A stretch of 64,000 nucleotides of DNA, taken from positions 140,906 to 204,905 of the forward strand of contig JBAZYN010000002.1 of the NCBI GenBank assembly GCA_041659325.1, read 5' to 3'. The position numbers and the translations under genes are program-made. The DNA comes from Candidatus Shapirobacteria bacterium. Its GTDB lineage: Bacteria > Patescibacteriota > Microgenomatia > UBA12405. Positions 1-64,000 of this stretch are shown here, piece by piece. Below the pieces are notes generated by a model. The model was given only the letters and a program-made list of their open reading frames with translations. It was not told the origin of the DNA and ran no database searches. Numbering within the stretch: the first letter of the stretch is position 1; each line of letters begins with the position of its first letter.

Positions 1-143
1 CGGGCACGGTGAGGGCCAAAACTGGAGGGGCAGTAAAGGGACGTGTAAATGGGAGCACCGGGAAAAATGTCGGACAGTGTTTCAAAAACTGATTCGGCCC
101 CGCCGTATTCTTTGAGATAATCATGAACAAGAGCGATTCTCAT
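1..143 (-). CDS. glycosyltransferase family 4-like protein, N-terminal fragment (gene runs off the window start)
   Basis: Reverse-strand translation from the ATG at 141-143 reads MRIALVHDYLKEYGGAESVFETLSDIFPGAPIYTSLY..., a typical GT4 (RfaB-like) N-terminus. Truncated by the window edge, so it is absent from the ORF track. Confidence 0.5.
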   Translation of the reverse strand, partial: MRIALVHDYLKEYGGAESVFETLSDIFPGAPIYTSLYCPSSFGPHRA

Positions 144-191
144 GACTGATTATAACTTAGAGCGGAAAACATAACGTTATAATAAGAGGCA

Positions 192-962
192 ATGAAACAC
201 ACGGTCGTTTTTTCCATCCATGATACTGCCGGAATAATATTTGACTTGGTGGAACAAATAACGCCAACCTTGCAGGAAATATTTAGCCGGGCAGTAGTTA
301 GCATTACCCCAAAGACGGAAGAAACTCAGGAGAGGCGGGTGGAAAAAATGGGAAGAGACGGGTTTTTTGAGCTGTGTAAAAATGAACCGGGAACAATGGT
401 GGGAGATCATTATATGAAGGCGGTCAGGACGGCCCTGGAGAGGAGTGAGGAAGATGAGGTGATTCATGTTTGCACCCCGGACAGATTGGCGTTGGCGATA
501 GTGAAGCATAAAAATGAATTTTTGAAAGACATGGAAGAGGAGAGGAAAGAGGAGAGGCCGATACTTTACGAAAGATCGGATTTTGCCTGGTCGACGCACC
601 CAATAAATTATCGGGCAATTGAATCAATGGCAGCCAATTTGGGAAAGATACTTTTTGGAAAAGAACTGGATTTTTTCTGGTGTGATTTGGCAGTAAGAGC
701 AGGATTGTTGAAAACGGCGGCAGAAAAGGTGAAGTCTTCTGATTTTACGGTATTAGCGGAGCTTATTTTGCCACTAAAAGACGAATTGATAGTAAAGAAG
801 GTTGATTGGTTGGAATGGGAAGACCCGTTTATTTTTGCGAAAGAACCGGAGGGTTTTAAAAAAGAAAGAGAGGCGTCAGAGGAAGAAAATCGAAAAAGAT
901 TGGGGTATGTGGTGGCAACGATAGAGTGGCTGTTGGCGGCACAAAAAGATTCTGGCGTGTAA
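192..962 (+). CDS. hypothetical protein (acidic, K/E-rich C-terminus)
   Basis: 256-aa ORF in a coding-dense region. No motif I can recognise. Confidence 0.4.
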   Translation: MKHTVVFSIHDTAGIIFDLVEQITPTLQEIFSRAVVSITPKTEETQERRVEKMGRDGFFELCKNEPGTMVGDHYMKAVRTALERSEEDEVIHVCTPDRLALAIVKHKNEFLKDMEEERKEERPILYERSDFAWSTHPINYRAIESMAANLGKILFGKELDFFWCDLAVRAGLLKTAAEKVKSSDFTVLAELILPLKDELIVKKVDWLEWEDPFIFAKEPEGFKKEREASEEENRKRLGYVVATIEWLLAAQKDSGV

Positions 963-999
963 AGATTGCCACGCTTCGCTCGCAATGACGTGGTGATGG

Positions 1000-1929
1000 T
1001 TAAAAAAGGCTGGCCTGGTTGGAGTCAATTATAATTTTTTTGGAAGATTTTTTGGGTTTGAGACCGAGCTTTTTGGTGGCACGGGTGATGAGAGAACGAA
1101 AATTATATTCTTGGAATAAGGGGAGAAGGTCTTCAAATTTTTTTTCAGTCCAACGGGCGGATTTGAGGGTAAATTTTAGAGGAATATTGGTAACTAATGT
1201 GGCGAGTTTTTGGGATAAATAGGCATTTTCTTTGTCCTTTTCCAGCTTTTCCCTGATAGATGGTTTGATTTCGCCTAGATGCTCATAAATATTGTCTAAA
1301 GTTTGGTATTTTTCTAAAAGATCGACGGCAACGACAGGGCCAATGCCGGCAACACCGGGATAATTGTCGGACATATCCCCCATCAGGGCCTTGAGATCGA
1401 TAACCTGATTGGGATTGACACCTAATTTTTCTTTGACGTCTTTTGGTTCGTAAATTTTTGTTTCGGAAAGGCCGCGGATTGGAACAAACAAATTAACCCG
1501 CGGACCAACCAGTTGCATTAGATCTTTGTCACCGGTGATGATGGTAATTTTTAGTTTAGATTTTTTTTTGAGAGATTTAATGGCAAGAGTAGCAATCAAG
1601 TCGTCGGCCTCAAAACCACCCATGGCGTAGTGGGAAATGCCAGCTTTTTTGAGAGTACTCGGCAACTGCGGAAGTTGGGAAATTAATTCCCTATCGGCGG
1701 GTTTACGCTTGGCCCGATAGCCAATAAATTCCTGATTGCGGAAATTGGGACCCGGGGAGTCGAGACAAACCATCAGATAATTTGGTTTTAAAATTTCAAT
1801 TGAGGACAAAATCATGGAGTAAAAACCATAGATGGCATTTACTGGCTGGCCGTTGGTAGTAAGGGGTGGGATAGAGTGATAGGCACGGTGAGCAATAGCA
1901 TGGCCATCGACAATAACAAGATGAGACAT
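1000..1929 (-). CDS. 5'-3' exonuclease (stand-alone Pol I N-terminal / FEN-like domain)
   Basis: Likely start at MSHLVIVDGHAIAHRAYHS. It has the PIN-like acidic cluster (DGHA, EADD) and an H3TH region (GDMSDNYPGVAGIGPVVAVDLL) typical of bacterial 5'-3' exonucleases. Confidence 0.8.
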   Translation of the reverse strand: MSHLVIVDGHAIAHRAYHSIPPLTTNGQPVNAIYGFYSMILSSIEILKPNYLMVCLDSPGPNFRNQEFIGYRAKRKPADRELISQLPQLPSTLKKAGISHYAMGGFEADDLIATLAIKSLKKKSKLKITIITGDKDLMQLVGPRVNLFVPIRGLSETKIYEPKDVKEKLGVNPNQVIDLKALMGDMSDNYPGVAGIGPVVAVDLLEKYQTLDNIYEHLGEIKPSIREKLEKDKENAYLSQKLATLVTNIPLKFTLKSARWTEKKFEDLLPLFQEYNFRSLITRATKKLGLKPKKSSKKIIIDSNQASLF

Positions 1930-2037
1930 GGAGAAATTATACAATGCTTTGGGCGGGCAGTAAGTTGCGCGACGGACAATACTTTATTTGCTAAGCAAAG
2001 TTTCCTTTAGATAAAACAGGTGCTGATAGGGTAAAAT

Positions 2038-2979
2038 TTGGTGATGAGTCAGCACGCGATTCCACAACAGATATCATCCTACGAATTTAAATTGGTAGGA
2101 GAAATGACACTGAAACAGTTTGCCAAGGCGGCCGCCGGAGTAATTTTGGCACTATTGATAAACAGCACCAAGCTGATATTTTTTGTGAAATGGCCACTGA
2201 TCGCGATAACAGCAGGAGGAGGATTGGCACTGGCCTTTGTTCCCTACCAGGACAGGCCTCTGGAAACATGGATTGGGGCTTTTTTAAAATCAATATATGC
2301 GCCAACGATTTTTCTTTATAAAAAAAGGGCTAATCAGAATTGGCTTGATATTGACATGGTAAAAGCCAAAGAGGAAGAACGGGAAGCGGCCGAAGCCAGT
2401 CAAGCGCCTTTGGCGATGAAAAGCCAGGATAAGGTGAGGGAGTTTATCCAATCACTGCCTTCGGTTAAAAAGGAAACGATAGACCAGGGCAATCAAGGAC
2501 AGGAGCTTGGGGCGGTGGCGGACAAGGTGGCGATGGGAAAGACAATGGAGGCTTCGAAAGTAGCGTCGGTTGGGCAGGGTAGTGGCGAGACAGCAATCAG
2601 TGAAGCATCCGAAAGAGAGGGCTGGAAAGAGGCGGCGGCCAAACTTGATTTGAAAACAGAAAAACTCAAGGCTACCGGCCAGGCGGTTTTTGGAGCAATA
2701 CCAATGCCCGACATCCCGGAGCTACCTAATTTAATCGTGGGGATGGTAACGGACAAGGAAGGAAAAATAGTGGAGGGAGCAATCGTGGAGATATTGGATT
2801 CGCAGGGAAATCCGGCGAGAGTACTAAAAACAAATCCGTTGGGACAGTTTAAATCGTCAACACAGTTAACCAGCGGCAAATATTTGATAACAACCGAAAA
2901 GGACAATTATGATTTTGACAGGATTTCACTTGATTTAACGGGACAATTAGTTCAGCCAATAAAAATATTGGCTAAATAA
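2038..2979 (+). CDS. PrgI/VirB3-like T4SS membrane protein with C-terminal carboxypeptidase-regulatory-like beta domain
   Basis: Two N-terminal TM helices (AAAGVILALLINSTKLIFF, IAITAGGGLALAFVPY), as in PrgI/VirB3. It lies immediately upstream of VirB4, which is the conserved order. The C-terminal segment IVGMVTDKEGKIVEGAIVEILDSQGNPARVLKTNPLGQF looks like a CarD-like beta-sandwich. Confidence 0.45.
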   Translation: MVMSQHAIPQQISSYEFKLVGEMTLKQFAKAAAGVILALLINSTKLIFFVKWPLIAITAGGGLALAFVPYQDRPLETWIGAFLKSIYAPTIFLYKKRANQNWLDIDMVKAKEEEREAAEASQAPLAMKSQDKVREFIQSLPSVKKETIDQGNQGQELGAVADKVAMGKTMEASKVASVGQGSGETAISEASEREGWKEAAAKLDLKTEKLKATGQAVFGAIPMPDIPELPNLIVGMVTDKEGKIVEGAIVEILDSQGNPARVLKTNPLGQFKSSTQLTSGKYLITTEKDNYDFDRISLDLTGQLVQPIKILAK

Positions 2980-3010
2980 AGTTTTGAAACTAAGGTATTA
3001 TTAAAATAAT

Positions 3011-3721
3011 ATGCCGGTCGACCCATTAAAGATTGCGATTAAAGGAACAACTCAAGATCATCTGCCGATTGAGGATGTGATTGATGGGATTGTTCTTTTG
3101 AAGGACGGTTCGTGTGCCATGGTGATGCAACTGTCCTCGGTTAATTTTGATCTTTTGTCAGAAAGGGAGCAGTCGGCCCTGGTGTTTGCCTATGGGGGGA
3201 TTTTAAATTCATTGAATTTTCCGATTCAAATCGTAATCCAGACATCCACAAAAGATGTGACCTCGTATCTCAATAACCTAAAGGAGGCGGAGGGGAAACA
3301 GGTCAACACACTACTTCGGGAGCGAATTAAACAGTATCGGAAGTTTATAGAAGAGACAGTAAGAAAGAATGATGTGTTGTCAAAATCATTTTATGCGGTG
3401 GTTCCCTTTTCGATAATAGAGCTTGGGATTAAGTCAGCCTCGAAACAGATGGTGGGTAGCTTGCCTTTCATGAAACAACAAAGCGGTAGCTCCGGATTGC
3501 CGTTTACCAAAGAATATATTTTGGAAAAAGCAAAAGCGAGCCTGGAACCAAAGAGAGACCATTTGATAAGACTGTTCTCGCGGTTGGGACTGGAAATAAA
3601 AGTGTTGAATACAAAAGAATTAATCGAATTGTATTATAGGCTTTACAATGAAGAAACGGCCGCAAACCAAAAGATTCAGACGCTGAGTTACGGTACGCCG
3701 GTGGTTAATGCAAAAATATGA
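3011..3721 (+). CDS. VirB4 N-terminal-domain-like protein (short paralog of the VirB4 entry domain)
   Basis: No TM helix. The motif IEDVIDGIVLLKDGSCAMVMQLSSVNFDLLSEREQ parallels the DGLVSTKDIIAPGSLEV motif at the N-terminus of the downstream VirB4. Its stop overlaps the start of the next gene (ATGA). Confidence 0.4.
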   Translation: MPVDPLKIAIKGTTQDHLPIEDVIDGIVLLKDGSCAMVMQLSSVNFDLLSEREQSALVFAYGGILNSLNFPIQIVIQTSTKDVTSYLNNLKEAEGKQVNTLLRERIKQYRKFIEETVRKNDVLSKSFYAVVPFSIIELGIKSASKQMVGSLPFMKQQSGSSGLPFTKEYILEKAKASLEPKRDHLIRLFSRLGLEIKVLNTKELIELYYRLYNEETAANQKIQTLSYGTPVVNAKI

Positions 3722-6231
3722 TCAATTTTTTTAAAAAACCAGAAAAGAAGACTGAGGTGGCTCCGATTGCACCAACCGCCACGGAGAAGCAACAACCCGG
3801 ACAGAGGCAGTTTGTGGACGGATTGGTGTCGACGAAGGATATTATTGCGCCTGGATCGTTGGAAGTTGATTTTGAACATATAAGGATTGATGGTAAATAC
3901 TACAGGACATTGTTTATTACCGGATACCCGAGATTTGTTGGAATTAACTGGCTGTCGCCTTTGATTAATTTCGACGCGTCTCTGAATGTGTCGATGTTTA
4001 TTTACCCAACCGATGGAAAAGAGATTTTGGATGACTTAAGGCGAAAAATTGCGGAAATGGAGGCAGAAATTAACACAGATATCCAAAGAGGCCGGGTCGT
4101 AGACCCGTCCACACAGGCCAAGCTTGAGGATGCCCTAAATCTTCAGGCCGATCTGGTGAAGGGAGAAGAGAGATTTTTTCAGTTTGGACTATATGTGACA
4201 ATCTCAGCTACCTCAAAGGAAGAAATTAACAGGATTAATAAAAATCTTGAGGCGGCATTGGGAGCGCTGATGATAATCAGCAAAAAAGCTACTTTGCAAA
4301 TGGAAGAGGGTTTTATGAGCACACTTCCCCTTTGTTCTGACAAGCTGAATATTACCCGAAACATGGATACAACTTCTCTGGCAACAACTTTTCCGTTTGT
4401 CTCGTCTGATCTGTCTGACGACAAGGGAATAATGTATGGGATTAATGAGCATAACGGATCGTTGGTGATTTTTGACCGGTTTTCGATGCAAAACTATAAT
4501 TCGGTGGTTTTTGCCTCAGCCGGAGCAGGAAAATCATATTTGATTAAACTTGAGGCGATCCGGTCACTGATGTTGGGGACAGAGATTATCGTAATCGATC
4601 CGGAAAATGAATATAGGGATTTATGCGAAGCAGTGGGAGGGCAATATATTGCCTTTGGCTACGGAGAGGAATCCAAAATAAATCCTTTTGACCTGTCATT
4701 GGTGGTGGAAGAAGGAGAAAACGCGCTCAATTCTAAGATTTTGGCGCTTCATAAACTTTTTAAAATAATGATCGGGGCTATGGATCCGATCGAGGAGTCG
4801 ATTTTGGATAGGGCGGCAATGGATGCCTACAAAATGAAGGGAATCACGCCTGACATTGAAACCCAAACAAGGGAACCGCCACTGGTGGAAGATTTGTATA
4901 AATCGCTTATCGGGATGGAGGACAAGCAGGCTCAAAACCTGGCGGCAAGATTTGAAAAATACATCAAGGGATCTTTTGCGGGAATATTTAACCAAAAAAC
5001 GACGGTTAATTTGACCAATAAGTTTGTGGTTTTCGGAATAAGAAATTTGGAAGATGCTCTCCGGCCGGTAGCAATGCACATTATTCTTGACTATATCTGG
5101 ACGATAGTAAAAAAGACGCTAAAAAGAAGGATATTGATAGTGGATGAGGCGTGGTATCTCATGCAGTATGAGGATTCGGCGGCATTTTTGAGAGGAATTG
5201 TAAAGCGAGGGAGAAAATATTACATCGGAGTAACAACAATTACACAGGACGTTGACGATTTTCTGGCCACTCCTTACGGAAAAGAAATTGTAACTAATAG
5301 TGCCATTCAGATTCTTTTAAAACAGCACAGTGCGGCGATTGATCAGGTGGGCGATGTTTTTTATTTGTCGGAGGGGGAAAAACAGTTGCTGTTGACGGCC
5401 GATAAGGGCGAGGGAATATTTTTTGCCGGAAAAAATCATGTAGCGATCAGAGTAATAGCATCTGAGGATGAGCACCGGCTGATTACGTCAAACCCAGAAG
5501 AGATTCTGAAGATGAAAAACCAGGGGAAAAGTTTTGGACAAAGCCCGATACCTGAGCCAACGGTCGAGCCACCGGTGGCGCTGATTCCTACGACAGAAGC
5601 AAAGAAACCAGTAGAGGAAATAAAAAAACCTGAGATGGAAAGCAAGCCTCAGCAGGAAACTGCTGCCTTGGACAAAACTAAACTAGCACCGCAAATAGTA
5701 GCCATACCGAAAGAGAAGACTCCTGCGGAGGGAAAACCGGCAATGGGGACCATTTATCAGACGGTGGTGGAAACAAACAAACCAGATGAGCAGGAAGAAA
5801 TACTGAAAAAGAGACTGGCCGAAATGGCGGAACAGGAAAAAAATGAAATTAGCGAACACCGGAAAAAAATTGCCGAAGAAGAAAGGCAGAAAGCCGAGGC
5901 AGAAGCTAAAAGGATGGCAGAAACATCGTCTAGCTTGCCGAAATATCAGGACTTGTTTAAGTCATACACCCCGGCAAAAACGGCGGGGCAAACTAGCCCA
6001 CCACCAATAAAGACTGGGCCGCTTATAAAAAGTGAAACGGTTGGTAATAAACCATTGGTTTTGGAACCAAAAAGGCCTATTTTTTTAAACCAGGAAGAAC
6101 CAAAGATTCCCCAACCGCCACAACTTTCAAAAAAAACAAAACCGGTTTTTGAGGAGCCGAAGGAAGAGGTTAAGGCCGCCACCGATGACGGGAAAACAAA
6201 AATGGATTATGATAAGTTGTTTAGCAACTGA
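3718..6231 (+). CDS. virB4: type IV secretion ATPase VirB4/TrbE/PrgJ family, with a ~240-aa low-complexity P/E/K-rich C-terminal tail
   Basis: Has the VirB4 N-domain signature (KYYRTLFITGYPRFVGINWL), Walker A VVFASAGAGKSYL and Walker B RRILIVDEAWYLM. The tail from ~5500 onward is PEPTVEPP.../EEILKKRLAEMAEQEKNE... low-complexity sequence. Confidence 0.85.
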   Translation: MINFFKKPEKKTEVAPIAPTATEKQQPGQRQFVDGLVSTKDIIAPGSLEVDFEHIRIDGKYYRTLFITGYPRFVGINWLSPLINFDASLNVSMFIYPTDGKEILDDLRRKIAEMEAEINTDIQRGRVVDPSTQAKLEDALNLQADLVKGEERFFQFGLYVTISATSKEEINRINKNLEAALGALMIISKKATLQMEEGFMSTLPLCSDKLNITRNMDTTSLATTFPFVSSDLSDDKGIMYGINEHNGSLVIFDRFSMQNYNSVVFASAGAGKSYLIKLEAIRSLMLGTEIIVIDPENEYRDLCEAVGGQYIAFGYGEESKINPFDLSLVVEEGENALNSKILALHKLFKIMIGAMDPIEESILDRAAMDAYKMKGITPDIETQTREPPLVEDLYKSLIGMEDKQAQNLAARFEKYIKGSFAGIFNQKTTVNLTNKFVVFGIRNLEDALRPVAMHIILDYIWTIVKKTLKRRILIVDEAWYLMQYEDSAAFLRGIVKRGRKYYIGVTTITQDVDDFLATPYGKEIVTNSAIQILLKQHSAAIDQVGDVFYLSEGEKQLLLTADKGEGIFFAGKNHVAIRVIASEDEHRLITSNPEEILKMKNQGKSFGQSPIPEPTVEPPVALIPTTEAKKPVEEIKKPEMESKPQQETAALDKTKLAPQIVAIPKEKTPAEGKPAMGTIYQTVVETNKPDEQEEILKKRLAEMAEQEKNEISEHRKKIAEEERQKAEAEAKRMAETSSSLPKYQDLFKSYTPAKTAGQTSPPPIKTGPLIKSETVGNKPLVLEPKRPIFLNQEEPKIPQPPQLSKKTKPVFEEPKEEVKAATDDGKTKMDYDKLFSN

Positions 6232-6254
6232 TCCGGCTGAAATTGCTATAATCT

Positions 6255-9200
6255 TTGGTGATGGAGAGAAGAAAATTCGGACAGACGACGGCCAGATTCA
6301 GAACAATAAGCGACGTAATTGACGGGCTTCGACTGATTTTGGGGAGCAAAGACAGGAACCTTGAGGGTGATCCGGAGTTAATAAGAGCGATAGAAGCGGT
6401 CGGAATTAAAATTAACGCTGAAAAGCCCGGGCCGATTGAGGATATTGTAGAGAGGCTAGAACACCTGATGGCAACAGTCGAGGAGGAGGTTTTAAGTCGG
6501 CGAATTGAAGAAGCCTTTTCAACTGCCGAACAAGATCTCCGCAACGCAAGGATGCCAGCGGCGGAAATGAGAGCGCTACTAGAGGAATATGACAGACACC
6601 TTCAGGCGGGTTTGACACCTGACGAAGCAGCAAGGAGGGTTGAAAGGGAGAGTGGTAGAAAAATTACGGCACTTTTACAACGACGATACGAAATTCACCA
6701 GGAAAATGTAGCCAGTGGGGCGAAAGAAGGTCTGATTGAAAAAATCGTGACTGATGGGAGACTGGAATTGGAGATAGAGTTGGAGGCGGCCGGAGTGGAT
6801 AAAGATGCGGCGGAAGGAATTGCTGAGAAGATAGTTAAAAAAACTGTTTTAAATAAGGTACTTTCTGATGACATTCCTAAAATTGCAGAACAAGCGTTAG
6901 GTGTGGTGCCCCAAGGAGACATAAGAGACTATTCCAGAGAGATTGTGGTACAAAAATTTAAGGATATTACCGCCAAAATAGAAGTTGGTCCAAGAATCGA
7001 GAAAATAACAATAGATTTGGTAGATCAAATAATACAAGTCAAACCCAACGTAACTGCGGAGGAAGAGAAGGGGCTAAGAGAGGCGGTTGGAAAAGAGGTT
7101 ACGGAACAGGTCATGGGTGGTAACAGATTGGGGGAAGTTTCGGTGGATGCGGCAGAAACAGATAGAGGCGGCGTAAAGGGAACGCCAAAATTGTCTGAAC
7201 TAATTATTGATAATCTTGATTTACCGCCATCAAAGGTTGGCCTTGTCGAAAAAGCGGTCAGTGTCGCCAGTGTAGCGGCAATGGAGGAAGTGAATTATGG
7301 CCGCGCGGCAGAGTCTGTGGTTGAAGCGTTGGCTCAAATACCGGCGGTGCGGGACACGGTGAAAGCAAGAGCGGCTGAAATCACAAAAGTGGTGAAGGAA
7401 GAAATTCAAAAATCAGTAGCTGACGGTAATTTTGAAACAGTGGCGGGTAAGGTTGCGGAGAAAATCGATCCTGATTCCAGGTCTGGAGTAGCAATCGGGA
7501 TGGCGGTAGAGGAGGAGGTGGCGAGGGAATTGCAAAGATGGAGTCCTGGAAAAGTTGAGGCGATAACTAGAGTGTTTGTTGAAATGGGGCCAAAGGCAGA
7601 GGCAAAGATGACAGAGATAGAGGCAGCAGTGGTAGAAGAAAATGCTGCGAGAAAAGCAGATCCCCGGACGGTATTTTCGCGGATACAAAAAAGGGTTGGC
7701 GCTATATTGGAGATCCCCGAAAGCGATGCTCCGATAGTATCGGCGATGGCGAGGGCGGAGGAAAGAAGCAGACAGTGGGATAAGGCTAAGGCGGATCAGG
7801 TCGCCGACAGGCTAGTGACGGTATTGAAAACAGACAAGACTATTGCGGCCAAATTATCTCCAAGAGAAGAATCATTTAAATCGATGATAAGGCCGAAAAT
7901 GGAGGCGGCTGTTATTGAAGGTCTGCCCCTTGAAGAGAGTACAACCAAAAAACCACTAGCCAGAAACCTTACTGATAGAGTGGTAGTCCTGCTTGGGATA
8001 CCTGCGGAAAAAATACCGATGGTTAGGATGGCAGTAAAGAAGGCCGGAAAGGAAGTTGATTGGCTGATAATGTCTGACAGAGAAAATATAAAAATAATCA
8101 GACAGGAAGAGATCAGAAATCAAATAGAACTAGGAATAGTTCGAGCAAATAGGGGTGTTGTGCTGACGACTAACCAAATGAATGCCGTACACGAGTTTTC
8201 CGGATTTGTGGCTCGATTTCGGGGAGCAGAATCCGGCATAGAGCCTTATAAGGATGAGGCGGTAGCTTTTGCAGAAGGACGGGATTTACGCCCGGGGGTA
8301 ATTAATAACGCGTGGGGTGATTTAGCCAATATTACAAAAATCGTCCGGATGTCACCGAGTCAATTTAAAAAATTCAGTGATCAATATTATCGGTTGAAGG
8401 ATGGACTTGGAGGGCTAAAAGTGCCTTTTGAGTCTCCGGCGATAAGATCGCTTGACGGGGTAATGAGGTTTATAAAAGATAACCCTAAAGTCCAACATCT
8501 GTTGAACTTTGCCCAAAAATTTACCGGACTCTCAAACTCGATTGGCAGTTTTACCAACGGATTGGTTAAAAAGATTGGTTTGGAAAAGGCCGGAATATCG
8601 GTGATCGAAAAGATTGGCGGGCAGGCAATGGGAGAGTTTGTCCGACAATCACTGGTGGTGATAGGACAAAACGGAATGAGACAGGGATTGACGATGATCC
8701 TGAGGGGGATTATCGGCGGAGGGGTGAAAGCGGGATCGGTGGTTGGGGGCGGGACGGCCGGAGCACTGGCGGGGGCAGTGGCGGCTTTTCAGGCAGTGCC
8801 ACTGGTGGGGCAAATAATTTTGATAGGCGCCCTAGCGGTGGTGGGAATTAAAAAAGTTATAAAGCCGATTCTTGATAGATTTTTTAAACCAATTGCGGGA
8901 ATAATTGGTAATTTGGGATTGAATTTGGGGATTAAAAAGTTTTTTCAAGACAAATTTGGAAAAGGTTTTGGGTGGCTATTGGGAGCCGGAGCGACACTGG
9001 GGGTGATGATAGCAGCCGTTCCTATGGCCTTTGCCGGGTGGTGGGCGGCAACAATGGCTCTAATGTTTAGTAAGGTGATTGTGGCGGTCTTTATTGGCAT
9101 AATTACATTTTCTCTTATCACCTCGATTAATGTGTCGGCTCAGGTAACCAGGGGGCCGCCTTCGGGAGTAGAAGTGTATGATTATGGTAACGAGCCTTGG

Positions 9201-9689
9201 GAGATATTTGTTCCGAATTTACCGTTGCCCACAAGAGATCCCAGTATTGTTATTCCCGAAAGTTGCCCGGGGATATGGCCGACAGATTCCGGAGTGGTAA
9301 CCCAGGGACCACTGGGACAGTGGTCTCACCGAGGAACGCAGGCAATTGATATAAGTATTATATCCGGATCCCCAATCTATGCGACACATGACGGATTGGC
9401 TTTTCCGGGGGGCGGAAAAGGAAGTGGTTATGGATTTTATGTTGACGTGATGGGGGTATGTAATGGGGTCTCAATTATAACCAGATATGCGCATATGCCC
9501 CGTTTAATATTTACGGAGCAAAAATTAGTTAAACAAGGAGAAATAATCGGTTACGTTGATAACACGGGCAACTCGACAGGCCCCCATCTTCACTATGAGC
9601 TGACCGGCGGACAAATTAACGACTGGCTTCCGAAACCAGTACCTCTGAAATGCAGTCATTATTATGAATGTTTGGTTTCTATCCCCTAA
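6255..9689 (+). CDS. giant T4SS-associated cell-wall hydrolase: N-terminal helical region, Gly-rich multi-TM segment, C-terminal M23 (LytM) peptidase
   Basis: The C-terminus carries M23 motifs HRGTQAIDI ... GNSTGPHLHYEL. The TM block is GIIGGGVKAGSVVGGGTAGALAGAV.../LLGAGATLGVMIAAVPMAFAGWW. Its position after VirB4 parallels PrgK/TcpG/VirB1-type hydrolases. Confidence 0.75.
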   Translation: MVMERRKFGQTTARFRTISDVIDGLRLILGSKDRNLEGDPELIRAIEAVGIKINAEKPGPIEDIVERLEHLMATVEEEVLSRRIEEAFSTAEQDLRNARMPAAEMRALLEEYDRHLQAGLTPDEAARRVERESGRKITALLQRRYEIHQENVASGAKEGLIEKIVTDGRLELEIELEAAGVDKDAAEGIAEKIVKKTVLNKVLSDDIPKIAEQALGVVPQGDIRDYSREIVVQKFKDITAKIEVGPRIEKITIDLVDQIIQVKPNVTAEEEKGLREAVGKEVTEQVMGGNRLGEVSVDAAETDRGGVKGTPKLSELIIDNLDLPPSKVGLVEKAVSVASVAAMEEVNYGRAAESVVEALAQIPAVRDTVKARAAEITKVVKEEIQKSVADGNFETVAGKVAEKIDPDSRSGVAIGMAVEEEVARELQRWSPGKVEAITRVFVEMGPKAEAKMTEIEAAVVEENAARKADPRTVFSRIQKRVGAILEIPESDAPIVSAMARAEERSRQWDKAKADQVADRLVTVLKTDKTIAAKLSPREESFKSMIRPKMEAAVIEGLPLEESTTKKPLARNLTDRVVVLLGIPAEKIPMVRMAVKKAGKEVDWLIMSDRENIKIIRQEEIRNQIELGIVRANRGVVLTTNQMNAVHEFSGFVARFRGAESGIEPYKDEAVAFAEGRDLRPGVINNAWGDLANITKIVRMSPSQFKKFSDQYYRLKDGLGGLKVPFESPAIRSLDGVMRFIKDNPKVQHLLNFAQKFTGLSNSIGSFTNGLVKKIGLEKAGISVIEKIGGQAMGEFVRQSLVVIGQNGMRQGLTMILRGIIGGGVKAGSVVGGGTAGALAGAVAAFQAVPLVGQIILIGALAVVGIKKVIKPILDRFFKPIAGIIGNLGLNLGIKKFFQDKFGKGFGWLLGAGATLGVMIAAVPMAFAGWWAATMALMFSKVIVAVFIGIITFSLITSINVSAQVTRGPPSGVEVYDYGNEPWEIFVPNLPLPTRDPSIVIPESCPGIWPTDSGVVTQGPLGQWSHRGTQAIDISIISGSPIYATHDGLAFPGGGKGSGYGFYVDVMGVCNGVSIITRYAHMPRLIFTEQKLVKQGEIIGYVDNTGNSTGPHLHYELTGGQINDWLPKPVPLKCSHYYECLVSIP

Positions 9690-9692
9690 CCT

Positions 9693-10709
9693 ATGAATAA
9701 AAAGATGCAAAATATTTTCTTAATTGTTGTGACAACGATATTGGTTTTGGGAATGATTAGAATTGCGTTTTTCAGGGAGAAGTCTACAATAACCAAACAA
9801 CCAGAAACCGGCAAAATATCGCTTGGGACAACGGAACCAATAAACGACCCGAGCACCGCGCGTCCAAAGTCGGTCTCCTGGGGAGTGACAAAACTTGATT
9901 TAGAGAAAAAGATGGCGGTTTACAAAATCAGCAGCCAACAGGTTGATGATGCCATGATCGAAAAAACAGCAAGGTCTTTTGGGTTTGAGGGGAAAGCAGA
10001 GGTAGACCAGGAAAGTTTTTTGGTTTACAACAATACGGAAAATAACACCACTCTGGATATCAATAAAACAAGCCGAACCATTAAATATTCAAAAAATTTA
10101 TTGGTGTATCCGATGATTAAAGTAGTCCGGACTATACCGGTTGAAGAGATCGGAGAAAGATTAAAGGATTTGGTAACAAAGCGTTTTGACCTTAAACCAG
10201 AAATAAAGGTGACGGTTGAAAGAACTGAGTACGAAACATTGGCGGGGCCGAGATTTGTGGCTTCTTCAAGAGAAAAGGCTGATATTGTAAAAATTAATGG
10301 CAACTACCAAGTTGGCGGGTATCCCGTGTATTCTTTTGCGGGATTTCCGATCATTGCTAGATTTTCTACTGATGGAAACTTGCTCAATCTTTCGGTTGAT
10401 TTGGCTTTTGATGAAACTAGCAAACAGGATTCGTTAACGGTCAAAACGGAAGAAGAACTAAAGAGGATTCCTCCCGAAAACTACAAAATAGTTGATATTG
10501 ACGGAGAAAAAGATTACGATATGTCTTCATATGAGGAGGCAATTGGGGGAGTTAACATTACGGGAGGCTATCTTGGATATATCCTTACACCTGAGAGTGA
10601 TTATTTGTTGCCCTATGTTTTTTTTAAGGGAAACAGCAAGCTGTTGTCGGGTCCGGTCGTGGTTACGATGGCGGTTCCGGCACTAAAAGAGGAAGGGCTT
10701 TATAAATGA
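9693..10709 (+). CDS. hypothetical secreted/membrane-anchored protein (T4SS locus member)
   Basis: N-terminal TM/signal (IFLIVVTTILVLGMIRIAFF). Tightly packed, 3 nt after the M23 gene. Confidence 0.45.
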   Translation: MNKKMQNIFLIVVTTILVLGMIRIAFFREKSTITKQPETGKISLGTTEPINDPSTARPKSVSWGVTKLDLEKKMAVYKISSQQVDDAMIEKTARSFGFEGKAEVDQESFLVYNNTENNTTLDINKTSRTIKYSKNLLVYPMIKVVRTIPVEEIGERLKDLVTKRFDLKPEIKVTVERTEYETLAGPRFVASSREKADIVKINGNYQVGGYPVYSFAGFPIIARFSTDGNLLNLSVDLAFDETSKQDSLTVKTEEELKRIPPENYKIVDIDGEKDYDMSSYEEAIGGVNITGGYLGYILTPESDYLLPYVFFKGNSKLLSGPVVVTMAVPALKEEGLYK

Positions 10710-11083
10710 AACTAAAAGACCTGGTTGGAGATTATCTTTTGATTACGATTCTTGCTGTAATTGCTTTGTTAATGCTGCTAACCCGGATAATATATACAGC
10801 CGGCAATAAAAGGCAAAACGACAGTCGCGAACTTTTGAAAACTACCGTTCCCTCGTTGGCACCGACACCAACTAGCAGCAATATCGATTTTGAAAAAAGT
10901 TATCCTTTGTGGAAATTGCTGCCCTATACCGGAGATGGTTTTGTGGTGGAAAAATATACAGAACCTTTGGTATTAAAAGTATCCCTTGAAAAAGGTGAAA
11001 AAAGTGCCGGTATCGAAAAAGTAGAGAAATGGTTGGAAGAAAACGAGATAAGTCCGGAAACGCATGTAATTGTGTGGGAATAA
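10706..11083 (+). CDS. small membrane protein, hypothetical
   Basis: ATGA overlap with the upstream gene. Single TM helix (LLITILAVIALLMLL). Confidence 0.4.
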   Translation: MKLKDLVGDYLLITILAVIALLMLLTRIIYTAGNKRQNDSRELLKTTVPSLAPTPTSSNIDFEKSYPLWKLLPYTGDGFVVEKYTEPLVLKVSLEKGEKSAGIEKVEKWLEENEISPETHVIVWE

Positions 11084-11096
11084 TCGCGACAATCCC

Positions 11097-12221
11097 CTAG
11101 TCCTGAAGACGGACAGGCATAATGATGTGAGTCAGGTGCGGCTCGGACTGGTCATGAAAAAATCCCGGGGTCAAAGATTCATTAAGTTCGATGGTTATCC
11201 CCGAGCCTTTGGTGTTGGTTAAAAAATCAGAGACGAATTTGAAATTGAAAGCAATTTCCAAAGGATCCCCTTCAATTTTGGCCTCAACTGAGGCTTTGTT
11301 TTGACCAATTTGAGGAGCGTTGGCAGTTAATTCAAGAAGATTGTTTTTAACGGAAAAACGAACCACATTGGCAGACTCTCGGGCAAAAACCGAAGCGATT
11401 TTTATGGCCTGAAGTAATTCTTCGCGGTCGAGAGAAATTTTGGTGGCATAGGAGTCGGGGATGATTCTTTTGTAGTCGGGGTAGTCCCCTTCAATGAGCC
11501 GGGAAACTATCTCTAGATCGTCCAGGACAAAGACTACCTGGTGTTCGTCTGATGTTAAGCCAATGCGGATAGTTTTAGTGTTTTTAGCCAGTCTAGTGAC
11601 TTCGATAAGACTTTTGGCGGGGATGAGAAAAGTAAGGTTGTCAACGCCCGGTTTTAGTTTAATCGGATTGACAATTTTTATTTCTTTTAGGGAAAGGCGA
11701 AAACCGTCGGTGGCAACTAATTTCAGACTTTCGGGGGTAAATTGACAGAGAATTGAAGTTAGGACCGGCCTGGTGTCGTCGATGGCGGCAGAATAAGCAA
11801 TTTGGGAAATAGCCTGAGAGAGAACGGTCAAATCCAACTCGAAAGAAGTATCGGGATTAATACCAGGGATTTCGGGATAGTCGGCGGACAGAGTGGTGGC
11901 AAAACTGGATTCGGCCTTTGACGAAATTAAAGTGAGTAAATTATTTGGATTCAAATCTAAGTCTATTTTTCCGGTAGGTAAATATGAAACAAATTCAGTA
12001 ATCTCTTTGGCGGGAACGGTGATACTCCCCTCTTGGTCGATCTTGGCGCCAATCCAGTAATTAATGCCTAATTCAAGATTGGTGGCGGAAAGCCGGAGAC
12101 GGCCTTTGTCGGTAAACAAAAGGATATTGCCAAGAATAGGAAGTTGGGTTTTTGAAGAAACAAAGCGAGAAACGTGCCCCAAAGCGGTGTTTAGATTTTC
12201 TTGCAAAAGGGAGATTTTCAT
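11097..12221 (-). CDS. dnaN: DNA polymerase III beta subunit (sliding clamp)
   Basis: Opens MKISLLQENLNTALGHVSRFVSSKTQLPILGNILL with three-domain clamp architecture. Lies directly downstream of dnaA. Confidence 0.9.
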   Translation of the reverse strand: MKISLLQENLNTALGHVSRFVSSKTQLPILGNILLFTDKGRLRLSATNLELGINYWIGAKIDQEGSITVPAKEITEFVSYLPTGKIDLDLNPNNLLTLISSKAESSFATTLSADYPEIPGINPDTSFELDLTVLSQAISQIAYSAAIDDTRPVLTSILCQFTPESLKLVATDGFRLSLKEIKIVNPIKLKPGVDNLTFLIPAKSLIEVTRLAKNTKTIRIGLTSDEHQVVFVLDDLEIVSRLIEGDYPDYKRIIPDSYATKISLDREELLQAIKIASVFARESANVVRFSVKNNLLELTANAPQIGQNKASVEAKIEGDPLEIAFNFKFVSDFLTNTKGSGITIELNESLTPGFFHDQSEPHLTHIIMPVRLQD

Positions 12222-12469
12222 GCCTTATATTAACAGGAAAAGGAAGACTTAAGGAGGTGAAGTTTGAAGCGGTAAATAAAATACAAAGATTAGTTTACAA
12301 AATAGTAGTAGTTATTAGTAGAGAGGGTGGGTAAGTGAAGAAACAGTCTGAGGCAAGCTAGGAAAAAGGTTTATAAGTTTGAAATTTACGGACGATGTTG
12401 ATAAAAACGGGGGTGGCGTCTTATAAGGGCGGTTTAGGTTTGGGTAAACTTCGGGGGAAAAGGGGAAGA

Positions 12470-12600
12470 AAAGTTGTGGATAATAATGTGGATAAGTGGG
12501 GGCAAAATGTGGAAAACCAGAGACGGACTAAAAAGCGGACTTGATTTGGTTGATAACCGAACGGGTTTGTGGATTAGTGGATAAGTCGGTGTGGATTTTG
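12470..12600. promoter_or_regulatory. DnaA-box cluster between dnaA and dnaN (oriC part II)
   Basis: TTGTGGATAA at 12475-12484, TGTGGATAAG at 12487-12496 and TGTGGAAAA at 12508-12516. Degenerate copies GTGGATTAGTGGATAAG / TGTGGATTT lie at 12567-12598. TGTGGATAA is the reverse complement of the TTATCCACA consensus. Confidence 0.5.
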
Positions 12601-13883
12601 TCCCGGGCATGCATAATACTGGTGTGATCCCGACCACCTAAAAGCCGGCCAACTTCTTCGAGAGGCAGGTTGATTTCGGTGATTAAAAGGAAAGCGGTTA
12701 AGTGGCGGGCAGTGACCAGGTCTTTTTTGCGACTGGAACCACAAAGGTCGCCGGTTTTTATGCCGAAATGTTTGGCACAAACAGAGATAATATGCCGGGG
12801 AGTGATGTCATTTCTGGTGAGGGAGGAGGAGTTGTGGGATTGAGGTGAAAAATAATTTTGAACAAATTCAAGATCGATTTCGTCTATTTTTTGGGAGATA
12901 GATTGAATAATGATTTCCTGAAGCTTACCTTCGATATCTCTAATGTTTGAGGTGATGCTGTCGGCCATAAAATTAACGGCATCGGAATCGATTTTTATCC
13001 CCTTTTCTTCAGCTTTTTGTTTGATGATGGCGGCACGCATTTCGAAATCGGGCAGTTGGATGTCGACGGTCAGACCGCCCATAAAACGGGAGACAAGTCG
13101 GTCTTCGATTTTGTCAATGTCGGCGGGTTTACGGTCGGAGGTTAATACGACTTGTTTTCCGGCCATATGGAGGGCGTTGAAAGTGTGAAAAAATTCTTCC
13201 TGGATATATTCTTTTCCGGCCAAAAACTGAATGTCGTCGACCAGAATACAATCAAGGTTTCGATATTTGTCTTTGAACTTGTTCATGTCTTTGGACTTGA
13301 GGGCGCTTATTAGCTCATTGCCAAAAGTTTCGGCGGGAAAATATTTGACTTTTAAGTCGGGGTCTTTTTTTAAGAGCTCGTGGCCTATAGCCTGCATTAA
13401 ATGAGTCTTGCCTACCCCGACTCCACCCCAAATAAAAAACGGATTGTAGGCCAGACCCGGATTTTTTATGATCCCCTGGGCGGCGGCGTAGGCAAAATTA
13501 TTGCTGTTGCCGACAACCAGATTTTCAAAGGTATATTTCGGATGAAGATTGGAGAGAGGGGAACGGTTTTTTTGAGAACCGTAGTTGAACAAGGGAGAGT
13601 TGGCGAGGACGTCGCTATTTAAAATTGGTTCCTGAAGAATAAAATCAAGAGAGTTTTTGGTTTTTGTTTGATTATCCAGGGCGCTTTTGAAGAGATCGTA
13701 GTATCTTTTTTTGTTGATATCAACAAGATAGGTGTTGGGGCAAGCGATGGTAGCCTGATTTTCTTTTAGGGCAATGAGCTGAGTTTTGGCAACAAAGGTT
13801 TGGTAGACGGCCGGAGCCAGGACGACCTTTAGTTCTTCTCTTGCATTTTTCCAAATTCGCTCAATTTCGTGAAGAGGCGGCAT
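12528..13883 (-). CDS. dnaA: chromosomal replication initiator protein DnaA
   Basis: AAA+ Walker A NPFFIWGGVGVGKTHLMQAIG and Walker B LDCILVDDIQF. The C-terminus has a DnaA helix-turn-helix (GRDHTSIMHARDKI). Confidence 0.9.
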   Translation of the reverse strand: MPPLHEIERIWKNAREELKVVLAPAVYQTFVAKTQLIALKENQATIACPNTYLVDINKKRYYDLFKSALDNQTKTKNSLDFILQEPILNSDVLANSPLFNYGSQKNRSPLSNLHPKYTFENLVVGNSNNFAYAAAQGIIKNPGLAYNPFFIWGGVGVGKTHLMQAIGHELLKKDPDLKVKYFPAETFGNELISALKSKDMNKFKDKYRNLDCILVDDIQFLAGKEYIQEEFFHTFNALHMAGKQVVLTSDRKPADIDKIEDRLVSRFMGGLTVDIQLPDFEMRAAIIKQKAEEKGIKIDSDAVNFMADSITSNIRDIEGKLQEIIIQSISQKIDEIDLEFVQNYFSPQSHNSSSLTRNDITPRHIISVCAKHFGIKTGDLCGSSRKKDLVTARHLTAFLLITEINLPLEEVGRLLGGRDHTSIMHARDKIHTDLSTNPQTRSVINQIKSAF

Positions 13884-14100
13884 TAATTTTTTGATAGTTA
13901 AAAAATAACGACATCATCGATAAAATATAAACATTACACCAGGGGGATGGTTGACTTATCCACATGATGATAAAGGAGTTTTCCACAATTAACAATGTGT
14001 CAAATCAACTTCAAATTTAATTATTGTAATCAGTAATCTGTAATCAGTAATTGGTAATTGATGGTCGGTAATTGGTGATAAATATGTTAAGATAGGATTT
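13884..14100. promoter_or_regulatory. oriC part I: AT-rich unwinding region, DnaA boxes and GTAATNN array upstream of dnaA, divergent from rpmH
   Basis: Perfect TTATCCACA at 13966-13974 and TTTTCCACA at 13979-13987. AT-rich runs at 13884-13940 and 14009-14035. The position (dnaA divergent from rpmH-rnpA-yidC) is the canonical origin location. Confidence 0.55.
14036..14090. repeat. GTAATNN 7-nt-period tandem array (G1) in the origin region
   Basis: gtaatca gtaatct gtaatca gtaattg gtaattg atggtcg gtaattg gtgataa. Confidence 0.8.
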
Positions 14101-14232
14101 ATGATAGAAGGAAAACAAAAAGTAAAAAGCACAAAAAGAAAACAGGGGTTTTTAAGAAAGATGTCGACTCAGGACGGCAGAAATGTAATTAAAAGAAGAA
14201 GATCAGCGGGAAGAAAGAGATTGGCAAAATAG
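14101..14232 (+). CDS. rpmH: 50S ribosomal protein L34
   Basis: Not in the ORF track (43 aa). It reads MIEGKQKVKSTKRKQGFLRKMSTQDGRNVIKRRRSAGRKRLAK, matching the L34 pattern K/R-rich ... GFR.RM.T..GR.VL.RRR.KGR..L. Confidence 0.8.
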   Translation: MIEGKQKVKSTKRKQGFLRKMSTQDGRNVIKRRRSAGRKRLAK

Positions 14233-14245
14233 AGTAAAATAGTTT

Positions 14246-14572
14246 GTGCTCCAAAAAAAAGATAGGTTGACTAAAAAAAAGGATTTTCAGGACGTCAGGT
14301 TGAGAGGACGGATGATTCAGTCCCCTTTGTTTGGGTTGAATTACTTAAACTCAGAGAATGGAAATAAATTTGGTTTTATTATCTCCAAAAAGATTTCCAA
14401 GAGGGCGGTTGACAGAAACAGGATAAAAAGGCTATTGGCAGAAGGGGTACGGATGAATATGGATAAAATAAAGGTGGGAGTTTGGGGGGTTTTTTTGGCG
14501 AAAAAGACCTTGCTTGGAAAAAAATTTGAGGAAGTGGAGGGGGAGGTAAGAAAAGTATTTGGTAATCTGTAA
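14246..14572 (+). CDS. rnpA: ribonuclease P protein component
   Basis: 108 aa and basic. Carries the RNR-like motif (KRAVDRNRIKRLL). Sits between rpmH and yidD, the conserved order. Confidence 0.8.
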   Translation: MLQKKDRLTKKKDFQDVRLRGRMIQSPLFGLNYLNSENGNKFGFIISKKISKRAVDRNRIKRLLAEGVRMNMDKIKVGVWGVFLAKKTLLGKKFEEVEGEVRKVFGNL

Positions 14573-14636
14573 CCAGTAATTAGTAACTGGTAACCTACCT
14601 GTCGGCAGGCAGGTCTGTAATTGGTAATCGGTAATA
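14560..14636. repeat. GTAATNN array pair flanking a hairpin (G2) between rnpA and yidD
   Basis: ggtaatc tgtaacc agtaatt agtaact ggtaacc, then tACCTGtcggcaggCAGGTc, then tgtaatt ggtaatc ggtaata. Confidence 0.75.
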
Positions 14637-14848
14637 TATTAGAAATGAAGAAATTAATCCTAATAATATTGAGGTTTTATAAGAGATATATTTCACGTGG
14701 GTATATCTGCCGGATGATACCTAGCTGCTCTGAATATACATATGAAGCGGTAGAAAAATATGGGGTGGTTAAGGGATTGTGGTTGGGGGGGAAGAGGGTG
14801 GTGAGATGTAATCCCCGGGGAAAGGGCGGAATCGATCTGTTAAAATAG
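14621..14848 (+). CDS. yidD: membrane protein insertion efficiency factor YidD
   Basis: ISRGYICRMIPSCSEYTYEAVEKYG...RCNPRGKGGID is the YidD signature. The true start may be MKKL at 14645. Confidence 0.8.
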   Translation: MVIGNILEMKKLILIILRFYKRYISRGYICRMIPSCSEYTYEAVEKYGVVKGLWLGGKRVVRCNPRGKGGIDLLK

Positions 14849-14855
14849 GAGCATT

Positions 14856-15632
14856 ATGAATATTTTTGCAGCACCGTTTGTTAACGCACTTTTTGGGTTT
14901 TATTACCTATTTGGAAATTTGGGTTGGTCGGTGGTGGTGGTAACAATTTTGATCAGATTGCTTTTGCTGCCCCTGGTTTTGCCCAGTTTAAAGTCGGCAA
15001 ACAAAATGAGGGATTTGCAGCCAAAACTAAATAGACTTAAGGAGAAATACGGGAGTGACAAGAAGGGATTGGCAACGGCGCAAATGGATTTGTATAAGCA
15101 GGAAGGGATAAATCCCCTATCAGGGTGTTTGCCGCAGATTTTGCAAATCGCAGTTTTGCTGATATTTTTTTCGGCTTTTAATATGGTTACTTCGTATTCG
15201 GCCGGAAAAGGCAGTATGGAGCAGATTAATAACCATTTGTTGCAGCAATTTAAAATTGACGATAGCTTTAAATTCAATATAGATTTTTTTGGATCGAGCT
15301 TGATTAAAACTCCCTCAGAATTGTTTAAAGATGGAATAGGAGTGGGTTTAATATTGCCCTTTGTGCTTTTAATCGGATCGGGATTATTGCAGTTTTTGAG
15401 CGCCAAAATGATGATGCCGGCGGCAGAAACCGACAAGGAGGTAATTGAAAAAACGAAGGATAAAGAAGATGATATGATGTCGGCCATGAGAACACAGTCG
15501 ACTTATATGATGCCCCTGATGACAGTGTTTATAGGTTGGGGTTTTTCTTTGGGAATTTTGTTATATTGGTTTGTAAATTCGGCGGTAATGCTTGTACAAC
15601 AAATGGTGTCCAACAGAGTGAATAAAGCGTGA
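14856..15632 (+). CDS. yidC: membrane protein insertase YidC/Oxa1 (short form)
   Basis: Five TM helices and the conserved P-L..L.P region (LLLPLVLPSLKSANKMRDLQPKLNRLKEKY) and GCLPQILQI. Confidence 0.85.
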   Translation: MNIFAAPFVNALFGFYYLFGNLGWSVVVVTILIRLLLLPLVLPSLKSANKMRDLQPKLNRLKEKYGSDKKGLATAQMDLYKQEGINPLSGCLPQILQIAVLLIFFSAFNMVTSYSAGKGSMEQINNHLLQQFKIDDSFKFNIDFFGSSLIKTPSELFKDGIGVGLILPFVLLIGSGLLQFLSAKMMMPAAETDKEVIEKTKDKEDDMMSAMRTQSTYMMPLMTVFIGWGFSLGILLYWFVNSAVMLVQQMVSNRVNKA

Positions 15633-15645
15633 TAAAATAGCGACT

Positions 15646-16113
15646 ATGGATAACAAAGAGCGAAACGAAACAATTTTGCAGCTTACCTGTGAATTACTTG
15701 GCAAGATGAACCTGGAGGTAGAGAATGCCTTTGTAGAAGATATTGAGGATGAAGAAGGTCAGGTACTAGTGGGAGTAACGGTGGCAAATCCGGCAAGTTT
15801 AATCGGTTTTAGGGGAAGAAATTTGGCGGCGGTTCAGACAGTGTTGTCTTTGATGGTAAAAAGTAAATTGGGCGAGTGGCTGAGAGTACTTTTGGATGTA
15901 AATAATTACAGAGAGGAGCAAAAAACCAGATTGGAATCGATGGTGAAAAACTTGGCGGAAAAAGTTTTGGAGACAGGCCGGAGTGTGGCACTGGCTAATA
16001 TGAGTTCATATGAAAGAAGAATTTGCCATATGTCGTGTTCAACTATCGAGGGAGTGGTGTCGGAATCCGAGGGCGAGGGCGAAGATAGACATGTGGTGAT
16101 TAAAAAGGCGTAA
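15646..16113 (+). CDS. jag: Jag/KhpB-like RNA-binding protein (KH + R3H)
   Basis: The C-terminal R3H segment is YERRICHMSCSTIEGVVSESEGEGEDRHVVI. The location after yidC is conserved. Confidence 0.7.
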   Translation: MDNKERNETILQLTCELLGKMNLEVENAFVEDIEDEEGQVLVGVTVANPASLIGFRGRNLAAVQTVLSLMVKSKLGEWLRVLLDVNNYREEQKTRLESMVKNLAEKVLETGRSVALANMSSYERRICHMSCSTIEGVVSESEGEGEDRHVVIKKA

Positions 16114-16149
16114 AGCGATAATAGGTTGATGGGCATGGTAGTATAGGGC

Positions 16150-17370
16150 GTGAAGAGGTTTTTGCTTTGGGGTGAGAGGTTGTTTTTGTTTCTTTTTATC
16201 CTTTTTATTCCAACCCAACTGGGGAAACATTTTTGGCCGGAATGGAGCTATGTGTGGGGAATAAGGGTCGATTATTTTTCGCCGGTTTTATATTTTTTGG
16301 ATCTGTTGTGGGTGAGCTGGTTTGGGTTTTATGTTTGGAGTGGGAAAAAAATAGAGACCAAAATTACATTTAAATTTTTTATATTTTTGATGTTTGTGGC
16401 CGTTAATATTTTGATAGCAAAAAACCAGATGGTGGCGGTTTATAAGTGGTTTAGGTTGGGACAGTTGGTATTGACCTGGGTAGTTTTTCGAAAGGATAGA
16501 AAAAGGGTGGAGGAATTTTTGACCAAAGCTATCCCCTGGTGGGTAATTCTGGAAAGTTTACTGGGGTTAGGGCAGGTTTTGATCGGATCGAGTGTAAATG
16601 GCTGGGCATATTTTTTGGGAGAAAGGAGATTTGCCTATACAACTTTGGGGGTAGCGCAGATTTCGGTTTTGGGACAGGGATTGGTTCGGGCCTATGGGAC
16701 TTTTTCACACCCGAATAGTTTGGCGGGATTTTTGTTGGTTAGTCTGATTATCTGGTTTGGCAAAAAGAAGGAGATAAACAGGACTTTTTGGTGGGCGATT
16801 ACCTGGATGGCGGTAGTGGGGATAGTAGTGTCGGGAAGTAGACTGGTGTGGATTCTAACTATGTTGGTAATAATGGCGGTGACTTATTTGCAGTCACGGG
16901 ATAAAAAGAAGGTGGTGGGGGTGGGGATAACGCTGATCGGGATTTTTGTTTTATTGGTAGCGGTGGTGAGTGTGAATTATCGAAGTAGTGATTTTTTGGG
17001 TGGTTGGGATAAAGAGGGTCTGAGCAAAAGAATCAGCTTGAACATGTCGGCAATGAGAATGGTGCGGATCAATCCGCTATTTGGGGTGGGGTTGGGGAAT
17101 TTTATTGTAAGGCTACCGGAGATGCAAAAAAGTGAAAGCTATTTTTGGTTGCAACCGGTTCATAACATAGGACTTCTGGTACTAAGTGAAATTGGGTTTT
17201 TTGGATTAATATGGGTGTTTTTGTTTTTATCGGGATTGAACCGGGGCAGAGTGGCTTTAACCCAGAAAATGATTTGGGTGGCAATATTGGTGACGGGGAT
17301 GTTTGATCACTATTGGCTAACGCTACCCCAAAATTCCTGGTTTTTGGTGGTGGTGATGGCTATTTTGTAA
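16150..17370 (+). CDS. O-antigen ligase/polymerase-like (Wzy_C) polytopic membrane protein
   Basis: About 10 TM helices, with a periplasmic loop carrying HPNSLAGFLLV...SGSRLVW. Confidence 0.55.
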   Translation: MKRFLLWGERLFLFLFILFIPTQLGKHFWPEWSYVWGIRVDYFSPVLYFLDLLWVSWFGFYVWSGKKIETKITFKFFIFLMFVAVNILIAKNQMVAVYKWFRLGQLVLTWVVFRKDRKRVEEFLTKAIPWWVILESLLGLGQVLIGSSVNGWAYFLGERRFAYTTLGVAQISVLGQGLVRAYGTFSHPNSLAGFLLVSLIIWFGKKKEINRTFWWAITWMAVVGIVVSGSRLVWILTMLVIMAVTYLQSRDKKKVVGVGITLIGIFVLLVAVVSVNYRSSDFLGGWDKEGLSKRISLNMSAMRMVRINPLFGVGLGNFIVRLPEMQKSESYFWLQPVHNIGLLVLSEIGFFGLIWVFLFLSGLNRGRVALTQKMIWVAILVTGMFDHYWLTLPQNSWFLVVVMAIL

Positions 17371-17383
17371 AGTAGAATAGATT

Positions 17384-18610
17384 ATGATGAAGAAGCCGAT
17401 TGTAAATACGGTAGTCCAGGTGTTGGGGAAGGTAGTAATGATTGGAGTAAGCCTGTTGACAACGGGTTTGTTGACTAGGGGTTTGGGAGTGGAAGGGTAT
17501 GGAAATTATATTTTGATCACCTCGGTATTTGTTTTAATTGACTCTTTGGCTGATTTTGGAACCAGGATTATCGGGATTAAGGAGGCGGCGGGCGCTGAGA
17601 GCGAGAATGAGAAAAGACGAATATGGGTTCAGATTATGTGGCTACGACTTTTATTGACAGGATCGGCGTTTGTGGCAGGACTGGGGTTGGTGTTTTTTTG
17701 GCGGGGTTTTTCGGGTATCAGACTTGAAGCGGGGGTGGCACTTCTTATGATTTGGTTTACTTCGGTGGCCGGAAGTATAGAGGTCGTGTGGCAGACTCGG
17801 ATGCAGATGTGGGTGAAAGTGTTGGCGGAAACAATATTTCCGGTAATGTTTTTGGGACTGCTGTATTCTGTTTCCGGGCCATTGAACCTGTTTTTGGTGT
17901 TTGGATGTGTGTTGGTGTCAAGAGCTATCAGTCTGGCTTTGGGGTTAAAGGCGGTGTTTTTTGTAATCGACCGAAAGCAGATAAAACCGATAGATTTTGG
18001 GTTTGTTAAAAAAATGTTTATTTTGGCCTGGCCGATGGGGTTGTATCTTCTGATTTTTTCGTCGTATGACCGGGCAGTGGACTCAATGATGATCGAGAGG
18101 ATGGTGGGGGTAAGAGAAGTAGCCTGGTACGGACTTTCGTACAAAATATACTCTACTCTATTGCAACCGGCATACTTTTTTGTCGGAAGTATATTTCCTT
18201 TGTTGTCGGGGAAAAGTGTAGCGGGTGGCAAAAAAAGATTAGTGGGAGTTTCTTTGGGGCTATTGGTTTTGGGAGCGGGAGTGGTGATAACGAGTGTGTA
18301 TTTTTTGGCGCCGTGGATTGTTGCGGTACTAGCGGGTTCTGAGTATGGTGAATCGGCGGTGATTTTGAGGTATTTGCTAGGGGCGGTGTTTTTTTCATAC
18401 CTTGGTCATTTGGCCGGGTTTACACTAATATCCAGGGGTAAACAGAAAACCATGCTAGTTTTTGGGGTGATAGTTTTGGTGTTTAATGTGGTGGCCAACC
18501 TGGTGGCGATACCGCGTTTTGGAGTTTACGGAGCGGCGGGAGTGACGGTAATGACTGAAGCTTTGGGGAGTATTTTGATGATAGGGACATTGGTAATTAG
18601 TAATCGGTAA
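17384..18610 (+). CDS. polysaccharide/oligosaccharide flippase (Wzx/MOP superfamily)
   Basis: A 12-14-TM protein with Wzx-like N-terminal features (VLGKVVMIGVSLLTTGLLTRGLGVEGYGNY). Confidence 0.6.
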   Translation: MMKKPIVNTVVQVLGKVVMIGVSLLTTGLLTRGLGVEGYGNYILITSVFVLIDSLADFGTRIIGIKEAAGAESENEKRRIWVQIMWLRLLLTGSAFVAGLGLVFFWRGFSGIRLEAGVALLMIWFTSVAGSIEVVWQTRMQMWVKVLAETIFPVMFLGLLYSVSGPLNLFLVFGCVLVSRAISLALGLKAVFFVIDRKQIKPIDFGFVKKMFILAWPMGLYLLIFSSYDRAVDSMMIERMVGVREVAWYGLSYKIYSTLLQPAYFFVGSIFPLLSGKSVAGGKKRLVGVSLGLLVLGAGVVITSVYFLAPWIVAVLAGSEYGESAVILRYLLGAVFFSYLGHLAGFTLISRGKQKTMLVFGVIVLVFNVVANLVAIPRFGVYGAAGVTVMTEALGSILMIGTLVISNR

Positions 18611-18633
18611 TCTGTAATCTGTAATGTGTGGCG
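18591..18633. repeat. GTAATNN array (G3) at the flippase gene 3' end, abutting its terminator
   Basis: ggtaatt agtaatc ggtaatc tgtaatc tgtaatg. Confidence 0.75.
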
Positions 18634-18653
18634 GCCGGAAAGGCCGCCTTTTT
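18630..18653 (+). terminator. rho-independent terminator after the flippase gene
   Basis: GGCGGCCGGAAAGGCCGCC hairpin followed by TTTTT. Confidence 0.5.
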
Positions 18654-18795
18654 GATATAGAGTCGTGGCGAGAAGCTTGCAGCAAGGTAATGACGGGGTG
18701 TTTTTGATGTACTAATTGGTTTGTCGTAATAACGATATTTTCTCTTTAATCCCTACAATATATTTTTGTTGGGACGAAATTTTTGGGATGAAATT

Positions 18796-18840
18796 CAAAA
18801 TCTACCCCTATCCCCTCCTTTGAAGAAAGGAGGGGAACAA
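18796..18840. repeat. palindromic element (P8), intergenic
   Basis: aaatctacccctatCCCCTCCTTTGAAGAAAGGAGGGGaacaag, near-identical to P6. Confidence 0.8.
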
Positions 18841-19005
18841 GAAGATGACGTTATTACGTTTTTTTCACGTTCTTACGTATTCCAAACCTAAGCATCTATG
18901 ATGTAATGACAAATAAACTTGTTAATAACCGCATATATACCGAAATATTACCGCAACACGCTTTTTGGGAACTAATGTGGAGAAAATTGATTTAGAATAT
19001 TAACT

Positions 19006-22000
19006 ATGAATTCGTCGGGGCCAGTGGCAATAGTTTATGGAATAGAAAAATTTGGAGCGAAGTTTTTGGTAAAGGAATTGCTGCTTAAAGATATATATGT
19101 GGTAGGAGTGGGAGAATATGTGTCGGGGATAGAGGAAAATGATAATTTTAGGTGGGTGGCGGGGAGAGGGGATTATGAGGGGAAGGTGAATTATGTTTTT
19201 GATTTTGAGGGAGATAAAAATATTTTTGATTTAGTTTTGAAGAACTCGGCTAAATTAACAGAGATATGCATTAACGACCAAAAAAAAGCGGAAAGAATAA
19301 AAAACGACTTGATTGGGGCGAATATTAACTGGAGGCTAATAGATGCACGGGGGGTGTATGGCCCGGGGATGGCAGATGATGGGGGAGGGAGGACCGGAAT
19401 TAATTTTTTAGTTGAGGCGGTGTCGGGGGCGGTGAAGAATGAAAATTTGGTTTTGCCGGCTTTGGGAACAAAGTTCAGGTTGTTGAATATTGTGGATTTG
19501 ACCGAAGTGGTTTTGAGGGCAAGCTTTTTATCGGGAACCGAGAAGGAGGAATATGTGATATTTGGCAATGAGAGTGACTCGGGGGAAGTAGCAAAGGTGT
19601 TGATTGATGAGGCAAAGATGACTAAGTTTAAGGTGGTCCAGAAGGATTATAAGTTTGAGACTCCAGGTAAGTATGAGATAGAAGAGAACTGGAGAAAATT
19701 ACGATGGCATCCCGGGGTGGAATTTAGAGAGGGAGTGGTGGAAACTTTGCAGTATTTTTTTTCGGTAATTGATGAAGAAAGCAGGAAAAAAATGAAAGAG
19801 GGGTCGAAAGCCAATAAGTCCAAAAGTCTGAAAGTCCAAAAGTCTGAAAGTCAGAAAATAAAAAAGGAGAAGAATTTATCGAGGTTTGAGGTGATGGTGG
19901 AGGAGGAAAAAACCAATTACGAATTACCAATTACCCACCCCGGCGGGCAGGCGAATTACGAATTAGAAAAAGATAAAAAAGAGACGGTAAGAAAGAATGA
20001 GGTGAGTAGGGAGGCAGAAGAAAGGAAAGCAGAAAAATACAAAAAGGAAATAGAGGAAGAATTTAAAAGGGCAAAAGAGAAAGAAGAGGAAAAAAAGGCG
20101 AAGGAGGAGATAATTTATAGTGAAGAGATTAAATCTTTGGCAAAACAATATACCCAAACCACACCACTGGAGAGAGATGAAGTGATAGAAGAGGACGAGG
20201 AAAGGATAGAGATAAAAAACGAGCTAAAAGACGGGCCTGCCCGCCTCGGTGGGTTAATCGGCAGGCAGGTTGAAAGTAGTAAAACGAGAGAAAAAAAAGG
20301 CGGGACAGGAATAATAAACTTTAAAAAGATCGGATTTTTGGTGATGATTATTTTGGGGTTGGGGATGTTTTCGATTCCGGTCGGGTGGGGGATAAAGGTG
20401 GTGGCCGGGATTAAAAATATCTCTAAAATCAGGGAATATATTGAGGAAGAAAAATACGCTGAGGCTGACAAAAAAGCAGAGACGACGATTGCCGGTTTGA
20501 AAAAAATCGACAACCAGATCGATGATTGGGGGCTAAATAGGATGAAGACTTTTAGGAATTTACAGACTGGGCTAAAGGTAGAGGAGGGAGTGTTGGTGAT
20601 TGAGAAAAAGGCGATTCCGATAGCGGAAGCAATGGAAAAAGTTAGCGGGGCGATTTTTGATGATAAAGAGATTTCCTGGGAAAGTGAACTTGAAGTTCTA
20701 AATAAAGGCATGGTGGAGGTTGATACTGAGATTGGGTTGCTGCAGGCTAGGCTTAATGGTGACTGGAACTGGTTGCCAGCCCGATTCCGACCGGAAGTGC
20801 AGAAGGGGATTAAAAGCTTAAACATGGCCAGATCGGTAATAGGAACTTCAAGGAAGGGACTGAATATCTTGAAAGAGTTTTTGGGAAGTGACGGAAAAAG
20901 GAGAGAATACCTGGTACTGTTTCAAAACGAAAATGAGCTTCGGGCAGGCGGAGGGTTTATCGGGTCGTGGGGGATGCTGAGTTTTGAGGGGGGAAAACTG
21001 CTTAACCTGGATATAAGGGACGTTTATGAGGCAGACGGACAGTTGAAAGGCCATGTTGAACCGCCGGCGGAAATTAAACAGTACCTGGGGGAGGCGGGGT
21101 GGTTTTTGAGAGATTCTAACTGGAAGGTGGATTTTGTGGATGCCAATAAGGATATTGAGTGGTTTTTGGAGAAGGAGACGGGAAGAAAGGTGGATGGGGT
21201 GATAGGGATTAATTTGGCGGTGGCCAAGGCGATACTGGATGTTACCGGGCCGATCTACGTGGTTGATTTTGGTGAAAAAATAGGTAAAGACAACCTATAT
21301 GAACAAGCTCAATTTTATGCAGAAAATAAGTTTTTCCCCGGCTCTAAACAGAAGGCTAGCTTTTTGGGGGGACTGGGAAGACAGTTGTTTGAAGAAATCA
21401 GGAATTTGGATTCGAAAAAGATGCTGGAGCTATATCTCCAAATATTAGAGCAGTTTGATAAAAACGAAATCCAACTGGTAATGCATGAAAAGCAGGCGGC
21501 GAAAATTGCGGCAGATTTGGGGTGGGACGGGGCGATATACCAGGGAAAGTGCCTGACTGACCGGTGTTATGCCGATTATTTGTATTTGTCAGAATCTAAC
21601 TTTGGAGTGAACAAGGCCAATTATTATATATACAGAGGGATTGAGCAGACGGTTGATATTACCCAAATGGCCATCAGCAGGGTGCTGAAAATTAACTACG
21701 AGAACACGGCGAAAAATAAAAGTTGGCCGGGTGGGGATTATAAAAATTATTTGAGGGTTTATATACCACAAGATACGAATCTGGCGGAGGTGAGTATTTC
21801 GGATTCGGCACAACCAGGAAAGAAATCGGTGGTGGGGGCAGGGGAGATGAAGATATCACAAATTTATAATAAAAAAGAAATAGGATTTTTAGTGCCGGTA
21901 CCGGTGGGGCAGAAAAGAACTGTAGAGATTAGATACGTAAGTAAAATTGATTTGGGGATAAAGGATAAATTCTCGTACCTTGGGTATATCCAGAAACAGT

Positions 22001-22158
22001 CTGGGTACGGTGATACGGGATTTGTGTCGTTGGTTTCTTTTCCTTTAGGATGGCAGCCGATACAAGTGCAGCCGGCGGCGAATATGGTTAATAATAAACT
22101 TTTGTTTAACACAAAATTGGATATGGATATAAAAATGGGGGTGGAACTGGGGAGATAA
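19006..22158 (+). CDS. DUF4012-domain protein with N-terminal Rossmann-like domain, K/E-rich coiled-coil linker and single TM
   Basis: The C-terminal region has YLVLFQNENELRAGGGFIGSWGML...DGVIGINLAVAKAILDVTGPIYV (DUF4012-type). The linker EEERKAEKYKKEIEEEFKRAKEKEEEKKAKEE contains an in-frame AGTCNNAA repeat insert (KSKSLKVQKSESQKIKKE). Confidence 0.6.
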   Translation: MNSSGPVAIVYGIEKFGAKFLVKELLLKDIYVVGVGEYVSGIEENDNFRWVAGRGDYEGKVNYVFDFEGDKNIFDLVLKNSAKLTEICINDQKKAERIKNDLIGANINWRLIDARGVYGPGMADDGGGRTGINFLVEAVSGAVKNENLVLPALGTKFRLLNIVDLTEVVLRASFLSGTEKEEYVIFGNESDSGEVAKVLIDEAKMTKFKVVQKDYKFETPGKYEIEENWRKLRWHPGVEFREGVVETLQYFFSVIDEESRKKMKEGSKANKSKSLKVQKSESQKIKKEKNLSRFEVMVEEEKTNYELPITHPGGQANYELEKDKKETVRKNEVSREAEERKAEKYKKEIEEEFKRAKEKEEEKKAKEEIIYSEEIKSLAKQYTQTTPLERDEVIEEDEERIEIKNELKDGPARLGGLIGRQVESSKTREKKGGTGIINFKKIGFLVMIILGLGMFSIPVGWGIKVVAGIKNISKIREYIEEEKYAEADKKAETTIAGLKKIDNQIDDWGLNRMKTFRNLQTGLKVEEGVLVIEKKAIPIAEAMEKVSGAIFDDKEISWESELEVLNKGMVEVDTEIGLLQARLNGDWNWLPARFRPEVQKGIKSLNMARSVIGTSRKGLNILKEFLGSDGKRREYLVLFQNENELRAGGGFIGSWGMLSFEGGKLLNLDIRDVYEADGQLKGHVEPPAEIKQYLGEAGWFLRDSNWKVDFVDANKDIEWFLEKETGRKVDGVIGINLAVAKAILDVTGPIYVVDFGEKIGKDNLYEQAQFYAENKFFPGSKQKASFLGGLGRQLFEEIRNLDSKKMLELYLQILEQFDKNEIQLVMHEKQAAKIAADLGWDGAIYQGKCLTDRCYADYLYLSESNFGVNKANYYIYRGIEQTVDITQMAISRVLKINYENTAKNKSWPGGDYKNYLRVYIPQDTNLAEVSISDSAQPGKKSVVGAGEMKISQIYNKKEIGFLVPVPVGQKRTVEIRYVSKIDLGIKDKFSYLGYIQKQSGYGDTGFVSLVSFPLGWQPIQVQPAANMVNNKLLFNTKLDMDIKMGVELGR
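19817..19857. repeat. AGTCNNAA 8-nt-period tandem array (copy A1, in-frame in the DUF4012 gene)
   Basis: agtccaaa agtctgaa agtccaaa agtctgaa agtcagaa. Confidence 0.85.
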
Positions 22159-22242
22159 AATCAATCCCTCACGTCCGGCGGTGGCCGGATGTTTCTCCCT
22201 TTGACCCTCCGAAGGTGGGCAGGCAAGGGAGGCTTCTAAGCT

Positions 22243-22659
22243 TTAATCCCTCTCGGCTTTGCCGCTTCTCCCTTTGACAAGGGAGAGATTTAAAATGTTT
22301 TTAACTTGATTAATTCGGAATAGAATTTGATCGTTAGTAAAGCGAATAGTGTTTATTCCTATCTGTTTTAGAAATTTATCTCTGGATTGATCGTAACCTA
22401 TTTTTTTATCATGGGAATTACCATCAATTTCAATGGCCAAATTTAATTCTGAACAATAGAAGTCAATAACAAATCGATTAATGGGTTTTTGTCTTAAAAA
22501 AGTAAAACCGGTTTTTTTATTTCTTAGTAATTCTCTCCAAATTTTTTCTTCGGCTTCTGTTGGATTGTTTCTGTTTTTTCTTGACAAACCCCTTAACTCT
22601 TTTAAGTAATTAATACTTCCATGTAGTGGGTTTAACGCTTCGATTACAACTTTTTTCAT
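22243..22659 (-). CDS. DUF559 (Vsr-like) endonuclease-fold protein
   Basis: FVIDFYCSELNLAIEIDGNSHD...IRFTNDQI is the DUF559 pattern. The gene is bracketed by inverted copies of the palindromic element. Confidence 0.65.
   Translation of the reverse strand: MKKVVIEALNPLHGSINYLKELRGLSRKNRNNPTEAEEKIWRELLRNKKTGFTFLRQKPINRFVIDFYCSELNLAIEIDGNSHDKKIGYDQSRDKFLKQIGINTIRFTNDQILFRINQVKNILNLSLVKGRSGKAERD
22245..22292. repeat. GC-rich palindromic element (P1), overlapping the 3' end of the DUF559 gene
   Basis: aatccctctcggctttgccgcttCTCCCTTTGACAAGGGAGAGattt. Confidence 0.75.
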
Positions 22660-22670
22660 ACTTTATTATA

Positions 22671-22705
22671 AAGTCTCCCTTGTCAAAGGGAGATTTAGAG
22701 GGATT
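22671..22705. repeat. palindromic element (P2), inverted relative to P1, just upstream of the DUF559 start
   Basis: aagTCTCCCTTGTCAAAGGGAGAtttagagggatt, the reverse complement of the aatccctctaaatctccctttgacaagggagactt consensus. Confidence 0.8.
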
Positions 22706-22722
22706 GAGAGATATAATCTGGT

Positions 22723-23055
22723 ATGAGGAATTTTATAAGAAAAAAAGAAGATTTTGTGTGTGAGCGGTGCGGGGAGAAGGTCACGGGGGATGGGTATACG
22801 GATCATTGCCCGAAATGTTTGTGGGGGAAGCATGTGGATGAGGTACTGCCCGGAGACAGAGCCAGTAAGTGCGGCGGCGGGATGGAACCTACGGAAACAA
22901 GTTACGAAAAAGGGAAATTCCGGATAAATTATAGATGCCAGAAGTGTGGGCATGAATTTTGGGTGAGAGCCGCCGACGCCGGAGGTTATGGCGGCCGAGG
23001 GAAGGGCAAGGACGATAATAGAGAGAAACTTTTAGACTTGATAAGAAACGTTTAG
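22723..23055 (+). CDS. RNHCP-domain zinc-ribbon protein
   Basis: CERCGEKV...GYTDHCPKCLWGKHVD...YRCQKCGHEF matches the RNHCP family pattern. Confidence 0.55.
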   Translation: MRNFIRKKEDFVCERCGEKVTGDGYTDHCPKCLWGKHVDEVLPGDRASKCGGGMEPTETSYEKGKFRINYRCQKCGHEFWVRAADAGGYGGRGKGKDDNREKLLDLIRNV

Positions 23056-23130
23056 TCTATGAGCGGAGAGAGGGATACTGTGATAAAGGAGTGAAGAAAC
23101 CTGGGCGGCGCTAATGATATAATCGAAGCT

Positions 23131-25134
23131 ATGGTTAAGGAAAAATCTTTGGTTGATAAAATAAAAAAACTGATAGGGGTGGGTGAAGGGAAAAAAGCCG
23201 ACGGGCAGCAAAAAAAGGATGACAAGAAGAGTGGGAAAAATTTGGAAGATTTGGGAATTTCTAAGGAGGTATTGGATAAGTTGCCGCCGGGAGTAAGAAT
23301 AAAGCGAATTGAAATCGGGCCAAAACAGATTTTGAGATGGATGTTATATTTGGTTTTGGCTTTTTGGCTGTTTTCGGCGATATTTCAGATTTTGAATCCG
23401 GAAGAGATTGTAAAAGCTCCCCTGTCGGAGGCGGTGGCGGCAATAAAAAAGGGTGAGGCGGAGGAAATAACGGTGGTAGATAATGAAATTTTGGTAAAAC
23501 TTAAACAGACTGATTCGGAAATAAAAGACGGGGCAATCAGCAGGGTGTTGGTGGTATCGAAGGAACCCGGTGCTTCGGCGGTGGAAATGTTGCAAAGGGA
23601 GGGAGTAGATATTTCACAGGTCAAAATACAAATAGAAAACCAAAAAGGGTGGAAGCTTTTGGGGGAAATATTTGGATTACTTTTGACGGTGGGTTTACCG
23701 CTGATTTTGATTTTTTGGCTTTTTTCTAGACAAGCCGGGGGAGGAGCGGGCGGGGTTTTTGGATTTGGAAAGTCAACCGCCAAACTTTTTATAAAAGGAA
23801 AACAAAATTTGACGTTTAAAGATGTGGCAGGGGTGGAAGAAGCAAAAAAAGATTTGGAAGAAGTGGTGGATTTTCTTAAACATCCGGAGAAATATTTGAA
23901 AATGGGAGCCAGAGCACCAAAAGGAGTTTTGCTAGTAGGGCCATCAGGAGTCGGGAAGACGCTTTTGGCCAAGGCGGTGGCGGGTGAAGCGAACGTACCA
24001 TTTTACTCAATGGCGGGCTCGGAATTTATGGAGATGTTGGTTGGGGTGGGAGCATCCAGGGTGCGCGATTTGTTTGGGACGGCGAAAAAAGCCGGTAAGG
24101 CGATTATTTTTATTGATGAAATTGATGCGATTGGCCGGGCCAGAGGAGGCTTGGAGGGGGGACACGGAGAGAGAGAGCAGACCTTGAACCAAATTTTGGT
24201 AGAGATGGATGGATTTGAGGCAAATACGGCCGTGGTGGTTTTGGCGGCTACAAATCGAGGAGATCTGTTGGACCCGGCACTATTGAGGCCGGGAAGATTT
24301 GACAGAAGAGTAATATTGGAAATGCCGGATATTGAGGCAAGAAAAGAAATTATAAAAATACACGCAAGAAAAAAGCCCTTTGTTGATGAAATAGATTGGG
24401 ATAGGGTGGCAAGAAGGACGGTTGGTTTTAGTGGAGCGGATTTGGAAAATATGTTAAATGAATCAGCAATTAAGGCGGCCAGAGAAAACAAAGAAAAAAT
24501 TGACATGGGAGATATTGAAGAAGCGGCATTGAAGGTAAAATTGGGGTCAGAAAAAAGAAGGGCACAGACCGATGAAGATAAAAAAATGACGGCTTATCAT
24601 GAGGCCGGACATGCAATTGTTAACTATGTGGAGGAGCTGGACCCGGTTCACAGGATTTCGATAGTCTCACGAGGGATGGCGTTGGGATTTACCCTGATTC
24701 CGCCAAAGAAGGATATAGTTCACGAAACAAAATCGAGATTAGTAAAATTAATGGCAATGGCAATGGGGGGGCGGGCAGCAGAAGAGCTGACTTTTGGAGA
24801 TATTACCACCGGGGCATCTTCAGACATCTCTCATGCGACCAATATTGCCAGGAATATGGTGATTGAATGGGGAATGTCGGATTTGGGGCCGGTGAGCCTT
24901 GGCCCACTGGTGGATGCAAATGATTATGGGAAAATGTGGATGGAACCATCCAAAATTTCGGACGGGATGCAGACAAAGGTGGATGAGGAGATTAATAAAC
25001 TGATAACTACGGCCTATGAGAGGGCAAAAAAGATTTTGAGTGGTAAGAAAGAGAAGCTTGAGTCACTCGCTAAAGTATTGGTGGAAAAAGAGAGTTTAAA
25101 CCAGGATGAATTTGAGGATTTTATGAAGAGATAG
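23131..25134 (+). CDS. ftsH: ATP-dependent zinc metalloprotease FtsH (with an unusually long basic N-terminal extension before TM1)
   Basis: Walker A GPSGVGKTLLAKAVAGEA, Walker B IIFIDEIDA, SRH region and HEAGHA zinc motif. The true start could be downstream of 23131. Confidence 0.9.
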   Translation: MVKEKSLVDKIKKLIGVGEGKKADGQQKKDDKKSGKNLEDLGISKEVLDKLPPGVRIKRIEIGPKQILRWMLYLVLAFWLFSAIFQILNPEEIVKAPLSEAVAAIKKGEAEEITVVDNEILVKLKQTDSEIKDGAISRVLVVSKEPGASAVEMLQREGVDISQVKIQIENQKGWKLLGEIFGLLLTVGLPLILIFWLFSRQAGGGAGGVFGFGKSTAKLFIKGKQNLTFKDVAGVEEAKKDLEEVVDFLKHPEKYLKMGARAPKGVLLVGPSGVGKTLLAKAVAGEANVPFYSMAGSEFMEMLVGVGASRVRDLFGTAKKAGKAIIFIDEIDAIGRARGGLEGGHGEREQTLNQILVEMDGFEANTAVVVLAATNRGDLLDPALLRPGRFDRRVILEMPDIEARKEIIKIHARKKPFVDEIDWDRVARRTVGFSGADLENMLNESAIKAARENKEKIDMGDIEEAALKVKLGSEKRRAQTDEDKKMTAYHEAGHAIVNYVEELDPVHRISIVSRGMALGFTLIPPKKDIVHETKSRLVKLMAMAMGGRAAEELTFGDITTGASSDISHATNIARNMVIEWGMSDLGPVSLGPLVDANDYGKMWMEPSKISDGMQTKVDEEINKLITTAYERAKKILSGKKEKLESLAKVLVEKESLNQDEFEDFMKR

Positions 25135-25696
25135 AAGTTTTTCTTGGCTTGTAGTGGTAGAGAAAAAGAGGACCATAAATGGGCCCACGGGGATCAATTT
25201 TGACCGGTTTAAGTTTAGGAAAATTGAAAGCAGCACTAACCAGACGAGTGCCGGTTTTTATTTCCTTGATTAGCTTGGGATACAATTTATCGTTGGTTTC
25301 CTGGAGGAGATAGGTAGTGATAATATTGGCCTTTGATAGGTCAATTTCAAAAAAGCTTTTTTGGATAATATGGGCTCGATGGGAGAGACCAAAAATAAAA
25401 ATACAAAGACGGGAATACCAGACACGAAAAGGATCAATTTCAATGCCATAGGCCTTGGCACCACGCAAAGCGGCGGCAATAACCAAGCGACCGTCACCGG
25501 AGCCTAAGTCGTAAAATATTTCTCCGGGTTGAATTTTGGCCAAATCCATAATATGGTCAACGACCAGGGGTTCCAGAGGAACAAAGGGAGCACCATCGGG
25601 CGTGGTTCGATCACGTTGTTGTGATTTTTTGATTAGGGCTAACAAAGCAATTAAAAAAAGACCAACAAAAACATCAAACATAATTAAAGATAGCAT
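25121..25696 (-). CDS. class I SAM-dependent methyltransferase (small, N-terminal TM)
   Basis: FYDLGSGDGRLVIAAALRGAKAYGIEIDP is SAM-binding motif I. Convergent with ftsH. Confidence 0.5.
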   Translation of the reverse strand: MLSLIMFDVFVGLFLIALLALIKKSQQRDRTTPDGAPFVPLEPLVVDHIMDLAKIQPGEIFYDLGSGDGRLVIAAALRGAKAYGIEIDPFRVWYSRLCIFIFGLSHRAHIIQKSFFEIDLSKANIITTYLLQETNDKLYPKLIKEIKTGTRLVSAAFNFPKLKPVKIDPRGPIYGPLFLYHYKPRKTSISS

Positions 25697-25708
25697 TTCA
25701 GGCGGAGG

Positions 25709-27406
25709 TTAGGTGGTCGATTCTTCAAGATTGATTATTCGCTGAAGAATGGCGAGAGAGCCGAGGTAAACCGGCTCAGCGCCGTCGAGGCGGAGATGAT
25801 GGTTGCCAAGATTTTTGGCCTTTGAATAGGGAGTGTCCGAGGCGTAGTTGATTATACCGACATCAAAGGGAGCATTGTTGAGATCGATTATGGTGTTTTT
25901 GGGCGTTTGCTGATCGTAGGTGGCTTCGGTGATGGCATTTAAATATGGGCCTGATTCCATCTCGATAACAGTTAAATTGTTTTCGGAATATTTTTGGAGG
26001 AGAGCTTCGTTTTCCAAGAAGGTTCCCAGGACGGAGACGGATTTTTGATTGGTAAGAATGGAGCCCTGGTTGTTGGTAAAGGGAAAGAAAGAATTAAAAC
26101 AGTTTTTGAACATATAAGAATTTTGGGTATGCTCATCAAAAACCATGCGGGGGATTTGAATGTCGCCAACTTCGCTGTTTAGGACAGCGGCTTTGCCGAG
26201 GATATAGACTCCGTTTATACGATTGACATTTTCCAGAATTTCGCTCAAAACGTGGTAAGCGGCAAAACCTAGGGGGTAATCAATGTTGAAGATAATGGCC
26301 GGGGAATCGGCTAGTTTTGAGGGTTTGGTGATTTTCAGGCGATTGTCGAGATGGGGTGATTTGAGGAGATTTTTTACTGGAAAGATTTGGGTATTGATGT
26401 CGAGAAAATGGGAGCTTTTTATGGTGATGACGCCAAGTTTTTCCTGATATTTTAGATAATCTTTGTTGAATTCAGGCAGGGAGAGATAGAATTTTGAGGC
26501 AAAGTACAAAAAGTCATTTGGGTCGATAAAGTACTGGTGGTTTTTTATTTGATCCCAATATTTGTAGAGTTCGGGGAGGTCCTTCTTTAGAGAGTCTAGG
26601 ATGAGATTTTTGTTTTTTAGGACAAAGCCTGTAAAGAGATTTATGATGCTATGGGTGTTGCTAGAGATGAAATAAATTTTTTGCCGGGATATGTGAAATT
26701 TCGGAGAAACGGTGGTAGCAACGTTTTTCCACCATTTTTGGGTGGTTTTGGCATAGTCAACCCAGGACCCGGCCAGAAGCTGGATGCGAAGGTTGAGGAT
26801 ATTTTTGTAAATTCTTTTGAGGCGGATAGGCCATTTTGGGCCTAAGGCCTTGACGAAACTTTGCCAGTCTGAAGTAGAGATATTGATGTTTTCCAAAAGA
26901 TGGTTGTTTTTTAGATCTTTTTTTAAAGAGAGATAAGTTTTGTATTTGGAGTGAAGGATGGTGTGGAGCTTGTTCCATTCGGTTTGGTAGGCGATAAGAA
27001 GATTAGTAAGATCATCAACGTCGGAGATGGAGGCGGCAAAGGAGGCAAAAATGCGACTGTTGGGGTTGAAATGAGTGGTGCGGCGGCGGCCGGGGGTGTA
27101 AATTTTTTGCCAGGAATCAACGTTGGGGAAGCCGGCGTTTTTGAAAACCCCCGGGGTTTGGCCGACTATAACTTTTCGAGAACGGTCTATTTCTTCCGGC
27201 AGGCGGAAGACTGAGTAGACAAAAGCGGCGGTATCAAAAATTTGGGGGTCTTCGCCGTTTGGGTGAAGTATGGGCCTCATTTTTAGCTGAGAGTTGGATA
27301 GAGAGTTGATGGTGATTTCGAGAGTGCCTTTGAGGGCGGAACGGTAAGAGCGGACATGGAGGTCGATGGCGTCGATGCCCGGAGTGATGGAAACGGGATT
27401 GTTCAT
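25709..27406 (-). CDS. large hypothetical protein
   Basis: Start placed at the internal Met (MNNPVSITPG) to avoid a ~100-nt overlap with the divergent gene. No recognisable motif. Confidence 0.45.
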   Translation of the reverse strand: MNNPVSITPGIDAIDLHVRSYRSALKGTLEITINSLSNSQLKMRPILHPNGEDPQIFDTAAFVYSVFRLPEEIDRSRKVIVGQTPGVFKNAGFPNVDSWQKIYTPGRRRTTHFNPNSRIFASFAASISDVDDLTNLLIAYQTEWNKLHTILHSKYKTYLSLKKDLKNNHLLENINISTSDWQSFVKALGPKWPIRLKRIYKNILNLRIQLLAGSWVDYAKTTQKWWKNVATTVSPKFHISRQKIYFISSNTHSIINLFTGFVLKNKNLILDSLKKDLPELYKYWDQIKNHQYFIDPNDFLYFASKFYLSLPEFNKDYLKYQEKLGVITIKSSHFLDINTQIFPVKNLLKSPHLDNRLKITKPSKLADSPAIIFNIDYPLGFAAYHVLSEILENVNRINGVYILGKAAVLNSEVGDIQIPRMVFDEHTQNSYMFKNCFNSFFPFTNNQGSILTNQKSVSVLGTFLENEALLQKYSENNLTVIEMESGPYLNAITEATYDQQTPKNTIIDLNNAPFDVGIINYASDTPYSKAKNLGNHHLRLDGAEPVYLGSLAILQRIINLEESTT

Positions 27407-27468
27407 AGTGTCTATATTATACAGAAACAAAATAGGGGATAGAAATTGAATAGTGTTATAATTTTGGC

Positions 27469-29700
27469 ATGATAGAAAAGATCCCTGATTTATACAGAGA
27501 AAAAGCCTTTTGGGGGACAGATATTGGTGATCAGCAGAGAATGCAGCAGATAGATGGGGTGGCACAAAGGATTAATAATGCTTTAAATCTACAAGGGGGG
27601 GTAGTGGCGAGGAGGAGGGATGCAGAGCTGATAAGCGTGGTAAATGGTTTGGCGGCGCCAGGGGAGTGGAGGTGTGATACAGCCCAAGGATTAGTTGAGG
27701 CAAGCAGAGATCCCCAGCGAACAGTAAACAGGGATCTGGCGGAGAGGCGTTTGGATATTTTGGCGGATGCGGCATATATTGCCATAAAATATGGAGATAA
27801 TGATGGATTGAGGACGGCGTTGGAAGAAGGCTCGGTTGAGAAAATTGAGGATCAGCTGCCGAGACCATTGAAGGGAATTGGAGAAAGGGTGAGAAATTTA
27901 GAAATTCATAATTTAGATATCAGGGCAATACTGGATAAATTGGATAGTCGAGGAAGAGGTTTGAAGGCGGCGGGTGAGGTCGGAAAAAAACAATTGGCTT
28001 TAAATTTGGGAGAGGCGATTGTGAAGTTATCGAATTTGGAAGACTTGGACGTAAGGAGTGATGAAGAAATGATGAGGGTGTCGGCTTATTTGGGGGCAGA
28101 AGCAGAGGCGATGGGGGGGGGTGTGGTAGGAGGTAATATTGCAGATCAGGTGGCGGAAGGGGTGGGGAGGGCGATGGGAGATAGGGTGAGAGGCGGAGAG
28201 CCTATGGTTGTTCCAAGAGATGAGGCTGAAGAAGATTATTTTAGAGACTTGGCAGCTTATCAAAAAGCACAGGGTGAATTGCAAGAGGCAGTAAGAGAAG
28301 TGTCTTTAAGAGAGCTTTTAGATTCATTTTTGGGAATTTCAGCTCCTAGAGAAAGGGGTCCGCAGATGTGGGAATATAAACCTCCTGAATGGATAAAGCC
28401 CATTTCGGTTGAGGACTGGAGAAAGCTTTTGGGGATTACGGAAAAGTTTTTCGTGGCAGTTTATAACAAGAGAAATGATTCTGAATATGGTACTTCTGTA
28501 GAAATGGTTGGTAAGAAGATCTTGAGTATGCAGGGATTGCCAGAGAAGACATTGAAGTATTTATTTGAACACAGGGCATTGAAGTTGAATCTGGTATGCG
28601 GAGAAATTATGAGAGATCTAATGGTGCCCATGGAAACTTCTCCGGTTGAAGTTCCCAAACAAAACCGCGACGGCAGTTATTATTATGCAACTGAAACAAG
28701 CCGGGTTTATGTATTTTCGTCGGAACCCAACGGAGATTATTCGAGGAGTGTTCAGAGGCTTGTTGATGATGAGGTTGCTTACAAAAAGGGTATGGCGGCT
28801 AACTTGTTTGGCAATAGCGCTTTTGGTTTTAGAAGTCTCGAATCAGCAGAGTTGGCAGTGGCAACAGCAATGAATATTATGGAAATGGGCGGGGTTTTTT
28901 CACTGGCAGATACGAAACGGATATTGGGCTGGGAGTCTGATGCTGTACGGGTAATACAGAGGCCGGAAACGAAATTTCATGCAAAATTAGGAAAAGAGTT
29001 GTGGGGGGGTCCGTGGGGAGAATATCTAATGGCAGTGGCGGGTGGAAACAGAGCAGCTATGCAAAGCGAAGCGGAGAGGTTAGGTATTATTCCAAGACTT
29101 CTTGCAGGATCCTTTTTTGATCAAAAGGTGAAGACAGAAGGAGGTGTTATGGTGAAGATGGGAGAGGCCCTATATCAAAGAAGAAGGGTGGTTTTGAATG
29201 ACGTGGATAAAGATATATATTTTGACTGGAGAAAAGATCAAATCAAGGCGGCGGGGGGGATGTTTTTATATATGACAGGAAAAGCACCACTTGAATTTAG
29301 GACTATTAATGAAGTTGATAATGTGACAACGAAATGGAGGGAGGAGTTATTTAACGATACAAGAGCGTTACGTGAGAATGGAACGTCCGTTGTTACAACT
29401 GAATTAGTAGCAATGGCGATAGGCGGGTCCACTGGAGTTTGGCCTTTTGAAGGACCTTTTTTAAGGATGACTCAGCCCGGACCTGATTTAACAAACGACT
29501 ATTTGTTGGGTGGTTCAGAGATTACTCGTTTGGTAGCTGGGACAAATATTCTAGAGAGAGAAAGGCTGAGACGCTTTTTTGGGATTGATAAATCAAGAAT
29601 GGGGATATTAAATCGGAGAGTAGCCGGGTATAGAATGGCAAATGAGGCCGGGCAATCTGGAATAAAGAAGGGGGTGGCCAGGTGGTTAGGTAGAAAGTAG
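27469..29700 (+). CDS. large hypothetical protein (743 aa, soluble, acidic)
   Basis: Long ORF with no recognisable motif. Lies between the two T4SS loci. Confidence 0.45.
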   Translation: MIEKIPDLYREKAFWGTDIGDQQRMQQIDGVAQRINNALNLQGGVVARRRDAELISVVNGLAAPGEWRCDTAQGLVEASRDPQRTVNRDLAERRLDILADAAYIAIKYGDNDGLRTALEEGSVEKIEDQLPRPLKGIGERVRNLEIHNLDIRAILDKLDSRGRGLKAAGEVGKKQLALNLGEAIVKLSNLEDLDVRSDEEMMRVSAYLGAEAEAMGGGVVGGNIADQVAEGVGRAMGDRVRGGEPMVVPRDEAEEDYFRDLAAYQKAQGELQEAVREVSLRELLDSFLGISAPRERGPQMWEYKPPEWIKPISVEDWRKLLGITEKFFVAVYNKRNDSEYGTSVEMVGKKILSMQGLPEKTLKYLFEHRALKLNLVCGEIMRDLMVPMETSPVEVPKQNRDGSYYYATETSRVYVFSSEPNGDYSRSVQRLVDDEVAYKKGMAANLFGNSAFGFRSLESAELAVATAMNIMEMGGVFSLADTKRILGWESDAVRVIQRPETKFHAKLGKELWGGPWGEYLMAVAGGNRAAMQSEAERLGIIPRLLAGSFFDQKVKTEGGVMVKMGEALYQRRRVVLNDVDKDIYFDWRKDQIKAAGGMFLYMTGKAPLEFRTINEVDNVTTKWREELFNDTRALRENGTSVVTTELVAMAIGGSTGVWPFEGPFLRMTQPGPDLTNDYLLGGSEITRLVAGTNILERERLRRFFGIDKSRMGILNRRVAGYRMANEAGQSGIKKGVARWLGRK

Positions 29701-29710
29701 ATAGAGTTTT

Positions 29711-31330
29711 TTATTTTGCGACATTTCTGATTGCATCCGAAGCCGCCTGAGCGCTTCCTGGGCCGAGAGTTCCTTCAATTAATCCGCCGACAATTCCTCT
29801 TGAAGCACCGGTCTTAGGATCTGCAATACTAGTGGCAGCTTTATTACCTATAAAGGATTTTCCGAATCTTGCAATTGGGTTTTTGCTTAAGTTTGTGCTT
29901 TCACCAATAGCCACTCCCCACGGAGATGGTTTAATCATAAAAATATACTGAGGGATCATATCGGGGAGCTTGGAAAGAAGCATAAGGCTAGCAAGACCAA
30001 CAGCGACGGGTAAAAGACCACCGGAGGGGATGGTGGCAAGATTTACCATGAATCCCACTAGTCCACCTGATTCTAAAAGTTGAGGCTTCCAGATACCGTA
30101 TTCGTGTCTGGTATTGTCAATGATTATGTTGGCTAAAACTAAAAACAATAGGGAAATAGGGAAAACGGAAATGTTGGCGACTAGTTGGAGTAACCAGGTG
30201 GAAAATCCTGTTTTCACATTGGGAAAAGCACCTATGCCGATGACAAAAGGAGCGGTAATAATTTGGAAAAGAATGGTGACGTAACATTTGACTAAGCCGA
30301 AATAAAATTTGACTTGCCAGATCATGACGGCAATGACGATAACCAAAAGCATGAAAACAGCTCCGATGGTTCCTCCTGTTAAGGCTCCTGCCGGTCCGGC
30401 TAATCCACCAACTATGGCTCCGATTACGCCACCCAGGGCGGCCAGAGAGGCCTTGGGGGCCATGCGGAGCATGAGGTCGCCGACAGTGGCCAATCCCGCT
30501 TCGGAAAAAAGCTTGAAAGTCCAACCTTCCTTGAGACCCAGGGCTTTTAGAATACCGCCAAAAAAATTTTGGTCAATTAGATTGTCGTCTAGATTAGTTT
30601 TTCCTGTAGCCTGATAAAGAACAGCGAGACCGAAAGACTGGAGGAAGATTGAAAGGTCGATTATTAGGCCGGCAATGGCATAGGAGAAAGTAACCAGGAT
30701 GAGAGTAATTATTACCTGGGGAATGGCGCTTTGAATGGTAATTACGGCTTGGGGGCTGATTTTGACCCGGAGCATGATCATAATGCCGATAATCACAAAT
30801 AGGAATGAGGAAATTAAATAGACAACATTTCGGAAACCTCGCCAAAGTGGGAGAATGGGCTGAAGACCATTGAAACCGATACCGACTCCCTGAGCATAGG
30901 CCGGTTTTCCCAAGAGATTATTTTTGAGCTGAGCAATATATTGAATTCCGGATGCCTGGGGGATATAGAGGGAAGCAGTCATGCGGTTTATGGAACCGAC
31001 CATGCCACCCGGGATATAACTGGTTTCCTCGCCTTTGAAAATGCCTTCCGGGATTTTATCGACCATACCTTCGATTACTCCGGTTGAAATACTGCCGAGG
31101 CTTTCCATGGTCCAACGTTCATTGTTGCCGCCGGCATCACGAGCATCCTGTTTTTTTTCGAGATAGGAGACTTCTTGGGCTTTGATTTTGGTAGTTAAAA
31201 TGGAGCTGCCAATGAGAAGAAAGGCGATTATAAGGAATTTTAGGACGGGAGAAATTTTGGGGATTATCCGATGCTCGCGACGGTTTAGCCAATTAAGGGT
31301 GGCTTTGATGTTCATAAAATATTTTAGCAT
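29711..31330 (-). CDS. VirB6/TrbL-like polytopic T4SS membrane protein
   Basis: At least 8 TM helices including Gly-rich AALGGVIGAIVGGLAGPAGALTGGTIGAV, and an N-terminal periplasmic region. Sits downstream of the pilin array and the secreted protein. Confidence 0.5.
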   Translation of the reverse strand: MLKYFMNIKATLNWLNRREHRIIPKISPVLKFLIIAFLLIGSSILTTKIKAQEVSYLEKKQDARDAGGNNERWTMESLGSISTGVIEGMVDKIPEGIFKGEETSYIPGGMVGSINRMTASLYIPQASGIQYIAQLKNNLLGKPAYAQGVGIGFNGLQPILPLWRGFRNVVYLISSFLFVIIGIMIMLRVKISPQAVITIQSAIPQVIITLILVTFSYAIAGLIIDLSIFLQSFGLAVLYQATGKTNLDDNLIDQNFFGGILKALGLKEGWTFKLFSEAGLATVGDLMLRMAPKASLAALGGVIGAIVGGLAGPAGALTGGTIGAVFMLLVIVIAVMIWQVKFYFGLVKCYVTILFQIITAPFVIGIGAFPNVKTGFSTWLLQLVANISVFPISLLFLVLANIIIDNTRHEYGIWKPQLLESGGLVGFMVNLATIPSGGLLPVAVGLASLMLLSKLPDMIPQYIFMIKPSPWGVAIGESTNLSKNPIARFGKSFIGNKAATSIADPKTGASRGIVGGLIEGTLGPGSAQAASDAIRNVAK

Positions 31331-31334
31331 GAAA

Positions 31335-33566
31335 TTATAAAGGTTGATCTGTATTTACTTTTTTCCAATCTTCAGGTTTCATGTAAAGATCGAAGAGGTT
31401 GCGGGCAGCGACGTCTTTCTGGCCAAAATCGCGGGTGATTTCCTCTTTACCGGTACTGGAATTAGGGGATTTATCCAATTCATATTTTTCCTGATCTTCG
31501 GCAGGAAGGCCGAGCTTGAGGTAACCAGTATCGGTTTTCAGATTGTCGACCAAGCTAGCGGGGAGAATGAGGGTGACCTCCTTTTCGCCGGAAAAAGTTT
31601 TTGCCTCATTTTCGACCACGCCGAAAAATTGGAGAATTTTTATCCAGAGGGTAAGGGGAGTGGGCTTGTCAACAGAAGGATCGCCGGGGCGATATTTGGT
31701 ACAAACCCATTCACTGGGTTCGGTTTGAAAAGAGGCATGATCTTCCTGAGGATTAAAAATTCCAAGAGCGTATGAAACCTGAAGGCTTGAGAGAACAGAA
31801 CCAAGGGGGATGGTCCGATCTTTTTTGGTTTCTTCGCCGGTTTCATCGTCTTTGATTAAAACTTGGGTGTTTATCGAACCACGGGGAACTATGGGCATCT
31901 GCCGGTAAAGGGTATCATAAGCGCTGTCGGAGAGGGGGGAGAAACTTTTTCCAAAGATTGATTGATAACCGCCGCCTTCGAATTGGTGAAGCATGATGGC
32001 AACGACGTCCCCAGGAAGAGGGATTTTTTTGAGGGTATAATTTACCGGCTTTTCGTAAGAGGTATTTATACCCCTTTTGTAATAATTCCAACCGACTTCA
32101 CATACCGTGACGGGACGGCAGGAGGCATCTGAGGGTTTGGGAAAAAGGTTTTTGGGGCCGTCGGGGCAACTCCAGGCAAGTTGTTCGTCGGTGGAAATAA
32201 CATCGTGGAGACCATCCAGGGAGCGGCAGGCATCTTCGATAAAGATTCCTTTGAGGTATAACTTATCGTCTTCGGTCATGTATCGGACAGTAGCATTGTC
32301 CCCCTGGTTGCCGTAGTTTAGAAATCTATCGTTGAGCTGTTCGGGGGTGGCGTTGAAATCCGGAGGCTGTTGTTTGGCGAGATGGATAGAGCTATTTCTA
32401 GGGCTTGGGTTAGTCTTCCTTTCATTTTTGATTTGTTCGATATCGTTTACTTCCTGTCTTTGATAGGTATTTCCGGCGCCGGAAACGCCGACACTGGCAA
32501 CTTTGGGGTTAATAGTTTCACTGGCAGAAACTTTGTAGGTACATGTGGAAAAATTTATTTCGTTAGAATTTGAATAAAATTTAGATGCCTTATCTTCGGG
32601 GTGTCGGGGGTCGGCTTCGTTTGGGACGCCTCGGACGGCCTCTTTTAGGTCAATGGGGGGGGGATAACCCCAGGATGTATTGGGATTGTAGATGGTAGCA
32701 TCGGGATCGATAGCACAGTTCTCGATGATGTCGTCGGGGCAATTGGCCTTGAGAGCATCGGTAACTTTGGGATTGGTGAGCCGCCAACTACCGGCATAGT
32801 TTCCGGGGGAGAAGGTAAAGAGGGTATAGGCAAGGATATCGCCTTGGCCCTGCCAGAAAGCAGTAATACCTTTACCGCAAAAGAATTTGATAAATTCGCA
32901 ATCGTCGTAAATAACTCCGCCGTTGTCGACGCCAACTTCGGTAAAAATAAACTGTTTGCCGGCAAGAGGACCCGAGCTGTAATTTTTGGCGGTATCTTCC
33001 CGATAAGGGTGATAGGAGATGATGGAAAAGCTGGGGCCGAAAGCAGCACTGGTTTTGGGGAAATTGGCGTTTTGAGGGTCCAGGGCAGGAGAGATAATTG
33101 GCCCTCTGGTCAGACAGGATTGTAATTTGGTAATAAAGCTATGGGCTCGTTCAATGGCGGCATCAAGACTGATTATGCCGCTTAAAGTTTCTCTTTCGTA
33201 ATCCTGTTCAAGTTCGTTGAAGGGTTCGATGTAGACGGTTTTGCCCGGAGCGTAAGAATTTATGACTCGGCACCAATCGTTGGCGGCTTGGGTTTGGCTG
33301 GCATCGTCGCTAAGCATTTTTTTGCCAATATTGGTCCAGTTGGCGTGGATGCGGATGACGACATTTGAGGCGGAAATATTTTCAAAGCGGGCCAAACCTT
33401 CGGGGGTTTCGGGGATGATGGTCATCCAGTTTTTGACGGCCGGATCGGCGACCCAATTGGCACTTGCTGGGTCATTGATAAGATTGATTCCAGGAGAGCC
33501 GGCGAAGGCAGGAGAGCTATTTAATAAGAAAAACAGAGTCAATAATCCGAAGAGACGTTTGAACAC
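31335..33566 (-). CDS. large secreted protein (signal peptide), possible glycoside-hydrolase-like fold
   Basis: Signal peptide MFKRLFGLLTLFFLLNSSPAFA. Co-directional and tightly spaced between the pilins and VirB6-like gene. Confidence 0.45.
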   Translation of the reverse strand: MFKRLFGLLTLFFLLNSSPAFAGSPGINLINDPASANWVADPAVKNWMTIIPETPEGLARFENISASNVVIRIHANWTNIGKKMLSDDASQTQAANDWCRVINSYAPGKTVYIEPFNELEQDYERETLSGIISLDAAIERAHSFITKLQSCLTRGPIISPALDPQNANFPKTSAAFGPSFSIISYHPYREDTAKNYSSGPLAGKQFIFTEVGVDNGGVIYDDCEFIKFFCGKGITAFWQGQGDILAYTLFTFSPGNYAGSWRLTNPKVTDALKANCPDDIIENCAIDPDATIYNPNTSWGYPPPIDLKEAVRGVPNEADPRHPEDKASKFYSNSNEINFSTCTYKVSASETINPKVASVGVSGAGNTYQRQEVNDIEQIKNERKTNPSPRNSSIHLAKQQPPDFNATPEQLNDRFLNYGNQGDNATVRYMTEDDKLYLKGIFIEDACRSLDGLHDVISTDEQLAWSCPDGPKNLFPKPSDASCRPVTVCEVGWNYYKRGINTSYEKPVNYTLKKIPLPGDVVAIMLHQFEGGGYQSIFGKSFSPLSDSAYDTLYRQMPIVPRGSINTQVLIKDDETGEETKKDRTIPLGSVLSSLQVSYALGIFNPQEDHASFQTEPSEWVCTKYRPGDPSVDKPTPLTLWIKILQFFGVVENEAKTFSGEKEVTLILPASLVDNLKTDTGYLKLGLPAEDQEKYELDKSPNSSTGKEEITRDFGQKDVAARNLFDLYMKPEDWKKVNTDQPL

Positions 33567-33588
33567 AAGTAATTATAACAATTGGGAT

Positions 33589-33975
33589 TTAGCCGGGGAT
33601 GAGGAACTTGGTGATGGCGACTCCGGTAAATTTTTCAATAAGACTGAGAATGAGCCAGGAACCAATGACACCAACCAGACCGAGGATGGCCATGGTAAGA
33701 GTGGAGGAAGCGGAGGCGATTTTTTTGGAATCGCCGCCGGAGAAAAGATAATTGTAGCCGCCGGAGATAAACATGTAGAAAAAAGCCAGACCGGCGAAGA
33801 AAACGATTACCTGGAGGACATTGTAGAAGAGACACTCTAGCCCTTGAATAGTGGCGACATCAGTGAAGTCTCCGCTACCAACACAGCGGGCGTCTTTGGT
33901 GGCCCATTCCTGAGTAGTTTGGGCGAGAATAGTGGAAGGATGGAATAAAAATAACATGAGAAACGCGATTAACAT
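33589..33975 (-). CDS. VirB2/TrbC-like T4SS pilin paralog 1
   Basis: Signal/TM1, then the loop GGDSKK, then TM2 (TLTMAILGLVGVIGSWLIL). The two-helix architecture is shared by all six tandem paralogs. Confidence 0.6.
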   Translation of the reverse strand: MLIAFLMLFLFHPSTILAQTTQEWATKDARCVGSGDFTDVATIQGLECLFYNVLQVIVFFAGLAFFYMFISGGYNYLFSGGDSKKIASASSTLTMAILGLVGVIGSWLILSLIEKFTGVAITKFLIPG

Positions 33976-34066
33976 ATGTGATTATAACATTTTGGTGGGG
34001 GGCAGGGAAAACAAAAACCTCCCCCGATTTTGTCGGGAGAGGTTTTGAATTTCAACTAAGAGCAAA

Positions 34067-34450
34067 TTACCAGGCTTTGATTTCGAGGTTGAGGATATCG
34101 ACACCAAAGATGACGTTGATTAGTCTCATGATGGCGAAAGCGGCAAAGACGATAGCCAGACCAATCAGACCATTGGTGATTTGGGCACGGGCAGCGGCGA
34201 CTTTTTTCTCGTCACCCTCGGAAGTTACCCACTTGAGACCACCCATGATAAGAATAAAGAAGAAAACTAAAGCAACTACAAGCATGACCAGGCTGATGGC
34301 TCCGGAGACAATTCTGCCGACGGTGAGAGCCTGAAGATCGCCCCACTGAGATCCTTCTTGGGGGCCGACAGTAATTTTACCGTCGTCTGCAGCGTATAAG
34401 GGAGCGGCAATCACGGCATAGGTGATTTTGTTTTTTATTTTGGTGAACAT
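34067..34450 (-). CDS. VirB2/TrbC-like T4SS pilin paralog 2
   Basis: TM1 LVMLVVALVFFFILIMGG, then SEGDEKK, then TM2 GLIGLAIVFAAFAIM. Confidence 0.6.
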   Translation of the reverse strand: MFTKIKNKITYAVIAAPLYAADDGKITVGPQEGSQWGDLQALTVGRIVSGAISLVMLVVALVFFFILIMGGLKWVTSEGDEKKVAAARAQITNGLIGLAIVFAAFAIMRLINVIFGVDILNLEIKAW

Positions 34451-34519
34451 ATGTTTTTGTTCTATTTTTACATTAATTGATAATTTATTTAGAATATTGT
34501 ATCAGTTTGCAAATTAAAA

Positions 34520-34888
34520 TCAAAGAGTTGGTACGGGAAGAGATAAAGTTTGAAGAGAAGTGATGCCGAAAACAATACCAATAACTTTTAAGATGGCAAA
34601 AACCGAGAAGGAGGCAATTAACCCGACTAGGGCATAGGTGAGTTGTTTTTGGGCTTCTTCGATTTTTTTAGGGTCACCGCTTGAGTCAATGTAGTGGTAG
34701 GAACCCATTAAGAAATGCCAAATAAAATAGAGAACGGCGACAAGCATAAAAACAGAAAGTATCCCCCGGACAATGCGGTCGAAATAACCTATAGGGTCAC
34801 TGACCTGAACTGAGCTGCCGCAGTCGGGATTTAGGAGCTTGTTGCAAATGACGGCATAGGCCGGTTTGACGAGTTGAAAATTTATCAT
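34520..34888 (-). CDS. VirB2/TrbC-like T4SS pilin paralog 3
   Basis: TM1 VFMLVAVLYFIWHFLMG, then SSGDPKK, then TM2 ALVGLIASFSVFAIL. Confidence 0.6.
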   Translation of the reverse strand: MINFQLVKPAYAVICNKLLNPDCGSSVQVSDPIGYFDRIVRGILSVFMLVAVLYFIWHFLMGSYHYIDSSGDPKKIEEAQKQLTYALVGLIASFSVFAILKVIGIVFGITSLQTLSLPVPTL

Positions 34889-34893
34889 ATGAT

Positions 34894-35259
34894 CTATAGA
34901 TGAAGATCGTTTAGTAACGTGTCCAGATTGAAGATGTTTTCGAGTCCTAGAATTTTGCCCAGAAGAGAGCCGAGGCCGACGGCAAAAATAACGATAGCGA
35001 TACCGAGAATGCCGTTGGTGATTTTGTGGCGAGCTTCTTCGAGTTTTTTCTCGTCGCCTTTGGAGGACATAAAGGCATAGCCGGCGAAGACGGTTTGGAT
35101 AGTAAAATAAATTAAGGCAACAACGGAAAGCATGCCAAGAACAACGCTGACGGTATTTTCGAGATTAGTGGTGGCTTGGGTGCCATCCTTGGGTACTATT
35201 CCCGGGCCGACATAGGGATCGTAAGCGATGGCGAGAAGTCTAGTCATTAGGGCCATAGA
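34894..35259 (-). CDS. VirB2/TrbC-like T4SS pilin paralog 4
   Basis: Start taken at the internal MALMTRLL, because the longest ORF to 35394 would overlap paralog 5 by ~155 nt. TM1, then SKGDEKK, then TM2. Confidence 0.5.
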   Translation of the reverse strand, partial: SMALMTRLLAIAYDPYVGPGIVPKDGTQATTNLENTVSVVLGMLSVVALIYFTIQTVFAGYAFMSSKGDEKKLEEARHKITNGILGIAIVIFAVGLGSLLGKILGLENIFNLDTLLNDLHL

Positions 35260-35674
35260 CGTTTGGAGTAAGAATGGGTATGCCGGTAATACGCTCAATA
35301 ACACCGGCGAGGGTGAAGGCAGAGGCAATGATGATAATCCCCAGGATACTTTGCCAGATTTTTGCCCAGGCAGCTTCGGTTTTTTTGGAATCACCGCCGG
35401 CGGTGATATATTCGTAGCCGGCCAATATTACCTGGATGATAAAGAAAAGACCGCCGATGGTGCCGGCAAGTTTAAAGATGTTGCCAATTAAAAGAAAAAT
35501 ACCGCCTTCTTCAAAGTAAGGGTTGCCGTCTATGGGGGGCTTGATGGTGCCGATGATGGGGCTGCCACCGCCTCCGGGGTCAACGGCGGCTTGGACGATT
35601 GAGGGTTTAAAAAAGTGGATTAAGGATTTCAAGTCCGGTAATAACTTGTATGATTTGGATGATGGAATAGGCAA
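35240..35674 (-). CDS. VirB2/TrbC-like T4SS pilin paralog 5
   Basis: TM1 GGLFFIIQVILAGY, then AGGDSKK, then TM2 ILGIIIIASAFTLAGVI. Start uncertain, since the longest ORF overlaps paralog 6 by 68 nt. Confidence 0.5.
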   Translation of the reverse strand: MPIPSSKSYKLLPDLKSLIHFFKPSIVQAAVDPGGGGSPIIGTIKPPIDGNPYFEEGGIFLLIGNIFKLAGTIGGLFFIIQVILAGYEYITAGGDSKKTEAAWAKIWQSILGIIIIASAFTLAGVIERITGIPILTPNVYGPND

Positions 35675-35939
35675 AAACGACTACTCCGAATCCGATAAAC
35701 GAGCTAGTTATGGCTTGTTGCCCCTGGGCAGCTTTTTTTGGGTCACCATTACCTGCACCAATTATATAGGTAACACCGCCGAAAATCAAAAGGCCGAGGA
35801 GGACGGTTCCGGCGATAGTGATGGAGTTTTTCAGAATGATATTGACAATTACGCTAAAAGTCGGATAGCTTCCGCCGAGGGTATTGCCCCCACCAAGGGG
35901 GGTATCTTTTATGTCTACAGCAGCTAGCAAGCGATTCAT
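35607..35939 (-). CDS. VirB2/TrbC-like T4SS pilin paralog 6
   Basis: TM1 TIAGTVLLGLLIFGGVTYIIG, then GNGDPKK, then TM2 FIGFGVVVFAYSIIQII. Confidence 0.6.
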   Translation of the reverse strand: MNRLLAAVDIKDTPLGGGNTLGGSYPTFSVIVNIILKNSITIAGTVLLGLLIFGGVTYIIGAGNGDPKKAAQGQQAITSSFIGFGVVVFAYSIIQIIQVITGLEILNPLF

Positions 35940-36072
35940 GAACTAATTATACTGTTTGGTGATACTGACTGCAAGGATTATTGATATAATTTTTCTGTAT
36001 TGAATGGGAAAAATGATGTTATAATACGCCACAATTTATCCCTTATATTAATTTATAATTTCCCCCTAAAAC

Positions 36073-36882
36073 ATGAGAAAATATATTTGTTTTGGTGTTT
36101 TTGCTCCGGTGTTGGCGCTGAGTTTGTTTTTGGCTTTCGGGTGTTTACCGATACAGGCGGCATCCGGTAACGGATATTTACTGGAGTCGGTGCAATTACA
36201 GGAAAACTCGGGATTTGGATTTTTGAATTTTGGGAAAACAATGGTTCGGATGGCTATAGATAAGGGAATCGAACCCAATTTGATTGTGATGCTGCTGTTG
36301 CTACCGTTGGTGGCGACATTGGTGTCGGTACTGCATTATGTGTTTGGACTTTCAGGGTATGGGATTTTTATGCCGACAATGATTGCAGTGACATTTTTGG
36401 CAACAGGGATTATAGGGGGACTATTGTTGTTTGCGATGATTTTGATGATATCAATTTTTGGAGGACTGGCTTTGCGGAAACTAAAACTTCACTTTTGGCC
36501 GGCGAGATCGATTAATTTATTGTTGATTTCGGTGGGGACCTTTGGGCTGATGCTGATTTCTTCTTCGGTACAGATAATCGATATCAGTAATATTTCGATA
36601 TTTCCGGTACTATTTATGATAATGCTGTGTGAGGAATTTGTGCGGACACAATTGGTGAAGAGTAGAAATGAAGCCCAGAGATTAGCAGTTGGGACGTTGG
36701 TGCTGGCAATCATTGGGGCGGTGACGATGAACGTTCCGGAAGTGCAAAGATTGGTAATTTTGAACCCCGAATGGGTAATACTAATAGTACTGGTAGTAAA
36801 TTTGGGGGTAGGAAACTACACCGGAATTAGACTGTCTGAGGTAAAAAGATTTAAAAAGGCGATCAGAAAGAAAAATGTTTAA
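36073..36882 (+). CDS. 7-TM membrane protein (7TM module of ATP-grasp peptide-modification systems)
   Basis: Seven predicted TM helices. Its stop overlaps the start of the following ATP-grasp gene by 8 nt. Confidence 0.5.
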   Translation: MRKYICFGVFAPVLALSLFLAFGCLPIQAASGNGYLLESVQLQENSGFGFLNFGKTMVRMAIDKGIEPNLIVMLLLLPLVATLVSVLHYVFGLSGYGIFMPTMIAVTFLATGIIGGLLLFAMILMISIFGGLALRKLKLHFWPARSINLLLISVGTFGLMLISSSVQIIDISNISIFPVLFMIMLCEEFVRTQLVKSRNEAQRLAVGTLVLAIIGAVTMNVPEVQRLVILNPEWVILIVLVVNLGVGNYTGIRLSEVKRFKKAIRKKNV

Positions 36883-38212
36883 TTTGAAAGAGTACAAGCA
36901 GTTTTTGACAAAAAATGAGAGAAATAAGGTGTATTTGAGAAAGAATACGGCCGGGGCGAGAATGGTTGCCGATAGCAAGCTAAAAACAAAGAGGCTTCTA
37001 ATGAAATCGGGGGTAGGGGTACCGAAGCTGATTGCCAGGTTTAGAAATCAAGAAGAACTGACGGCGTTTAAATGGGAAAAGCTAGAAGGTAATTTTGTGA
37101 TTAAGCCGGTTTCCGGGTATGGAGGAGAGGGGATTCTGATAATCCGGAGAAGGGGTAAGTGGGCGGGAGATTGGCAAAAGATGAACGGAGAGATGGTTAA
37201 TACTAAAGATATAAAACGACATTGCCAGGAGATTTTGGGAGGACGGTACAGCTTGTACGGGATGCCTGATTATGTGTTGGTCGAGGAGAGAGTAAAGATT
37301 CATCCATTATTTTTGTCAATTACCAGGTCGGGGACGCCGGATGTGAGGGTGATTGTTTACAATAGGGTACCAGTGATGGCGATGCTGCGGGTGCCGACTG
37401 ATAAAAGCGGAGGGAAGGCAAATCTGCAACAAGGGGCGATAGGCCTCGGGATTGATTTGGCCACCGGGATTACAACATTCGGGATTGAGGGCAAGGGGGG
37501 GCAGATTGAAAAGATTTATGACTATGGGAAAAAACGGAAAAGAAAAGTTAACGGGATTAAGATCCCTTTTTGGAGAGAGATTTTGGAGACGGCGATAAAA
37601 GTACAAATGTCGATTGAGGGACTTGGATTTATAGGAGTGGATATCGTGCTTGATAAGGAAAAAGGGCCGATGATTTTGGAGGTAAATGCTAGACCGGGAC
37701 TGTCAATTCAGTTGTGTAATAAGGCAGGGCTGAAATCGAGAATTGAAAAGATTGAAGGGATGGATGTCCGGAGTGTGGATCACGGAATAACTTTGGCAAA
37801 GTATTTGTTTGGAGAGAGTTTTTTTGAAAAAGTAGAAGAAAAGGAGAAAGCAAAAACGGTAGGACCTTTGGAAATGATTAAAATTAAGTTGGGGAAGGGC
37901 AAAAAGCTAGTAAAAGAAGTCAGAGCGAAGATTGATACAGGAGCATTCAGAAGCTCGATTGACAGAAGTTTGGCGGAAAGTTTGGGATTATTGTCTGACG
38001 AAAGGGTGTTGTATTATCGGCATTATCGATCATCTTTGGGAAAGCATAAAGACAGGCCGGTGATTGGGTTGACTTTTTGGCTTAAAGGGAAAAAGGTGGT
38101 AACGGCGGTGAATGTAGCCGACAGACATAAATTGAGAACGAAATTTCTGTTGGGGAGAAAAGATCTGGAGGGTTTTTTGGTTTCGGCAAAAAAACAAAAT
38201 GAAAAACAATAA
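36875..38212 (+). CDS. RimK-related ATP-grasp ligase fused to a C-terminal retropepsin-like protease (RimB/DUF785-type, DTGA active site)
   Basis: ATP-grasp core FVIKPVSGYGGEGILII ... GFIGVDIVLDKEKGPMILEVNARPG. The C-terminal 110 aa contain AKIDTGAFRSSID (D-T-G-A) and GRKDLEGFLV, like the stand-alone protease encoded beside rimK in other bacteria. Confidence 0.6.
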   Translation: MFNLKEYKQFLTKNERNKVYLRKNTAGARMVADSKLKTKRLLMKSGVGVPKLIARFRNQEELTAFKWEKLEGNFVIKPVSGYGGEGILIIRRRGKWAGDWQKMNGEMVNTKDIKRHCQEILGGRYSLYGMPDYVLVEERVKIHPLFLSITRSGTPDVRVIVYNRVPVMAMLRVPTDKSGGKANLQQGAIGLGIDLATGITTFGIEGKGGQIEKIYDYGKKRKRKVNGIKIPFWREILETAIKVQMSIEGLGFIGVDIVLDKEKGPMILEVNARPGLSIQLCNKAGLKSRIEKIEGMDVRSVDHGITLAKYLFGESFFEKVEEKEKAKTVGPLEMIKIKLGKGKKLVKEVRAKIDTGAFRSSIDRSLAESLGLLSDERVLYYRHYRSSLGKHKDRPVIGLTFWLKGKKVVTAVNVADRHKLRTKFLLGRKDLEGFLVSAKKQNEKQ

Positions 38213-38312
38213 CTCAAATAAACGAAATAATTTTCAATATAATTTTTTTCGCTGTGAATGTGTTGCCACGTTCAACGCTCTAAAAATTACATTTTCAAAT
38301 TATTTTTAATAT

Positions 38313-39437
38313 ATGAAAAATAAAAAAATAGCAATATTTTTTGGAGGAAAGATCACCCATCACCTGAGGCTGCTGAGGATGGCGGCGAGGAAACTCCGGG
38401 TACAGCTGGATCTGGTTTCTTATAATAGGGTTTGTTTTGAAGCGGGTAAGGGGGTATATATAAGAGGAGATAAGGCCAGGATGAACGAAACCTGGGAAGT
38501 TTCGGAATATGACGTGTTGTTTTTCAGAACGACGGGGAAACACTGGGAAGAAGTAAGTTTAATTTTGGATGCTGTGAAAGGGAAGGACATAACGGTGGTT
38601 GACCCTTTGGTAAAAAATGGGAGGCCGTCTGATGCCTGTAAGGCTTATCAAATGCTGGAGTTGGCTAAGGCAGGCATAGGGGTGCCAAAAACAATATACG
38701 GAAGTTTGTGGTATCTGTATGAGATGATGAAAAATAAGACACAGTTTTCTGATCAGCATTTTTTTTCCTCCGGTGAATGTGGTGCCACGTTCAATGTTGT
38801 AAAAAAAACACTGATGACGAAAGCTGATTTGGATCAGAAAAATTTATTGGCTTCGGACTTTGCGTTGGATTTTAATTTTCCGATAATTTTGAAGGGGAGC
38901 GGGGGGGATAGGGGGAGCCGGGTGTTTAAAATTGATAACCTGGAAGAGATGGAAAAGATGGTGCGGGCATTGAGGAAATCCGAGACGGTAGAGGGTAAGC
39001 GATATATGGTTCAAAAATTTATCCCGAACAGCGGTGATTATCGGCTGCTGATTTTGGGCGAGAAAGTGCTGGGAGTGATGAAAAGAAGCAGCCAAAGTAT
39101 TGAGGAGTTTCGTAATAATTATTCGGTGGGGGGAAAGGTGGAAGTGGCGGATTTGCCGGAGTCAATAAAAAAGATGGCAGTGAAGGCGGCAAAAGTTTGT
39201 GGATTGATGGTGGCGGGGGTGGATGTGATGGAAAAGCCAAAATCTAATAGTCTTAAAGTCTTAAAATCTGAAAGTCTGAAAGTCAAAAGTCGAAGTTTTG
39301 AGGATGGGGAAATGAGTGGGGATTCTAATGATTATGTGGTGCTGGAAGTGAATAAGGGGCCACAGTTTAGGGGATTTATGGAAGCGACGGGAATTGATGT
39401 ACCGAAAGAAATCATTAAATTTTTAATAAGTTTATAA
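38313..39437 (+). CDS. RimK-like ATP-grasp ligase (paralog 2) with an in-frame repeat insert
   Basis: IILKGSGGDRGSRVF, LLILGEKVLGVMKR and YVVLEVNKGPQF. An AGTCNNAA array is inserted at 39241-39294, giving KSNSLKVLKSESLKVKSRS. Confidence 0.65.
   Translation: MKNKKIAIFFGGKITHHLRLLRMAARKLRVQLDLVSYNRVCFEAGKGVYIRGDKARMNETWEVSEYDVLFFRTTGKHWEEVSLILDAVKGKDITVVDPLVKNGRPSDACKAYQMLELAKAGIGVPKTIYGSLWYLYEMMKNKTQFSDQHFFSSGECGATFNVVKKTLMTKADLDQKNLLASDFALDFNFPIILKGSGGDRGSRVFKIDNLEEMEKMVRALRKSETVEGKRYMVQKFIPNSGDYRLLILGEKVLGVMKRSSQSIEEFRNNYSVGGKVEVADLPESIKKMAVKAAKVCGLMVAGVDVMEKPKSNSLKVLKSESLKVKSRSFEDGEMSGDSNDYVVLEVNKGPQFRGFMEATGIDVPKEIIKFLISL
39241..39294. repeat. AGTCNNAA array (A2, in-frame in RimK-like paralog 2)
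   Basis: aatctaat agtcttaa agtcttaa aatctgaa agtctgaa agtcaaa agtcgaag. Confidence 0.85.
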
Positions 39438-39520
39438 GTTAATGTGTATAATCAAATTTTTGCAGTGCTTCCGCCAGAGGCGGACTCCGCTCAGCTTCGC
39501 ACGCACTTTGCTTGACATGA

Positions 39521-40564
39521 TTGCGCGCGAAAAATCTTTATGTTTCGTCAAAATGTATAAATTATAAAAATATGAATAAAAAAATAATTACATTTACAAT
39601 GTCGCTGAAACAAAGTCAGTTTGAGGTTGATAGGTTGGAGCAAGAGGCAAAAAAGTTGGGAGTGGAGGTGAACAGGGCGCTTTATCGGGAGTTGAGCTTT
39701 GATTTGAACGAGAGAAGTAGGGTGTTTGTCAAAGGGGAGGAGGTGACGAAAGAGAATACTTTGGGGATGTGGTTTAGAGTAGCGGGGACGATAAGCGGAA
39801 AATATACGGAGGGGAGAAATATGGCGATAAGATTACTACAGGACAGGATTTTTTGTGCTAACCATGCGGGTTATTTGGGGTGGACGAGAATGGGGAAGAT
39901 TGCTCAACACGCGGTATTTTTGGAGAATCAAATTCCCGTAGTCGCGACTAAAATTTTTTATACTAAAGAGCAGGTATTAAATCCCTCTAAATCTCCCTTT
40001 GACAAGGGAGACTTGGGTTTGGGATGGCCTATGATTGCTAAGCATGAGAGAGGGTATCAGGGGAAATCGGTAAGAAAGTTTGAGAACTTTTTGGAATTAG
40101 AGAAATTTGTGATGAAAATGGACGAGATTAATGTGGGGATGTTTTTGTGGCAAAGGTATTTGCCGACAAAATGGGATATCCGAGTGATTGTTCTGGACGG
40201 AAAGGTAATCGGGGCGATGAAGAGGATGGCAAGAGGGAATGAATTCAGAAGTAATTATAGCCTGGGTGGGGCGGTGGAGGCTTGGGATTTGTCGGATAGT
40301 GACAGGATTTTGGCTGAGAAAGTGGCAAAGGTTTGCGGACTGGACTATTGCGGGGTGGATATAATGAAGAGTCCGAAATCCCTCTCTCCAACTAAAGTTG
40401 GAGCCTCCCCCTTTGAGGAAAGGGGGATTTTCAAAGAAGAAGATTATGATAGTTATATTTTGGAGGTGAATAGGCAGTGCCAATTTAAGGGGTTTGAGGA
40501 AGCAACCGGAATTAATGTAGCAAAAGCAGTGGTGGAGATGTTTTTGAAGAGAAATTCAGGGTAA
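39521..40564 (+). CDS. RimK-like ATP-grasp ligase (paralog 3) with two in-frame palindromic-element inserts
   Basis: WPMIAKHERGYQGKSV, VIVLDGKVIGAMKR and YILEVNRQCQF. The inserts NPSKSPFDKGDLGLG (39979-40013) and SPKSLSPTKVGASPFEERGIF (40376-40431) coincide with GC-rich hairpin elements. The true start may be MNKKIITF at 39572. Confidence 0.65.
   Translation: MRAKNLYVSSKCINYKNMNKKIITFTMSLKQSQFEVDRLEQEAKKLGVEVNRALYRELSFDLNERSRVFVKGEEVTKENTLGMWFRVAGTISGKYTEGRNMAIRLLQDRIFCANHAGYLGWTRMGKIAQHAVFLENQIPVVATKIFYTKEQVLNPSKSPFDKGDLGLGWPMIAKHERGYQGKSVRKFENFLELEKFVMKMDEINVGMFLWQRYLPTKWDIRVIVLDGKVIGAMKRMARGNEFRSNYSLGGAVEAWDLSDSDRILAEKVAKVCGLDYCGVDIMKSPKSLSPTKVGASPFEERGIFKEEDYDSYILEVNRQCQFKGFEEATGINVAKAVVEMFLKRNSG
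39979..40013. repeat. palindromic element (P3), in-frame in RimK-like paralog 3
   Basis: aatccctctaaaTCTCCCTTTGACAAGGGAGActt, identical to P5. Confidence 0.85.
40376..40431. repeat. compound palindromic element (P4), in-frame in RimK-like paralog 3
   Basis: aaatccctctctCCAACTAAAGTTGGagcctCCCCCTTTGAGGAAAGGGGGattt. It contains two hairpins. Confidence 0.75.
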
Positions 40565-41242
40565 GAGTGGAGTGGGGGTGGGAGGGAAGAGATTGGTGTT
40601 TGGGACAAAAGAGCGGGAACAAGAAGAAGAAAAGAGGGCGTTTTTGAGATCGGAGAAGGTATTGATTTGGCCCATGCAGGATAAGTATTGGAATTTTAGG
40701 GCGGAAGCGCGATGGGCATCGCTAGTAAAGATACATGGCAGGGGATGGGGCTCGTTTGGAGTGTCGGTACACTCCATAGCATCAATACCAGAGCCGGTTA
40801 ACTCGTCGGGGGTGTATTTAAATATTTCAACATAAGGGTGAGCGGCGATTGCGAGGCCACCTTGGGCGTGAACTTCGGCCACCTGTTTGGTTATTGGCTG
40901 ATATGGATTAATAGTTTTGGTGATATTTATGGCTAAAAGATGAGTGCGATTGGAGGTAATTTCTAGCCCAGGTATGCAATAGATTCTGGTTTCGGAAAGA
41001 CACCTTTGGATTACTTCGGGGCAAATTTTGTGGTCGGTGATGGCGATAAATTTGAAATTAAGATCGAGAGCAGATTGAATCATGGTTTCATAATCATCGT
41101 GGCCGTCGGAACAGGTGGTGTGGGTGTGAAGGTTGCCTAAACTTGGAGATTGGAGCATTTCGGGACGGTTGACAAAAACGTGGAATACTATTATTAGTAG
41201 TAACGTGAAAAGAAGAATGTAGGGATAATATTTGGTAACCAT
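40556..41242 (-). CDS. PHP-domain metal-dependent phosphoesterase with N-terminal TM
   Basis: LHTHTTCSDGHD...ITDH...AAHPY...SDAH motifs. Confidence 0.65.
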   Translation of the reverse strand: MVTKYYPYILLFTLLLIIVFHVFVNRPEMLQSPSLGNLHTHTTCSDGHDDYETMIQSALDLNFKFIAITDHKICPEVIQRCLSETRIYCIPGLEITSNRTHLLAINITKTINPYQPITKQVAEVHAQGGLAIAAHPYVEIFKYTPDELTGSGIDAMECTDTPNEPHPLPCIFTSDAHRASALKFQYLSCMGQINTFSDLKNALFSSSCSRSFVPNTNLFPPTPTPLLP

Positions 41243-41747
41243 CCTTTTTCTATTCTATACTGATGTGGTGGAGATTATTAAACCTAAAGCAGAGAATTTG
41301 GAACAAATTAAAAGTATTCTGGAACAGTGGACTGACAGGGAGGAGGTGGATAAGTATGTGGCAAGAATTTCAAATGAGATTAATGGGAGGACAGAATTTA
41401 ATATGCAGTTTTGGGTGGCGGTGGAAGATAAGAATGCTGTCGGAATTGTTGGTCTGAGCAACCTTTTACCGAAAATATTATTTTTTGGGAAAACAAGTAA
41501 CCCGGGAGAGATAAAAATATTGTATGTTGATACGAAACGGCAAGGTAAGGGGGTTGGTAAAATGCTTGTGAATTTTATTGAACATGAAGCAAAAAAACAG
41601 AAATATTCTGAATTGTTGGTTAGAAGCGCTTTCCGATACAGAGATACTGCGTGGGGTTTTTATCGAAAGATGGGCTATCTTGCAAAGGGAGAAATTGGCA
41701 GCGGAGAGAATTTGAAAACAATGCAGGTGTTCGGAAAATTATTGTAG
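41232..41747 (+). CDS. GNAT family N-acetyltransferase
   Basis: Acetyl-CoA motif RQGKGVGKMLVNFIEHEAKK. The start probably lies downstream of 41232, since the longest ORF overlaps the PHP gene. Confidence 0.6.
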   Translation: MVTILFLFYTDVVEIIKPKAENLEQIKSILEQWTDREEVDKYVARISNEINGRTEFNMQFWVAVEDKNAVGIVGLSNLLPKILFFGKTSNPGEIKILYVDTKRQGKGVGKMLVNFIEHEAKKQKYSELLVRSAFRYRDTAWGFYRKMGYLAKGEIGSGENLKTMQVFGKLL

Positions 41748-41836
41748 ACGAAGTCTGTTCTAAATAGAAACTAACTATTGTAAAACCGGACGTTGTTTGT
41801 GGTAAAGTTAATTATTAGACGTTTAACATACTTATT

Positions 41837-44302
41837 GTGAACAAGAAACCAAAGGTCTTGTATTATTTGGTCCTGTTATTGGCGTTGGGAGCGGCGGTGT
41901 ATTTGGCCGGGAAGAGCCAGGAAACAAGGAGAGGAGCTTATTTTGCCGGAGCCAGGGTGAATATATTGCCGGAAATGATTACCGGAAAGGTGGGGGCGGT
42001 GGTGCCGGTTCAAGTTTGGGTGACGAGTAACCAAATTGCCGGATCTGCGGAACTGGCGAAGGTAAGCTCACTTGACGCGACCGTGTGTTATGGTGACGAA
42101 TTGGTTTTGAATGCTGATACTTTGGATGAGGATTTGCAACTGAACACTGCAGCTTTTAAGAGTGTTGCCTTTAAACAAATTCAAACGCTGCCAACTTCTG
42201 TGGACGGAACAAACAAATGTTTAAAAATGGTTTTGATAACTACCGGGATACAGCCTGCCAGTTTGAAATCAGGGACTTTTCAGGCGGCAACAGTGAGGTT
42301 TAGGGGGGCAAAAGCCGGAAGCGGAAAAGTGATAATTAATACGGTGACAATGGGAGGATATAATCCTGCTCCCGGGGCAACTGATATGAGCCTGGAGGTG
42401 TCGGAAAAGAGAGGGGCAAGTTATACAATTAGCGGGACGTCGGTGACGGGAGATGTAAATTTTTACCCAATTGATTCACAAAATAAGGCAGTAGTGGTCG
42501 GTCAGTCGGTTGAGGGATTTTTGAATTTTGCAATTGGGACGAAAAAGCTGAGCGGGGTTGATTTTAGACTAAAATACGATAAAAATTTGTTGAAGTTTGA
42601 ATCGATTACGCCAATATTAACTAGCGGGGTGGCCGGTTTGGGGGCAAACTGTAATTCGGCGCTGTTTGGGGCCGAAAGTGATTTGTTGGATAAAAGAGTA
42701 GACGAGACTAATGGAACGATTAACTTGGCCGGTGTATCTATGGAAACTGATGACACTAAGTTTGCGACAGGAAATGTGTGTTTGGCAAGATTCAAATTTA
42801 GAGCGCTAGTGAACGGAGAAGCGGTAGTTACTTTGGATACTAATTATGAGAATATGGCGGCGGGTTATTTTCCGGGACAGGCGGACCAGAGCATAGGAGT
42901 GGGAAATATTGTTCCACTTAGATTTGTTATTGGTGGGGGGAGTGTTCCAACCAATACACCGACAGTGAGGCCAACCAATACCCCATGGATACAGCAACCA
43001 ACTAATACGCCGTGGATTAGACCAACTAATACACCGATAGTGAGGCCAACTAACACGCCGTGGATTAGACCAACTAATACACCGATAGTGAGGCCAACTA
43101 ACACGCCATGGATTAGACCAACTAATACACCGATAGTGAGGCCAACTAATACCCCATGGATACAGCAACCAACAAATACTCCGTGGATACAGCAACCAAC
43201 TAATACGCCGACAGTGAGGCCAACTAATACCCCATGGATACAGCAACCAACAAATACTCCGTGGATACAGCAACCAACTAATACACCGACAGTGAGGCCA
43301 ACTAATACCCCATGGACACCTTCCCCGACTGCGCAACCGACAACTCCTGTTTGTGGCAACGATGAACTGGCAGGACAAGGGGTGAGCGAGATAGAGTATG
43401 AAGTGGGAATGACTTCGGGTCATTTTACCTTTTCTTGGGCGTTGTATGCATTACCCGATAAGGCAGAAGTGTTCTATGAAGGGACAAAATTGTTTGAAGT
43501 AGCGGATGATAACGATGATTTTAAGGAGGTTGTCCTCAATTTTGGACCTGGTACCTCAACAAAGATTAAGGTGAGGATTGCTCCTGAAGATGGGGTTACC
43601 GAATCTTTGTGGTATTACAAAATTGACTGCCCAGTAGCCGGACATGTTCAACCGACCAGTACTCCAGTCGGACCGACAAATACACCAGTTAGACCGACGG
43701 CGACTCCAGTACCAGCAACCGCCGGGTGGCCGATTCTGAAATATATGATCTCCTACAGGGATGTAATATCCGGTAATATGTGTGCGACTGATTGGCCGGT
43801 GGTAATTACGGCTGTTGCTCAGGATGGAACGACTAAGGTATATCAAGGGCAGAGGCCGGTTAGGGACACATCTATTAGTACCGCCATGGTCTATAGGGGC
43901 CAATTAACTTTGACAGATTTTCCTTATTATGAAAAAGTGGCTATTTTCTTTAAGGGGCCAAAGCATCTACAGAGTAAGTATGGAGTTAATAACCAGAATG
44001 TTTATTATGCCTATGCCGGCGGAAATATCGTAATGACTGATAATGAGTCGGCTACTCCGGTCTATGATTTCAGCGGTTATCCTTTGATGCCGGGTGATGT
44101 AACAGGTGAGACAGTGGGAGCTCCGGATGGGGTAGTGGACGGAAGAGATTATTCTTTCGTGAAGGCGGCCGCAACCAGAATCGACGAAGTAGGTGATGGT
44201 GATTACCTGCAGGCCGATATGGATGGAAACTGCAAGGTAAACGGGATGGATACTGCTTACTTTAAACAAACACTAAAAGATAAGTTGGAACAGATGTATT
44301 AG
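41837..44302 (+). CDS. membrane-anchored surface protein: cohesin-like N-terminal domain, ~15 tandem PTNTP(W/I)(I/V)(R/Q) repeats, C-terminal dockerin-like Ca-binding repeat
   Basis: GTG start. It has an N-terminal TM and then a domain paralogous to the N-terminus of the 63111 gene. 24-nt tandem repeats span 42946-43318. The C-terminus has ADMDGNCKVNGMDTAYFK (a D-x-D-G-x-x-N-x-x-D dockerin-type loop). Confidence 0.65.
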   Translation: MNKKPKVLYYLVLLLALGAAVYLAGKSQETRRGAYFAGARVNILPEMITGKVGAVVPVQVWVTSNQIAGSAELAKVSSLDATVCYGDELVLNADTLDEDLQLNTAAFKSVAFKQIQTLPTSVDGTNKCLKMVLITTGIQPASLKSGTFQAATVRFRGAKAGSGKVIINTVTMGGYNPAPGATDMSLEVSEKRGASYTISGTSVTGDVNFYPIDSQNKAVVVGQSVEGFLNFAIGTKKLSGVDFRLKYDKNLLKFESITPILTSGVAGLGANCNSALFGAESDLLDKRVDETNGTINLAGVSMETDDTKFATGNVCLARFKFRALVNGEAVVTLDTNYENMAAGYFPGQADQSIGVGNIVPLRFVIGGGSVPTNTPTVRPTNTPWIQQPTNTPWIRPTNTPIVRPTNTPWIRPTNTPIVRPTNTPWIRPTNTPIVRPTNTPWIQQPTNTPWIQQPTNTPTVRPTNTPWIQQPTNTPWIQQPTNTPTVRPTNTPWTPSPTAQPTTPVCGNDELAGQGVSEIEYEVGMTSGHFTFSWALYALPDKAEVFYEGTKLFEVADDNDDFKEVVLNFGPGTSTKIKVRIAPEDGVTESLWYYKIDCPVAGHVQPTSTPVGPTNTPVRPTATPVPATAGWPILKYMISYRDVISGNMCATDWPVVITAVAQDGTTKVYQGQRPVRDTSISTAMVYRGQLTLTDFPYYEKVAIFFKGPKHLQSKYGVNNQNVYYAYAGGNIVMTDNESATPVYDFSGYPLMPGDVTGETVGAPDGVVDGRDYSFVKAAATRIDEVGDGDYLQADMDGNCKVNGMDTAYFKQTLKDKLEQMY
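42946..43318 (+). repeat. 24-nt coding tandem repeat (~15.5 copies) with 48/72-nt higher-order structure
   Basis: Alternating ccaactaatacaccgatagtgagg (PTNTPIVR) and ccaactaacacgccgtggattaga (PTNTPWIR) units. Toward the 3' side it runs PTNTPWIQQ-PTNTPWIQQ-PTNTPTVR. Confidence 0.9.
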
Positions 44303-44337
44303 ACCATGCTATACTAACCGGAATTGGGGGAAGATGA

Positions 44338-44411
44338 GGGTGATTAGCTCAGTTGGTTAGAGCACCGTCCTGATAAGACGGGGGTCAATAGTTCGAGTCT
44401 ATTATCACCCA
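44338..44411 (+). tRNA. tRNA-Ile (anticodon GAT)
   Basis: Acceptor GGGTGAT/ATCACCC, D-loop TAGCTCAGTTGGTTAGAGC, anticodon stem CCGTC/GACGG with loop cTGATaa, and T-arm GGTTCGAGTCT. Confidence 0.85.
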
Positions 44412-44764
44412 CATATGGGCGAGAGTTATTGTGAACAAGTAAAGGGTGGGGGTATGAGGCTATGTTACAATTAAGCTATGAGTAGGTTTACTGTATTGAA
44501 GGTGTTTTGTTTCTTTGCGGCGGTGGGATTGATTGCTTTTGGAAGTGTGGAAAATGTAGGGCGAACGATAAAATTTGCTTTTGAAAAGTTTAATCGGTAA
44601 GTGAAATTTGTCTTATTGACGAATTAACCGTATTTAGGTAGAATAGGAACACTTGCGGATGTTGACGAATAAGAAATATAAGTTCAAAAATTTTTGAGGA
44701 AGTAGTATTTTTGAACTCATAGGGCCGCAAGATGCGGCTCTTTTTATTTTTGGACTAAGGCCTT

Positions 44765-44838
44765 GGGCCTGTGGCTTAGTTGGTTATAGCGCTTCATTTG
44801 CAATGAAGAGGTCGGGAGTTCGACTCTCCCCAGGTCCA
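44765..44838 (+). tRNA. tRNA-Ala (anticodon TGC) with G3:U70 identity pair
   Basis: Acceptor GGGCCTG/CAGGTCC (G3·U70), anticodon stem CTTCA/TGAAG with loop tTTGCaa, and T-arm GGTTCGACTC. Confidence 0.85.
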
Positions 44839-44907
44839 CAACGTAAGAACGTACAATTTTGCAAAGCAAAACGTTACGTCCAACGTTGTTAGGATAAATC
44901 CACAACT

Positions 44908-44946
44908 AAGTCTGAAAGTTCAAAAGTCTTAAAGTCTTAAAGTTGA
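44908..44946. repeat. AGTCNNAA array (A3, spacer between tRNA-Ala and 23S)
   Basis: agtctgaa agttcaaa agtcttaa agtcttaa agttgagg. Confidence 0.8.
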
Positions 44947-45664
44947 GGAAGCAGTTAGAAATAAGGGAACAAATTTTGTTCCTTTAGACTGATTGCTGTA
45001 CATTAACAATCTGTTTGAATCAACAAGTAATAAAAAACAATTTCTTGGCAACTAAATTGAGTTGCCAAAGTTAAATAATAAATTTCGTTAAAGCAAATGG
45101 TGAATGCCTAGGTTGCTAAAGCCGAAGAAGGACGCAGAAGATAGCGAAATTCATTGGGGAGCTGTCAACAAGTAATGATCCAATGGTGTCCGAATGAGGA
45201 AACTCCCCCATTAGAAATATTGGGGTACCCAACGCAAGTTGAGGTAGGTAAGCCGGGGAACAGAAACATCCAAGTACCCGGAGGAAAATAAATCGTATGA
45301 GATTCCGTTAGTAGCGGTGAGCGAAACCGGATGAGCCTAAACTCTAGTCGCAAGACTAAGAGGGTTGCAGGGTTCGACCTTATGACAGGAAGAAACAGAA
45401 GAACGTTCTGGAATGGACGGCCGAAGACGGTGAAAGCCCCGTATTTTAAATTTCGAGTACTGTTTTAGTTGAATACCTAAGTACCGCGATCCACGTGAAA
45501 TGTCGCGGGAATCTGGGGCGACCAAGCTCCAAGGCTAAATACTTTAGCAGACCGATAGTGAACTAGTACCGCGAGGGAAAGGTGAAAAACACCCTATGTA
45601 AGGGGATGAAATAGATCTGAAACCATTTGCTAACAAACAGACAGAGCTTGTGCTTCGCACCTTG

Positions 45665-45750
45665 AGTCTAAAAGTTGCAAGTCTAAAAGTCTAAAAGTAA
45701 AAAAATACTTTAAAGACCTTGGACTTTAAGACTTTCGACTTAGAGCGCGG
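45665..45750. repeat. AGTCNNAA array plus its inverted copy forming a long hairpin inside 23S rRNA (A4)
   Basis: agtctaaa agttgcaa agtctaaa agtctaaa agtaaaaaaa, then tactttaaagaccttggactttaagactttcgactt, which is the reverse complement of another 8-mer array. Confidence 0.8.
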
Positions 45751-47908
45751 GGCATGAGTAATGTCGTGCCTATTGAAGAATGAGCCTGCGAGTGTTTCTA
45801 ATTACCAAGTTTAATCCCGCTAAGCGGGAGAAGGCGAAGCGAAAGCGAGTCTGAATAAGGCGATTAGGTAATTGGAGATGACCCGAAACCACTTGAGCTA
45901 ACCATGAGCAGGGTGAATGTCAACGAAAGTTGGCAGGAAGCCCGTACGGATCAGAGCTGCAAATCTGTCCGATGACTTGTGGTTAGGGGTAATATGTCAA
46001 TCGAAAGTGGAAATAGCTGGCTCTCTCCGAAATATATATAGGTATAGCGTCAAGTGTTTCTCTTTGGGGGTAGAGCTACTGGATGAATGTTTAAAGGAGC
46101 AATCCTTTGGCATTTAACCAAACTCCGAATACCGAAGAGTATAGCTTGGCAGTCAGTCCGACCGGGATAAGCTGGCCGGGCAAAAGGGGAAGATCCCAGA
46201 CTCACATCTAAGGTCTCTAAATTCATGTTAAGTGGGAAAGGTAGTGATTTTTCTAAGACAGTCAGGAGGTTGGCTCAGAAGCAGCCATCCTTTAAAGAAA
46301 GCGTAATAGCTCACTGATCGACCGTCCGTAGGGATGGTAGAAAAATCGCGCCTAAAATGTAACGAGGCTAAAACATGGTACCGAAGTTGGAGGATCAGGT
46401 GCGTAGCACCAGGAATTACAAAAATTAGTATAAATAAAGTCAGAAGATAATCTTTGAAAATGAATATTTATGCTGTTAGTTTGAAAGAATTAAGTGAACT
46501 ATAAGTCGACTTAGTATTTGAGTTTCATTTTGTAATTTCTAGTGTTGCGCATTTGGTCGGTAGGAGAGCGTTCTGACAGCGGTGAAGCTGTGGCGAAAGC
46601 CTATGTGGAGCGGTCAGAAGTGAGAATGCAGGCATGAGTAACGAAATGCCGGTGAGAATCCGGCACGCCGAAATATCCAAGGTTTCCTCAGCTACGTTGT
46701 TCGTCTGAGGGTTAGGCGATCCTAACACGAGGCCAGTGTAGTGCTGGCGTAGTGGATGGACTACCGGTTAATATTCCGGTCCTTCCTTGAATTCGTTTTA
46801 AGTTGGGGCGTGACGACAGTTGGAAGATTCAGAGTCCGCGTGATCGGGCTTTTAAGTGTTTAGCAAGAAGGGGTTGGAAAATCCGCCTTTTCGTTATAAA
46901 GTGAAGCACGAATAAGAGTTTTCGTGAGAAGACAATTGAATTGCATCCATATGTCCGAGAAAAGCGTCGCAAATAGAATTTAGGGAATTCGTACCCAAAC
47001 CGACACTGGTGGATAAGTCGAGAAGACTAAGGCGATTGGAAGACAGATGATTAAGGAACTTGGCAAATTAACTGGGTGTAAGCTTTGCAAGATACCCTGC
47101 CTCGAATAACATCGAGGCTACAACAAAAGAATGCATGGCGACTGTTTATCAGAAACACAGGTCTCTGCTAACCCGTAAGGGGATGTATAGGGGCTGAAAC
47201 CTGACCGGTGCCAGAAGGTTAAATGAGAGAATAGTTCCGAGCAATCGGAATAGTTTTCGATACAAGCCCTGGTGAACGTCAGCAGTAACTCTAACTGTTC
47301 TAAGGTAGCGAAGTCCTTTGTCGTGTAAGTTACGACCCGTATGAAAGGTTTAACGACTGTGCAACTGTCTTAATCATCTATCCAGTGAAATTGAAAGAGC
47401 GGTGAAGATGCCGTTTAATTACTGTAGGACAAAAAGACCCCATGAAGCTTTACTAGATCTTTACATTGATAAGAATATAATGATTGTCGAGCGTAGGAGG
47501 GAGTCCCGATCGTAAGATCGTGGACGTCAATGGAACACCTCCCTTTGTTATTTTTGAGTCTAACCTATCCCGGTGAAACCCGGGAGGGAACCGTGTATGG
47601 TTGCTAGTTTGCCTGGGGCAGGCACCTGCAAAAAAGTAACGCGGGTACACTAAGGTTGGTTTGGTCCGGCAGGAAATCGGACTGGACGTGCAAAAGCATA
47701 AACCAGCTTGACTGTGAGACTTACTAGTCGAATTCGCCGCAAGGCGAAGTTCCGAACAATTTGATTTCGGAATCAGGGTCGAAAGACGGTTTTAGTGATC
47801 CTCGTGACCCATTTGGTATGGGCACGGGCTTACTGGATAAAAGCTACTCTGGGGATAACAGGCTAGTCGCATCCGATAGTTCATATTGACGATGCGGTTC
47901 GGCACCTC

Positions 47909-48798
47909 AGCCATAAAGGCTGTCGGGGTGGGCGGAAGTAATTCCGTTAGTTTGTTAATCAATGGGTCTTTTTGGTTTTTTATAAGTTTTTTTCAAAAAA
48001 CTTAATATCTAGCTCATAACGGTGAACACCTTAATTGACATTCGGGTAACCTTCGGGTTACTCTTATATGTTCAATGGTCAATACCGTGGGAAGTCTAAC
48101 GAAAGTGCAAAAATCCATTCTTATTGGAAGTCTTTTAGGAGACGGTACAATGAGAAAGAAAATAAATGCATATCTTGAGGTAAATCATGCCTATTCACAA
48201 AAAGTATTAGTGGATTGGAAATATTGCCAATTAAAAAATTTGGTAATAACTCCGCCAAAATGGAGAAGAGGGAATGGAAAGAGAGAAGCTTACCGCTTCT
48301 TTACCCGAAGTTTACCGATTTTAACTCCGTTTTATAATAAATTTTTTATTAACGGGAAGAAAACAATTCCCGATAATTTAAAATTAAATGCTTTGAGTTT
48401 AGCTGTGTGGTTTATGGATGATGGGTCTAAAAGCCGATCATCTATTTATTTAAATACTCAACAGTTTACGGTTGATGAACAAAACCGGCTGATATTTCTT
48501 TTGGAAGATCAGTTTGGAATTAAATCGACTTTAAACAAAGATAAAATTTATTTTCGAATTCGTGTAAGAAGCGAAAGTTCAAAAAAAATGGTAAAAATTA
48601 TTGAAAAATATATTTTGCCCGAACTTAGGTATAAATTGCCAATTGTTATGACCCCGTAACGACTTGTTTTCCGATGTATATCGGGAGACAGATTCATTAT
48701 TTTATAATGGATAATACGCTAGCTCCTACTCTCAATCATATTGAGACAAGAGGATGAAGGGATAGTCTAAGACCATAAGAAATTATGGAATGACATTG
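47909..48798 (+). mobile_element. intron (probably group I) in 23S rRNA, at the GGCACCTC^GATGTCG site (E. coli ~2500 region), encoding a LAGLIDADG homing endonuclease
   Basis: Exon homology with E. coli 23S stops after GGCACCTC (47901-47908) and resumes at GATGTCGACTTGG (48799). The intervening sequence contains the 48075-48659 ORF. Boundaries are ±3 nt. Confidence 0.7.
48075..48659 (+). CDS. LAGLIDADG homing endonuclease (intron-encoded, two-motif monomeric type)
   Basis: Motif 1 SILIGSLLGDGTMRKK and motif 2 LSLAVWFMDDGSKSRS. Located inside the 23S rRNA gene. Confidence 0.85.
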   Translation: MVNTVGSLTKVQKSILIGSLLGDGTMRKKINAYLEVNHAYSQKVLVDWKYCQLKNLVITPPKWRRGNGKREAYRFFTRSLPILTPFYNKFFINGKKTIPDNLKLNALSLAVWFMDDGSKSRSSIYLNTQQFTVDEQNRLIFLLEDQFGIKSTLNKDKIYFRIRVRSESSKKMVKIIEKYILPELRYKLPIVMTP

Positions 48799-49305
48799 CG
48801 ATGTCGACTTGGCGCATCCTGGCCCTGAAGAAGGGGCCAAGGGTTGGTCTGTTCGCCCATTAAAGCGCTGCGTTAGTTGGGTTCAGAGCGTCGCGAGACA
48901 GCTCGGTCTCTATCCACAGTAATCGTTCGATTCTTGAAGGGATTCGTCTACAGTACGAGAGGACCTAGACGAGGAAACCCCTGGTGTGCCAGTTGTTCTG
49001 TCAAGAGCATCGCTGGGTAGCCACGTTTCTATAAGATAACTGCTGAAAGCATCTCAAGCAGGAAGCTGACCCTAAGATAAGGAATCGTGGTCCCGCAAGG
49101 GACGAGAAATCGCCGGGAGACTACCGGTTAATACTTTGCGTGTGTAAGGTCCGTAAGGATTTGAGCTAAGCAAAGGATAGATTGAAGAAATTTATTATTA
49201 ACTACGGTTTTTAGGTAATAGATCGATTGTTGCCTAGAAACCGGTGGCAGCTCAATTTAGAGGTCAAGAAAGAAGTTTTATATTTTGTTGATTTTAGTTT
49301 TTGGA

Positions 49306-49423
49306 TTTCGGTCACTGGAGCGAGGTGGAACCACCTTTTCCCATTTCGAACAGAGAAGTGAAACGCCTCAGCGCTGACAATAGGCTTCCCACAAGGGACT
49401 TTGAAGATAGGTCGTGGCCGAAA
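49306..49423 (+). rRNA. 5S rRNA
   Basis: CCCATTTCGAACAGAGAAGTGAAACGCCTCAGCGCTGA matches the conserved 5S loop C/helix III core. The terminal helix is TTCGGTCAC/GTGGCCGAA. Confidence 0.75.
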
Positions 49424-49495
49424 TCGAGAAACTAAAACGAAACCCTTTCCGGATAAACCGGTATTTCCCTTGAAAAGGGCAAATAAAAAGGGCAA

Positions 49496-49530
49496 AATCC
49501 CTCTAAATCTCCCTTTGACAAGGGAGACTT
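49496..49530. repeat. palindromic element (P5), downstream of 5S rRNA
   Basis: aatccctctaaatctccctttgacaagggagactt. It is preceded at 49466-49478 by a second hairpin, CCCTTGAAAAGGG. Confidence 0.85.
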
Positions 49531-49630
49531 AAGAGAATTGATTCAAATAGATTAAAAAAAGATTTATGTTAATAATTTATTTAGGGTAGACAATCCCGTT
49601 TATTCCCTGATATAGGGGATTTTTTATTAT

Positions 49631-50809
49631 ATGGCTAAAAAAAATAAAGATAGTCAGAAAGTCTCAAAGTCGAAAAGTCTCAAAGTCGAAAAGTCTCAAA
49701 GTCGAAAAGTCTCAAAGTCAAAAGTAGGTGAGGTTTTTTCCATGGCGGATTTGTTGAAACTGGAGGGGTCAATACCACTAGGGCTTAAAAAAGGTCAGGA
49801 TATTAAGGGAAAAATAACTTCGATAAAAAATAAGGCGATATTTATCGACGTAGGCGGGAAAACTGATGCGGTGGTAATGGGGAAAGAGTTTGAATTTGTG
49901 AAAGACTATGTGGCAGATTTGAAAATTGGAGATGAGATAGAAGTTCAGATTAAATCTCCGGAAAATGACAAGGGACAAATTTTGGTATCTATCAGAGGAG
50001 CCGCCTCGGGTTATGGTTGGAATTATTTTAAAGATAAAGAAAAGAGCGGTGGGGAAGTGACGGTTTTTGCGAAAGAACTAAACCGCGGAGGAACGGTGGT
50101 GGTGGCGCCATTTGGATTCTTTGGATTTATTCCGGGCTCTCAAATAGGCGGTAAATACGATGGCGATCCGGAAAAAATGCTGGGGAAGAAAGTTAAGGCG
50201 AAGGTTTTGGAAGTAGACCAGGCCAAAAATAGACTAGTTTTCTCGGAAAGATTGGTGTCTGAGCCCGGTAAGGTGGGCGAAGAAGTGAACGCGATTGAGA
50301 ATCTAAAAATCGGTGATGATTTTGAGGCCGATGTGGTACGGGTGGAGCCATTTGGAATTTTTGTTCGAATTAGTTTTATGGCCGGAGAACAGAAATTGAT
50401 CTTGGAGGGATTGGTGCATATTTCTGAAATTTCATGGGAAAAAGTGGAAAATGTGTCATCGCTGTTTAAAGCCAAAGATAAGATAAAAGTAAAATTAATT
50501 AACAAGAGTGAGGGAAGACTGCAATTTTCCTTGAAGAGAATGTCGTCTGACCCGTGGGAAAAGATTGAGGAAAAATATCCGAAAGAGAAGGAGCTTGAAG
50601 GAGTAGTGGTAAGAATTGCTAATTTCGGCGCCCTGGTAAAACTGGAAAACGGGGTGGAGGGATTGGTTCACATATCAAAACTTATCGGCGGAGTGGTTTT
50701 GAAAGAAGGCGAAAAGGTGCAGGTATATATAGAAAGCGTGGATGTGGCGAAGAGAAAAATTTCTTTGGGACTGGTGGCGATGGATAAGAAGAATGTGATT
50801 TATAAATAG
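49631..50809 (+). CDS. rpsA: 30S ribosomal protein S1-like (four S1 domains) with N-terminal repeat-derived insert
   Basis: S1 motifs FGIFVRISFMAGEQKLILEGLVHISEISW and FGALVKLENGVEGLVHISKL. The N-terminal KSKSLKVEKSQSRKVSKSKVGE is encoded by the AGTCNNAA array at 49653-49725. Confidence 0.7.
   Translation: MAKKNKDSQKVSKSKSLKVEKSQSRKVSKSKVGEVFSMADLLKLEGSIPLGLKKGQDIKGKITSIKNKAIFIDVGGKTDAVVMGKEFEFVKDYVADLKIGDEIEVQIKSPENDKGQILVSIRGAASGYGWNYFKDKEKSGGEVTVFAKELNRGGTVVVAPFGFFGFIPGSQIGGKYDGDPEKMLGKKVKAKVLEVDQAKNRLVFSERLVSEPGKVGEEVNAIENLKIGDDFEADVVRVEPFGIFVRISFMAGEQKLILEGLVHISEISWEKVENVSSLFKAKDKIKVKLINKSEGRLQFSLKRMSSDPWEKIEEKYPKEKELEGVVVRIANFGALVKLENGVEGLVHISKLIGGVVLKEGEKVQVYIESVDVAKRKISLGLVAMDKKNVIYK
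49653..49725. repeat. AGTCNNAA array (A5, in-frame at the rpsA 5' end), 16-nt super-period x3.5
   Basis: (agtctcaa agtcgaaa) x3, then agtctcaa agtcaaa. Confidence 0.9.
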
Positions 50810-50819
50810 GTAAGCTAAT

Positions 50820-50855
50820 GGTCGAAAGTCTAAAAGTCTGAAAGTAGAAAGCTTG
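50820..50855. repeat. AGTCNNAA array (A6, between the rpsA stop and its terminator)
   Basis: ggtcgaa agtctaaa agtctgaa agtagaaa gcttgaaa. Confidence 0.75.
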
Positions 50856-50861
50856 AAAAAA

Positions 50862-50886
50862 GCCCCGCTGAATCGGCGGGGCTTTT
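50862..50886 (+). terminator. rho-independent terminator after rpsA
   Basis: GCCCCGC-TGAATCG-GCGGGGC followed by TTTTATT. Confidence 0.6.
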
Positions 50887-50901
50887 ATTACCGATTGTCC
50901 T

Positions 50902-51363
50902 GTGATAGTATGGGGTATGTCGAATGAAACACCTGTAGAACTGCCGTCATCTTCTTTATCATTGAAAGAAAAATTAAGGCAGGAGATCGAAGGATCAGGG
51001 ATTGATCCAGAGATTGTCAGGGCGGTGGCGCTAAGATCGAAGTATTTGTTGGAGACAGCCGAAGCATCCAGTGAGTTGGATAGATTAAGGGGAGAAGGGT
51101 CGGATGTATCGGGGCTCCGTTATAGGTCGTGTGAACTTAATTTACAGGAAAGTATTGTCAGGAAAGGCACGGCGGATGCATTAGTTGCTATTAAATTTGA
51201 TCCGGGCGATGTGGAGGCTGCGGAGGTGTTAGTGAGTGAAATCAAGGCAAGAGAAAGGGAGCGATGGTCCAAGGAATCGAAAAGAGGCGATGGTTATCCA
51301 AATTATCAGTCTATTGTGGTCCTTGACTGTGTTGTAGAAGCAACGTCGCGTAAGAAAGGCTGA
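50902..51363 (+). CDS. hypothetical protein
   Basis: 153-aa ORF followed by a hairpin (51444-51468, CCCCACCGAATCGGCGGGGTTTTT) resembling the rpsA terminator. Confidence 0.4.
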   Translation: MIVWGMSNETPVELPSSSLSLKEKLRQEIEGSGIDPEIVRAVALRSKYLLETAEASSELDRLRGEGSDVSGLRYRSCELNLQESIVRKGTADALVAIKFDPGDVEAAEVLVSEIKARERERWSKESKRGDGYPNYQSIVVLDCVVEATSRKKG

Positions 51364-51811
51364 ATTTATGGAGGGTTACAATATATGTGGTTTGGATAAT
51401 GGAGATTTTACCAAAGGCGGGCAGGGCAAGGAGGGATCTTGGGAGCCCCACCGAATCGGCGGGGTTTTTGGTATGATATAATGCGATATGGCAGTCGGAG
51501 ATGTAATACGAAGAAACCTTCCATGTAGTGTTTCTGATGGTGAGGCGAGGGTGACTTTTGTGGAAAGTGAGGGTTATTGGACAAAGAAGTGTGAGGGGTG
51601 TGGTCGTTCTGGGGGTAAAGAGGGTTTACCTTGGTTGGAATCTGAAAGTGGGGCGGTAACACCAACAACAGCAGTTAGGGTGACCCGATGTTCGATGGTA
51701 TTAGAGTAAAGGCGCGGATAAGGGGTTGATAAGCGGACTGGTGCACTCTGGTTTTGATGTGCGGATTTCTCTGAGTCAAGATTTCTCCGTACATAACGGT
51801 AAAATTTTGTA

Positions 51812-51886
51812 GGTTTCACCAGAGGGGCTAGGAACGAAGAAAAGCAATGTAATCAGTAAACAGTAACCGGTAATTGGTAAAATAAA
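51812..51886 (+). promoter_or_regulatory. conserved ~75-nt upstream leader (copy 1, before the GT-C glycosyltransferase gene), containing GTAATNN array G4
   Basis: ggtttcaccagaggggctaggaacgaagaaaagcaatgtaatcagtaaacagtaaccggtaattggtaaaataaataa. It is ~90% identical to the 53397-53471 copy. Confidence 0.6.
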
Positions 51887-51889
51887 TAA

Positions 51890-53362
51890 ATGGAGAAAAA
51901 TCGGATGTGGTTTTGGGGAATTATGGTTGCTTGTTTATTGCTGAGTAGTTGGTGGCTTATACAGAATAATTTACTTTTTCATTCAGATGTGGGAAGAGAT
52001 ATGTATTTGCTAAAAGATATCGTGGACAACCGGCATCTGACATTAATCGGACCCAGATCGAGTTTGTCCGGTTTTTTTCACGGACCTTTGTGGTTGTATA
52101 TAAGCTTGCCAGTATTTTTGATAGGGGCGGGAAATCCAGTGGTAATGGCGATTTTTTGGTTGATATTATTGATACTCAGTTGGTGGTTGGTTTATCAAAC
52201 AGGAAGAAGGATGACGGATGAAACGACAGCGATGGTGGCGACAGTATTGGTGGGTAGTGCGACTATTTTAAATAGTCATGCGACGATTAATTCATATGGG
52301 GCAGTAATAATTTTTCCGCTATTTTATTATTGTTTCGGAGAATATATAAGAACAAAGAAAACTAAATATTTGGGTTTGGGGCTGTTGGTTGGCGGGGCAA
52401 TGGTTCAATTTGAAATTGTCTTTGGATTACCAATGCTTTCTGTGTTGATAATATATAGCGTATTTGAGATTTTTAGAAGCCGAAAATGGCGGAATATGTG
52501 GATATATATGTTGTTGTTGGTGCCATTTTCGACATATTTGATATTCGATTTGAGGCACGAGTGGATACAAACAAAAGCAGTTCTGGGGATGTCGGGAGAC
52601 TTTTCGGCATTTAATTGGCCAGATATGATTAATTGGTGGAAATTAATGACAGGAAATAAAATATTGGCCTGGTTTGCGGTAATTGGGGTGATTTGGGTAA
52701 GCTTAATAAAATTTAAAAATAGAAATAATGAATATGATTCATGGTGGTTGTGGGGAGGAACAGTGGTGGTTTTATGGGGAGTGTTGATGGTAATGAAAAT
52801 AGAATCGGTAGATTTTTACTATTTACCTTTGATCTCGGCGATGGCAATGATGATTGCCTGTCTGAAAAATTATTTTAACAAGCGGTTATACTGGGTGTTG
52901 ATAGTGTCGATAGTATCGGTAAACTTGATTAGGGCGGTAAAAGACACGGTGAACTATTCCAGAGATGTAAATCGCCAAGATCAGGCCACTTGGTTGGCAA
53001 ACGTAGAAGCAGGGAATTGGGTAGTGGATCACTGCGGCAATAATTTTGGTTATTTTGTTTATAGCTCGGATCTATATGGTTATTCATTGAGATATATGAT
53101 GGATCATTTGAAGATAAAAGAAGATGTTATTGGAGATTTGAACGTAAAGAAAGAAATAACCTGTTTATTGATGGGCCCAAATTCAATAGAGAACAATTGG
53201 AGCCGGGAAACTTGGAGGGAAAGTGATGTGAAAATTAAAACAAAACCGGCAGAGCTAAAATTATTTGGAAATGGGATATTGGTGGAAAAATATATATTAT
53301 CTGCTGAAGAGCAAAAAATAGCACCAAATCCATTTTTGATTAAGGACGCAGCTTTTAGATAA
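51890..53362 (+). CDS. GT-C superfamily glycosyltransferase (ArnT/PMT-like, polytopic)
   Basis: About 12 TM helices. The first extracytoplasmic loop carries HSDVGRDMYL (an acidic D/E motif after TM1). The overall topology is typical of lipid-linked sugar transferases. Confidence 0.5.
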   Translation: MEKNRMWFWGIMVACLLLSSWWLIQNNLLFHSDVGRDMYLLKDIVDNRHLTLIGPRSSLSGFFHGPLWLYISLPVFLIGAGNPVVMAIFWLILLILSWWLVYQTGRRMTDETTAMVATVLVGSATILNSHATINSYGAVIIFPLFYYCFGEYIRTKKTKYLGLGLLVGGAMVQFEIVFGLPMLSVLIIYSVFEIFRSRKWRNMWIYMLLLVPFSTYLIFDLRHEWIQTKAVLGMSGDFSAFNWPDMINWWKLMTGNKILAWFAVIGVIWVSLIKFKNRNNEYDSWWLWGGTVVVLWGVLMVMKIESVDFYYLPLISAMAMMIACLKNYFNKRLYWVLIVSIVSVNLIRAVKDTVNYSRDVNRQDQATWLANVEAGNWVVDHCGNNFGYFVYSSDLYGYSLRYMMDHLKIKEDVIGDLNVKKEITCLLMGPNSIENNWSRETWRESDVKIKTKPAELKLFGNGILVEKYILSAEEQKIAPNPFLIKDAAFR

Positions 53363-53396
53363 TTATTTGCCCTTAAGATACTATAAATTAAGAAGT

Positions 53397-53471
53397 GGTT
53401 TCACCTGAGGCCCTAGAAACGAAGAAAAGCAATGTAATCAGTAAACAGTAACCTGTAATTGGTAAAATAAA
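53397..53471 (+). promoter_or_regulatory. conserved ~75-nt upstream leader (copy 2, before radA), containing GTAATNN array G5
   Basis: ggtttcacctgaggccctagaaacgaagaaaagcaatgtaatcagtaaacagtaacctgtaattggtaaaataaaggg. Confidence 0.6.
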
Positions 53472-53474
53472 GGG

Positions 53475-64000: not shown

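What the first reader, a model, noticed from the sequence alone, without database searches (positions are those of the whole stretch)
2038..11083. T4SS-like locus I: PrgI/VirB3-like, duplicated VirB4 N-domain, VirB4 ATPase with a 240-aa low-complexity tail, and a 1144-aa TM-anchored M23 peptidoglycan hydrolase; no relaxase or coupling protein in the window
Gene order and motifs resemble Gram-positive-type conjugation cores (PrgI-PrgJ-PrgK). The M23 protein has a very long N-terminal helical region of ~900 aa before its TM block, unusually large for a T4SS hydrolase. No VirD4/TraG coupling protein or relaxase is visible in either T4SS locus. This suggests a non-conjugative role such as pilus or adhesion, DNA uptake, or contact with a host cell, as proposed for CPR T4SSs. 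The two T4SS loci straddle the replication origin.
Basis: partly seen in the sequence, partly recalled or inferred. Interest (0 to 1): 0.6.

Follow-up and report, generated by a model that had tools for sequence, protein, structure and literature searches.

The report
Chromosomal Patescibacteria type IV secretion operon
This is the membrane and cell-wall half of the chromosomal type IV secretion machine that most ultra-small CPR/Patescibacteria carry next to their replication origin; the system was described in 2023-2025, so this is a correct but ordinary find with a few new details.

Summary
Window 2038-11083 (+) is a tightly packed six-gene operon: PrgI/VirB3-like protein, a 236-aa TrsD-like protein, a VirB4 ATPase (CD1110 family, 386.7 bits) with a ~250-aa tail, a 1144-aa membrane protein ending in an intact M23 peptidase, and two small membrane-anchored proteins.

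One point is wrong. The 236-aa ORF is not a duplicated VirB4 N-domain. It is the detached N-terminal piece of a split VirB4. It matches model positions 2-117, the ATPase ORF matches 184-733, and the two are one ORF in two related genomes.

The source is a Candidatus Shapirobacteria (Microgenomatia) MAG. The same gene order, flanked by dnaN-dnaA, recurs in about 48 of 82 related loci. VirB4 is more conserved there than DnaA. No relaxase, coupling protein or integrase was found in the 64 kb.

This matches the published Patescibacteria-clade T4SS (Wang 2023; Quinonero-Coronel 2025), which is essential for epibiotic growth in Saccharibacteria.

New details:
- The hydrolase domain is swapped among relatives (M23, CHAP, C39-like, amidase).
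- The VirB4 tail ends in a conserved YDxLF motif.
- Loci I and II are contiguous in relatives.

Verdict: a new member of a known kind, of modest interest.

The parts
2038..2979 (+). VirB3/PrgI-like membrane protein. It has two TM segments at about residues 29-68, an A/E/K-rich linker and a C-terminal CarboxypepD_reg-like beta-sandwich at residues 233-293.
   Evidence: PF12666 scores 25.7 bits (cutoff 27) at residues 8-89, and PF13620 gives 8.8e-07. Of 71 homologues, 71 hit PrgI and 66 hit CarboxypepD_reg. A homologue is present in 80 of 82 related loci, directly upstream of TrsD.
3011..3721 (+). TrsD-family protein: the separately encoded N-terminal segment of a split VirB4.
   Evidence: It matches positions 2-117 of NF045971 (CD1110 VirB4), 103-232 of NF045975 and 13-135 of NF041427 TrsD/TraD. 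In L074 and L080 it is fused in frame to VirB4, aligning at 41-45% identity to residues 6-233 of the 787-822-aa ORFs. hhalign gives 98.4% probability to the 216-aa ORF upstream of traE on B. cereus plasmid p30102_3. Relatives carry the precomputed Pfam label PF26593 TraC-like.
3718..5460 (+). VirB4 ATPase body: the rest of the N-domain plus the P-loop ATPase. The Walker A-like GAGKS and Walker B-like ILIVDEAW motifs are present. The start codon overlaps the TrsD stop (ATGA).
   Evidence: NF045971 scores 386.7 bits (cutoff 325) at model positions 184-733; PF19044 gives 6.9e-31; PDB 4ag5 gives 6.5e-49 over residues 229-590. The junction sequence is shown. Homologues at 62-88% identity occur in 80 GTDB species.
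5446..6231 (+). VirB4 C-terminal tail: an E/K/P-rich, probably disordered linker that ends in the conserved motif MDYDKLFSN. A second recurring motif, KIPQPPQL, lies about 35 residues upstream.
   Evidence: The composition is E14 K14 P11 %. The motif [YFW][DEN]x[LIMV]F is found in 114 of 120 close homologues against 1.1% of shuffled tails, at a median of 10 residues from the C-terminus. It occurs only in the Shapirobacteria clade.
6255..9689 (+). PrgK-like membrane-anchored peptidoglycan hydrolase. It has an approximately 830-aa cytoplasmic region (residues ~500-820 modelled all-helical; residues 1-500 not modelled), about three TM segments at residues 836-964 and an extracellular M23 metallopeptidase at residues ~1005-1144 with its catalytic residues intact.
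9693..10709 (+). Membrane-anchored (TM at residues 4-29) extracytoplasmic protein with tandem alpha+beta domains of PepSY/YycI/YpeB type. It is a candidate wall-side accessory or hydrolase partner. Similarity to VirB8 is weak.
10706..11083 (+). Small membrane-anchored protein (TM at residues 3-34) of unknown fold, the last gene of the operon.
   Evidence: No Pfam or NCBIfam hit. Homologues sit at the same position in about 35 related loci (cluster 7).
33589..35939 (-). Locus II: an array of five divergent VirB2-like T4SS pilin genes belonging to the same system.
   Evidence: PF18895 T4SS_pilin hits are 5.7e-06, 5.1e-06, 6.2e-07, 4.7e-05 and 8e-08. One also hits NF045849, the Mbov_0395 pilin-like family. 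Each has two hydrophobic segments. In L049, L060, L063, L068, L071, L075 and L081 the pilin array lies directly upstream of PrgI-TrsD-VirB4.
29711..31330 (-). Polytopic membrane protein with about 7-8 TM segments, a positional candidate for the missing VirB6-like channel subunit.
   Evidence: Hydropathy is. Homologues lie between the pilin array and PrgI in 14 related loci. There is no Pfam TrbL/VirB6 hit in 15 homologues and no PDB sequence hit, so the assignment rests on topology and position only.
31335..33566 (-). 743-aa protein with an N-terminal hydrophobic segment, lying between the pilin array and the polytopic protein. Function unknown.
   Evidence: No Pfam or NCBIfam hit. A protein of about 740 aa occupies the same position in L071 and three other loci (cluster 32), but no sequence similarity to it was detected.
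12222..14245 (.). dnaA, with DnaA-box clusters on both sides: the probable oriC that separates locus I from locus II.
   Evidence: All three perfect TTATCCACA boxes in the window are at 12475, 12487 and 13956, with one-mismatch boxes beside them. The detrended cumulative G-C has its minimum at 14046. dnaN and dnaA are read.

Best explanation
[quoted passage not shown] That system derives from the monoderm MPF-FATA conjugation machinery, pGO1/CD1110-like branch. Here it sits in a Candidatus Shapirobacteria genome.

Shown:
- A six-gene, translationally coupled operon encodes a VirB3/PrgI-like anchor, a two-chain VirB4 ATPase (TrsD piece plus ATPase body, Walker motifs intact), a PrgK-type hydrolase and two N-terminally anchored extracytoplasmic proteins.
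- The hydrolase has its active-looking M23 domain on the outer side of about three TM segments and about 830 residues on the cytoplasmic side.

Inferred:
- The VirB4 hexamer, docked on VirB3, powers extraction and polymerisation of the five VirB2-like pilins encoded in locus II, and/or substrate passage through a channel that includes the polytopic 539-aa protein.
- The M23 domain cuts peptide cross-links locally so that the pilus or channel can cross the wall.
- The PepSY/YycI-like 338-aa protein and the 125-aa protein act on the wall side as assembly or hydrolase-control factors.

Inferred from the Saccharibacteria homologue, which is essential for growth on the host: the machine serves contact with, or macromolecule exchange with, a host cell. 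It does not serve self-transfer of a mobile element.
For: The split VirB4 rests on colinear model coordinates, fused single ORFs in L074 and L080, no self-similarity, and a conserved 4-nt overlap both in relatives and on a Bacillus plasmid.

Vertical, chromosomal inheritance is supported in four ways:
- The order exo | PrgI-TrsD-VirB4-hydrolase-o338-o125 | dnaN-dnaA recurs across GTDB species, with TrsD in 82 of 82 loci, PrgI in 80 of 82, and dnaA/dnaN within 10 kb in 48-49 of 82.
- VirB4 has a median identity of 66%, against 54% for DnaA and 48% for DnaN, in the same loci.
- The nearest plasmid VirB4s are only 29-38% identical.
- No integrase was found, and the GC content is uniform.

No relaxase or T4CP family was hit in the window, and no second VirB4-like ATPase was found in the window or within 10 kb either side in 80 loci.

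Loci I and II are one system, because they are contiguous in seven relatives.

Literature: PMC12102498 describes the same repertoire (TrsD, PrgI, VirB2 arrays, dnaA/dnaN proximity in Microgenomatia, few relaxases). PMC10633639 shows the homologous cluster is essential for epibiotic growth of S. epibionticum and lacks a recognisable coupling protein and relaxase. PMC11323569 gives the PrgK layout (intracellular domain, TM, LytM/SLT/CHAP).
Against: Only 64 kb of a contig of at least 335 kb was visible. A VirD4-like protein or relaxase may lie elsewhere, since the survey found VirD4 homologues in 2,918 of 3,035 genomes, mostly far from virB4 (PMC12102498).

No functional data exist for any Microgenomatia. 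The essentiality and non-conjugative reading are extrapolated from Saccharimonadia.

The VirB6 assignment has no sequence or fold support. The VirB8 role is unfilled, because o338 looks PepSY/YycI-like and its model is of low confidence.

The operon structure is inferred from spacing only. The promoter and terminator scans were no better than shuffles.
Confidence: 0.8

Rival explanations
1. It is the transfer module of a conventional integrated conjugative element or a decayed ICE. Its relaxase, coupling protein and oriT would lie outside the window, and it moves DNA between CPR cells.
For: VirB4 belongs to the CD1110 conjugal-transfer family. The gene order VirB3-TrsD-VirB4-hydrolase is the same as on a Bacillus plasmid. 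VirD4-like genes are common elsewhere in Patescibacteria genomes, and a few genomes do carry relaxases (PMC12102498).
Against: No relaxase, T4CP or integrase was found, and there is no tRNA-adjacent boundary in the 64 kb. The position next to dnaN-dnaA and the 5'-3' exonuclease gene is conserved across many species. VirB4 is more conserved than DnaA and co-diverges with it. The composition does not differ from the flanks. In the published tree, 99% of these VirB4s have their closest relative within their own class.
Confidence: 0.07
2. It is a DNA-uptake or nucleic-acid import machine, working like the Helicobacter ComB system or the archaeal Ced system, that feeds a nucleotide-auxotrophic cell.
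For: VirB4 gives weak hits to the CedB and CedD DNA-import ATPase models (56.5 and 20.9 bits). There is no relaxase or T4CP locally. CPR cells lack nucleotide synthesis. In the ABY1 class the T4SS lies next to comF, recG and radA (PMC12102498). A 2026 preprint links Patescibacteria VirB4 to host RNA acquisition and reports possible T4SS pili at the host interface (10.64898/2026.06.21.733656).
Against: The CedB score is far below its cutoff of 700. In S. epibionticum the T4SS is essential while comEC-dependent transformation is not (PMC12857230, PMC10633639), so the essential role is not classical competence. No competence genes lie next to this locus.
Confidence: 0.12
3. The locus is a degenerating remnant. 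On this view the split VirB4 is a frameshift pseudogene, the low-complexity tail is read-through junk and the system no longer works.
For: VirB4 is in two ORFs and has a long compositionally biased tail. Two related loci (L056, L076) show additional breaks inside VirB4.
Against: The TrsD/VirB4 split with an ATGA overlap is present in 80 of 82 loci and on a Bacillus plasmid. The Walker motifs and M23 catalytic residues are intact. VirB4 is 62-88% identical across species. The tail ends in a motif conserved in 114 of 120 homologues.
Confidence: 0.01

Closest known systems
Patescibacteria-clade T4SS (Wang et al. 2023, S. epibionticum SEML1_0006-0019; Quinonero-Coronel et al. 2025 survey)
   Same: It shares the chromosomal position near dnaA/dnaN, VirB4 of MPF-FATA ancestry, an adjacent TrsD homologue, a PrgI/VirB3 homologue, an array of divergent VirB2-like pilins, peptidase-type hydrolases downstream of virB4, and the absence of a nearby relaxase or coupling protein.
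   Different: This is a Microgenomatia (Shapirobacteria) version. The system is divided into two loci on either side of oriC. VirB4 carries a clade-specific tail of about 250 aa with a conserved terminal motif. The hydrolase has an approximately 830-aa cytoplasmic region. VirB6 and VirB8 are not recognisable by sequence, as the survey noted for this class.
pGO1/pSK41-type MPF-FATA conjugation module (TrsC-TrsD-TrsE-...-TrsG), represented here by B. cereus plasmid p30102_3
   Same: The order is the same: a VirB3-like protein, then TrsD, then VirB4 with a 4-nt overlap, then a peptidoglycan hydrolase. TrsD homology is supported at 98.4% hhalign probability.
   Different: VirB4 is only about 30% identical. 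The plasmid systems have a coupling protein and relaxase and no VirB2-like pilins. Their hydrolases are small, or of SLT+CHAP or NlpC/P60 type. They are mobile rather than chromosomally fixed.
PrgK of pCF10 (DELTA-class T4SS cell-wall hydrolase)
   Different: PrgK has about 253 intracellular residues, one TM, a degenerate LytM domain, and an active muramidase and a CHAP domain. The window protein has about 830 intracellular residues, about three TM segments, and a single M23 domain with all catalytic residues. Its relatives swap that domain for CHAP, C39-like, amidase or NlpC/P60 domains.
VirB4 of Thermoanaerobacter pseudethanolicus (PDB 4ag5)
   Same: The ATPase domain aligns over residues 229-590 at E = 6.5e-49.
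   Different: That protein has no detached N-terminal piece and no long C-terminal tail.

Membership tests
Patescibacteria-clade T4SS (MPF-FATA-derived) | VirB4 ATPase of the monoderm (CD1110/MPF-FATA) type | tested here: met
   NF045971 scores 386.7 bits against a cutoff of 325, and PF19044 gives 6.9e-31.
Patescibacteria-clade T4SS (MPF-FATA-derived) | VirB4 falls inside the monophyletic Patescibacteria clade | tested here: inconclusive
   No tree was built. The listed top database homologues (62-100% identical) that carry a source name are named Shapirobacteria or Patescibacteria apart from one labelled Methanoperedens, and many contigs carry other taxon labels that look like mislabels. The best plasmid VirB4s are only 29-38% identical.
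Patescibacteria-clade T4SS (MPF-FATA-derived) | TrsD homologue encoded next to virB4 | tested here: met
   NF041427 TrsD gives 9.4e-08, directly upstream with an ATGA overlap. It is present in 82 of 82 related loci.
Patescibacteria-clade T4SS (MPF-FATA-derived) | VirB3/PrgI homologue | tested here: met
   PF12666 scores 25.7 bits, just under the cutoff of 27, for this protein. All 71 aligned homologues hit it, with a best E-value of 4.5e-10.
Patescibacteria-clade T4SS (MPF-FATA-derived) | Array of divergent VirB2-like pilins | tested here: met
   Five PF18895 hits lie at 33589-35939 (-), four of them at or above the 26.6-bit cutoff. The array is contiguous with virB4 in seven relatives.
Patescibacteria-clade T4SS (MPF-FATA-derived) | Chromosomal location near dnaA/dnaN, with no relaxase nearby | tested here: met
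   dnaN and dnaA lie 14 nt to 2.8 kb downstream. No relaxase family was hit in the 64 kb.
Conjugative T4SS / integrative conjugative element | Relaxase (any MOB family) | tested here: not met
   Pfam scans of the window's non-overlapping ORFs of 100 aa or more gave no relaxase family. The rest of the genome was not visible.
Conjugative T4SS / integrative conjugative element | Type IV coupling protein (VirD4/TcpA) | tested here: not met
   No T4CP family was hit in the window. A VirB4 HMM finds no second related ATPase in the window or in 80 related loci. Genome-wide absence is not testable here.
Conjugative T4SS / integrative conjugative element | Integrase or recombinase and element boundaries (att sites, tRNA target, compositional island) | tested here: not met
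   No integrase family was found. The only tRNAs are in the rRNA operon. GC content is 0.40-0.47, like the rest of the window. Synteny with housekeeping genes is conserved.
Conjugative T4SS / integrative conjugative element | oriT | not testable with these tools
   No relaxase is available to define a nic site, and no model exists for an oriT of this lineage.
PrgK/TraG-type membrane-anchored T4SS peptidoglycan hydrolases (VirB1 analogues of monoderms) | Intracellular N-terminus, membrane span, extracellular hydrolase domain(s), encoded in the T4SS operon | tested here: met
   Hydropathy shows TM segments at 836-964 and no N-terminal signal. M23 is at residues 1028-1117. The gene lies 24 nt after virB4.
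PrgK/TraG-type membrane-anchored T4SS peptidoglycan hydrolases (VirB1 analogues of monoderms) | Lytic transglycosylase or muramidase (SLT/VirB1) domain | tested here: not met
   Only M23 was detected in the window protein. None of the 50 proteins scanned (the window protein and 49 positional homologues) hit an SLT or lysozyme family at E <= 0.001. It works like a T4SS hydrolase but is not a VirB1/SLT homologue.
Peptidase M23 (active LytM-type endopeptidases) | Zn ligands His/Asp (HxxxD), a catalytic His, and the HxH motif | tested here: met
   The alignment to zoocin A puts H and D in register with a 3-residue insertion. YAH and HLHYE are conserved.
VirB8-like (NTF2-like) T4SS assembly proteins: the 338-aa ORF | N-terminal TM plus an NTF2-like extracytoplasmic domain | tested here: inconclusive
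VirB6/TrbL channel subunit: the 539-aa ORF in locus II | Polytopic membrane protein with five or more TM segments and sequence similarity to TrbL/VirB6 or PrgH | tested here: inconclusive
   About 7-8 hydrophobic segments are present and the position is conserved. There is no Pfam hit in 15 homologues and no PDB profile hit.

The most novel reading that the evidence does not exclude
In the Shapirobacteria clade, VirB4 has acquired a built-in adaptor: a disordered tail of about 250 aa ending in a conserved acidic-aromatic peptide (xYDxLFG). This resembles the C-terminal tail of the F-plasmid coupling protein TraD, which docks on TraM.

The tail would recruit a substrate, or a partner such as the approximately 830-aa cytoplasmic domain of the hydrolase. 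It would thereby take over the receptor function of the coupling protein that is missing from these loci.

The hydrolase with swappable catalytic heads would then be a scaffold that couples ATPase activity inside the cell to wall cutting outside.
Probability: 0.15. Interest if true: 0.6.

Novelty: new member of a known kind. Interest (0 to 1): 0.3.

Why it matters
CPR/Patescibacteria make up a large share of bacterial diversity and live attached to host cells. Their T4SS is the first such system shown to be essential for the survival of its owner, and its substrate is unknown.

This locus adds little to the general picture, which was published in 2023-2025. It does give concrete handles for the least understood class, Microgenomatia:
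- VirB4 here is a two-chain enzyme that is fused in some lineages.
- The protein after VirB4 is a PrgK-like hydrolase whose catalytic head is exchanged between species.
- A conserved terminal peptide on VirB4 could be used as bait to find partners or substrates.
- There are positional candidates for the VirB6 and VirB8 roles that the published survey could not find in this class.

Tried and rejected
1. Duplicated VirB4 N-domain: rejected. BLASTP between the two ORFs gives E = 0.28. The model coordinates are colinear and non-overlapping, and fused ORFs exist in relatives.

2. Word-indexed homologue search with the whole 1144-aa protein: it found only the protein itself. The exhaustive search with residues 1-832 found just 78 clusters. 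Conservation is confined to residues ~510/590-830, and residues 1-500 are nearly orphan.

3. Internal repeats in the long N-terminal region: none by self-BLAST.

5. o338 as VirB8: not supported beyond generic alpha+beta similarity.

6. u539 as VirB6: no Pfam or PDB profile support.

7. TrsD profile against PDB sequences: no hit.

8. Promoter and terminator scans: counts were no better than shuffles.

9. Pfam scan of 108 neighbouring gene families from related loci: only the top 25 of 107 families were displayed, all housekeeping. It could therefore not fully exclude rare relaxase or T4CP neighbours.

10. Exact look-up of the source contig failed for VirB4, so the rest of the genome could not be scanned.

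Full report
**1. What is in the sequence**

Six ORFs fill window 2038-11083 on the + strand with almost no spacing:
- 2038-2979 (313 aa)
- 3011-3721 (236 aa)
- 3718-6231 (837 aa)
- 6255-9689 (1144 aa)
- 9693-10709 (338 aa)
- 10706-11083 (125 aa)

Two junctions are ATGA stop/start overlaps (3718-3721, seen directly, and 10706-10709). One junction is a 3-nt gap. The block is bounded on the left by a divergently transcribed 5'-3' exonuclease gene (1000-1944, -). On the right it is bounded by convergent dnaN (11097-12221, -) followed by dnaA (12528-13883, -). I read this as one operon. That reading is inferred from spacing, because the consensus promoter and terminator scans were no better than shuffled sequence.

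**2. Identity of the parts**

The 837-aa protein is a VirB4 ATPase. NCBIfam 'VirB4-like conjugal transfer ATPase, CD1110 family' scores 386.7 bits (cutoff 325) over model positions 184-733. Pfam P-loop_TraG gives 6.9e-31. The solved VirB4 ATPase domain 4ag5 gives 6.5e-49 over residues 229-590. The Walker A-like (GAGKS) and Walker B-like (ILIVDEAW) motifs can be read in the translation.

The 313-aa protein has a PrgI/VirB3 domain at residues 8-89. It scores 25.7 bits, just under Pfam's 27. All 71 aligned homologues hit the family, the best at 4.5e-10, and 66 of 71 also carry the C-terminal CarboxypepD_reg-like beta-sandwich.

The 1144-aa protein ends in an M23 peptidase (5.8e-16). Alignment to zoocin A, LytM and others shows the metal-binding His and Asp (with a three-residue insertion between them), the YAH histidine and the HLH motif all present. 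This contrasts with the degenerate LytM domain of PrgK (PMC11323569).

Hydropathy gives no N-terminal signal, about 830 soluble residues, and then about three TM segments at 836-964. That places the M23 domain outside the membrane.

The 338- and 125-aa proteins each have one N-terminal TM segment and no family hit.

**3. The '236-aa duplicated N-domain' is a split gene**

The 236-aa ORF matches positions 2-117 of the CD1110 VirB4 model, 103-232 of the mycoplasma VirB4 model and 13-135 of the TrsD/TraD model. The ATPase ORF matches positions 184-733 and 292-893 of the same two VirB4 models. The two ORFs therefore cover successive parts of one protein. They are not similar to each other (BLASTP E = 0.28).

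In two related genomes (L074, an Amesbacteria MAG, and L080) there is a single ORF of 822 or 787 aa. Its first ~233 residues align to the 236-aa protein at 41-45% identity, and its remainder aligns to the ATPase ORF, colinearly.

The split, including the 4-nt overlap, is otherwise conserved in 80 of 82 related loci. It also exists on Bacillus cereus plasmid p30102_3. There a 216-aa ORF overlapping traE is homologous to this family (hhalign probability 98.4%, E = 8.7e-15). It is preceded by a weakly PrgI-like ORF and followed by a YddH endopeptidase.

This is the TrsC-TrsD-TrsE-hydrolase order of the pGO1-type monoderm conjugation systems. The published survey already lists TrsD as the most abundant accessory component in Patescibacteria (PMC12102498).

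**4. Source and conservation**

The VirB4 is 100% identical to a protein of a Candidatus Shapirobacteria MAG on a 335-kb contig. Thousands of homologues exist, and the top 120 are 62-83% identical.

A scan of one genome per GTDB species returned 80 loci. Among the 82 loci held (these 80 plus L001 and L002), TrsD is found in 82, PrgI in 80, and dnaN/dnaA within 10 kb in 48-49. The 5'-3' exonuclease lies upstream in about 40, and a large membrane protein directly follows VirB4 in nearly all loci long enough to show it.

Across the same loci VirB4 has a median identity of 66%, against 54% for DnaA and 48% for DnaN, and the identities are positively correlated. The nearest plasmid-borne VirB4s, from Firmicutes and Actinobacteria, are 29-38% identical.

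This is the signature of a vertically inherited, strongly constrained chromosomal system, not of a mobile element.

**5. Relaxase and coupling protein**

Pfam and NCBIfam scans of the window's non-overlapping ORFs of 100 aa or more found no relaxase, VirD4/TcpA-type ATPase, FtsK-like translocase or integrase; a few overlapping, probably spurious ORFs were not scanned. A VirB4 profile found no second related ATPase in the window or in the 80 loci.

The window-level claim therefore holds. It cannot be extended to the genome. The survey found VirD4 homologues in 2,918 of 3,035 Patescibacteria genomes, only 148 of them near virB4, and relaxases in only 103 genomes (PMC12102498).

**6. Locus II and the origin**

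Five VirB2-like pilin genes (PF18895) lie at 33589-35939 (-). Next to them are a 743-aa protein and a polytopic 539-aa protein with about 7-8 TM segments.

In seven more distant relatives, including a complete 615-kb chromosome (L068), the pilin array and the 539-aa homologue lie directly upstream of PrgI-TrsD-VirB4. The two loci are therefore one system that has been separated in this lineage.

The 539-aa protein is a positional and topological candidate for VirB6. It has no sequence support.

Between the loci lie dnaN, dnaA, rnpA and yidC. All three perfect DnaA boxes of the window flank dnaA, at 12475, 12487 and 13956. The detrended cumulative G-C curve has its minimum at 14046, in the dnaA-rnpA spacer.

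The origin claim is thus supported, and proximity of the T4SS to dnaA in Microgenomatia is already published. The skew does not change sign there (see section 9).

**7. The large hydrolase**

I scanned the window protein and 49 positional homologues from related loci (50 proteins). Of these, 22 carry M23, 11 CHAP, 6 a C39-like peptidase, 1 an amidase and 1 NlpC/P60. The catalytic head is therefore exchanged while the chassis is kept.

An exhaustive search with residues 1-832 found only 78 clusters in 1.84 billion representatives. The conserved part is the membrane-proximal helical module at residues ~510/590-830, which is modelled with high confidence but has no PDB fold match. The first 500 residues are nearly orphan.

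The protein is an extreme form of a known T4SS hydrolase design. It lacks the SLT/VirB1 domain, so it is a functional analogue of VirB1 and not a homologue.

**8. The two small proteins**

The 338-aa protein has only eight homologue clusters in the large database. The model built from that shallow alignment is weak overall (pLDDT 58) but reaches 72-86 for residues 70-180.

A role as wall-side partner or regulator of the adjacent hydrolase is an inference from the PepSY/YpeB analogy. The 125-aa protein is conserved in position in about 35 loci but is otherwise uncharacterised.

**9.

(a) The VirB4 tail is not merely low-complexity. In 114 of 120 close homologues it ends in [YFW][DEN]x[LIMV]F (here MDYDKLFSN), at a median of 10 residues from the C-terminus, against 1.1% of shuffled tails. 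A second motif, KIPQPPQL, recurs upstream. Both occur only in the Shapirobacteria clade. More distant Microgenomatia have VirB4 of 606-673 aa without them. This looks like a docking peptide on a flexible linker. The partner is unknown.

(b) The whole window has G 18137 against C 9816. Third-codon-position skews show that the + strand is G-rich whatever the gene orientation. The same one-signed skew on both sides of dnaA is seen in the close relatives, whereas more distant Microgenomatia show the classical sign flip at dnaA. Within the window the origin shows only as a change of slope. I have no explanation for the constant offset.

**10. Mechanism, comparison and verdict**

The most likely working model is as follows:
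- VirB3 anchors a two-chain VirB4 hexamer at the membrane.
- The ATPase drives assembly of a VirB2-type pilus and/or passage of a substrate through a channel that includes the polytopic locus II protein.
- The M23 head opens the wall locally.
- The small anchored proteins act on the wall side.

By analogy with S. epibionticum, the machine probably serves host contact or macromolecule exchange, not self-transfer. In that organism the homologous cluster is essential for growth on the host and comEC is not (PMC10633639, PMC12857230). The domain identities, the split VirB4, the synteny and the local absence of conjugation genes are shown here. The pilus, channel and host-interaction steps are inferred.

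All of this agrees with the published description of the Patescibacteria T4SS. The locus is a new member of a known kind.

Noticed in passing
window 1-64000; also L011-L042, L052, L076 compared with L043-L081: The window shows extreme one-signed strand asymmetry: G 18137 against C 9816, a GC skew of +0.30 over 64 kb. Third-codon positions show the + strand is G-rich regardless of gene orientation. There is no sign flip at dnaA, only a slope change with the detrended minimum at 14046. Close Shapirobacteria relatives show the same pattern, Amesbacteria-like loci show the opposite sign on both sides, and other Microgenomatia show the classical flip at dnaA. Possible causes are very unequal replichores or a non-replicative strand bias; I could not decide between them.
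   Followed up: partly
window 5446-6231 (VirB4 residues ~577-837): The VirB4 tail ends in a conserved short motif, [YFW][DEN]x[LIMV]F(G), here MDYDKLFSN. It is present in 114 of 120 close homologues and is restricted to the Shapirobacteria clade. A second motif, KIPQPPQL, lies about 35 residues upstream. It is probably a docking peptide.
   Followed up: partly
window 44338-49423: This is an rRNA region without a 16S gene. tRNA-Ile and tRNA-Ala (normally in the 16S-23S spacer) follow a cohesin-domain protein gene. Next come a full-length 23S (45077-47994), a LAGLIDADG homing-endonuclease ORF (48075-48659) and a 5S (49307-49423). This looks like an unlinked rRNA arrangement with an endonuclease between 23S and 5S.
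   Followed up: no
window 36073-40564: Directly beside the pilin array lies a cluster of a 7TM_transglut membrane protein, an ATPgrasp_ST protein fused to a Zn_protease-like domain, and two RimK-like ATP-grasp ligases. It may be a peptide or glutamate-ligation system. Whether it modifies pilins or wall components is unknown.
   Followed up: no
window 41837-44302 and 55652-63091: Several large secreted-looking proteins carry cohesin or dockerin type I domains (821, 761, 474 and 610 aa). A dockerin-domain protein was among the essential envelope proteins of S. epibionticum (PMC10633639).
   Followed up: no
window 25709-29700: A DUF6909 protein (618 aa, 1.3e-157) lies next to a 743-aa protein with no family hit and no homologue in the 80 related loci. 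Both sit at the edge of locus II.
   Followed up: no
L056:10031-12378, L076:2619-5403, L024:12382-16767: In two related loci VirB4 is broken into an extra piece, through either a frameshift or an assembly error. In L024 about 4.4 kb is inserted between virB4 and the hydrolase gene; the insert includes a 386-aa protein family seen on both strands in six loci, possibly an insertion sequence.
   Followed up: no
L005, L010, L011, L013, L018 and many others (record titles): Many contigs with a typical Shapirobacteria T4SS-dnaN-dnaA locus are titled 'uncultured Gammaproteobacteria', 'Methanoperedens', 'Bathyarchaeia', 'Clostridia' or 'Nevskiaceae' in the public records. These are probably mislabelled or mis-binned MAGs.
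   Followed up: no
L012 / L002:17430-22496: In the 949-kb Shapirobacteria contig the T4SS operon is followed not by dnaN-dnaA but by a protein of more than 4,400 aa with a protein-kinase domain. Origin proximity is therefore common but not universal within the clade.
   Followed up: no

What the first reader, a model, noticed from the sequence alone, without database searches (positions are those of the whole stretch)
12470..14100. Bipartite replication origin with DnaA-box clusters both upstream of dnaA and between dnaA and dnaN
Perfect and near-perfect TTATCCACA boxes occur at 13966-13974 and 13979-13987, upstream of dnaA and next to AT-rich tracts. A second cluster (TTGTGGATAA, TGTGGATAAG, TGTGGAAAA, plus degenerate copies extending into the dnaA 3' end) lies between dnaA and dnaN. 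This resembles the Bacillus-type split oriC. The upstream part also contains a GTAATNN 7-mer array (14036-14090) whose role is unknown; it may be origin-associated.
Basis: partly seen in the sequence, partly recalled or inferred. Interest (0 to 1): 0.5.

Follow-up and report, generated by a model that had tools for sequence, protein, structure and literature searches.

The report
Conserved dnaA-linked origin without skew flip
The DnaA-binding sites around dnaA are real and mark a Bacillus-like chromosome replication origin conserved across a group of tiny uncultured (CPR) bacteria, but the usual reversal of strand composition at an origin is missing, which leaves open how these chromosomes are copied.

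Summary
The window comes from a Candidatus Shapirobacteria MAG (CPR/Microgenomates). The DnaA boxes are real: the only three perfect TTATCCACA sites in 64 kb all flank dnaA. One stated coordinate is 10 nt off.

**dnaA–dnaN spacer.** In about 70 relatives this spacer keeps a B. subtilis incC-like layout:
- a distal array of co-oriented boxes;
- a proximal box pair, a 4-nt spacer, CTA-type DnaA-trios and AT-rich DNA next to dnaN.

I read this as the unwinding half of oriC.

**Upstream pair.** These are two boxes 23 bp apart bracketing a −10-like TATNAT. They look like an autoregulated dnaA promoter. A role as a second origin half is possible but untested.

**GTAATNN array.** It is a dispersed intergenic repeat and is not origin-specific.

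**GC skew.** Skew does not change sign here, anywhere in the window, or within ±10 kb of dnaA in about 55 species. Four-fold-site skew does step at the locus in the origin-like direction in about 94% of loci.

**Verdict.** This is an ordinary origin type in an unusual genomic context. The replication mode (unidirectional or bidirectional) is unresolved.

The parts
12528..13883 (-). dnaA (451 aa)
   Evidence: Pfam finds Bac_DnaA, Bac_DnaA_C and DnaA_N. The best solved-structure match is 8BTG, B. subtilis DnaA in the BUS complex (E = 1.5e-89, full length). The GGRDHTSIMHA motif is visible in the translation.
11097..12221 (-). dnaN (374 aa)
   Evidence: All three DNA_pol3_beta domains are found.
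12222..12527 (-). dnaA-dnaN spacer, proposed unwinding half of oriC
   Evidence: The architecture is conserved in relatives. No Rfam family matches here.
12568..12584 (-). two overlapping 1-mismatch DnaA boxes inside the dnaA 3' end (TAATCCACA, TTATCCACT)
   Evidence: Found. They are conserved at -56/-48 relative to the dnaA stop in many relatives.
12475..12516 (-). distal array of three co-oriented boxes: TTTTCCACA 12508-12516, TTATCCACA 12487-12495, TTATCCACA 12475-12483
   Evidence: Found. They are conserved at +12/+33/+45 after the dnaA stop with spacings of 21 and 12 bp.
12438..12462 (-). conserved TTTTCCCCCGAAGTTTACCCAAAC block, probably two further weak boxes
   Evidence: Seen. In some relatives it reads TTATCCCCC or TTTTCCACC, and TTACCCAAA.
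12420..12427 (.). conserved palindromic CTTATAAG motif, role unknown
   Evidence: One search shows the consensus (C/A)TTATAAG(A/C)C in nearly all relatives.
12326..12343 (-). proximal box pair: TTACCCACC (12334-12326, 2 mismatches) preceded by the degenerate TTCTTCACT
   Evidence: BUS rule scan. Alignment A1 has the consensus ..TCCAC|TTATCCACC.
12303..12325 (-). 4-nt spacer CTCT followed by DnaA-trio-like CTACTAATAACTACTACTA (3'-GAT-5' type trios on the + strand)
   Evidence: Seen. ACTACT is nearly invariant across 38 aligned sequences, down to 44% DnaA identity.
12262..12317 (.). AT-rich candidate unwinding element
   Evidence: The least stable 40-mer of the spacer is 12277-12317, at the 99.8th percentile of the window. 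The 40 nt after the trios are 65-94% AT in relatives.
13956..13987 (+). upstream box pair TTATCCACA (13956-13964) and TTTTCCACA (13979-13987), 23 bp apart and antisense to dnaA
   Evidence: Found. The 33-nt block is conserved in 43 relatives by blastn-short and at fixed spacing.
13967..13995 (-). promoter-like site TTGTTA-17-TATCAT reading towards dnaA, with one box in the spacer and one just downstream of the -10
   Evidence: One search gives a 9/12 consensus match only. A -10-like TATNAT between the boxes is conserved in relatives.
14026..14074 (+). GTAATNN heptamer array; NOT part of the origin
   Evidence: Seen. The same kind of array occurs upstream of other genes in the window and in unrelated contigs.

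Best explanation
**Origin.** The dnaA-dnaN spacer (12222-12527, extending about 60 nt into the dnaA 3' end) is the DnaA-dependent chromosome origin of this Shapirobacteria genome. It is built like B. subtilis incC.

**Proposed steps.**
1. DnaA occupies a distal array of five to seven co-oriented boxes just after dnaA.
2. By looping or by raising local concentration, DnaA is fed to a proximal box pair (TTCTTCACT / TTACCCACC).
3. From there a DnaA-ATP oligomer extends across the 4-nt spacer onto the CTA-type trios (12303-12321).
4. The adjoining AT-rich DNA (about 12262-12317), directly in front of dnaN, then melts.

**Upstream pair.** The two boxes at 13956-13987 bracket the -10 of a promoter-like site reading into dnaA. 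They most likely mediate autorepression of dnaA. They may also serve as a second origin half, as incAB does in Bacillus.

**Shown and inferred.**
- Shown: the sequence elements, their statistics and their conservation.
- Inferred: DnaA binding, unwinding and promoter activity.

**Replication mode.** The origin sits in a chromosome whose G/C strand bias never changes sign.
- The flanking genes on both sides, and the G-rich strand, all point from dnaN towards rpmH.
- The favoured, unproven reading is therefore that most replication leaves oriC through dnaA towards rpmH and returns to oriC from the dnaN side. That would be unidirectional or strongly asymmetric replication.
- Bidirectional replication plus an unexplained uniform strand bias is the main alternative.
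For: **Box statistics.**
- The only three perfect boxes in 64 kb flank dnaA. Nine of 34 near-boxes lie in 242 nt.
- Box density in relatives is about 20-fold above background, and over 100-fold for perfect boxes. Position, spacing and orientation are fixed.

**BUS anatomy.**
- Scanning with the Pelliciari 2021 rules finds one candidate region, on the dnaA-sense strand of the dnaA-dnaN spacer. It abuts the least stable DNA of that spacer.
- The module is found in 59 of 71 relatives. It aligns down to relatives with 44% DnaA identity.
- The two-subregion layout, with distal boxes at least 44 bp from a proximal pair next to the trios, matches the functional dissection of incC (PMC6669920).
- The window's DnaA is closest to B. 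subtilis DnaA of the BUS cryo-EM complex.

**Compositional discontinuity.**
- Four-fold-site skew of same-orientation flank genes steps by +0.14 to +0.16, in the direction expected at an origin, in 45/48 to 47/50 loci.
- Dummy boundaries give about 0 in three cases and +0.065 in one.
- L054 and L067 show the jump at dnaA|dnaN on a near-zero baseline.

**Skew context.** Other Microgenomates have monotonic whole-chromosome skew (PMC7143001). The missing sign change therefore does not argue for an origin elsewhere.
Against: - **No sign change.** GC skew does not change sign at the locus, in the 64-kb window, or within +/-10 kb in about 55 species.
- **Head-on island.** dnaA and dnaN form a two-gene island opposite to all flanking genes and lie on the C-rich strand. 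That is unusual for origin-proximal essential genes.
- **The step may be a gene-content effect.** The flanks are largely syntenic, and one control boundary also shows a smaller consistent shift.
- **The trio block is imperfect in the window.** It carries a 1-nt phase shift relative to most relatives, and the proximal box has 2 mismatches.
- **Overlap with the dnaN promoter.** The box-trio module lies directly upstream of the putative dnaN core promoter, so a purely transcriptional role is not excluded.
- **Opposite polarity in a distant lineage.** That lineage has the same layout but the opposite polarity of the uniform bias. This is awkward for a simple model in which unidirectional replication gives a G-rich leading strand with co-oriented genes.
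- **No experiments.** Nothing here has been tested at the bench.
Confidence: 0.72

Rival explanations
1. This is a true bipartite origin. The upstream pair (13956-13987) is a required second half of oriC, like incAB in B. subtilis or oriC1 in H. pylori, and not only a promoter operator.
For: - Box clusters lie on both sides of dnaA, and both are conserved in position and orientation.
- In B. subtilis and H. pylori both halves are essential in vivo although only one unwinds (PMC6669920).
- The 33-nt upstream block is the most conserved non-coding sequence in the neighbourhood, found in 43 loci.
Against: - There are only two boxes, against many in incAB (from memory).
- They bracket a conserved -10-like hexamer and overlap a promoter-like site reading into dnaA. 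That is the classical autoregulation geometry.
- There are no trios or BUS candidate.
- The distance from the pair to the dnaA start varies widely among relatives, from -23 to -219 nt.
Confidence: 0.3
2. The boxes are regulatory or titrating sites only. They would control dnaA and dnaN transcription or act as a datA-like sink, with the real origin elsewhere on the chromosome, as in E. coli where oriC is 42 kb from dnaA.
For: - There is no skew sign change, and gene orientation is continuous across the locus.
- dnaA-dnaN are head-on to the inferred fork direction.
- The box-trio module sits just upstream of the dnaN start region.
Against: - The complete BUS grammar plus a distal box array is conserved across lineages down to 44% DnaA identity. 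This exceeds what a promoter operator needs.
- E. coli, from memory, has no such cluster between dnaA and dnaN.
- In published complete genomes of other Microgenomates with this kind of skew there is no sign change anywhere (PMC7143001). 'Elsewhere' therefore has no positive support.
- A reproducible skew step maps to this locus.
Confidence: 0.13
3. This is a canonical bidirectional origin. Replication leaves the dnaA-dnaN spacer in both directions as usual. The large uniform G/C bias comes from an unrelated genome-wide strand-specific process and merely masks the normal sign change, leaving a step.
For: - The step has the canonical direction and a similar size (+0.15 to +0.3) whatever the baseline. 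Examples are Shapirobacteria (-0.55 to -0.40), L054 (about -0.3 to about 0), L067 (about -0.1 to +0.13) and the opposite-polarity group (+0.07 to +0.14).
- The polarity of the uniform component is uncoupled from gene orientation and from oriC orientation between lineages.
Against: - No known process gives one DNA strand of a bidirectionally replicated circle a uniform bias that is independent of gene orientation. Minus-strand genes carry the same + strand bias.
- At least 9-12 kb of genes on the dnaN side would all be head-on to the outgoing fork.
- The step could be a gene-content effect.
Confidence: 0.3

Closest known systems
Bacillus subtilis oriC (incAB upstream of dnaA, incC between dnaA and dnaN) and its basal unwinding system (BUS)
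   Same: - The synteny is the same: rpmH | dnaA - dnaN.
- The unwinding region lies between dnaA and dnaN.
- Co-oriented boxes fall into a distal and a proximal subregion, followed by a short spacer, 3'-GAT-5' type trios and AT-rich DNA next to dnaN (PMC6669920, PMC8287927).
- The DnaA is closest to the B. subtilis protein in 8BTG.
   Different: - The upstream part has two boxes only and looks like a promoter operator.
- The spacer between the distal and proximal subregions is longer, about 140 nt, and variable.
- Conserved extra motifs (CTTATAAG, TTTTCCCCCGAA) have no known counterpart.
- GC skew does not reverse at the locus, and dnaA-dnaN are antisense to all their neighbours.
Helicobacter pylori bipartite oriC1-dnaA-oriC2
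   Same: Box clusters lie on both sides of dnaA, with unwinding in the downstream part (PMC6669920 introduction; PMC8235120 abstract).
   Different: H. pylori is not flanked by dnaN. Whether the upstream part here binds DnaA cooperatively with the downstream part is unknown.
Autoregulated dnaA promoters (E. coli, B. subtilis; established knowledge, recalled from memory)
   Same: DnaA boxes overlap the core promoter of dnaA, so the initiator represses its own gene.
   Different: Promoter activity here is inferred from a 9/12 consensus match and conservation only.
Microgenomates chromosomes with monotonic cumulative GC skew (Ch65 CP047901, Collierbacteria, Beckwithbacteria; Kadnikov et al. 2020, PMC7143001)
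   Same: - One strand is strongly G-rich. The window has 28.3% G and 15.3% C; Ch65 has 29.8% C and 15.0% G.
- The bias is independent of gene orientation, and no sign change is seen.
   Different: - That paper did not analyse dnaA or oriC, and it does not mention Shapirobacteria.
- Only 64 kb of this genome and +/-10 kb of relatives could be examined here, so monotonic skew over the whole chromosome is inferred for this lineage, not shown.
Unidirectionally replicating chromids of Pseudoalteromonas (PMC7858055)
   Same: They have a single-sign skew across the replicon, with origin and terminus adjacent.
   Different: - They are RepA/plasmid-type replicons, not DnaA/oriC main chromosomes.
- Their dif lies next to ori, whereas no dif-like site could be recognised here.

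Membership tests
Basal unwinding system (BUS) origin, Pelliciari et al. 2021 | DnaA box with at most 2 mismatches to TTATCCACA, optionally paired with a second box of at most 4 mismatches | tested here: met
   TTACCCACC (2 mismatches, 12334-12326) is preceded by TTCTTCACT. The alignment consensus is ..TCCAC|TTATCCACC.
Basal unwinding system (BUS) origin, Pelliciari et al. 2021 | Spacer of 0-16 bp between the box and the first trio | tested here: met
   The window has a 4-nt spacer, CTCT. Relatives have 3-4 nt, or 12 nt where the weaker box intervenes.
Basal unwinding system (BUS) origin, Pelliciari et al. 2021 | At least three consecutive trios with a central A on the bound strand (consensus 3'-GAT-5') | tested here: met
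   The window reads CTA CTA ATA, then one extra base, then CTA CTA CTA TTT on the box strand. Most relatives read CTA-nTA-ACA-nTA-CTA-CTn-TTT, with 6 of 7 in phase. Which strand carries the trios relative to the box orientation was taken from my recollection of the B. subtilis incC and E. coli R1/DUE sequences.
Basal unwinding system (BUS) origin, Pelliciari et al. 2021 | DnaA-ATP dependent strand separation of this DNA | not testable with these tools
   This needs purified DnaA and a strand-separation assay.
Bacillus-type bipartite oriC | DnaA-box clusters both upstream of dnaA and between dnaA and dnaN | tested here: met
   Shown. The upstream cluster has only two boxes.
Bacillus-type bipartite oriC | Unwinding region between dnaA and dnaN with distal and proximal box subregions | tested here: met
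   The distal array lies at 12475-12516, with weaker sites extending it to about 12438-12584. The proximal pair lies at 12326-12343, about 140 nt away. This compares with PMC6669920.
Bacillus-type bipartite oriC | Both halves required in cis for origin function | not testable with these tools
   This is a genetic test only. The organism is uncultured.
Skew-defined replication origin | GC skew changes sign (cumulative skew minimum) at the locus | tested here: not met
   Skew on the + strand is +0.15 to +0.49 in every 2-kb window. GC3 skew is positive for genes of both orientations on both sides. There is no sign change within +/-10 kb in about 55 species. Only a step in magnitude is seen.
Autoregulated dnaA promoter | DnaA boxes overlapping the -35/-10/+1 region of a promoter reading into dnaA | tested here: inconclusive
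   TTGTTA-17-TATCAT lies on the dnaA strand, with one box in the spacer and one just downstream. TATNAT between the boxes is conserved. The -35 is weak in relatives, and there are no transcript data.
Microgenomates with monotonic whole-chromosome skew (Kadnikov 2020) | Cumulative GC skew monotonic over the complete chromosome | not testable with these tools
   Only 64 kb of the 335,373-bp source contig is readable. Within that, skew is monotonic.

The most novel reading that the evidence does not exclude
In Shapirobacteria and neighbouring Microgenomates, a canonical DnaA/BUS-type oriC drives essentially unidirectional theta replication of the whole roughly 1-Mb main chromosome. The origin and terminus would then coincide at the dnaA-dnaN spacer. 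The single productive fork would leave through dnaA towards rpmH and return through the T4SS-like cluster and dnaN. The small origin-type step in skew would reflect a short-lived or occasional second fork.
Probability: 0.3. Interest if true: 0.75.

Novelty: new member of a known kind. Interest (0 to 1): 0.45.

Why it matters
**The origin itself is ordinary.** It is a Bacillus/BUS-type dnaA-linked oriC, now documented for a CPR lineage with unusually clear comparative support.

**What is unusual is the setting.**
- The genome's strand bias is as strong as the published Ch65 case.
- That bias never reverses at the one place where a conserved initiator-binding and unwinding module sits.
- This pins down where to look, at window position about 12.3 kb. 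It turns a five-year-old puzzle, monotonic GC skew in Microgenomates, into a simple test: does metagenomic read depth fall away from this site on one side only or on both?

**Two further observations constrain any explanation.**
- A reproducible origin-type step in four-fold-site skew occurs without a sign change.
- A sister lineage shows the opposite polarity of the uniform bias around an identically organised origin.

Tried and rejected
1. **Reading the source contig beyond the window.**
   - Look-ups of the first and last window proteins and of DnaA returned only short Logan contigs.
   - Whole-chromosome skew could therefore not be computed.
2. **Heptamer-array pattern as a probe.** I used the single metagenome scan to sample many positions along long related contigs.
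   - It returned mostly short, unrelated, unskewed contigs.
   - This was useless for the skew question, but it shows the arrays are a widespread repeat type.
3. **DnaA homologue search from the opposite-polarity group.** The aim was to find the published complete Beckwithbacteria, Collierbacteria or Ch65 genomes.
   - None was identifiable among the best 120 hits.
   - A 964,590-bp contig was found, but only +/-10 kb around dnaA is readable.
4. **dif search as a marker of a terminus next to the origin.** The best matches to E. coli and B. subtilis dif (sequences recalled from memory) are at chance level. The dif sequence for CPR is unknown, so this is uninformative.
5. **Unbiased search for conserved non-coding DNA in the flanks.** It found only the two dnaA-flanking spacers and dispersed hairpin repeats, with no terminus candidate.
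6. **Structured RNA in the spacers.** There are no Rfam matches apart from a chance-level hit inside dnaN.
7. **Heptamer array as part of the origin.** Rejected.
8. **Walking along long contigs by repeated protein searches.** I considered this and rejected it as too costly for about 10 kb per step.
Full report
**What is there.** Pfam confirms the gene order dnaN (11097-12221, -), dnaA (12528-13883, -), rpmH (14101-14232, +), rnpA, yidD, yidC and jag. The closest relatives are Candidatus Shapirobacteria MAGs (Microgenomates, CPR), with DnaA at most 76% identical. The source is an NCBI Shapirobacteria MAG contig of 335,373 bp.

**Boxes in the window.** A scan for TTATCCACA finds three perfect sites in 64 kb. 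Two are in the dnaA-dnaN spacer (12475-12483 and 12487-12495, - strand) and one is upstream of dnaA (13956-13964, + strand). One-mismatch sites lie at 12396, 12508, 12568 and 12576 (-) and at 13979 (+).
The description is otherwise accurate.
- The clustering is far beyond chance. Nine of 34 near-boxes lie in 0.38% of the window (P about 8e-15). All three perfect boxes lie in the two spacers (P about 5e-7).
- No other intergenic cluster exists in the window.

**Conservation.** In the 80 related loci, oriented on dnaA, the synteny yidC-rnpA-rpmH | dnaA-dnaN always holds.
- Box density is 8.1/kb upstream of dnaA and 10.3/kb in the dnaA-dnaN spacer, against 0.48/kb elsewhere. Perfect boxes run at about 3/kb against 0.024/kb.
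- The sites keep their position and orientation. The upstream pair is 23-24 bp apart and antisense to dnaA. A triplet sits at +12/+33/+45 after the dnaA stop, in the sense orientation. Two more sites lie inside the dnaA 3' end.

**Anatomy of the dnaA-dnaN spacer.** Read in the dnaA direction, nearly all relatives show this order:
1. three tandem boxes;
2. TTTTCCCCCGAA-NN-TTACCCAAA, two weaker boxes that are closer to consensus in some species;
3. a palindromic CTTATAAG motif;
4. a variable stretch of about 100 nt;
5. a box-like pair;
6. a 3-4 nt spacer;
7. CTAnTAA...ACTACTrTT;
8. 65-94% AT DNA running into the dnaN start.

My crude pattern finds the last module in 59 of 71 spacers. A MAFFT alignment of 38 sequences gives the consensus TCCAC|TTATCCACC-nnCC-CTAnTAACAnnACTACTnTTTT, with ACTACT almost invariant. 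The alignment includes relatives with 44-45% DnaA identity.

The published BUS rules require a box with at most 2 mismatches, a spacer of at most 16 bp and at least three NAN trios (PMC8287927). Applied to both spacers on both strands of the window, they give candidates only on the dnaA-sense strand of the dnaA-dnaN spacer. The best is TTACCCACC (12334-12326), then CTCT, then CTA-type trios (12321-12303). It abuts the least stable 40-mer of the spacer, 12277-12317, at the 99.8th percentile of the window.

This matches the functional dissection of B. subtilis incC. That region lies between dnaA and dnaN and has seven boxes in a distal and a proximal subregion plus the trios. The distal boxes act at 44 bp or more, probably by looping (PMC6669920). 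That the CTA repeats lie on the same strand as 5'-TTATCCACA-3' in B. subtilis is my recollection of the incC sequence, not a tool result.

The window's DnaA is most similar to B. subtilis DnaA of the BUS cryo-EM entry 8BTG (E = 1.5e-89). It keeps the GGRDHT..HA motif of domain IV (the motif's significance is from memory). No Rfam family matches the spacers.

**The upstream pair.** The two boxes lie in the most conserved non-coding block of the neighbourhood. Thirty-three nucleotides are found in 43 loci, with the consensus TTGAYNTCTTT...TGTGGAAAA-ctcatTTATTATta-TGTGGATAA.
- The promoter scan reports TTGTTA-17-TATCAT on the dnaA strand (13995-13967). One box lies in the spacer and the other just downstream of the -10.
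- That is the geometry of an autorepressed dnaA promoter. The match is only 9/12, and the -35 is weak in relatives.
- No BUS candidate exists here.
- I therefore regard 'bipartite' as possible but not demonstrated.

**The heptamer array.** GTAAYNN arrays occur at six or more further places in the window, mostly 15-30 nt upstream of + strand start codons. A second family of AAAGTCTN octamer arrays behaves in the same way.
- Relatives carry other species-specific 7-8-mer arrays in the same kinds of spacer.
- Five-unit GTAANNN arrays are common in unrelated metagenome contigs with no strand skew.
- The array is not origin-specific.

**The skew problem.**
- In the window, the + strand skew is +0.15 to +0.49 in every 2-kb window, and the cumulative curve rises monotonically.
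- GC3 skew on the + strand is positive for genes of both orientations. This includes dnaA (+0.52), dnaN (+0.44) and all genes to their left. The bias is therefore a property of the strand and not of transcription direction.
- Overall the + strand has 28.3% G and 15.3% C.
- The same holds in relatives. There is no sign change within +/-10 kb of dnaA in about 55 Shapirobacteria species.
- dnaA-dnaN form a two-gene island antisense to almost all flanking genes on both sides.
- The rRNA and tRNA genes of the window are also on the G-rich strand.

Read literally, the refutation criterion is met. However, Kadnikov et al. 2020 reported that complete Microgenomates genomes (Ch65, a Collierbacteria, a Beckwithbacteria) have a near-linear cumulative skew over the whole chromosome. 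Ch65 has 29.8% C and 15.0% G. The authors suggested a co-located origin and terminus, or unidirectional theta replication. They did not examine dnaA or oriC (PMC7143001). I found no follow-up. In such genomes the sign of skew cannot locate an origin.

**A residual origin signal.** I used only four-fold degenerate sites of genes with the flank orientation.
- Skew on the dnaA-sense strand is less negative beyond dnaN than on the rpmH side, by +0.14 to +0.16. This holds in 45/48 to 47/50 loci (P of 1e-10 or below).
- Dummy boundaries inside the flanks give -0.01, +0.01 and +0.02 (not significant), and +0.065 in one case.
- The direction is that of a canonical origin.
- L054 and L067 have little or no uniform bias, and the jump at dnaA|dnaN is visible directly.
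- The flanks are largely syntenic, so a gene-content effect cannot be excluded. I count this as supportive, not decisive.

**An unexplained twist.** A more distant lineage (L075-L081 and L204; DnaA 42-46% identical) has the same gene layout, the same box array and the same BUS-type module. Its uniform bias has the opposite polarity.
- In that lineage 81% of coding bases lie on the C-rich strand, against 22% in Shapirobacteria.
- The uniform bias is therefore not tied to gene orientation or to the orientation of oriC.
- This fits neither simple model comfortably. Those models are unidirectional replication with a G-rich leading strand, and bidirectional replication plus an unknown bias.

**Verdict.**
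The dnaA-dnaN spacer is very probably the origin's unwinding region (confidence about 0.7).
- The upstream pair is probably a dnaA operator.
- The heptamer array is irrelevant to the origin.
- The origin type is known. The interesting part is its coexistence with a strand bias that never reverses. That makes a read-depth test of unidirectional against bidirectional replication straightforward.
- Whole-chromosome skew and coverage could not be obtained with the tools and caps available.

Noticed in passing
window 14026-14074, 14562-14596, 14617-14637, 18593-18627, 51849-51876, 53434-53461 (+), 19914-19934 (-); octamers at 19817-19856, 39249-39288, 44909-44940, 49652-49723: There are two families of short tandem arrays, GTAAYNN heptamers and AAAGTCTN octamers. 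They lie mostly 15-30 nt upstream of + strand start codons. Relatives carry different species-specific 7-8-mer arrays in equivalent spacers. Their function is unknown; they could be promoter-proximal elements or protein-binding arrays.
   Followed up: partly
window 2038-9689, and L204 12780-16652: A T4SS-like cluster lies directly beyond dnaN and antisense to it. It comprises a PrgI-like gene, a TraC-like gene, a VirB4/TraG P-loop ATPase and a 1144-aa M23 hydrolase. The same neighbourhood is kept in the distant opposite-polarity lineage, so origin-dnaN-T4SS is an old linkage.
   Followed up: partly
loci L075-L081 and L204 compared with the window: The lineage with 42-46% DnaA identity has the same origin layout but the opposite sign of the uniform GC skew. 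Most of its genes lie on the C-rich strand, whereas Shapirobacteria have most genes on the G-rich strand.
   Followed up: partly
window 18798-18836 and 22674-22694; relatives' spacers: There are dispersed GC-rich hairpin repeats, CCCCTCCTTT-GAAG-AAAGGAGGGG and TCTCCCTTGTCAAAGGGAGA. They also recur in intergenic regions of many relatives and resemble REP elements or terminators.
   Followed up: no
window 44338-49423: tRNA-Ile, tRNA-Ala, 23S rRNA (45077-47994) and 5S rRNA (49307-49423) all lie on the + strand. No 16S gene is found in the window. A LAGLIDADG endonuclease ORF (48075-48659) lies between 23S and 5S.
   Followed up: no
window 12222-12240 and 14080-14100; relatives' dnaN starts: A conserved GTTAAKATA-N-AGG-N3-5-ATG motif lies immediately before the dnaN and rpmH start codons. 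It could be a -10 element almost at the start codon, which would suggest leaderless or very short-leader mRNAs.
   Followed up: no
window 12420-12427 and 12438-12462: The palindromic CTTATAAG motif and the TTTTCCCCCGAA block inside the origin spacer are conserved in nearly all relatives. Neither has a counterpart that I know of in described origins. They may bind another factor.
   Followed up: no
window 12251-12260: A perfect Shine-Dalgarno-like TAAGGAGGTG lies on the + strand, antisense to the dnaN leader, followed by a 3-codon ORF. On the dnaN mRNA it would read as an anti-SD-like CACCUCCUUA. It is not conserved in relatives and may be chance.
   Followed up: no
window 42947-43316: Tandem repeats of 24, 48 and 78 nt lie inside an 821-aa ORF with weak cohesin and dockerin matches. 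It is probably a repetitive surface protein.
   Followed up: no

What the first reader, a model, noticed from the sequence alone, without database searches (positions are those of the whole stretch)
14036..53471. GTAATNN 7-nt-period tandem arrays at five intergenic, promoter-proximal sites, and a ~75-nt conserved leader shared by the GT-C glycosyltransferase gene and radA
Arrays of 4-8 units of (G/A/T)GTAA(T/C)(C/T/A/G) occur at the origin, between rnpA and yidD (flanking a hairpin), at the end of the flippase gene, and within two near-identical ~75-nt segments immediately upstream of the 51890 and 53475 start codons. The two 75-nt segments (ggtttcacc(a/t)gagg(gg/cc)ctag(g/a)aacgaagaaaagcaatgtaatcagtaaacagtaacc(g/t)gtaattggtaaaataaa) differ at positions that could be compensatory (gaggggctagg vs gaggccctaga). 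That hints at a structured RNA leader or a shared operator. A period-7 repeat cannot be accommodated in coding sequence, which is consistent with the strictly non-coding distribution, in contrast to the period-8 family.
Basis: seen in the sequence. Interest (0 to 1): 0.55.

Follow-up and report, generated by a model that had tools for sequence, protein, structure and literature searches.

The report
Heptamer repeat arrays and duplicated promoter
The GTAATNN arrays are real but are one more family of the fast-changing 7-base simple repeats already known from cyanobacteria and other bacteria, and the shared 75-base "leader" is a duplicated promoter for leaderless transcripts, not a structured RNA.

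Summary
The window comes from a Candidatus Shapirobacteria (CPR) genome. The GTAATNN arrays exist where reported, plus one missed: 11 three-unit matches against 0 expected. The two 75-nt segments are 70/75 identical and flank the GT-C gene as direct repeats.

- The arrays are not strictly non-coding. Two supply the last codons and stop codon of rnpA and the flippase gene. An antisense copy lies in-frame inside a DUF4012 gene.
- A relative with 93% identical DnaA has, at the same sites, no array, the same family inverted, or a different heptamer.
- Four-unit GTAATNN arrays occur in cyanobacteria, Bacteroidota, Chloroflexota, Planctomycetota and other CPR.

So this is an STRR-like heptamer simple-repeat family that turns over quickly at permissive sites.

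The 75-nt segment shows no fold, no covariation and no Rfam match. It consists of a ~36-nt motif conserved between rpsA and radA in related contigs, a ~20-bp array insertion, and TGGTAAAAT six bases before the ATG. That layout indicates an extended -10 promoter for a leaderless mRNA.

Verdict: a new member of a known kind, of modest interest. Tunable promoter spacing or small mobile elements remain possible.

The parts
14026..14081 (+). GTAATNN array A1. It has 8 registers, 6 of them intact: GTAATCA GTAATCT GTAATCA GTAATTG GTAATTG atggtcg GTAATTG gtgataa. It lies between the two DnaA boxes (13956, 13979) and the rpmH start at 14102. Its last units run into TGGTGATAAAT, a -10-like sequence.
   Evidence: The 93%-DnaA relative L202 has CCCTTGAC-type hairpin elements here instead of an array.
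14562..14596 (+). GTAAYNN array A2 (5 units). It encodes the last three codons (G N L) and the TAA stop codon (14570-14572) of rnpA.
14597..14616 (+). GC-rich palindromic insert ACCTGTCGGCAGGCAGGTCT between arrays A2 and A3. Related copies lie at 19936-19953 (-), at 20234-20273, and after rho just beyond the window (L212).
14617..14637 (+). GTAATNN array A3 (3 units). It ends 8 nt before the yidD ATG at 14646. Its last unit forms TAATAT, 7 nt before the ATG.
   Evidence: The relative L202 has (AATTACG)n, the same family in the opposite orientation, at this junction.
18593..18627 (+). GTAATNN array A4 (5 units). It encodes the last five codons (V I S N R) and the TAA stop codon (18608-18610) of the Polysacc_synt flippase gene. 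It sits immediately 5' of the terminator hairpin at 18630-18648.
   Evidence: The relative L202 has (GACTAGA)5 at the same place, before the same conserved hairpin.
19912..19966 (-). Antisense GTAATNN element A5: 2 units, then a GC palindrome (19936-19953), then 3 units. It lies in-frame inside the DUF4012 ORF (19006-22158) and is translated as TNYELPITHPGGQANYEL. It is a 51-nt insertion relative to the 75%-identical ortholog.
51812..51886 (+). 75-nt promoter module, copy A, upstream of the GT-C gene (ATG at 51890). It contains the conserved motif (about 51808-51843), the array (51849-51876), and the extended -10 TGG (51875-51877) plus TAAAAT (51878-51883), which ends 6 nt before the ATG.
53397..53471 (+). 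75-nt promoter module, copy B, upstream of radA (ATG at 53475). It contains the conserved motif (about 53393-53428), the array (53434-53461), and TGG (53460-53462) plus TAAAAT (53463-53468), which ends 6 nt before the ATG.
51890..53362 (+). GT-C (PMT_2 / GT39-like) glycosyltransferase gene, bracketed by the two 75-nt direct repeats. Relatives differ in whether they carry it.
53475..54845 (+). radA, the gene that the conserved motif and leaderless promoter precede in relatives.

Best explanation
The GTAATNN arrays are a lineage-specific family of heptanucleotide simple-sequence repeats. This is the same kind of element as the short tandemly repeated repetitive (STRR) heptamers of cyanobacteria, here in a Candidatus Shapirobacteria (CPR) genome.

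How they behave:
- They arise and turn over quickly at positions that tolerate extra DNA. The process is inferred to be slipped-strand expansion of GTAA-containing seeds, possibly helped by insertion together with a small GC-rich palindrome. The tolerant positions are intergenic spacers, the last codons of genes, and disordered protein linkers.
- Strand matters only passively. The GTAAT strand carries TAA in all three frames every 21 nt, so in sense orientation an array can only sit outside genes or end one. The complementary strand is open and can be translated (..NYEL..).
- They have no conserved sequence-specific function of their own. Upstream of genes they are simply promoter spacer DNA.

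The '75-nt leader' is a duplicated promoter module with four parts:
1. A ~36-nt upstream motif that is conserved across the family. Its 3' end is the ancestral -35 region, and the motif is probably an operator or activator site.
2. About 20 bp of GTAATNN array, inserted in this lineage only.
3. An extended -10, TGGTAAAAT, whose TG comes from the last array unit.
4. The ATG 6 nt later, so the mRNA is leaderless.

Shown: the anatomy, the conservation pattern, the absence of RNA structure, and the turnover between relatives. Inferred: the transcription start site and leaderless status, slippage as the generating process, and protein binding to the motif.
For: Distribution across bacteria:
The 120 loci are mostly filamentous cyanobacteria. 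They also include Bacteroidota, Chloroflexota, Planctomycetota, Verrucomicrobiota, Acidobacteriota, KSB1 and CPR (Kuenenbacteria, Peregrinibacteria).
- These arrays often adjoin other heptamer arrays that differ by one or two bases, which is what drift of the repeat unit would look like.
- Related Microgenomates contigs carry many other heptamer families: AATTTCC, TTAGATC, GTAGATC, AAAGTGG, TAATTTT, CTCTAGT.

Turnover between relatives:
- In contigs with 93% identical DnaA and the same synteny (L201-L203), the dnaA-rpmH site has no array, the rnpA-yidD site has the same family inverted, and the flippase 3' end has (GACTAGA)5.
- In DUF4012, the window's array-palindrome-array is a 51-nt in-frame insertion. 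It is absent from the 75%-identical ortholog, which has (GAGACNA)4 there and its own antisense GTAAT array elsewhere in the linker.

Promoter reading:
- TAAAAT or TATAAT lies 5-6 nt before the ATG in all radA/GT-C copies.
- 15 of 38 long ORFs in the window have TAWAWT 5-9 nt before an ATG near the 5' end of the ORF.
- The distance from the motif to the -10 is 19-21 nt in relatives without insertions (24 in L129) and 40 nt in both window copies.
- L207 and L123 have the same TGGTAAAAT without an array.

No RNA element.

Literature: heptameric simple repeats are over-represented in bacterial intergenic regions and are functionally uncharacterised (PMC4692102).
Against: - GTAA is almost invariant across 31 units while positions 6-7 vary freely. 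That pattern is not expected from neutral decay of slippage products and could mean selection on the core.
- All six sense-strand arrays abut gene boundaries, and four abut start codons. The same family appears in either orientation at homologous hot spots, three times next to a related GC-rich palindrome. This fits insertion of a small element at least as well as local slippage.
- No transcription start site data exist. The leaderless promoter reading rests on consensus positions only.
- Only 64 kb of this genome and about 130 kb of relatives were examined.
Confidence: 0.6

Rival explanations
1. Tunable promoter spacers (contingency loci). Gain or loss of 7-bp units changes the distance and helical phase between the conserved upstream motif (or -35) and the -10. 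This would switch or grade expression of GT-C, radA, rpmH and yidD, as (ATCTTTC)n does upstream of Haemophilus influenzae hmw1A.
For: - The array sits exactly between the conserved motif and the extended -10, and adds 20 bp relative to L207, L123 and L125.
- Two array-associated genes make surface glycans (GT-C, flippase), which is a typical target class for phase variation.
- A heptamer repeat is known to control hmw1A expression (PMC12721329).
Against: - The arrays are short (3-6 units) and imperfect, which makes them poor slippage substrates.
- Housekeeping genes are involved as well.
- Two arrays lie at gene 3' ends and one is inside an ORF.
- The relative's array is identical in three samples (L201-L203), and the window's arrays are identical in the Logan assembly. 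That assembly may, however, derive from the same community.
- Insertions in this spacer across relatives (+20, +21, +29, +62, +80 bp) keep no consistent helical phase.
Confidence: 0.15
2. Miniature mobile elements. The unit that spreads is an array with or without a small GC-rich palindrome, analogous to the small dispersed repeats nested in heptamer arrays of Nostoc. It inserts in either orientation at preferred targets such as hairpin-adjacent sites or existing arrays.
For: - There is a presence/absence polymorphism of a discrete 51-nt array-palindrome-array block in DUF4012.
- The same family is in opposite orientation at the rnpA-yidD junction in the relative.
- Related palindromes (RCCTGYC...GGCAGGCAGGT) lie next to arrays or array remnants at 14597, 19936 and 20234. 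Another lies next to period-8 arrays after rho in L212.
- Nostoc locus L018 also shows an array-insert-array arrangement.
Against: - No target-site duplication, transposase or RAYT-like gene was seen.
- The palindrome copies are only about 50-70% alike.
- Array lengths and units differ between copies, as expected from in-situ expansion.
- The window keeps one GAGACGG unit at the DUF4012 site, so hot-spot permissiveness explains part of the pattern.
Confidence: 0.17
3. Cis-regulatory RNA. The 75-nt segment is a structured 5' leader, or the GUAAUNN repeats on the mRNA are bound by an oligomeric RNA-binding protein of the TRAP or HutP type that controls translation initiation.
For: - Four arrays end 6-28 nt before start codons that lack an obvious Shine-Dalgarno sequence.
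- The period-7 spacing is like HutP sites (UAG-N4; from general knowledge, not tested here).
Against: - The segments fold no better than shuffled sequence: z = +0.95, -0.06 and +0.08.
- RNAalifold predicts 0 pairs on 11 copies, and there is no Rfam match.
- The -10 box lies 6 nt before the ATG, which leaves the array untranscribed.
- Orientation flips, unit sequence changes or the array is absent at orthologous sites in the close relative.
- Orthologous radA promoters in L207, L123 and L125 have no array.
Confidence: 0.04
4. The conserved 36-nt motif is a recombination site. It would be either an attachment site or the only homology island, through which gene cassettes such as GT-C enter the rpsA-radA slot. 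The 75-nt direct repeats would be the two junctions.
For: - GT-C is bracketed by direct repeats in the window and by two diverged motif copies in L208.
- L208 and L126 are 99.9% identical over 1014 nt and diverge inside the motif right after GAGAGGCGT. One carries GT-C and the other goes straight to radA.
- The gene content between rpsA and radA differs in almost every relative, with spacing from 75 nt to 2.7 kb.
Against: - No recombinase was identified near the site; only a few of the neighbouring ORFs were scanned against Pfam.
- L207 has GT-C with a single motif copy.
- The downstream L208 copy does not carry the L126 right half that a simple att-type crossover would produce.
- The window repeats include the array and the -10, which suggests promoter duplication or gene conversion.
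Confidence: 0.1

Closest known systems
Cyanobacterial STRR heptanucleotide repeats, and the general excess of heptameric simple repeats in bacterial intergenic regions (Mazel et al. 1990 and Mrazek et al. 2007, as cited in PMC4692102; GGGAATC and GGGGAYT repeats in Rehm et al. 2015, PMC4692102)
   Same: - Tandem 7-nt units in several dispersed arrays per genome, mostly intergenic.
- Length and sequence vary between close relatives, and no function is established.
- Literally the same GTAATNN unit forms arrays of 4 to 17 or more units in many cyanobacteria.
   Different: - The host is a small-genome CPR bacterium.
- The arrays are short (3-8 units) with a fixed GTAA core and free positions 6-7.
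- Several arrays overlap gene ends or lie in-frame in a protein linker.
- The unit is AT-rich, so G-quadruplex formation is not an issue.
Haemophilus influenzae hmw1A/hmw2A (ATCTTTC)n repeat (PMC12721329; PMC2424069)
   Same: A heptanucleotide repeat lies immediately upstream of a gene, and the gene makes or modifies a surface structure.
   Different: - The hmw repeat has at least 11 perfect units and is transcribed in the 5' UTR. It forms a long hairpin cut by RNase III, and its unit number varies within populations.
- Here there are 3-5 imperfect units, no hairpin partner and no detected structure.
- The array probably lies upstream of the transcription start site, and no length variation was seen.
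Small dispersed repeats (SDR) of Nostoc punctiforme (Elhai et al. 2008, Genome Res 18:1484). The reference is listed in PMC3116915. Details are recalled from memory because the paper could not be opened.
   Same: Palindromic elements of about 20 nt sit inside or beside heptamer arrays and show presence/absence differences between related genomes.
   Different: - Only four diverged copies were seen here.
- Mobility is not shown.
- The lineage and the sequence differ.
Extended -10 (TGnTATAAT) promoters of leaderless mRNAs (general knowledge of sigma-70 promoters)
   Same: TGGTAAAAT lies 6 nt before the ATG, there is no Shine-Dalgarno sequence, and the same layout appears in orthologous radA promoters and in many other genes of the window.
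   Different: This is a consensus inference only. No transcription start site data exist for this organism. A 36-nt conserved upstream motif of unknown partner accompanies the promoter.
TRAP and HutP binding-site arrays in Bacillus leaders (general knowledge)
   Same: A short conserved core is repeated with non-conserved spacers, and HutP sites have a 7-nt period.
   Different: Orientation, sequence and presence are not conserved at orthologous sites, and the arrays are probably not transcribed. A gene for a TRAP- or HutP-type binding protein was not looked for.

Membership tests
Heptanucleotide simple repeats / STRR-like repeats | Head-to-tail tandem copies of a 7-nt unit, at least 3 units, more than chance would give | tested here: met
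   11 three-unit matches against 0 expected. TRF reports period 7. Period-7 runs: 5 observed against 0.3 in shuffles.
Heptanucleotide simple repeats / STRR-like repeats | Several dispersed arrays of one unit family within a genome | tested here: met
   7 arrays in 64 kb, all with a GTAA(T/C)NN unit.
Heptanucleotide simple repeats / STRR-like repeats | Mainly intergenic location | tested here: met
   - In the window, 4 arrays are fully intergenic, 2 straddle stop codons and 1 is inside an ORF.
- Across other phyla, 27% of arrays lie in long antisense open frames, against 79% of random segments in any long open frame.
Heptanucleotide simple repeats / STRR-like repeats | Rapid change of length, sequence or presence between related genomes | tested here: met
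   In contigs with 93% identical DnaA the array is absent, inverted or replaced by another heptamer at the three orthologous sites. The DUF4012 sites also differ.
Heptanucleotide simple repeats / STRR-like repeats | Host is a heterocystous cyanobacterium (original STRR definition) | tested here: not met
   The window is Candidatus Shapirobacteria. It is therefore filed as STRR-like, not as STRR proper.
Phase-variable promoter repeat (hmw1A type) | Repeat located within the promoter or 5' UTR of the controlled gene | tested here: met
   The array lies between the conserved motif and the -10 of GT-C and radA.
Phase-variable promoter repeat (hmw1A type) | Long, perfect repeat tract prone to slippage | tested here: not met
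   3-5 units, and no two adjacent units in the promoter arrays are identical.
Phase-variable promoter repeat (hmw1A type) | Unit-number polymorphism within or between populations | tested here: inconclusive
   Only identical copies were available (L206, L209 and L210 for the window; L201-L203 for the relative). Raw reads cannot be examined with these tools.
Cis-regulatory structured RNA leader | Conserved secondary structure supported by covariation | tested here: not met
   RNAalifold predicts 0 pairs on 11 copies. MFE z-scores are +0.95 and -0.06.
Cis-regulatory structured RNA leader | Match to a curated RNA family | tested here: not met
   No Rfam match at gathering score, and none on the segments at E<=10.
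Cis-regulatory structured RNA leader | The element is transcribed as a 5' UTR | not testable with these tools
   The -10 box 6 nt before the ATG argues against it. No transcription start site data are available.
SDR-like or REP-like miniature mobile element | Small palindromic unit nested in or beside heptamer arrays | tested here: met
   Copies at 14597-14616, 19936-19953 and 20234-20273, and at the L212 end.
SDR-like or REP-like miniature mobile element | Many near-identical copies and an associated transposase (for example a RAYT) | tested here: inconclusive
   Only four diverged copies in about 70 kb. No transposase was seen among the ORFs scanned. Most of the 335-kb contig could not be reached.
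Shared operator or regulon motif | The same motif upstream of several unlinked genes | tested here: not met
   A position-weight-matrix (PWM) scan finds only the two copies in the window (the next best score is 16 bits, against 41-43). It finds one or two copies per related locus, all within the rpsA-radA interval.
Shared operator or regulon motif | Conservation of the motif upstream of orthologous genes across species | tested here: met
   14 copies in contigs whose RadA is 59-72% identical or whose GT-C is 59-63% identical.

The most novel reading that the evidence does not exclude
Heptamer arrays might be written by an active, family-specific process rather than by passive slippage. That process could be targeted insertion of array-plus-palindrome blocks, or conversion or templated synthesis at hairpin-adjacent hot spots. 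It would install a genome's current unit (GTAATNN here, GAGACNA in the sister lineage) in either orientation at the same permissive sites. The same process could operate in CPR, cyanobacteria, Bacteroidota and Chloroflexota. In promoters such as GT-C and radA, the arrays would then act as adjustable spacers between a conserved operator and the -10.
Probability: 0.1. Interest if true: 0.7.

Novelty: new member of a known kind. Interest (0 to 1): 0.3.

Why it matters
If the main reading is right, the finding is mostly descriptive.
- It extends the long-known but unexplained heptamer-repeat phenomenon to ultra-small CPR genomes. It also shows that such repeats can rewrite gene ends, protein linkers and promoter spacing there.
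- For annotators, it gives a practical warning. ORF ends such as ..VISNR* or ..GNL*, and peptides such as NYELPIT, are repeat-derived. Assemblies also break at these repeats.
- The more useful by-products are a conserved 36-nt upstream motif and a leaderless extended -10 promoter layout for Shapirobacteria radA, and a variable gene slot between rpsA and radA. These are testable entry points into gene regulation and gene flux in organisms that have no genetic system.

Tried and rejected
- **Rfam.** Searches at gathering score (whole window) and at E<=10 (51360-53500) found nothing on the arrays or the 75-nt segments.
- **RNA folding.** Folding of seven array regions showed only the known terminator at 18630-18648 and the GC palindromes forming helices. 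The arrays themselves are unstructured.
- **Covariation.** RNAalifold on 11 motif copies predicted no pairs.
- **Regulon search.** A position-weight matrix of the motif was scanned over the window and 1.47 Mb of fetched loci. No copies were found outside the rpsA-radA interval.
- **Helical phasing.** The window (+20 bp) and L126 (+21 bp) suggested phasing of insertions between the motif and the -10. L122 (+29), L208 (+62) and L121 (+80) contradicted it.
- **GC skew to confirm the origin.** The result is uninformative because the skew is positive throughout.
- **Sigma-70 consensus scan of 13880-19010.** It found 11 sites against 10.9 expected, and none at the arrays.
- **Exact look-up of the window's RadA.** It is not on record. 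The closest RadA relatives in the metagenome scan are only 59-72% identical.
- **Closer relative P0003** (DnaA 87% identical). No DNA was available.
- **Extension beyond the window**. About 5 kb was added, with no further GTAATNN array or motif copy.
- **Elhai et al. 2008.** The paper could not be opened, so the SDR comparison rests on memory.
- **Simple att-type crossover in the motif.** This was considered to explain L126 against L208. The downstream L208 copy lacks the expected right half.

Full report
**Source and gene context.**
The window carries these genes (Pfam):
- dnaA (12528-13883, minus strand), rpmH, rnpA, yidD and yidC;
- a Jag/KhpB-like gene, a Wzy_C gene and a Polysacc_synt flippase gene (17384-18610);
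- a 1050-aa DUF4012 gene (19006-22158);
- rpsA (49631-50809), a GT-C/PMT_2 glycosyltransferase gene (51890-53362) and radA (53475-54845).

It also carries 23S and 5S rRNA genes and two tRNA genes. The best named DnaA relatives are Candidatus Shapirobacteria and Woesebacteria. The DUF4012 protein is 100% identical to one from a 335-kb Candidatus Shapirobacteria MAG contig. Logan contigs of run SRR18595301 match the window without a single mismatch over 11856-18827 and 51839-53447. That span includes five arrays and both 75-nt copies, so the features are not artefacts of one assembly.

Yes, with corrections.
- GTAAYNN repeated three times matches 11 times against 0.00 expected. TRF reports period-7 arrays. 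Period-7 runs are enriched, 5 observed against 0.3 in shuffles.
- Chaining the units gives arrays at 14026-14081, 14562-14596, 14617-14637, 18593-18627, 51849-51883 and 53434-53468 on the plus strand.
- GTAA is almost invariant, position 5 is T or C, and positions 6-7 are free.
- The two 75-nt segments are 70/75 identical and lie as direct repeats on either side of the GT-C gene.

**The 'strictly non-coding' claim fails.**
- Array 14562-14596 contributes the codons GGT AAT CTG and the TAA stop codon of rnpA.
- Array 18593-18627 contributes V I S N R and the stop codon of the flippase gene.
- The minus-strand element lies in-frame in the DUF4012 gene and reads TNYELPITHPGGQANYEL.

The reasoning that period 7 cannot be coding is also wrong, because three units make seven codons. 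The true constraint is strand-specific. The GTAAT strand has TAA in all three frames every 21 nt, whereas the complementary strand is open. In 120 loci from other phyla, 33 of 124 arrays lie inside open frames of at least 150 codons that read the complementary strand. By comparison, 79% of random segments lie in any long open frame. Arrays are therefore depleted from genes but not excluded from them.

**What kind of thing is it?**
The 120 loci are mostly filamentous cyanobacteria. They also include Bacteroidota, Chloroflexota, Planctomycetota, Verrucomicrobiota, Acidobacteriota, KSB1 and two other CPR lineages.
- Arrays there reach 17 or more units and often continue into arrays of a neighbouring heptamer such as GGAATGG, GTGATTG or ATAATTG. 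This pattern suggests that the repeat unit drifts and then expands.
- Contigs from relatives of the window carry many other heptamer families: AATTTCC, TTAGATC, GTAGATC, AAAGTGG, TAATTTT and CTCTAGT.
- The literature already records an excess of heptameric simple repeats in bacterial intergenic regions. It also records the Calothrix heptanucleotide repeats and G-rich heptamers in Xanthomonas and Nostoc, with no established function (PMC4692102).

The arrays are therefore a member of a known, poorly understood class.

**Turnover between close relatives.**
Three contigs whose DnaA is 93% identical to the window's keep the same gene order. At the orthologous sites:
- *dnaA-rpmH spacer.* The DnaA boxes are conserved, but CCCTTGAC-type hairpin elements replace the array.
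- *rnpA-yidD junction.* The relative has (AATTACG)n, the same family in the opposite orientation. It overlaps the rnpA stop codon, abuts the yidD ATG, and has no palindrome.
- *Flippase 3' end.* The relative has (GACTAGA)5, directly before the same conserved terminator hairpin, and the stop codon is again inside the array.

The DUF4012 gene shows the same kind of change. The window's 51-nt array-palindrome-array is absent from the 75%-identical ortholog. That ortholog carries (GAGACNA)4 at this position, and the window retains a single GAGACGG unit there. The ortholog also has its own antisense GTAAT array (NNYQLPITNYEL) further along the linker. At that second position the window has a decayed unit next to a GC-rich element at 20234-20273.

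Position, orientation, unit sequence and presence are thus all labile. This argues against any strand-specific or sequence-specific role such as an RNA element or a binding-site array. It favours fast-evolving repeats at permissive hot spots.

Three observations keep an insertion-type process in play:
- the GTAA core is fixed;
- the family appears in both orientations;
- arrays recur next to related GC-rich palindromes at 14597, 19936 and 20234, and another copy lies after rho in L212.

**The 75-nt 'leader'.**
The closest RadA relatives in metagenomes are 59-72% identical. Their radA upstream regions share a ~36-nt motif with the 5' part of the window segment, GTGnnTTCACnAGAGGCnCTAGAAnnGAnG. 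Downstream of the motif comes a variable spacer, then TATAAT or TAAAAT, then the ATG 5-6 nt later.

The distance from a fixed motif position to the -10 varies as follows:

| Sequence | Distance (nt) | What fills the spacer |
|---|---|---|
| L207, L123, L125, L127, L130, L124 | 19-21 | nothing extra |
| L129 | 24 | nothing extra |
| Both window copies | 40 | the extra 20 bp is the GTAATNN array |
| L126 | 41 | CCCTTGACAAGGG-type hairpin element |
| L122 | 49 | other sequence |
| L208 | 82 | hairpin element |
| L121 | 100 | hairpin element |

- In the sequences without insertions, the 3' end of the motif sits where a -35 would be. It reads TTGACG in L130, TTGAAG in L124 and ACGAAG in most others.
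- L207 and L123 have the same TGGTAAAAT as the window but no array. The extended -10 is therefore ancestral, and the array probably grew from GGTAA seeds next to it (inference).
- A -10 box 5-9 nt before an ATG near the 5' end of the ORF is found for 15 of 38 long ORFs in the window. Leaderless transcription appears to be common in this genome.

On this reading the array is untranscribed promoter spacer, and the segment is not a leader.

**Tests of the RNA hypothesis.**
- The two copies fold no better than shuffled sequence, with z = +0.95 and -0.06.
- RNAalifold on 11 motif copies predicts no base pair.
- Rfam gives nothing.
Relatives have CC or CG at that position.

**Operator or recombination site?**
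- The motif is found only in the rpsA-radA interval. There are two copies in the window and one or two per related locus, and none elsewhere in 1.47 Mb of fetched DNA. It is therefore a locus-specific upstream element rather than a regulon-wide operator, as far as the data reach.
- The interval itself is a variable gene slot. The spacing between rpsA and radA ranges from 75 nt to 2.7 kb, and the gene content differs between relatives.
- GT-C lies directly upstream of radA in L207 with a single motif copy. In L208 it lies between two diverged motif copies.
- L208 and L126 are 99.9% identical for 1014 nt and diverge inside the motif, after GAGAGGCGT. L208 continues into GT-C and L126 continues into radA.
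- The motif may therefore also serve as a crossover point. A simple att-type exchange does not fit the downstream L208 copy, and no recombinase was seen among the few neighbouring ORFs scanned.

The window's 93%-identical repeats include the array and the -10. This points to recent duplication or gene conversion of a whole promoter module.

**Mechanism proposed.**
- *Shown:* the arrays are heptamer simple repeats that change quickly at permissive sites, and the 75-nt segment has promoter-like anatomy without RNA structure.
- *Inferred:* the arrays originate by slipped-strand expansion, possibly aided by insertion with a GC palindrome. Transcription of GT-C and radA starts at the ATG from an extended -10. 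The upstream motif binds an unknown factor whose action tolerates 20-80 bp of inserted DNA.

The main rivals are tunable promoter spacing as in hmw1A (PMC12721329) and miniature mobile elements like the Nostoc SDRs. Neither is excluded, and both are given lower weight.

**Verdict.**
Its interpretation holds only for the shared upstream DNA element. The finding is a new member of a known kind, and I score its interest at about 0.3.

Noticed in passing
window 19816-19866, 39239-39284, 44908-44943, 45665-45698, 49658-49725, 50825-50845, 53581-53612: - A second repeat family with period 8, AAAGTCNN, lies partly inside ORFs. In DUF4012 it reads KSKSLKVQKSESQK, and in radA it sits about 106 nt from the start.
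- The 75%-identical DUF4012 ortholog has the same family at the same place with about 9 units instead of about 5 (L211).
- L127 and L128 have (AATTTCC)4 at the equivalent radA position.
- One array falls within the 23S rRNA match.
   Followed up: partly
window 18813-18833, 53684-53704, 54675-54695; L121, L126, L127, L130, L202, L208: - A hairpin element, CCCTCC-TTGA(C/A)-GGAGGG, has a perfect TTGACA in its loop in some copies.
- It recurs in intergenic spacers and promoters of relatives.
- In the window it also lies in-frame inside radA, read as ..PLAPPLTKGGEG.. and ..NPPFDKGG..
- The Logan and JGI contigs L210 and L208 end within a copy of it.
   Followed up: partly
window 14597-14616, 19936-19953 (-), 20234-20273; L212 about 8445-8465: - A family of GC-rich palindromes, (A/G)CCTG(T/C)C...GGCAGGCAGGT, is always adjacent to heptamer or octamer arrays.
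- Two copies are translated inside the DUF4012 linker.
- One copy follows the rho gene just beyond the window.
   Followed up: partly
window 50809-53475; L121-L130, L207, L208: - The rpsA-radA interval is a variable gene slot, with 75 nt to 2.7 kb between the two genes and different inserted genes in almost every relative.
- L126 and L208 are 99.9% identical up to a point inside the conserved motif and then differ by the presence of GT-C.
- In the window, 51364-51811 has no convincing gene.
   Followed up: partly
window-wide, for example ATGs at 192, 2044, 6261, 15646, 23131, 27469, 59428: 15 of 38 long ORFs have TATAAT or TAAAAT 5-9 nt before an ATG near the 5' end of the ORF. This suggests widespread leaderless transcription in this Shapirobacteria genome.
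   Followed up: partly
window 12475-12516 and 13956-13987: There are two DnaA-box clusters, three boxes between dnaA and dnaN and two upstream of dnaA. GC skew is strongly positive (0.19-0.45) over the whole window and does not switch at dnaA.
   Followed up: no
window 48075-48659: A LAGLIDADG_2 homing-endonuclease ORF lies just downstream of the 23S rRNA match (45077-47994), and the 5S rRNA gene follows only at 49307. This may be an intron or an insertion at the 3' end of the rRNA operon.
   Followed up: no
window 42947-43316: Long tandem repeats with periods of 24, 27, 48 and 78 nt (up to 97% matches) lie inside the 821-aa ORF 41837-44302. They presumably encode a repetitive surface protein.
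   Followed up: no

What the first reader, a model, noticed from the sequence alone, without database searches (positions are those of the whole stretch)
22243..22712. DUF559 endonuclease gene bracketed by inverted palindromic elements
The only two oppositely oriented copies of the palindromic element in the window sit at the two ends of the DUF559 gene (22245-22292 and 22671-22705). Downstream there is a further hairpin, CCGGCGGTGGCCGG, at ~22170-22190. DUF559/Vsr-like nucleases are often encoded in small selfish cassettes, and the arrangement resembles a gene flanked by terminal inverted repeats.
Basis: inference. Interest (0 to 1): 0.55.

Follow-up and report, generated by a model that had tools for sequence, protein, structure and literature searches.

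The report
Nuclease gene framed by triplex-motif repeats
A small DUF559 (Vsr-like) nuclease gene sits between two inverted copies of a short dispersed repeat of the BoxC/PIT "intrastrand triplex" kind; related genes from candidate-phyla bacteria carry the same frame and E. coli ycjD adjoins such repeats, which gives this 30-year-old orphan repeat class a first candidate enzyme.

Summary
A 20-nt core (TCTCCCTTTGACAAGGGAGA) and a 9-nt end motif (AATCCCTCT) occur in inverted orientation on both sides of the DUF559 gene (22243-22659, minus strand). A third copy lies next to them.

The arrangement is conserved. In 76 related DUF559 loci, 79% have flanking inverted repeats scoring above the 99th percentile of control positions, with a strict orientation rule. 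Orthologous sites occur empty, with a lone element, or with the full cassette, so the unit is gained and lost.

The repeats are not private ends of this gene. About 95% of copies are solos, a quarter of them in frame inside genes (here RadA and a RimK-like gene). Each element is a pyrimidine block, its mirror image and its complement. This is the block layout of the known BoxC/PIT/TM intrastrand-triplex repeats. E. coli ycjD (DUF559) also ends in such a repeat, and published TMECO no. 9 lies 168 nt downstream.

I found no paper linking these repeats to DUF559. The main study states that no mobility enzyme was found near them.

Best reading: a selfish, homing-like nuclease cassette whose enzyme acts on these repeats. 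The architecture is shown; the enzymology is inferred.

The parts
22243..22659 (-). DUF559 (Vsr-fold, PD-(D/E)xK) nuclease gene, 138 aa. The last 14 codons (LSLVKGRSGKAERD) and the stop codon are encoded by the downstream element.
   Evidence: Pfam PF04480 E=6.7e-27. Profile match to solved DUF559 3HRL, E=5e-24. AlphaFold model pLDDT 81. Foldseek: 3HRL TM 0.91, homing endonuclease I-Bth0305I catalytic domain TM 0.80-0.82. Invariant D66, E77, D79, H83 in 24 homologues.
22671..22705 (-). Upstream inverted repeat of the gene, the canonical 35-mer AATCCCTCT-AAA-TCTCCCTT-TGAC-AAGGGAGA-CTT. The blocks are third-strand block Y3, linker, pyrimidine arm Y, loop, purine arm R.
   Evidence: Identical to the solos at 39980 and 49496. 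Folds as a hairpin with the 5' motif unpaired, z=-3.8.
22665..22670 (-). TATAAT hexamer 5 nt upstream of the DUF559 ATG, between the upstream element and the gene. Possibly a -10 box for a near-leaderless transcript.
   Evidence: Read directly from the sequence. The same TATAAT-like box recurs at this place in most related loci. No full sigma-70 match in the consensus scan.
22245..22288 (+). Downstream inverted repeat of the gene: AATCCCTCT, then small hairpin P1 (CGGCTTTGCCG, 22254-22264), then the core at 22267-22286. [quoted passage not shown]
   Evidence: both hairpins predicted, z=-3.7.
22163..22236 (+). Extra third copy just outside the cassette: AATCCCTCA, then P1 hairpin (contains CCGGCGGTGGCCGG), then a P2 hairpin with an extended apical stem.
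   Evidence: z=-2.7. Extra flanking copies recur at other cassettes.
39980..40014 (+). Solo canonical element, in frame (NPSKSPFDKGDL) inside a RimK-like ATP-grasp gene.
   Evidence: The ortholog L189 has the element 35/35 identical while the flanks are 73-75% identical (20 of the 35 positions are identical by selection of L189).
40377..40427 (+). Variant element with a P1 hairpin and TCCCCCTT..AAGGGGGA arms, in frame in the same ATP-grasp gene.
49496..49530 (+). Solo canonical element, intergenic, 73 nt after the 5S rRNA.
54660..54695 (+). Variant element (TCCTCCCTT..AAGGGAGGA) in frame near the C-terminus of RadA (NPSSNPPFDKGGRG).
   Evidence: RadA of L005 lacks the insert; L067, L028 and L087 have decayed versions at the same point.
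53669..53706 (+). Second-subfamily element (AAATCTACCCCTAG-CCCCTCCTTTGACGAAAGGAGGGG) in frame in the N-terminal linker of RadA (LPLAPPLTKGGEG).
18797..18836 (+). Second-subfamily element, intergenic, upstream of the DUF4012 gene.

Best explanation
The locus is a small selfish nuclease cassette, about 545 bp from 22163 to 22705. It consists of a DUF559 (Vsr-fold) endonuclease gene bounded by inverted copies of a short dispersed repeat. Each repeat copy is a pyrimidine block (Y3), a linker or small variable hairpin, the mirror-image pyrimidine block (Y), a loop, and the complementary purine block (R). This is the block order expected to let a single strand fold into a hairpin plus third strand. 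It is the layout of the known BoxC/PIT/TM intrastrand-triplex repeats. Proposed mechanism, inferred and not shown: the nuclease, probably as a dimer, recognises these repeats by sequence around the conserved palindrome centre CTTTGACAAG and/or by their folded form, and nicks or cuts at them. Recombinational repair from another copy then spreads and homogenises solo elements. When the donor is a gene-bearing copy, repair carries the gene in between two inverted elements. The gene thereby splits its own site, as homing endonuclease genes do. Shown here: the anatomy, its conservation, the orientation rule, gain and loss at orthologous sites, the mirror-repeat covariation, and the sequence conservation of solos. 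Inferred: that the nuclease acts on the repeats, and how copies move.
For: Inverted repeats flank 79% of 76 related DUF559 loci above the control 99th percentile (median score 40 against 19). The two repeats of one cassette match each other better than repeats of other cassettes (Mann-Whitney P=6e-24). Orientation is fixed: the mirror block is on the outer side in 65/71 upstream and 61/66 downstream elements, and the loop reads TGAC upstream (37 to 1) and GTCA downstream (30 to 0). Homologue C-termini read into the element (..SLVKGR.., PPCQGRG) and over-extended N-termini read NPS..PFDKGD. Cassettes sit in many unrelated housekeeping contexts. Orthologous sites occur in three states: empty (L075, 48-nt spacer; L146, 2-nt spacer), solo element (L195, L183, L128, L106, L113) or cassette (window, L073, L083). 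The upstream repeat of the window cassette is identical to the window's solos. Between orthologous solos, the 15 element positions that were not used to find them are 93% identical while flanks are 76% identical (20 pairs). Nuclease identity and repeat similarity co-vary (Mantel r=0.23, P=0.001). Gene-less inverted doublets exist with the same polarity as the cassettes (Table 1 of PMC4666352 with L217). The predicted fold is closest to DUF559 3HRL and then to the catalytic domain of the homing endonuclease I-Bth0305I, a stable dimer that cuts a pseudopalindrome. No other mobility gene recurs next to solos: 200 neighbouring ORFs fall into 147 clusters, and the ten largest clusters checked are housekeeping genes. 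E. coli ycjD ends in a repeat, and TMECO no. 9 lies 168 nt downstream, beyond a partial duplicate of the ycjD 3' end.
Against: There is no biochemical evidence that any DUF559 protein cuts these repeats. Solos far outnumber cassette ends (77 clear solos against 5 gene-adjacent copies). ycjD was not detected by DNA similarity in 2048 of 5426 E. coli genomes, yet all of them keep about 18 repeat copies, so copies persist without that gene. Some cassettes have different subfamilies on their two sides, or chimeric upstream elements (L014, L005, L020). The polarity of the repeats relative to the gene is reversed in the proteobacterial locus L217, and Enterobacter locus L214 has both repeats downstream. 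Element-free orthologous sites (L075, L146) mean that entry cannot rely only on a pre-existing element. No target-site duplication could be defined. The protein lacks the large N-terminal DNA-binding domain of I-Bth0305I. Holder et al. did not detect triplex formation in vivo for the E. coli repeats (PMC4666352).
Confidence: 0.55

Rival explanations
1. This is a REP/RAYT-like partnership rather than homing. DUF559 would be a vertically kept, possibly domesticated enzyme that maintains or disperses its own repeat family, and it sits between two of its substrate sequences as RAYT genes sit between inverted REPs.
For: The architecture matches REP/RAYT: one small enzyme gene between inverted copies of a dispersed palindromic repeat, with many solos and some doublets. 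The same insertion site is retained across species with 64-78% protein identity (L002, L005, L028 share the downstream gene). ycjD is single-copy in E. coli. Paralogues within one genome carry different repeat subfamilies (L028, L036, L052; L009, L022).
Against: The enzyme is a hydrolytic PD-(D/E)xK nuclease, not an HUH/Y1 transposase, so it cannot carry out strand transfer itself. Cassettes show presence/absence polymorphism and several copies per genome. Repeats persist in E. coli genomes in which ycjD was not detected.
Confidence: 0.2
2. The association is passive. Triplex-motif repeats are hot spots of breakage and rearrangement, so small horizontally acquired genes such as DUF559 tend to land or survive between them, or the repeats insert preferentially at this gene's ends. 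The nuclease would not act on them.
For: Holder et al. found TM loci far more rearranged than control intergenic regions (PMC4666352). In E. coli ycjD plus repeats occupy the place of the eefRABCD operon. The same CPR spacer also holds unrelated long hairpins in other genomes. Most repeat copies have no DUF559 nearby.
Against: A hot spot does not explain the strict orientation rule, the matching of the two sides of one cassette, or the co-variation with the protein. It also does not explain why DUF559 is the only recurrent non-housekeeping neighbour, or why the pattern is seen in distantly related bacteria (Patescibacteria, an Enterobacter locus and E. coli).
Confidence: 0.13
3. The flanking elements are regulatory parts of the gene. 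The upstream copy would provide promoter or operator sequences and the downstream copy a 3' stabiliser or terminator for a potentially toxic nuclease, for example through autoregulation by binding of the nuclease.
For: A TATAAT box lies between the upstream element and the ATG in most loci, and the loop carries TTGACA. The downstream element overlaps the stop codon. One terminator-like call was made on the upstream core.
Against: The TTGACA-TATAAT spacing varies from 9 to 19 nt, and no sigma-70 match was found in the scan. PIT elements showed no promoter or terminator activity in E. coli, as cited in PMC4666352. Regulation does not explain hundreds of identical solos, a quarter of them inside coding regions.
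Confidence: 0.1
4. Chance: two copies of a common intergenic repeat happen to fall in the two spacers next to a short gene.
For: The window has about 10 copies in 64 kb.
Against: P is about 1e-4 for three copies at this gene. The same arrangement is found in 60 of 76 independent loci.
Confidence: 0.01

Closest known systems
BoxC / PIT (potential intrastrand triplex) / TM-TMECO repeats of E. coli and other bacteria (Holder et al. 2015, PMC4666352; earlier Bergler 1992, Bachellier 1999 and Hoyne 2000 as cited there)
   Same: Both have three consecutive blocks, two of them mirror images and the third complementary, with short loops (TTA in E. coli, AAA or TTT here). Both are dispersed in many near-identical copies and also occur as inverted doublets. 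Both are associated with local rearrangement. The E. coli copy no. 9 lies next to the DUF559 gene ycjD.
   Different: The sequence is A/T-richer (TCCCTCT/TCTCCCT/AGGGAGA instead of CCCTCNCCC/GGGNGAGGG). A variable small hairpin is often inserted in the linker. About a quarter of copies are in frame inside genes, whereas TMECO is reported as always intergenic. The link to a nuclease gene is not described in that work, which states that no mobility function was found nearby.
REP elements and their RAYT transposases (REPtron/REPIN systems; PMC3116915)
   Same: A single small enzyme gene lies between inverted copies of a short palindromic repeat that is scattered through the genome as solos and doublets. 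Each enzyme lineage has its own repeat variant.
   Different: The enzyme is a Vsr-fold PD-(D/E)xK hydrolase, not an HUH/Y1 transposase. The repeats carry a mirror-repeat third block. Cassettes occur in several copies per genome and are polymorphic.
EDxHD homing endonucleases (I-Bth0305I; PMC3239194)
   Same: The catalytic fold is the same (Foldseek TM 0.80-0.82). I-Bth0305I is a dimeric enzyme cutting a pseudopalindromic site. Both genes are selfish, with presence/absence polymorphism.
   Different: The gene here is free-standing, not in an intron or intein. There is no N-terminal DNA-binding domain. The putative target is a multicopy repeat rather than a unique conserved gene.
Rickettsia palindromic elements (RPE; Ogata 2000, as cited in PMC3184786)
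   Same: Short palindromic repeats inserted in frame into conserved protein genes and tolerated as extra peptide segments.
   Different: Unrelated sequence. As far as I know, no associated enzyme has been identified for RPEs. RPEs are longer (about 105-146 bp).
Vsr very-short-patch repair endonuclease
   Same: Same superfamily and fold; both are small single-domain nucleases.
   Different: No Vsr Pfam match and only a weak structural match. There is no neighbouring cytosine methyltransferase in the window.

Membership tests
DUF559 (PF04480) | Significant match to the Pfam model above its gathering score | tested here: met
   E=6.7e-27, 93.9 bits against a cutoff of 20.6, residues 23-121. Also matches NCBIfam PRK09767 (YcjD) at E=1.8e-16, but below its equivalog cutoff.
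DUF559 (PF04480) | Vsr-like PD-(D/E)xK fold with conserved acidic and His residues | tested here: met
   Invariant D66, E77, D79, H83, D90, R93 in 24 homologues. The model superposes on 3HRL with TM 0.91 and rmsd 1.5 A.
DUF559 (PF04480) | Nuclease activity | not testable with these tools
   No biochemical data for this protein. None was found for any free-standing DUF559 protein in the 25 papers that mention the family.
BoxC/PIT/TM intrastrand triplex repeats | Three consecutive blocks: a pyrimidine block, its mirror image, and the complementary purine block | tested here: met
   Window: TCCCTCT-AAA-TCTCCCT(T)-TGAC-(A)AGGGAGA. Across 21 distinct arm types, an exact mirror copy lies within 45 nt in 60%, against 17% for a direct copy and 4% for mirrors of other arms (Wilcoxon P=1e-3 and 3e-4).
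BoxC/PIT/TM intrastrand triplex repeats | Stems of 6-15 nt and loops of 1-6 nt (search criteria of Holder et al.) | tested here: met
   The canonical copy has 7-8 nt blocks and loops of 3 and 4 nt. Copies with a P1 hairpin in the linker exceed the loop limit.
BoxC/PIT/TM intrastrand triplex repeats | Many dispersed, highly similar copies per genome | tested here: met
   About 10 copies in 64 kb. At least 120 metagenome contigs carry the exact 20-mer, and the scan stopped at its limit.
BoxC/PIT/TM intrastrand triplex repeats | Match to the TMECO consensus CCCTCNCCC-N3-6-GGGNGAGGG-N3-GGGNGAGGG | tested here: not met
   The window elements have a different, A/T-richer sequence. They share the design, not the sequence, so they form a separate subfamily.
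BoxC/PIT/TM intrastrand triplex repeats | Formation of a triplex by the isolated strand | not testable with these tools
   ViennaRNA predicts only the hairpins and leaves the 5' block unpaired. CD/NMR was done only for the E. coli sequence (PMC4666352).
Homing endonuclease genes (EDxHD family) | Catalytic domain of the I-Bth0305I type | tested here: met
   Foldseek probability 1.0, TM 0.80-0.82. The sequence-profile match is weak (E=0.016).
Homing endonuclease genes (EDxHD family) | Residence in a group I intron or intein, and an N-terminal DNA-binding domain | tested here: not met
   The gene is a free-standing 138-aa ORF between DUF4012 and RNHCP genes. There is no intron RNA match.
Homing endonuclease genes (EDxHD family) | Presence/absence polymorphism at orthologous sites | tested here: met
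   Window against L075, L071, L084; L073 against L146 and L195; L083 against L128.
Homing endonuclease genes (EDxHD family) | Cleavage of the gene-less allele by the encoded enzyme | not testable with these tools
   Requires an enzyme assay.
REP/RAYT systems | Enzyme gene flanked by inverted copies of the genome's dispersed palindromic repeat | tested here: met
REP/RAYT systems | Enzyme is an HUH/Y1 (IS200/IS605 TnpA-like) transposase | tested here: not met
   Only PF04480 and a weak PF18741 match. The fold is Vsr-like.
IS/MITE transposons | Terminal inverted repeats plus a transposase and target-site duplications | tested here: not met
   Inverted repeats are present, but there is no transposase domain. 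No duplication could be defined at the diverged empty sites, so that sub-feature is inconclusive.
Vsr repair endonuclease | Pfam Vsr model match and a partner cytosine-5 methyltransferase gene next door | tested here: not met
   No Vsr family hit. The neighbours are DUF4012 and RNHCP genes.

The most novel reading that the evidence does not exclude
DUF559 proteins, including E. coli YcjD, are the long-missing enzymes of the BoxC/PIT/TM intrastrand-triplex repeats across bacteria. They would recognise the folded hairpin-plus-third-strand form, or the inverted doublet, cut there, and so drive the spread, homogenisation and local genome instability attributed to these repeats. This would be a nuclease-driven, REP/RAYT-like system built on a Vsr fold and a triplex-forming DNA substrate.
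Probability: 0.3. Interest if true: 0.85.

Novelty: new variant of a known kind. Interest (0 to 1): 0.72.

Why it matters
BoxC/PIT/TM repeats have been known in E. coli since the 1990s. They form triplexes in vitro and mark unstable loci, but they have no known origin, function or enzyme. DUF559 is a very large family (thousands of proteins in the two searches here, including E. coli YcjD) with no known role.

A conserved physical link between the two makes both questions testable with simple experiments, such as cleavage assays with YcjD or the CPR protein on repeat substrates.

The link also shows that reduced CPR genomes carry an active-looking selfish repeat system that inserts peptide segments into core proteins such as RadA. 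It further explains why DUF559 genes appear among predicted "programmed inversion" targets (PMC9881135).

Tried and rejected
- **Rfam:** searched at gathering threshold on the whole window and at E up to 10 on 22100-22800. No family covers the elements.
- **Promoter/terminator scan:** no sigma-70 match, and only a weak terminator-like call on the core. Terminator and promoter roles are set aside, also because copies sit inside coding regions.
- **Viral contigs:** only 3 distant DUF559 relatives in IMG/VR, so a phage-borne origin is not supported.
- **Defence-system library:** only marginal matches (DpdF, E=5e-6 over 60 residues).
- **Own-locus solo search:** using each cassette's upstream repeat, only 18 matches in 1.14 Mb. 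This is too sparse to test genome-level co-occurrence.
- **Simple homing into a solo, and deletion between the two palindromes:** both considered. Neither alone predicts that solos carry only one end motif while cassettes carry it on both outer sides.
- **Direct-repeat reading of the end motif:** rejected in favour of a mirror repeat.
- **Loop motif against the I-Bth0305I site TTxG-N6-CxAA:** the spacing does not fit, so it was not pursued.
- **E. coli as a place to find doublet/cassette polymorphism:** ycjD is single-copy at one locus, so it is not informative.
- **Literature:** nine searches (DUF559, PF04480, ycjD, Vsr-like plus inverted repeats, BoxC and others) found no paper describing the association.

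Full report
**1. What is at the locus**

The window comes from a Candidatus Shapirobacteria (Patescibacteria/CPR) genome, 43.7% G+C. The ORF at 22243-22659 on the minus strand encodes a 138-aa DUF559 protein (PF04480, E=6.7e-27).

In the gene's own orientation, the sequence just upstream reads AATCCCTCT-AAA-TCTCCCTT-TGAC-AAGGGAGA-CTT (22705 down to 22671). This is followed by TATAAT and, 5 nt later, the ATG.

The 20-nt cores are perfectly complementary arms 387 nt apart. None is expected by chance.

A third, larger copy lies just outside at 22163-22236.

Seven further copies lie elsewhere in the window:
- Two are canonical 35-mers identical to the upstream repeat (39980, 49496).
- Two are variants (40377, 54660).
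- Two belong to a second subfamily (18797, 53669).
- Four of these six sit in frame inside genes: two in RadA and two in a RimK-like ATP-grasp gene.

**2. The arrangement is a property of the gene family**

The C-termini of most homologues read into the element (..SLVKGR.., PPCQGRG, LACQGEV). N-terminally over-called ORFs read the other orientation (NPS..PFDKGD).

I fetched 80 DUF559 loci from one genome per species, mostly Shapirobacteria and other Patescibacteria, plus loci from metagenomes. Four tests followed.

- **Flanking inverted repeats.** The best local alignment between the upstream flank and the reverse complement of the downstream flank has a median score of 40. Shifted control positions in the same loci (n=778) have a median of 19. 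79% of 76 loci exceed the control 99th percentile.
- **Own pair against cross pairs.** The two flanks of one cassette match each other better than flanks of different cassettes (median 40 against 22; P=6e-24).
- **Orientation.** The end motif is on the outer side in 65/71 upstream and 61/66 downstream elements. The asymmetric loop reads TGAC upstream (37 to 1) and GTCA downstream (30 to 0).
- **Co-variation.** Protein identity and repeat similarity co-vary modestly (Mantel r=0.23, P=0.001). Paralogues in one genome carry different repeat subfamilies.

**3. The cassette is gained and lost**

The genes sit between unrelated housekeeping genes in different genomes.

The synteny DUF4012 - RNHCP - FtsH of the window is found in L075, L071 and L084 without any DUF559 gene or element. 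The spacers there are 48-115 nt, against 565 nt in the window.

Two other sites show three states each:
- At the first site, L146 is empty (2-nt spacer), L195 and L183 hold a solo element, and L073 holds a full cassette.
- At the second site, L128, L106 and L113 hold a solo element whose end motif supplies the last codons and stop of the upstream gene. L083 has a cassette beginning at the same point.

L108 has a copy in frame in the 5' end of the RNHCP gene itself.

**4. Most copies are solos and their sequence is maintained**

A scan of metagenome contigs for the exact 20-mer returned 120 stretches with 131 matches before stopping at its limit. Of these matches:
- 5 adjoin a DUF559 gene. All 5 obey the orientation rule. 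This is an enrichment over the 0.8% of sequence lying near such genes (P=0.003).
- 77 are clear solos.
- 49 are too close to a contig end to classify.

Solos have a sharp left boundary at AATCCCTCT. Between this motif and the core there is either AAA or a highly variable small hairpin, often with a CTTCGG-type loop.

26 of 102 solos with enough flanking sequence lie inside long open reading frames, in either orientation.

Genes next to solos are ordinary housekeeping genes. 200 neighbouring ORFs fall into 147 clusters, and no transposase appeared among the ten largest clusters checked.

In 20 orthologous pairs of solos, the flanks are 76% identical. The 15 element positions not used for ascertainment are 93% identical (example). 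The elements are therefore either under constraint or homogenised. In RadA, however, an old insertion has decayed in other genomes.

**5. What the element is**

The 5' end motif is the mirror image (reverse, not complement) of the 5' arm of the main hairpin, and it co-varies with that arm. Examples:
- TCCCTCT / TCTCCCT
- CCCCTCC / CCTCCCC
- TCTCCCCCT / TCCCCCTCT
- TCTTCCCCC / CCCCCTTCT
- CCCTTT / TTTCCC

Over 21 distinct arm types, an exact mirror copy lies within 45 nt in 60% of cases. A direct copy does so in 17%, and mirrors of other arms in 4% (P=1e-3 and 3e-4).

Y3-linker-Y-loop-R is the block order expected for an intrastrand pyrimidine-motif triplex. On the other strand it corresponds to a purine-motif triplex (my assessment from general knowledge of triplex geometry).

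This led to Holder et al. 2015 (PMC4666352). That paper describes exactly this class: BoxC, also called PIT elements, also called TM or TMECO.
- There are 23 copies in E. coli K-12, including 5 inverted doublets.
- A stable triplex forms in vitro, but was not detected in vivo.
- The G/C-rich motif class is reported in more than 260 genomes.
- The repeats are associated with local instability.
- There is no known function.
- The authors state that no transposase or integrase remnants were found nearby.

**6. The link extends to E. coli**

ycjD is the DUF559 gene of E. coli K-12 (NC_000913 1351407-1351760, minus strand). It ends inside a degenerate repeat.

A partial duplicate of its 3' end follows, and then TMECO no. 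9 of Holder's Table 1 (1351239-1351204). This copy is on the same strand and in the same orientation as the CPR downstream repeats.

That 51-nt stretch is repeated a median of 18 times in each of 5426 E. coli genomes.

Enterobacterial YcjD homologues almost all end ..LPSPRPSP or SPSPQPSPQRGEG, which is again a read-through into a repeat.

The geometry differs from the CPR clade in the two loci examined:
- In an Enterobacter locus (L214), a doublet lies downstream of the gene.
- In another proteobacterial locus (L217), the gene is framed by inverted repeats with the third-strand block on the inner side.
- The inner-side polarity is also the polarity of the gene-less doublets in E. coli. CPR gene-less doublets have the CPR polarity.

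ycjD is single-copy and was detected in 3378 of 5426 genomes. Where it is absent at this site, the eefRABCD operon occupies the place between fabI and sapF (PMC12817139).

**7. The protein**

The profile matches the solved DUF559 structure 3HRL from Neisseria gonorrhoeae at E=5e-24.

The AlphaFold model has a mean pLDDT of 81. The element-encoded tail (residues 132-138) is below 50.

Foldseek places the model closest to 3HRL (TM 0.91). Next comes the catalytic domain of I-Bth0305I (TM 0.80-0.82), and Vsr is far weaker. I-Bth0305I is a bona fide homing endonuclease that forms a stable dimer and cuts a pseudopalindrome.

Acidic and His residues are invariant. The family is nearly absent from viral contigs.

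**8. Interpretation**

Shown:
- a conserved cassette of nuclease gene plus inverted triplex-motif repeats;
- its insertion polymorphism;
- its kinship with a much larger population of solo repeats whose sequences are maintained;
- adjacency of the same repeat class to DUF559 genes in Patescibacteria, an Enterobacter locus and E. coli.

Inferred: the nuclease acts on the repeats, and break repair copies elements and, at times, the gene. This is a homing-like logic in which the gene splits an inverted doublet.

Weak points:
- There is no enzymology.
- Solos predominate.
- Repeats persist in genomes where ycjD was not detected.
- Some cassettes carry mixed subfamilies.
- Polarity is reversed between clades.
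- Some orthologous sites are entirely element-free.

Three rivals remain open at lower probability: a REP/RAYT-like maintenance enzyme, a passive hot-spot association, and a purely regulatory role for the flanks.

**9. Novelty**

The repeat class, the protein family and the general idea of selfish nuclease cassettes are each known. The association between them appears unreported in the searchable literature.

The only hint I found is that DUF559 proteins are 14-fold enriched among predicted inversion targets, meaning genes with inverted repeats (PMC9881135).

I rate the finding a new variant of a known kind. It has high practical interest because it is directly testable in E. coli.

Noticed in passing
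window 48075-48659 (+): A LAGLIDADG_2 homing-endonuclease ORF (E=2.6e-42) lies in the 1.3-kb gap between the 23S rRNA (Rfam match 45077-47994, full-length model) and the 5S rRNA (49307-49423). It is either free-standing or inside an unrecognised intron at the 3' end of the 23S.
   Followed up: partly
L071 (rc) about 12908-13024; L084 7502-7612; L144 about 1080-1200: The spacer orthologous to the window's cassette site carries unrelated long hairpins (30-40 bp stems) in other genomes. This suggests a second class of palindromic element and a shared insertion hot spot.
   Followed up: no
window 53475-54845 (RadA) and 39521-40564 (RimK-like ATP-grasp): Each of these conserved genes carries two in-frame element insertions. 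RadA of L005 lacks the C-terminal one, while L067, L028 and L087 have decayed versions of it. Repeat-derived peptides are therefore tolerated in core proteins of this reduced genome.
   Followed up: partly
L209 (E. coli K-12 NC_000913) 4041-4900; L210 (O157:H7): In E. coli, ycjD plus its repeats occupy the fabI-sapF interval that holds the 7-kb eefRABCD efflux operon in other phylogroups. A partial duplicate of the ycjD 3' end sits between ycjD and TMECO no. 9. A 17-bp-stem hairpin containing TTCTGACAA/TTGTCAGAA overlaps the ycjD start.
   Followed up: partly
L005 9840-10000; L020 9880-10000; L014 9880-10411: Some upstream repeats are chimeras that switch subfamily at the loop (after TTTGAC or CCCTT). 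In L014 the two sides of the cassette belong to different subfamilies. This hints at recombination or template switching at the hairpin loop.
   Followed up: no
L133, L142, L160, L158, L111/L207, L140/L156, L187 (positions as): There are gene-less inverted doublets of elements, often of two different subfamilies, separated by 9-30 nt. They have the same outward polarity as the cassettes. They could be empty homing sites or cassettes that lost the gene.
   Followed up: partly
L131 5203-5933: Three copies of a P1-bearing element occur within about 700 bp inside one long ORF rich in Lys/Glu/Pro repeats, each read as ..PPAAASPFDKGD...
   Followed up: no
window 19006-22158 (+): The gene just outside the cassette encodes a 1050-aa DUF4012 protein with a long Lys/Glu-rich low-complexity segment and an N-terminal Rossmann-like region. 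Its function is unknown.
   Followed up: no
window 22243-22659; L002, L005, L028: DUF559 homologues of 64-78% identity in L002, L005 and L028 share the same downstream neighbour gene with one another, though not with the window. At least one insertion site has therefore been kept through speciation.
   Followed up: partly
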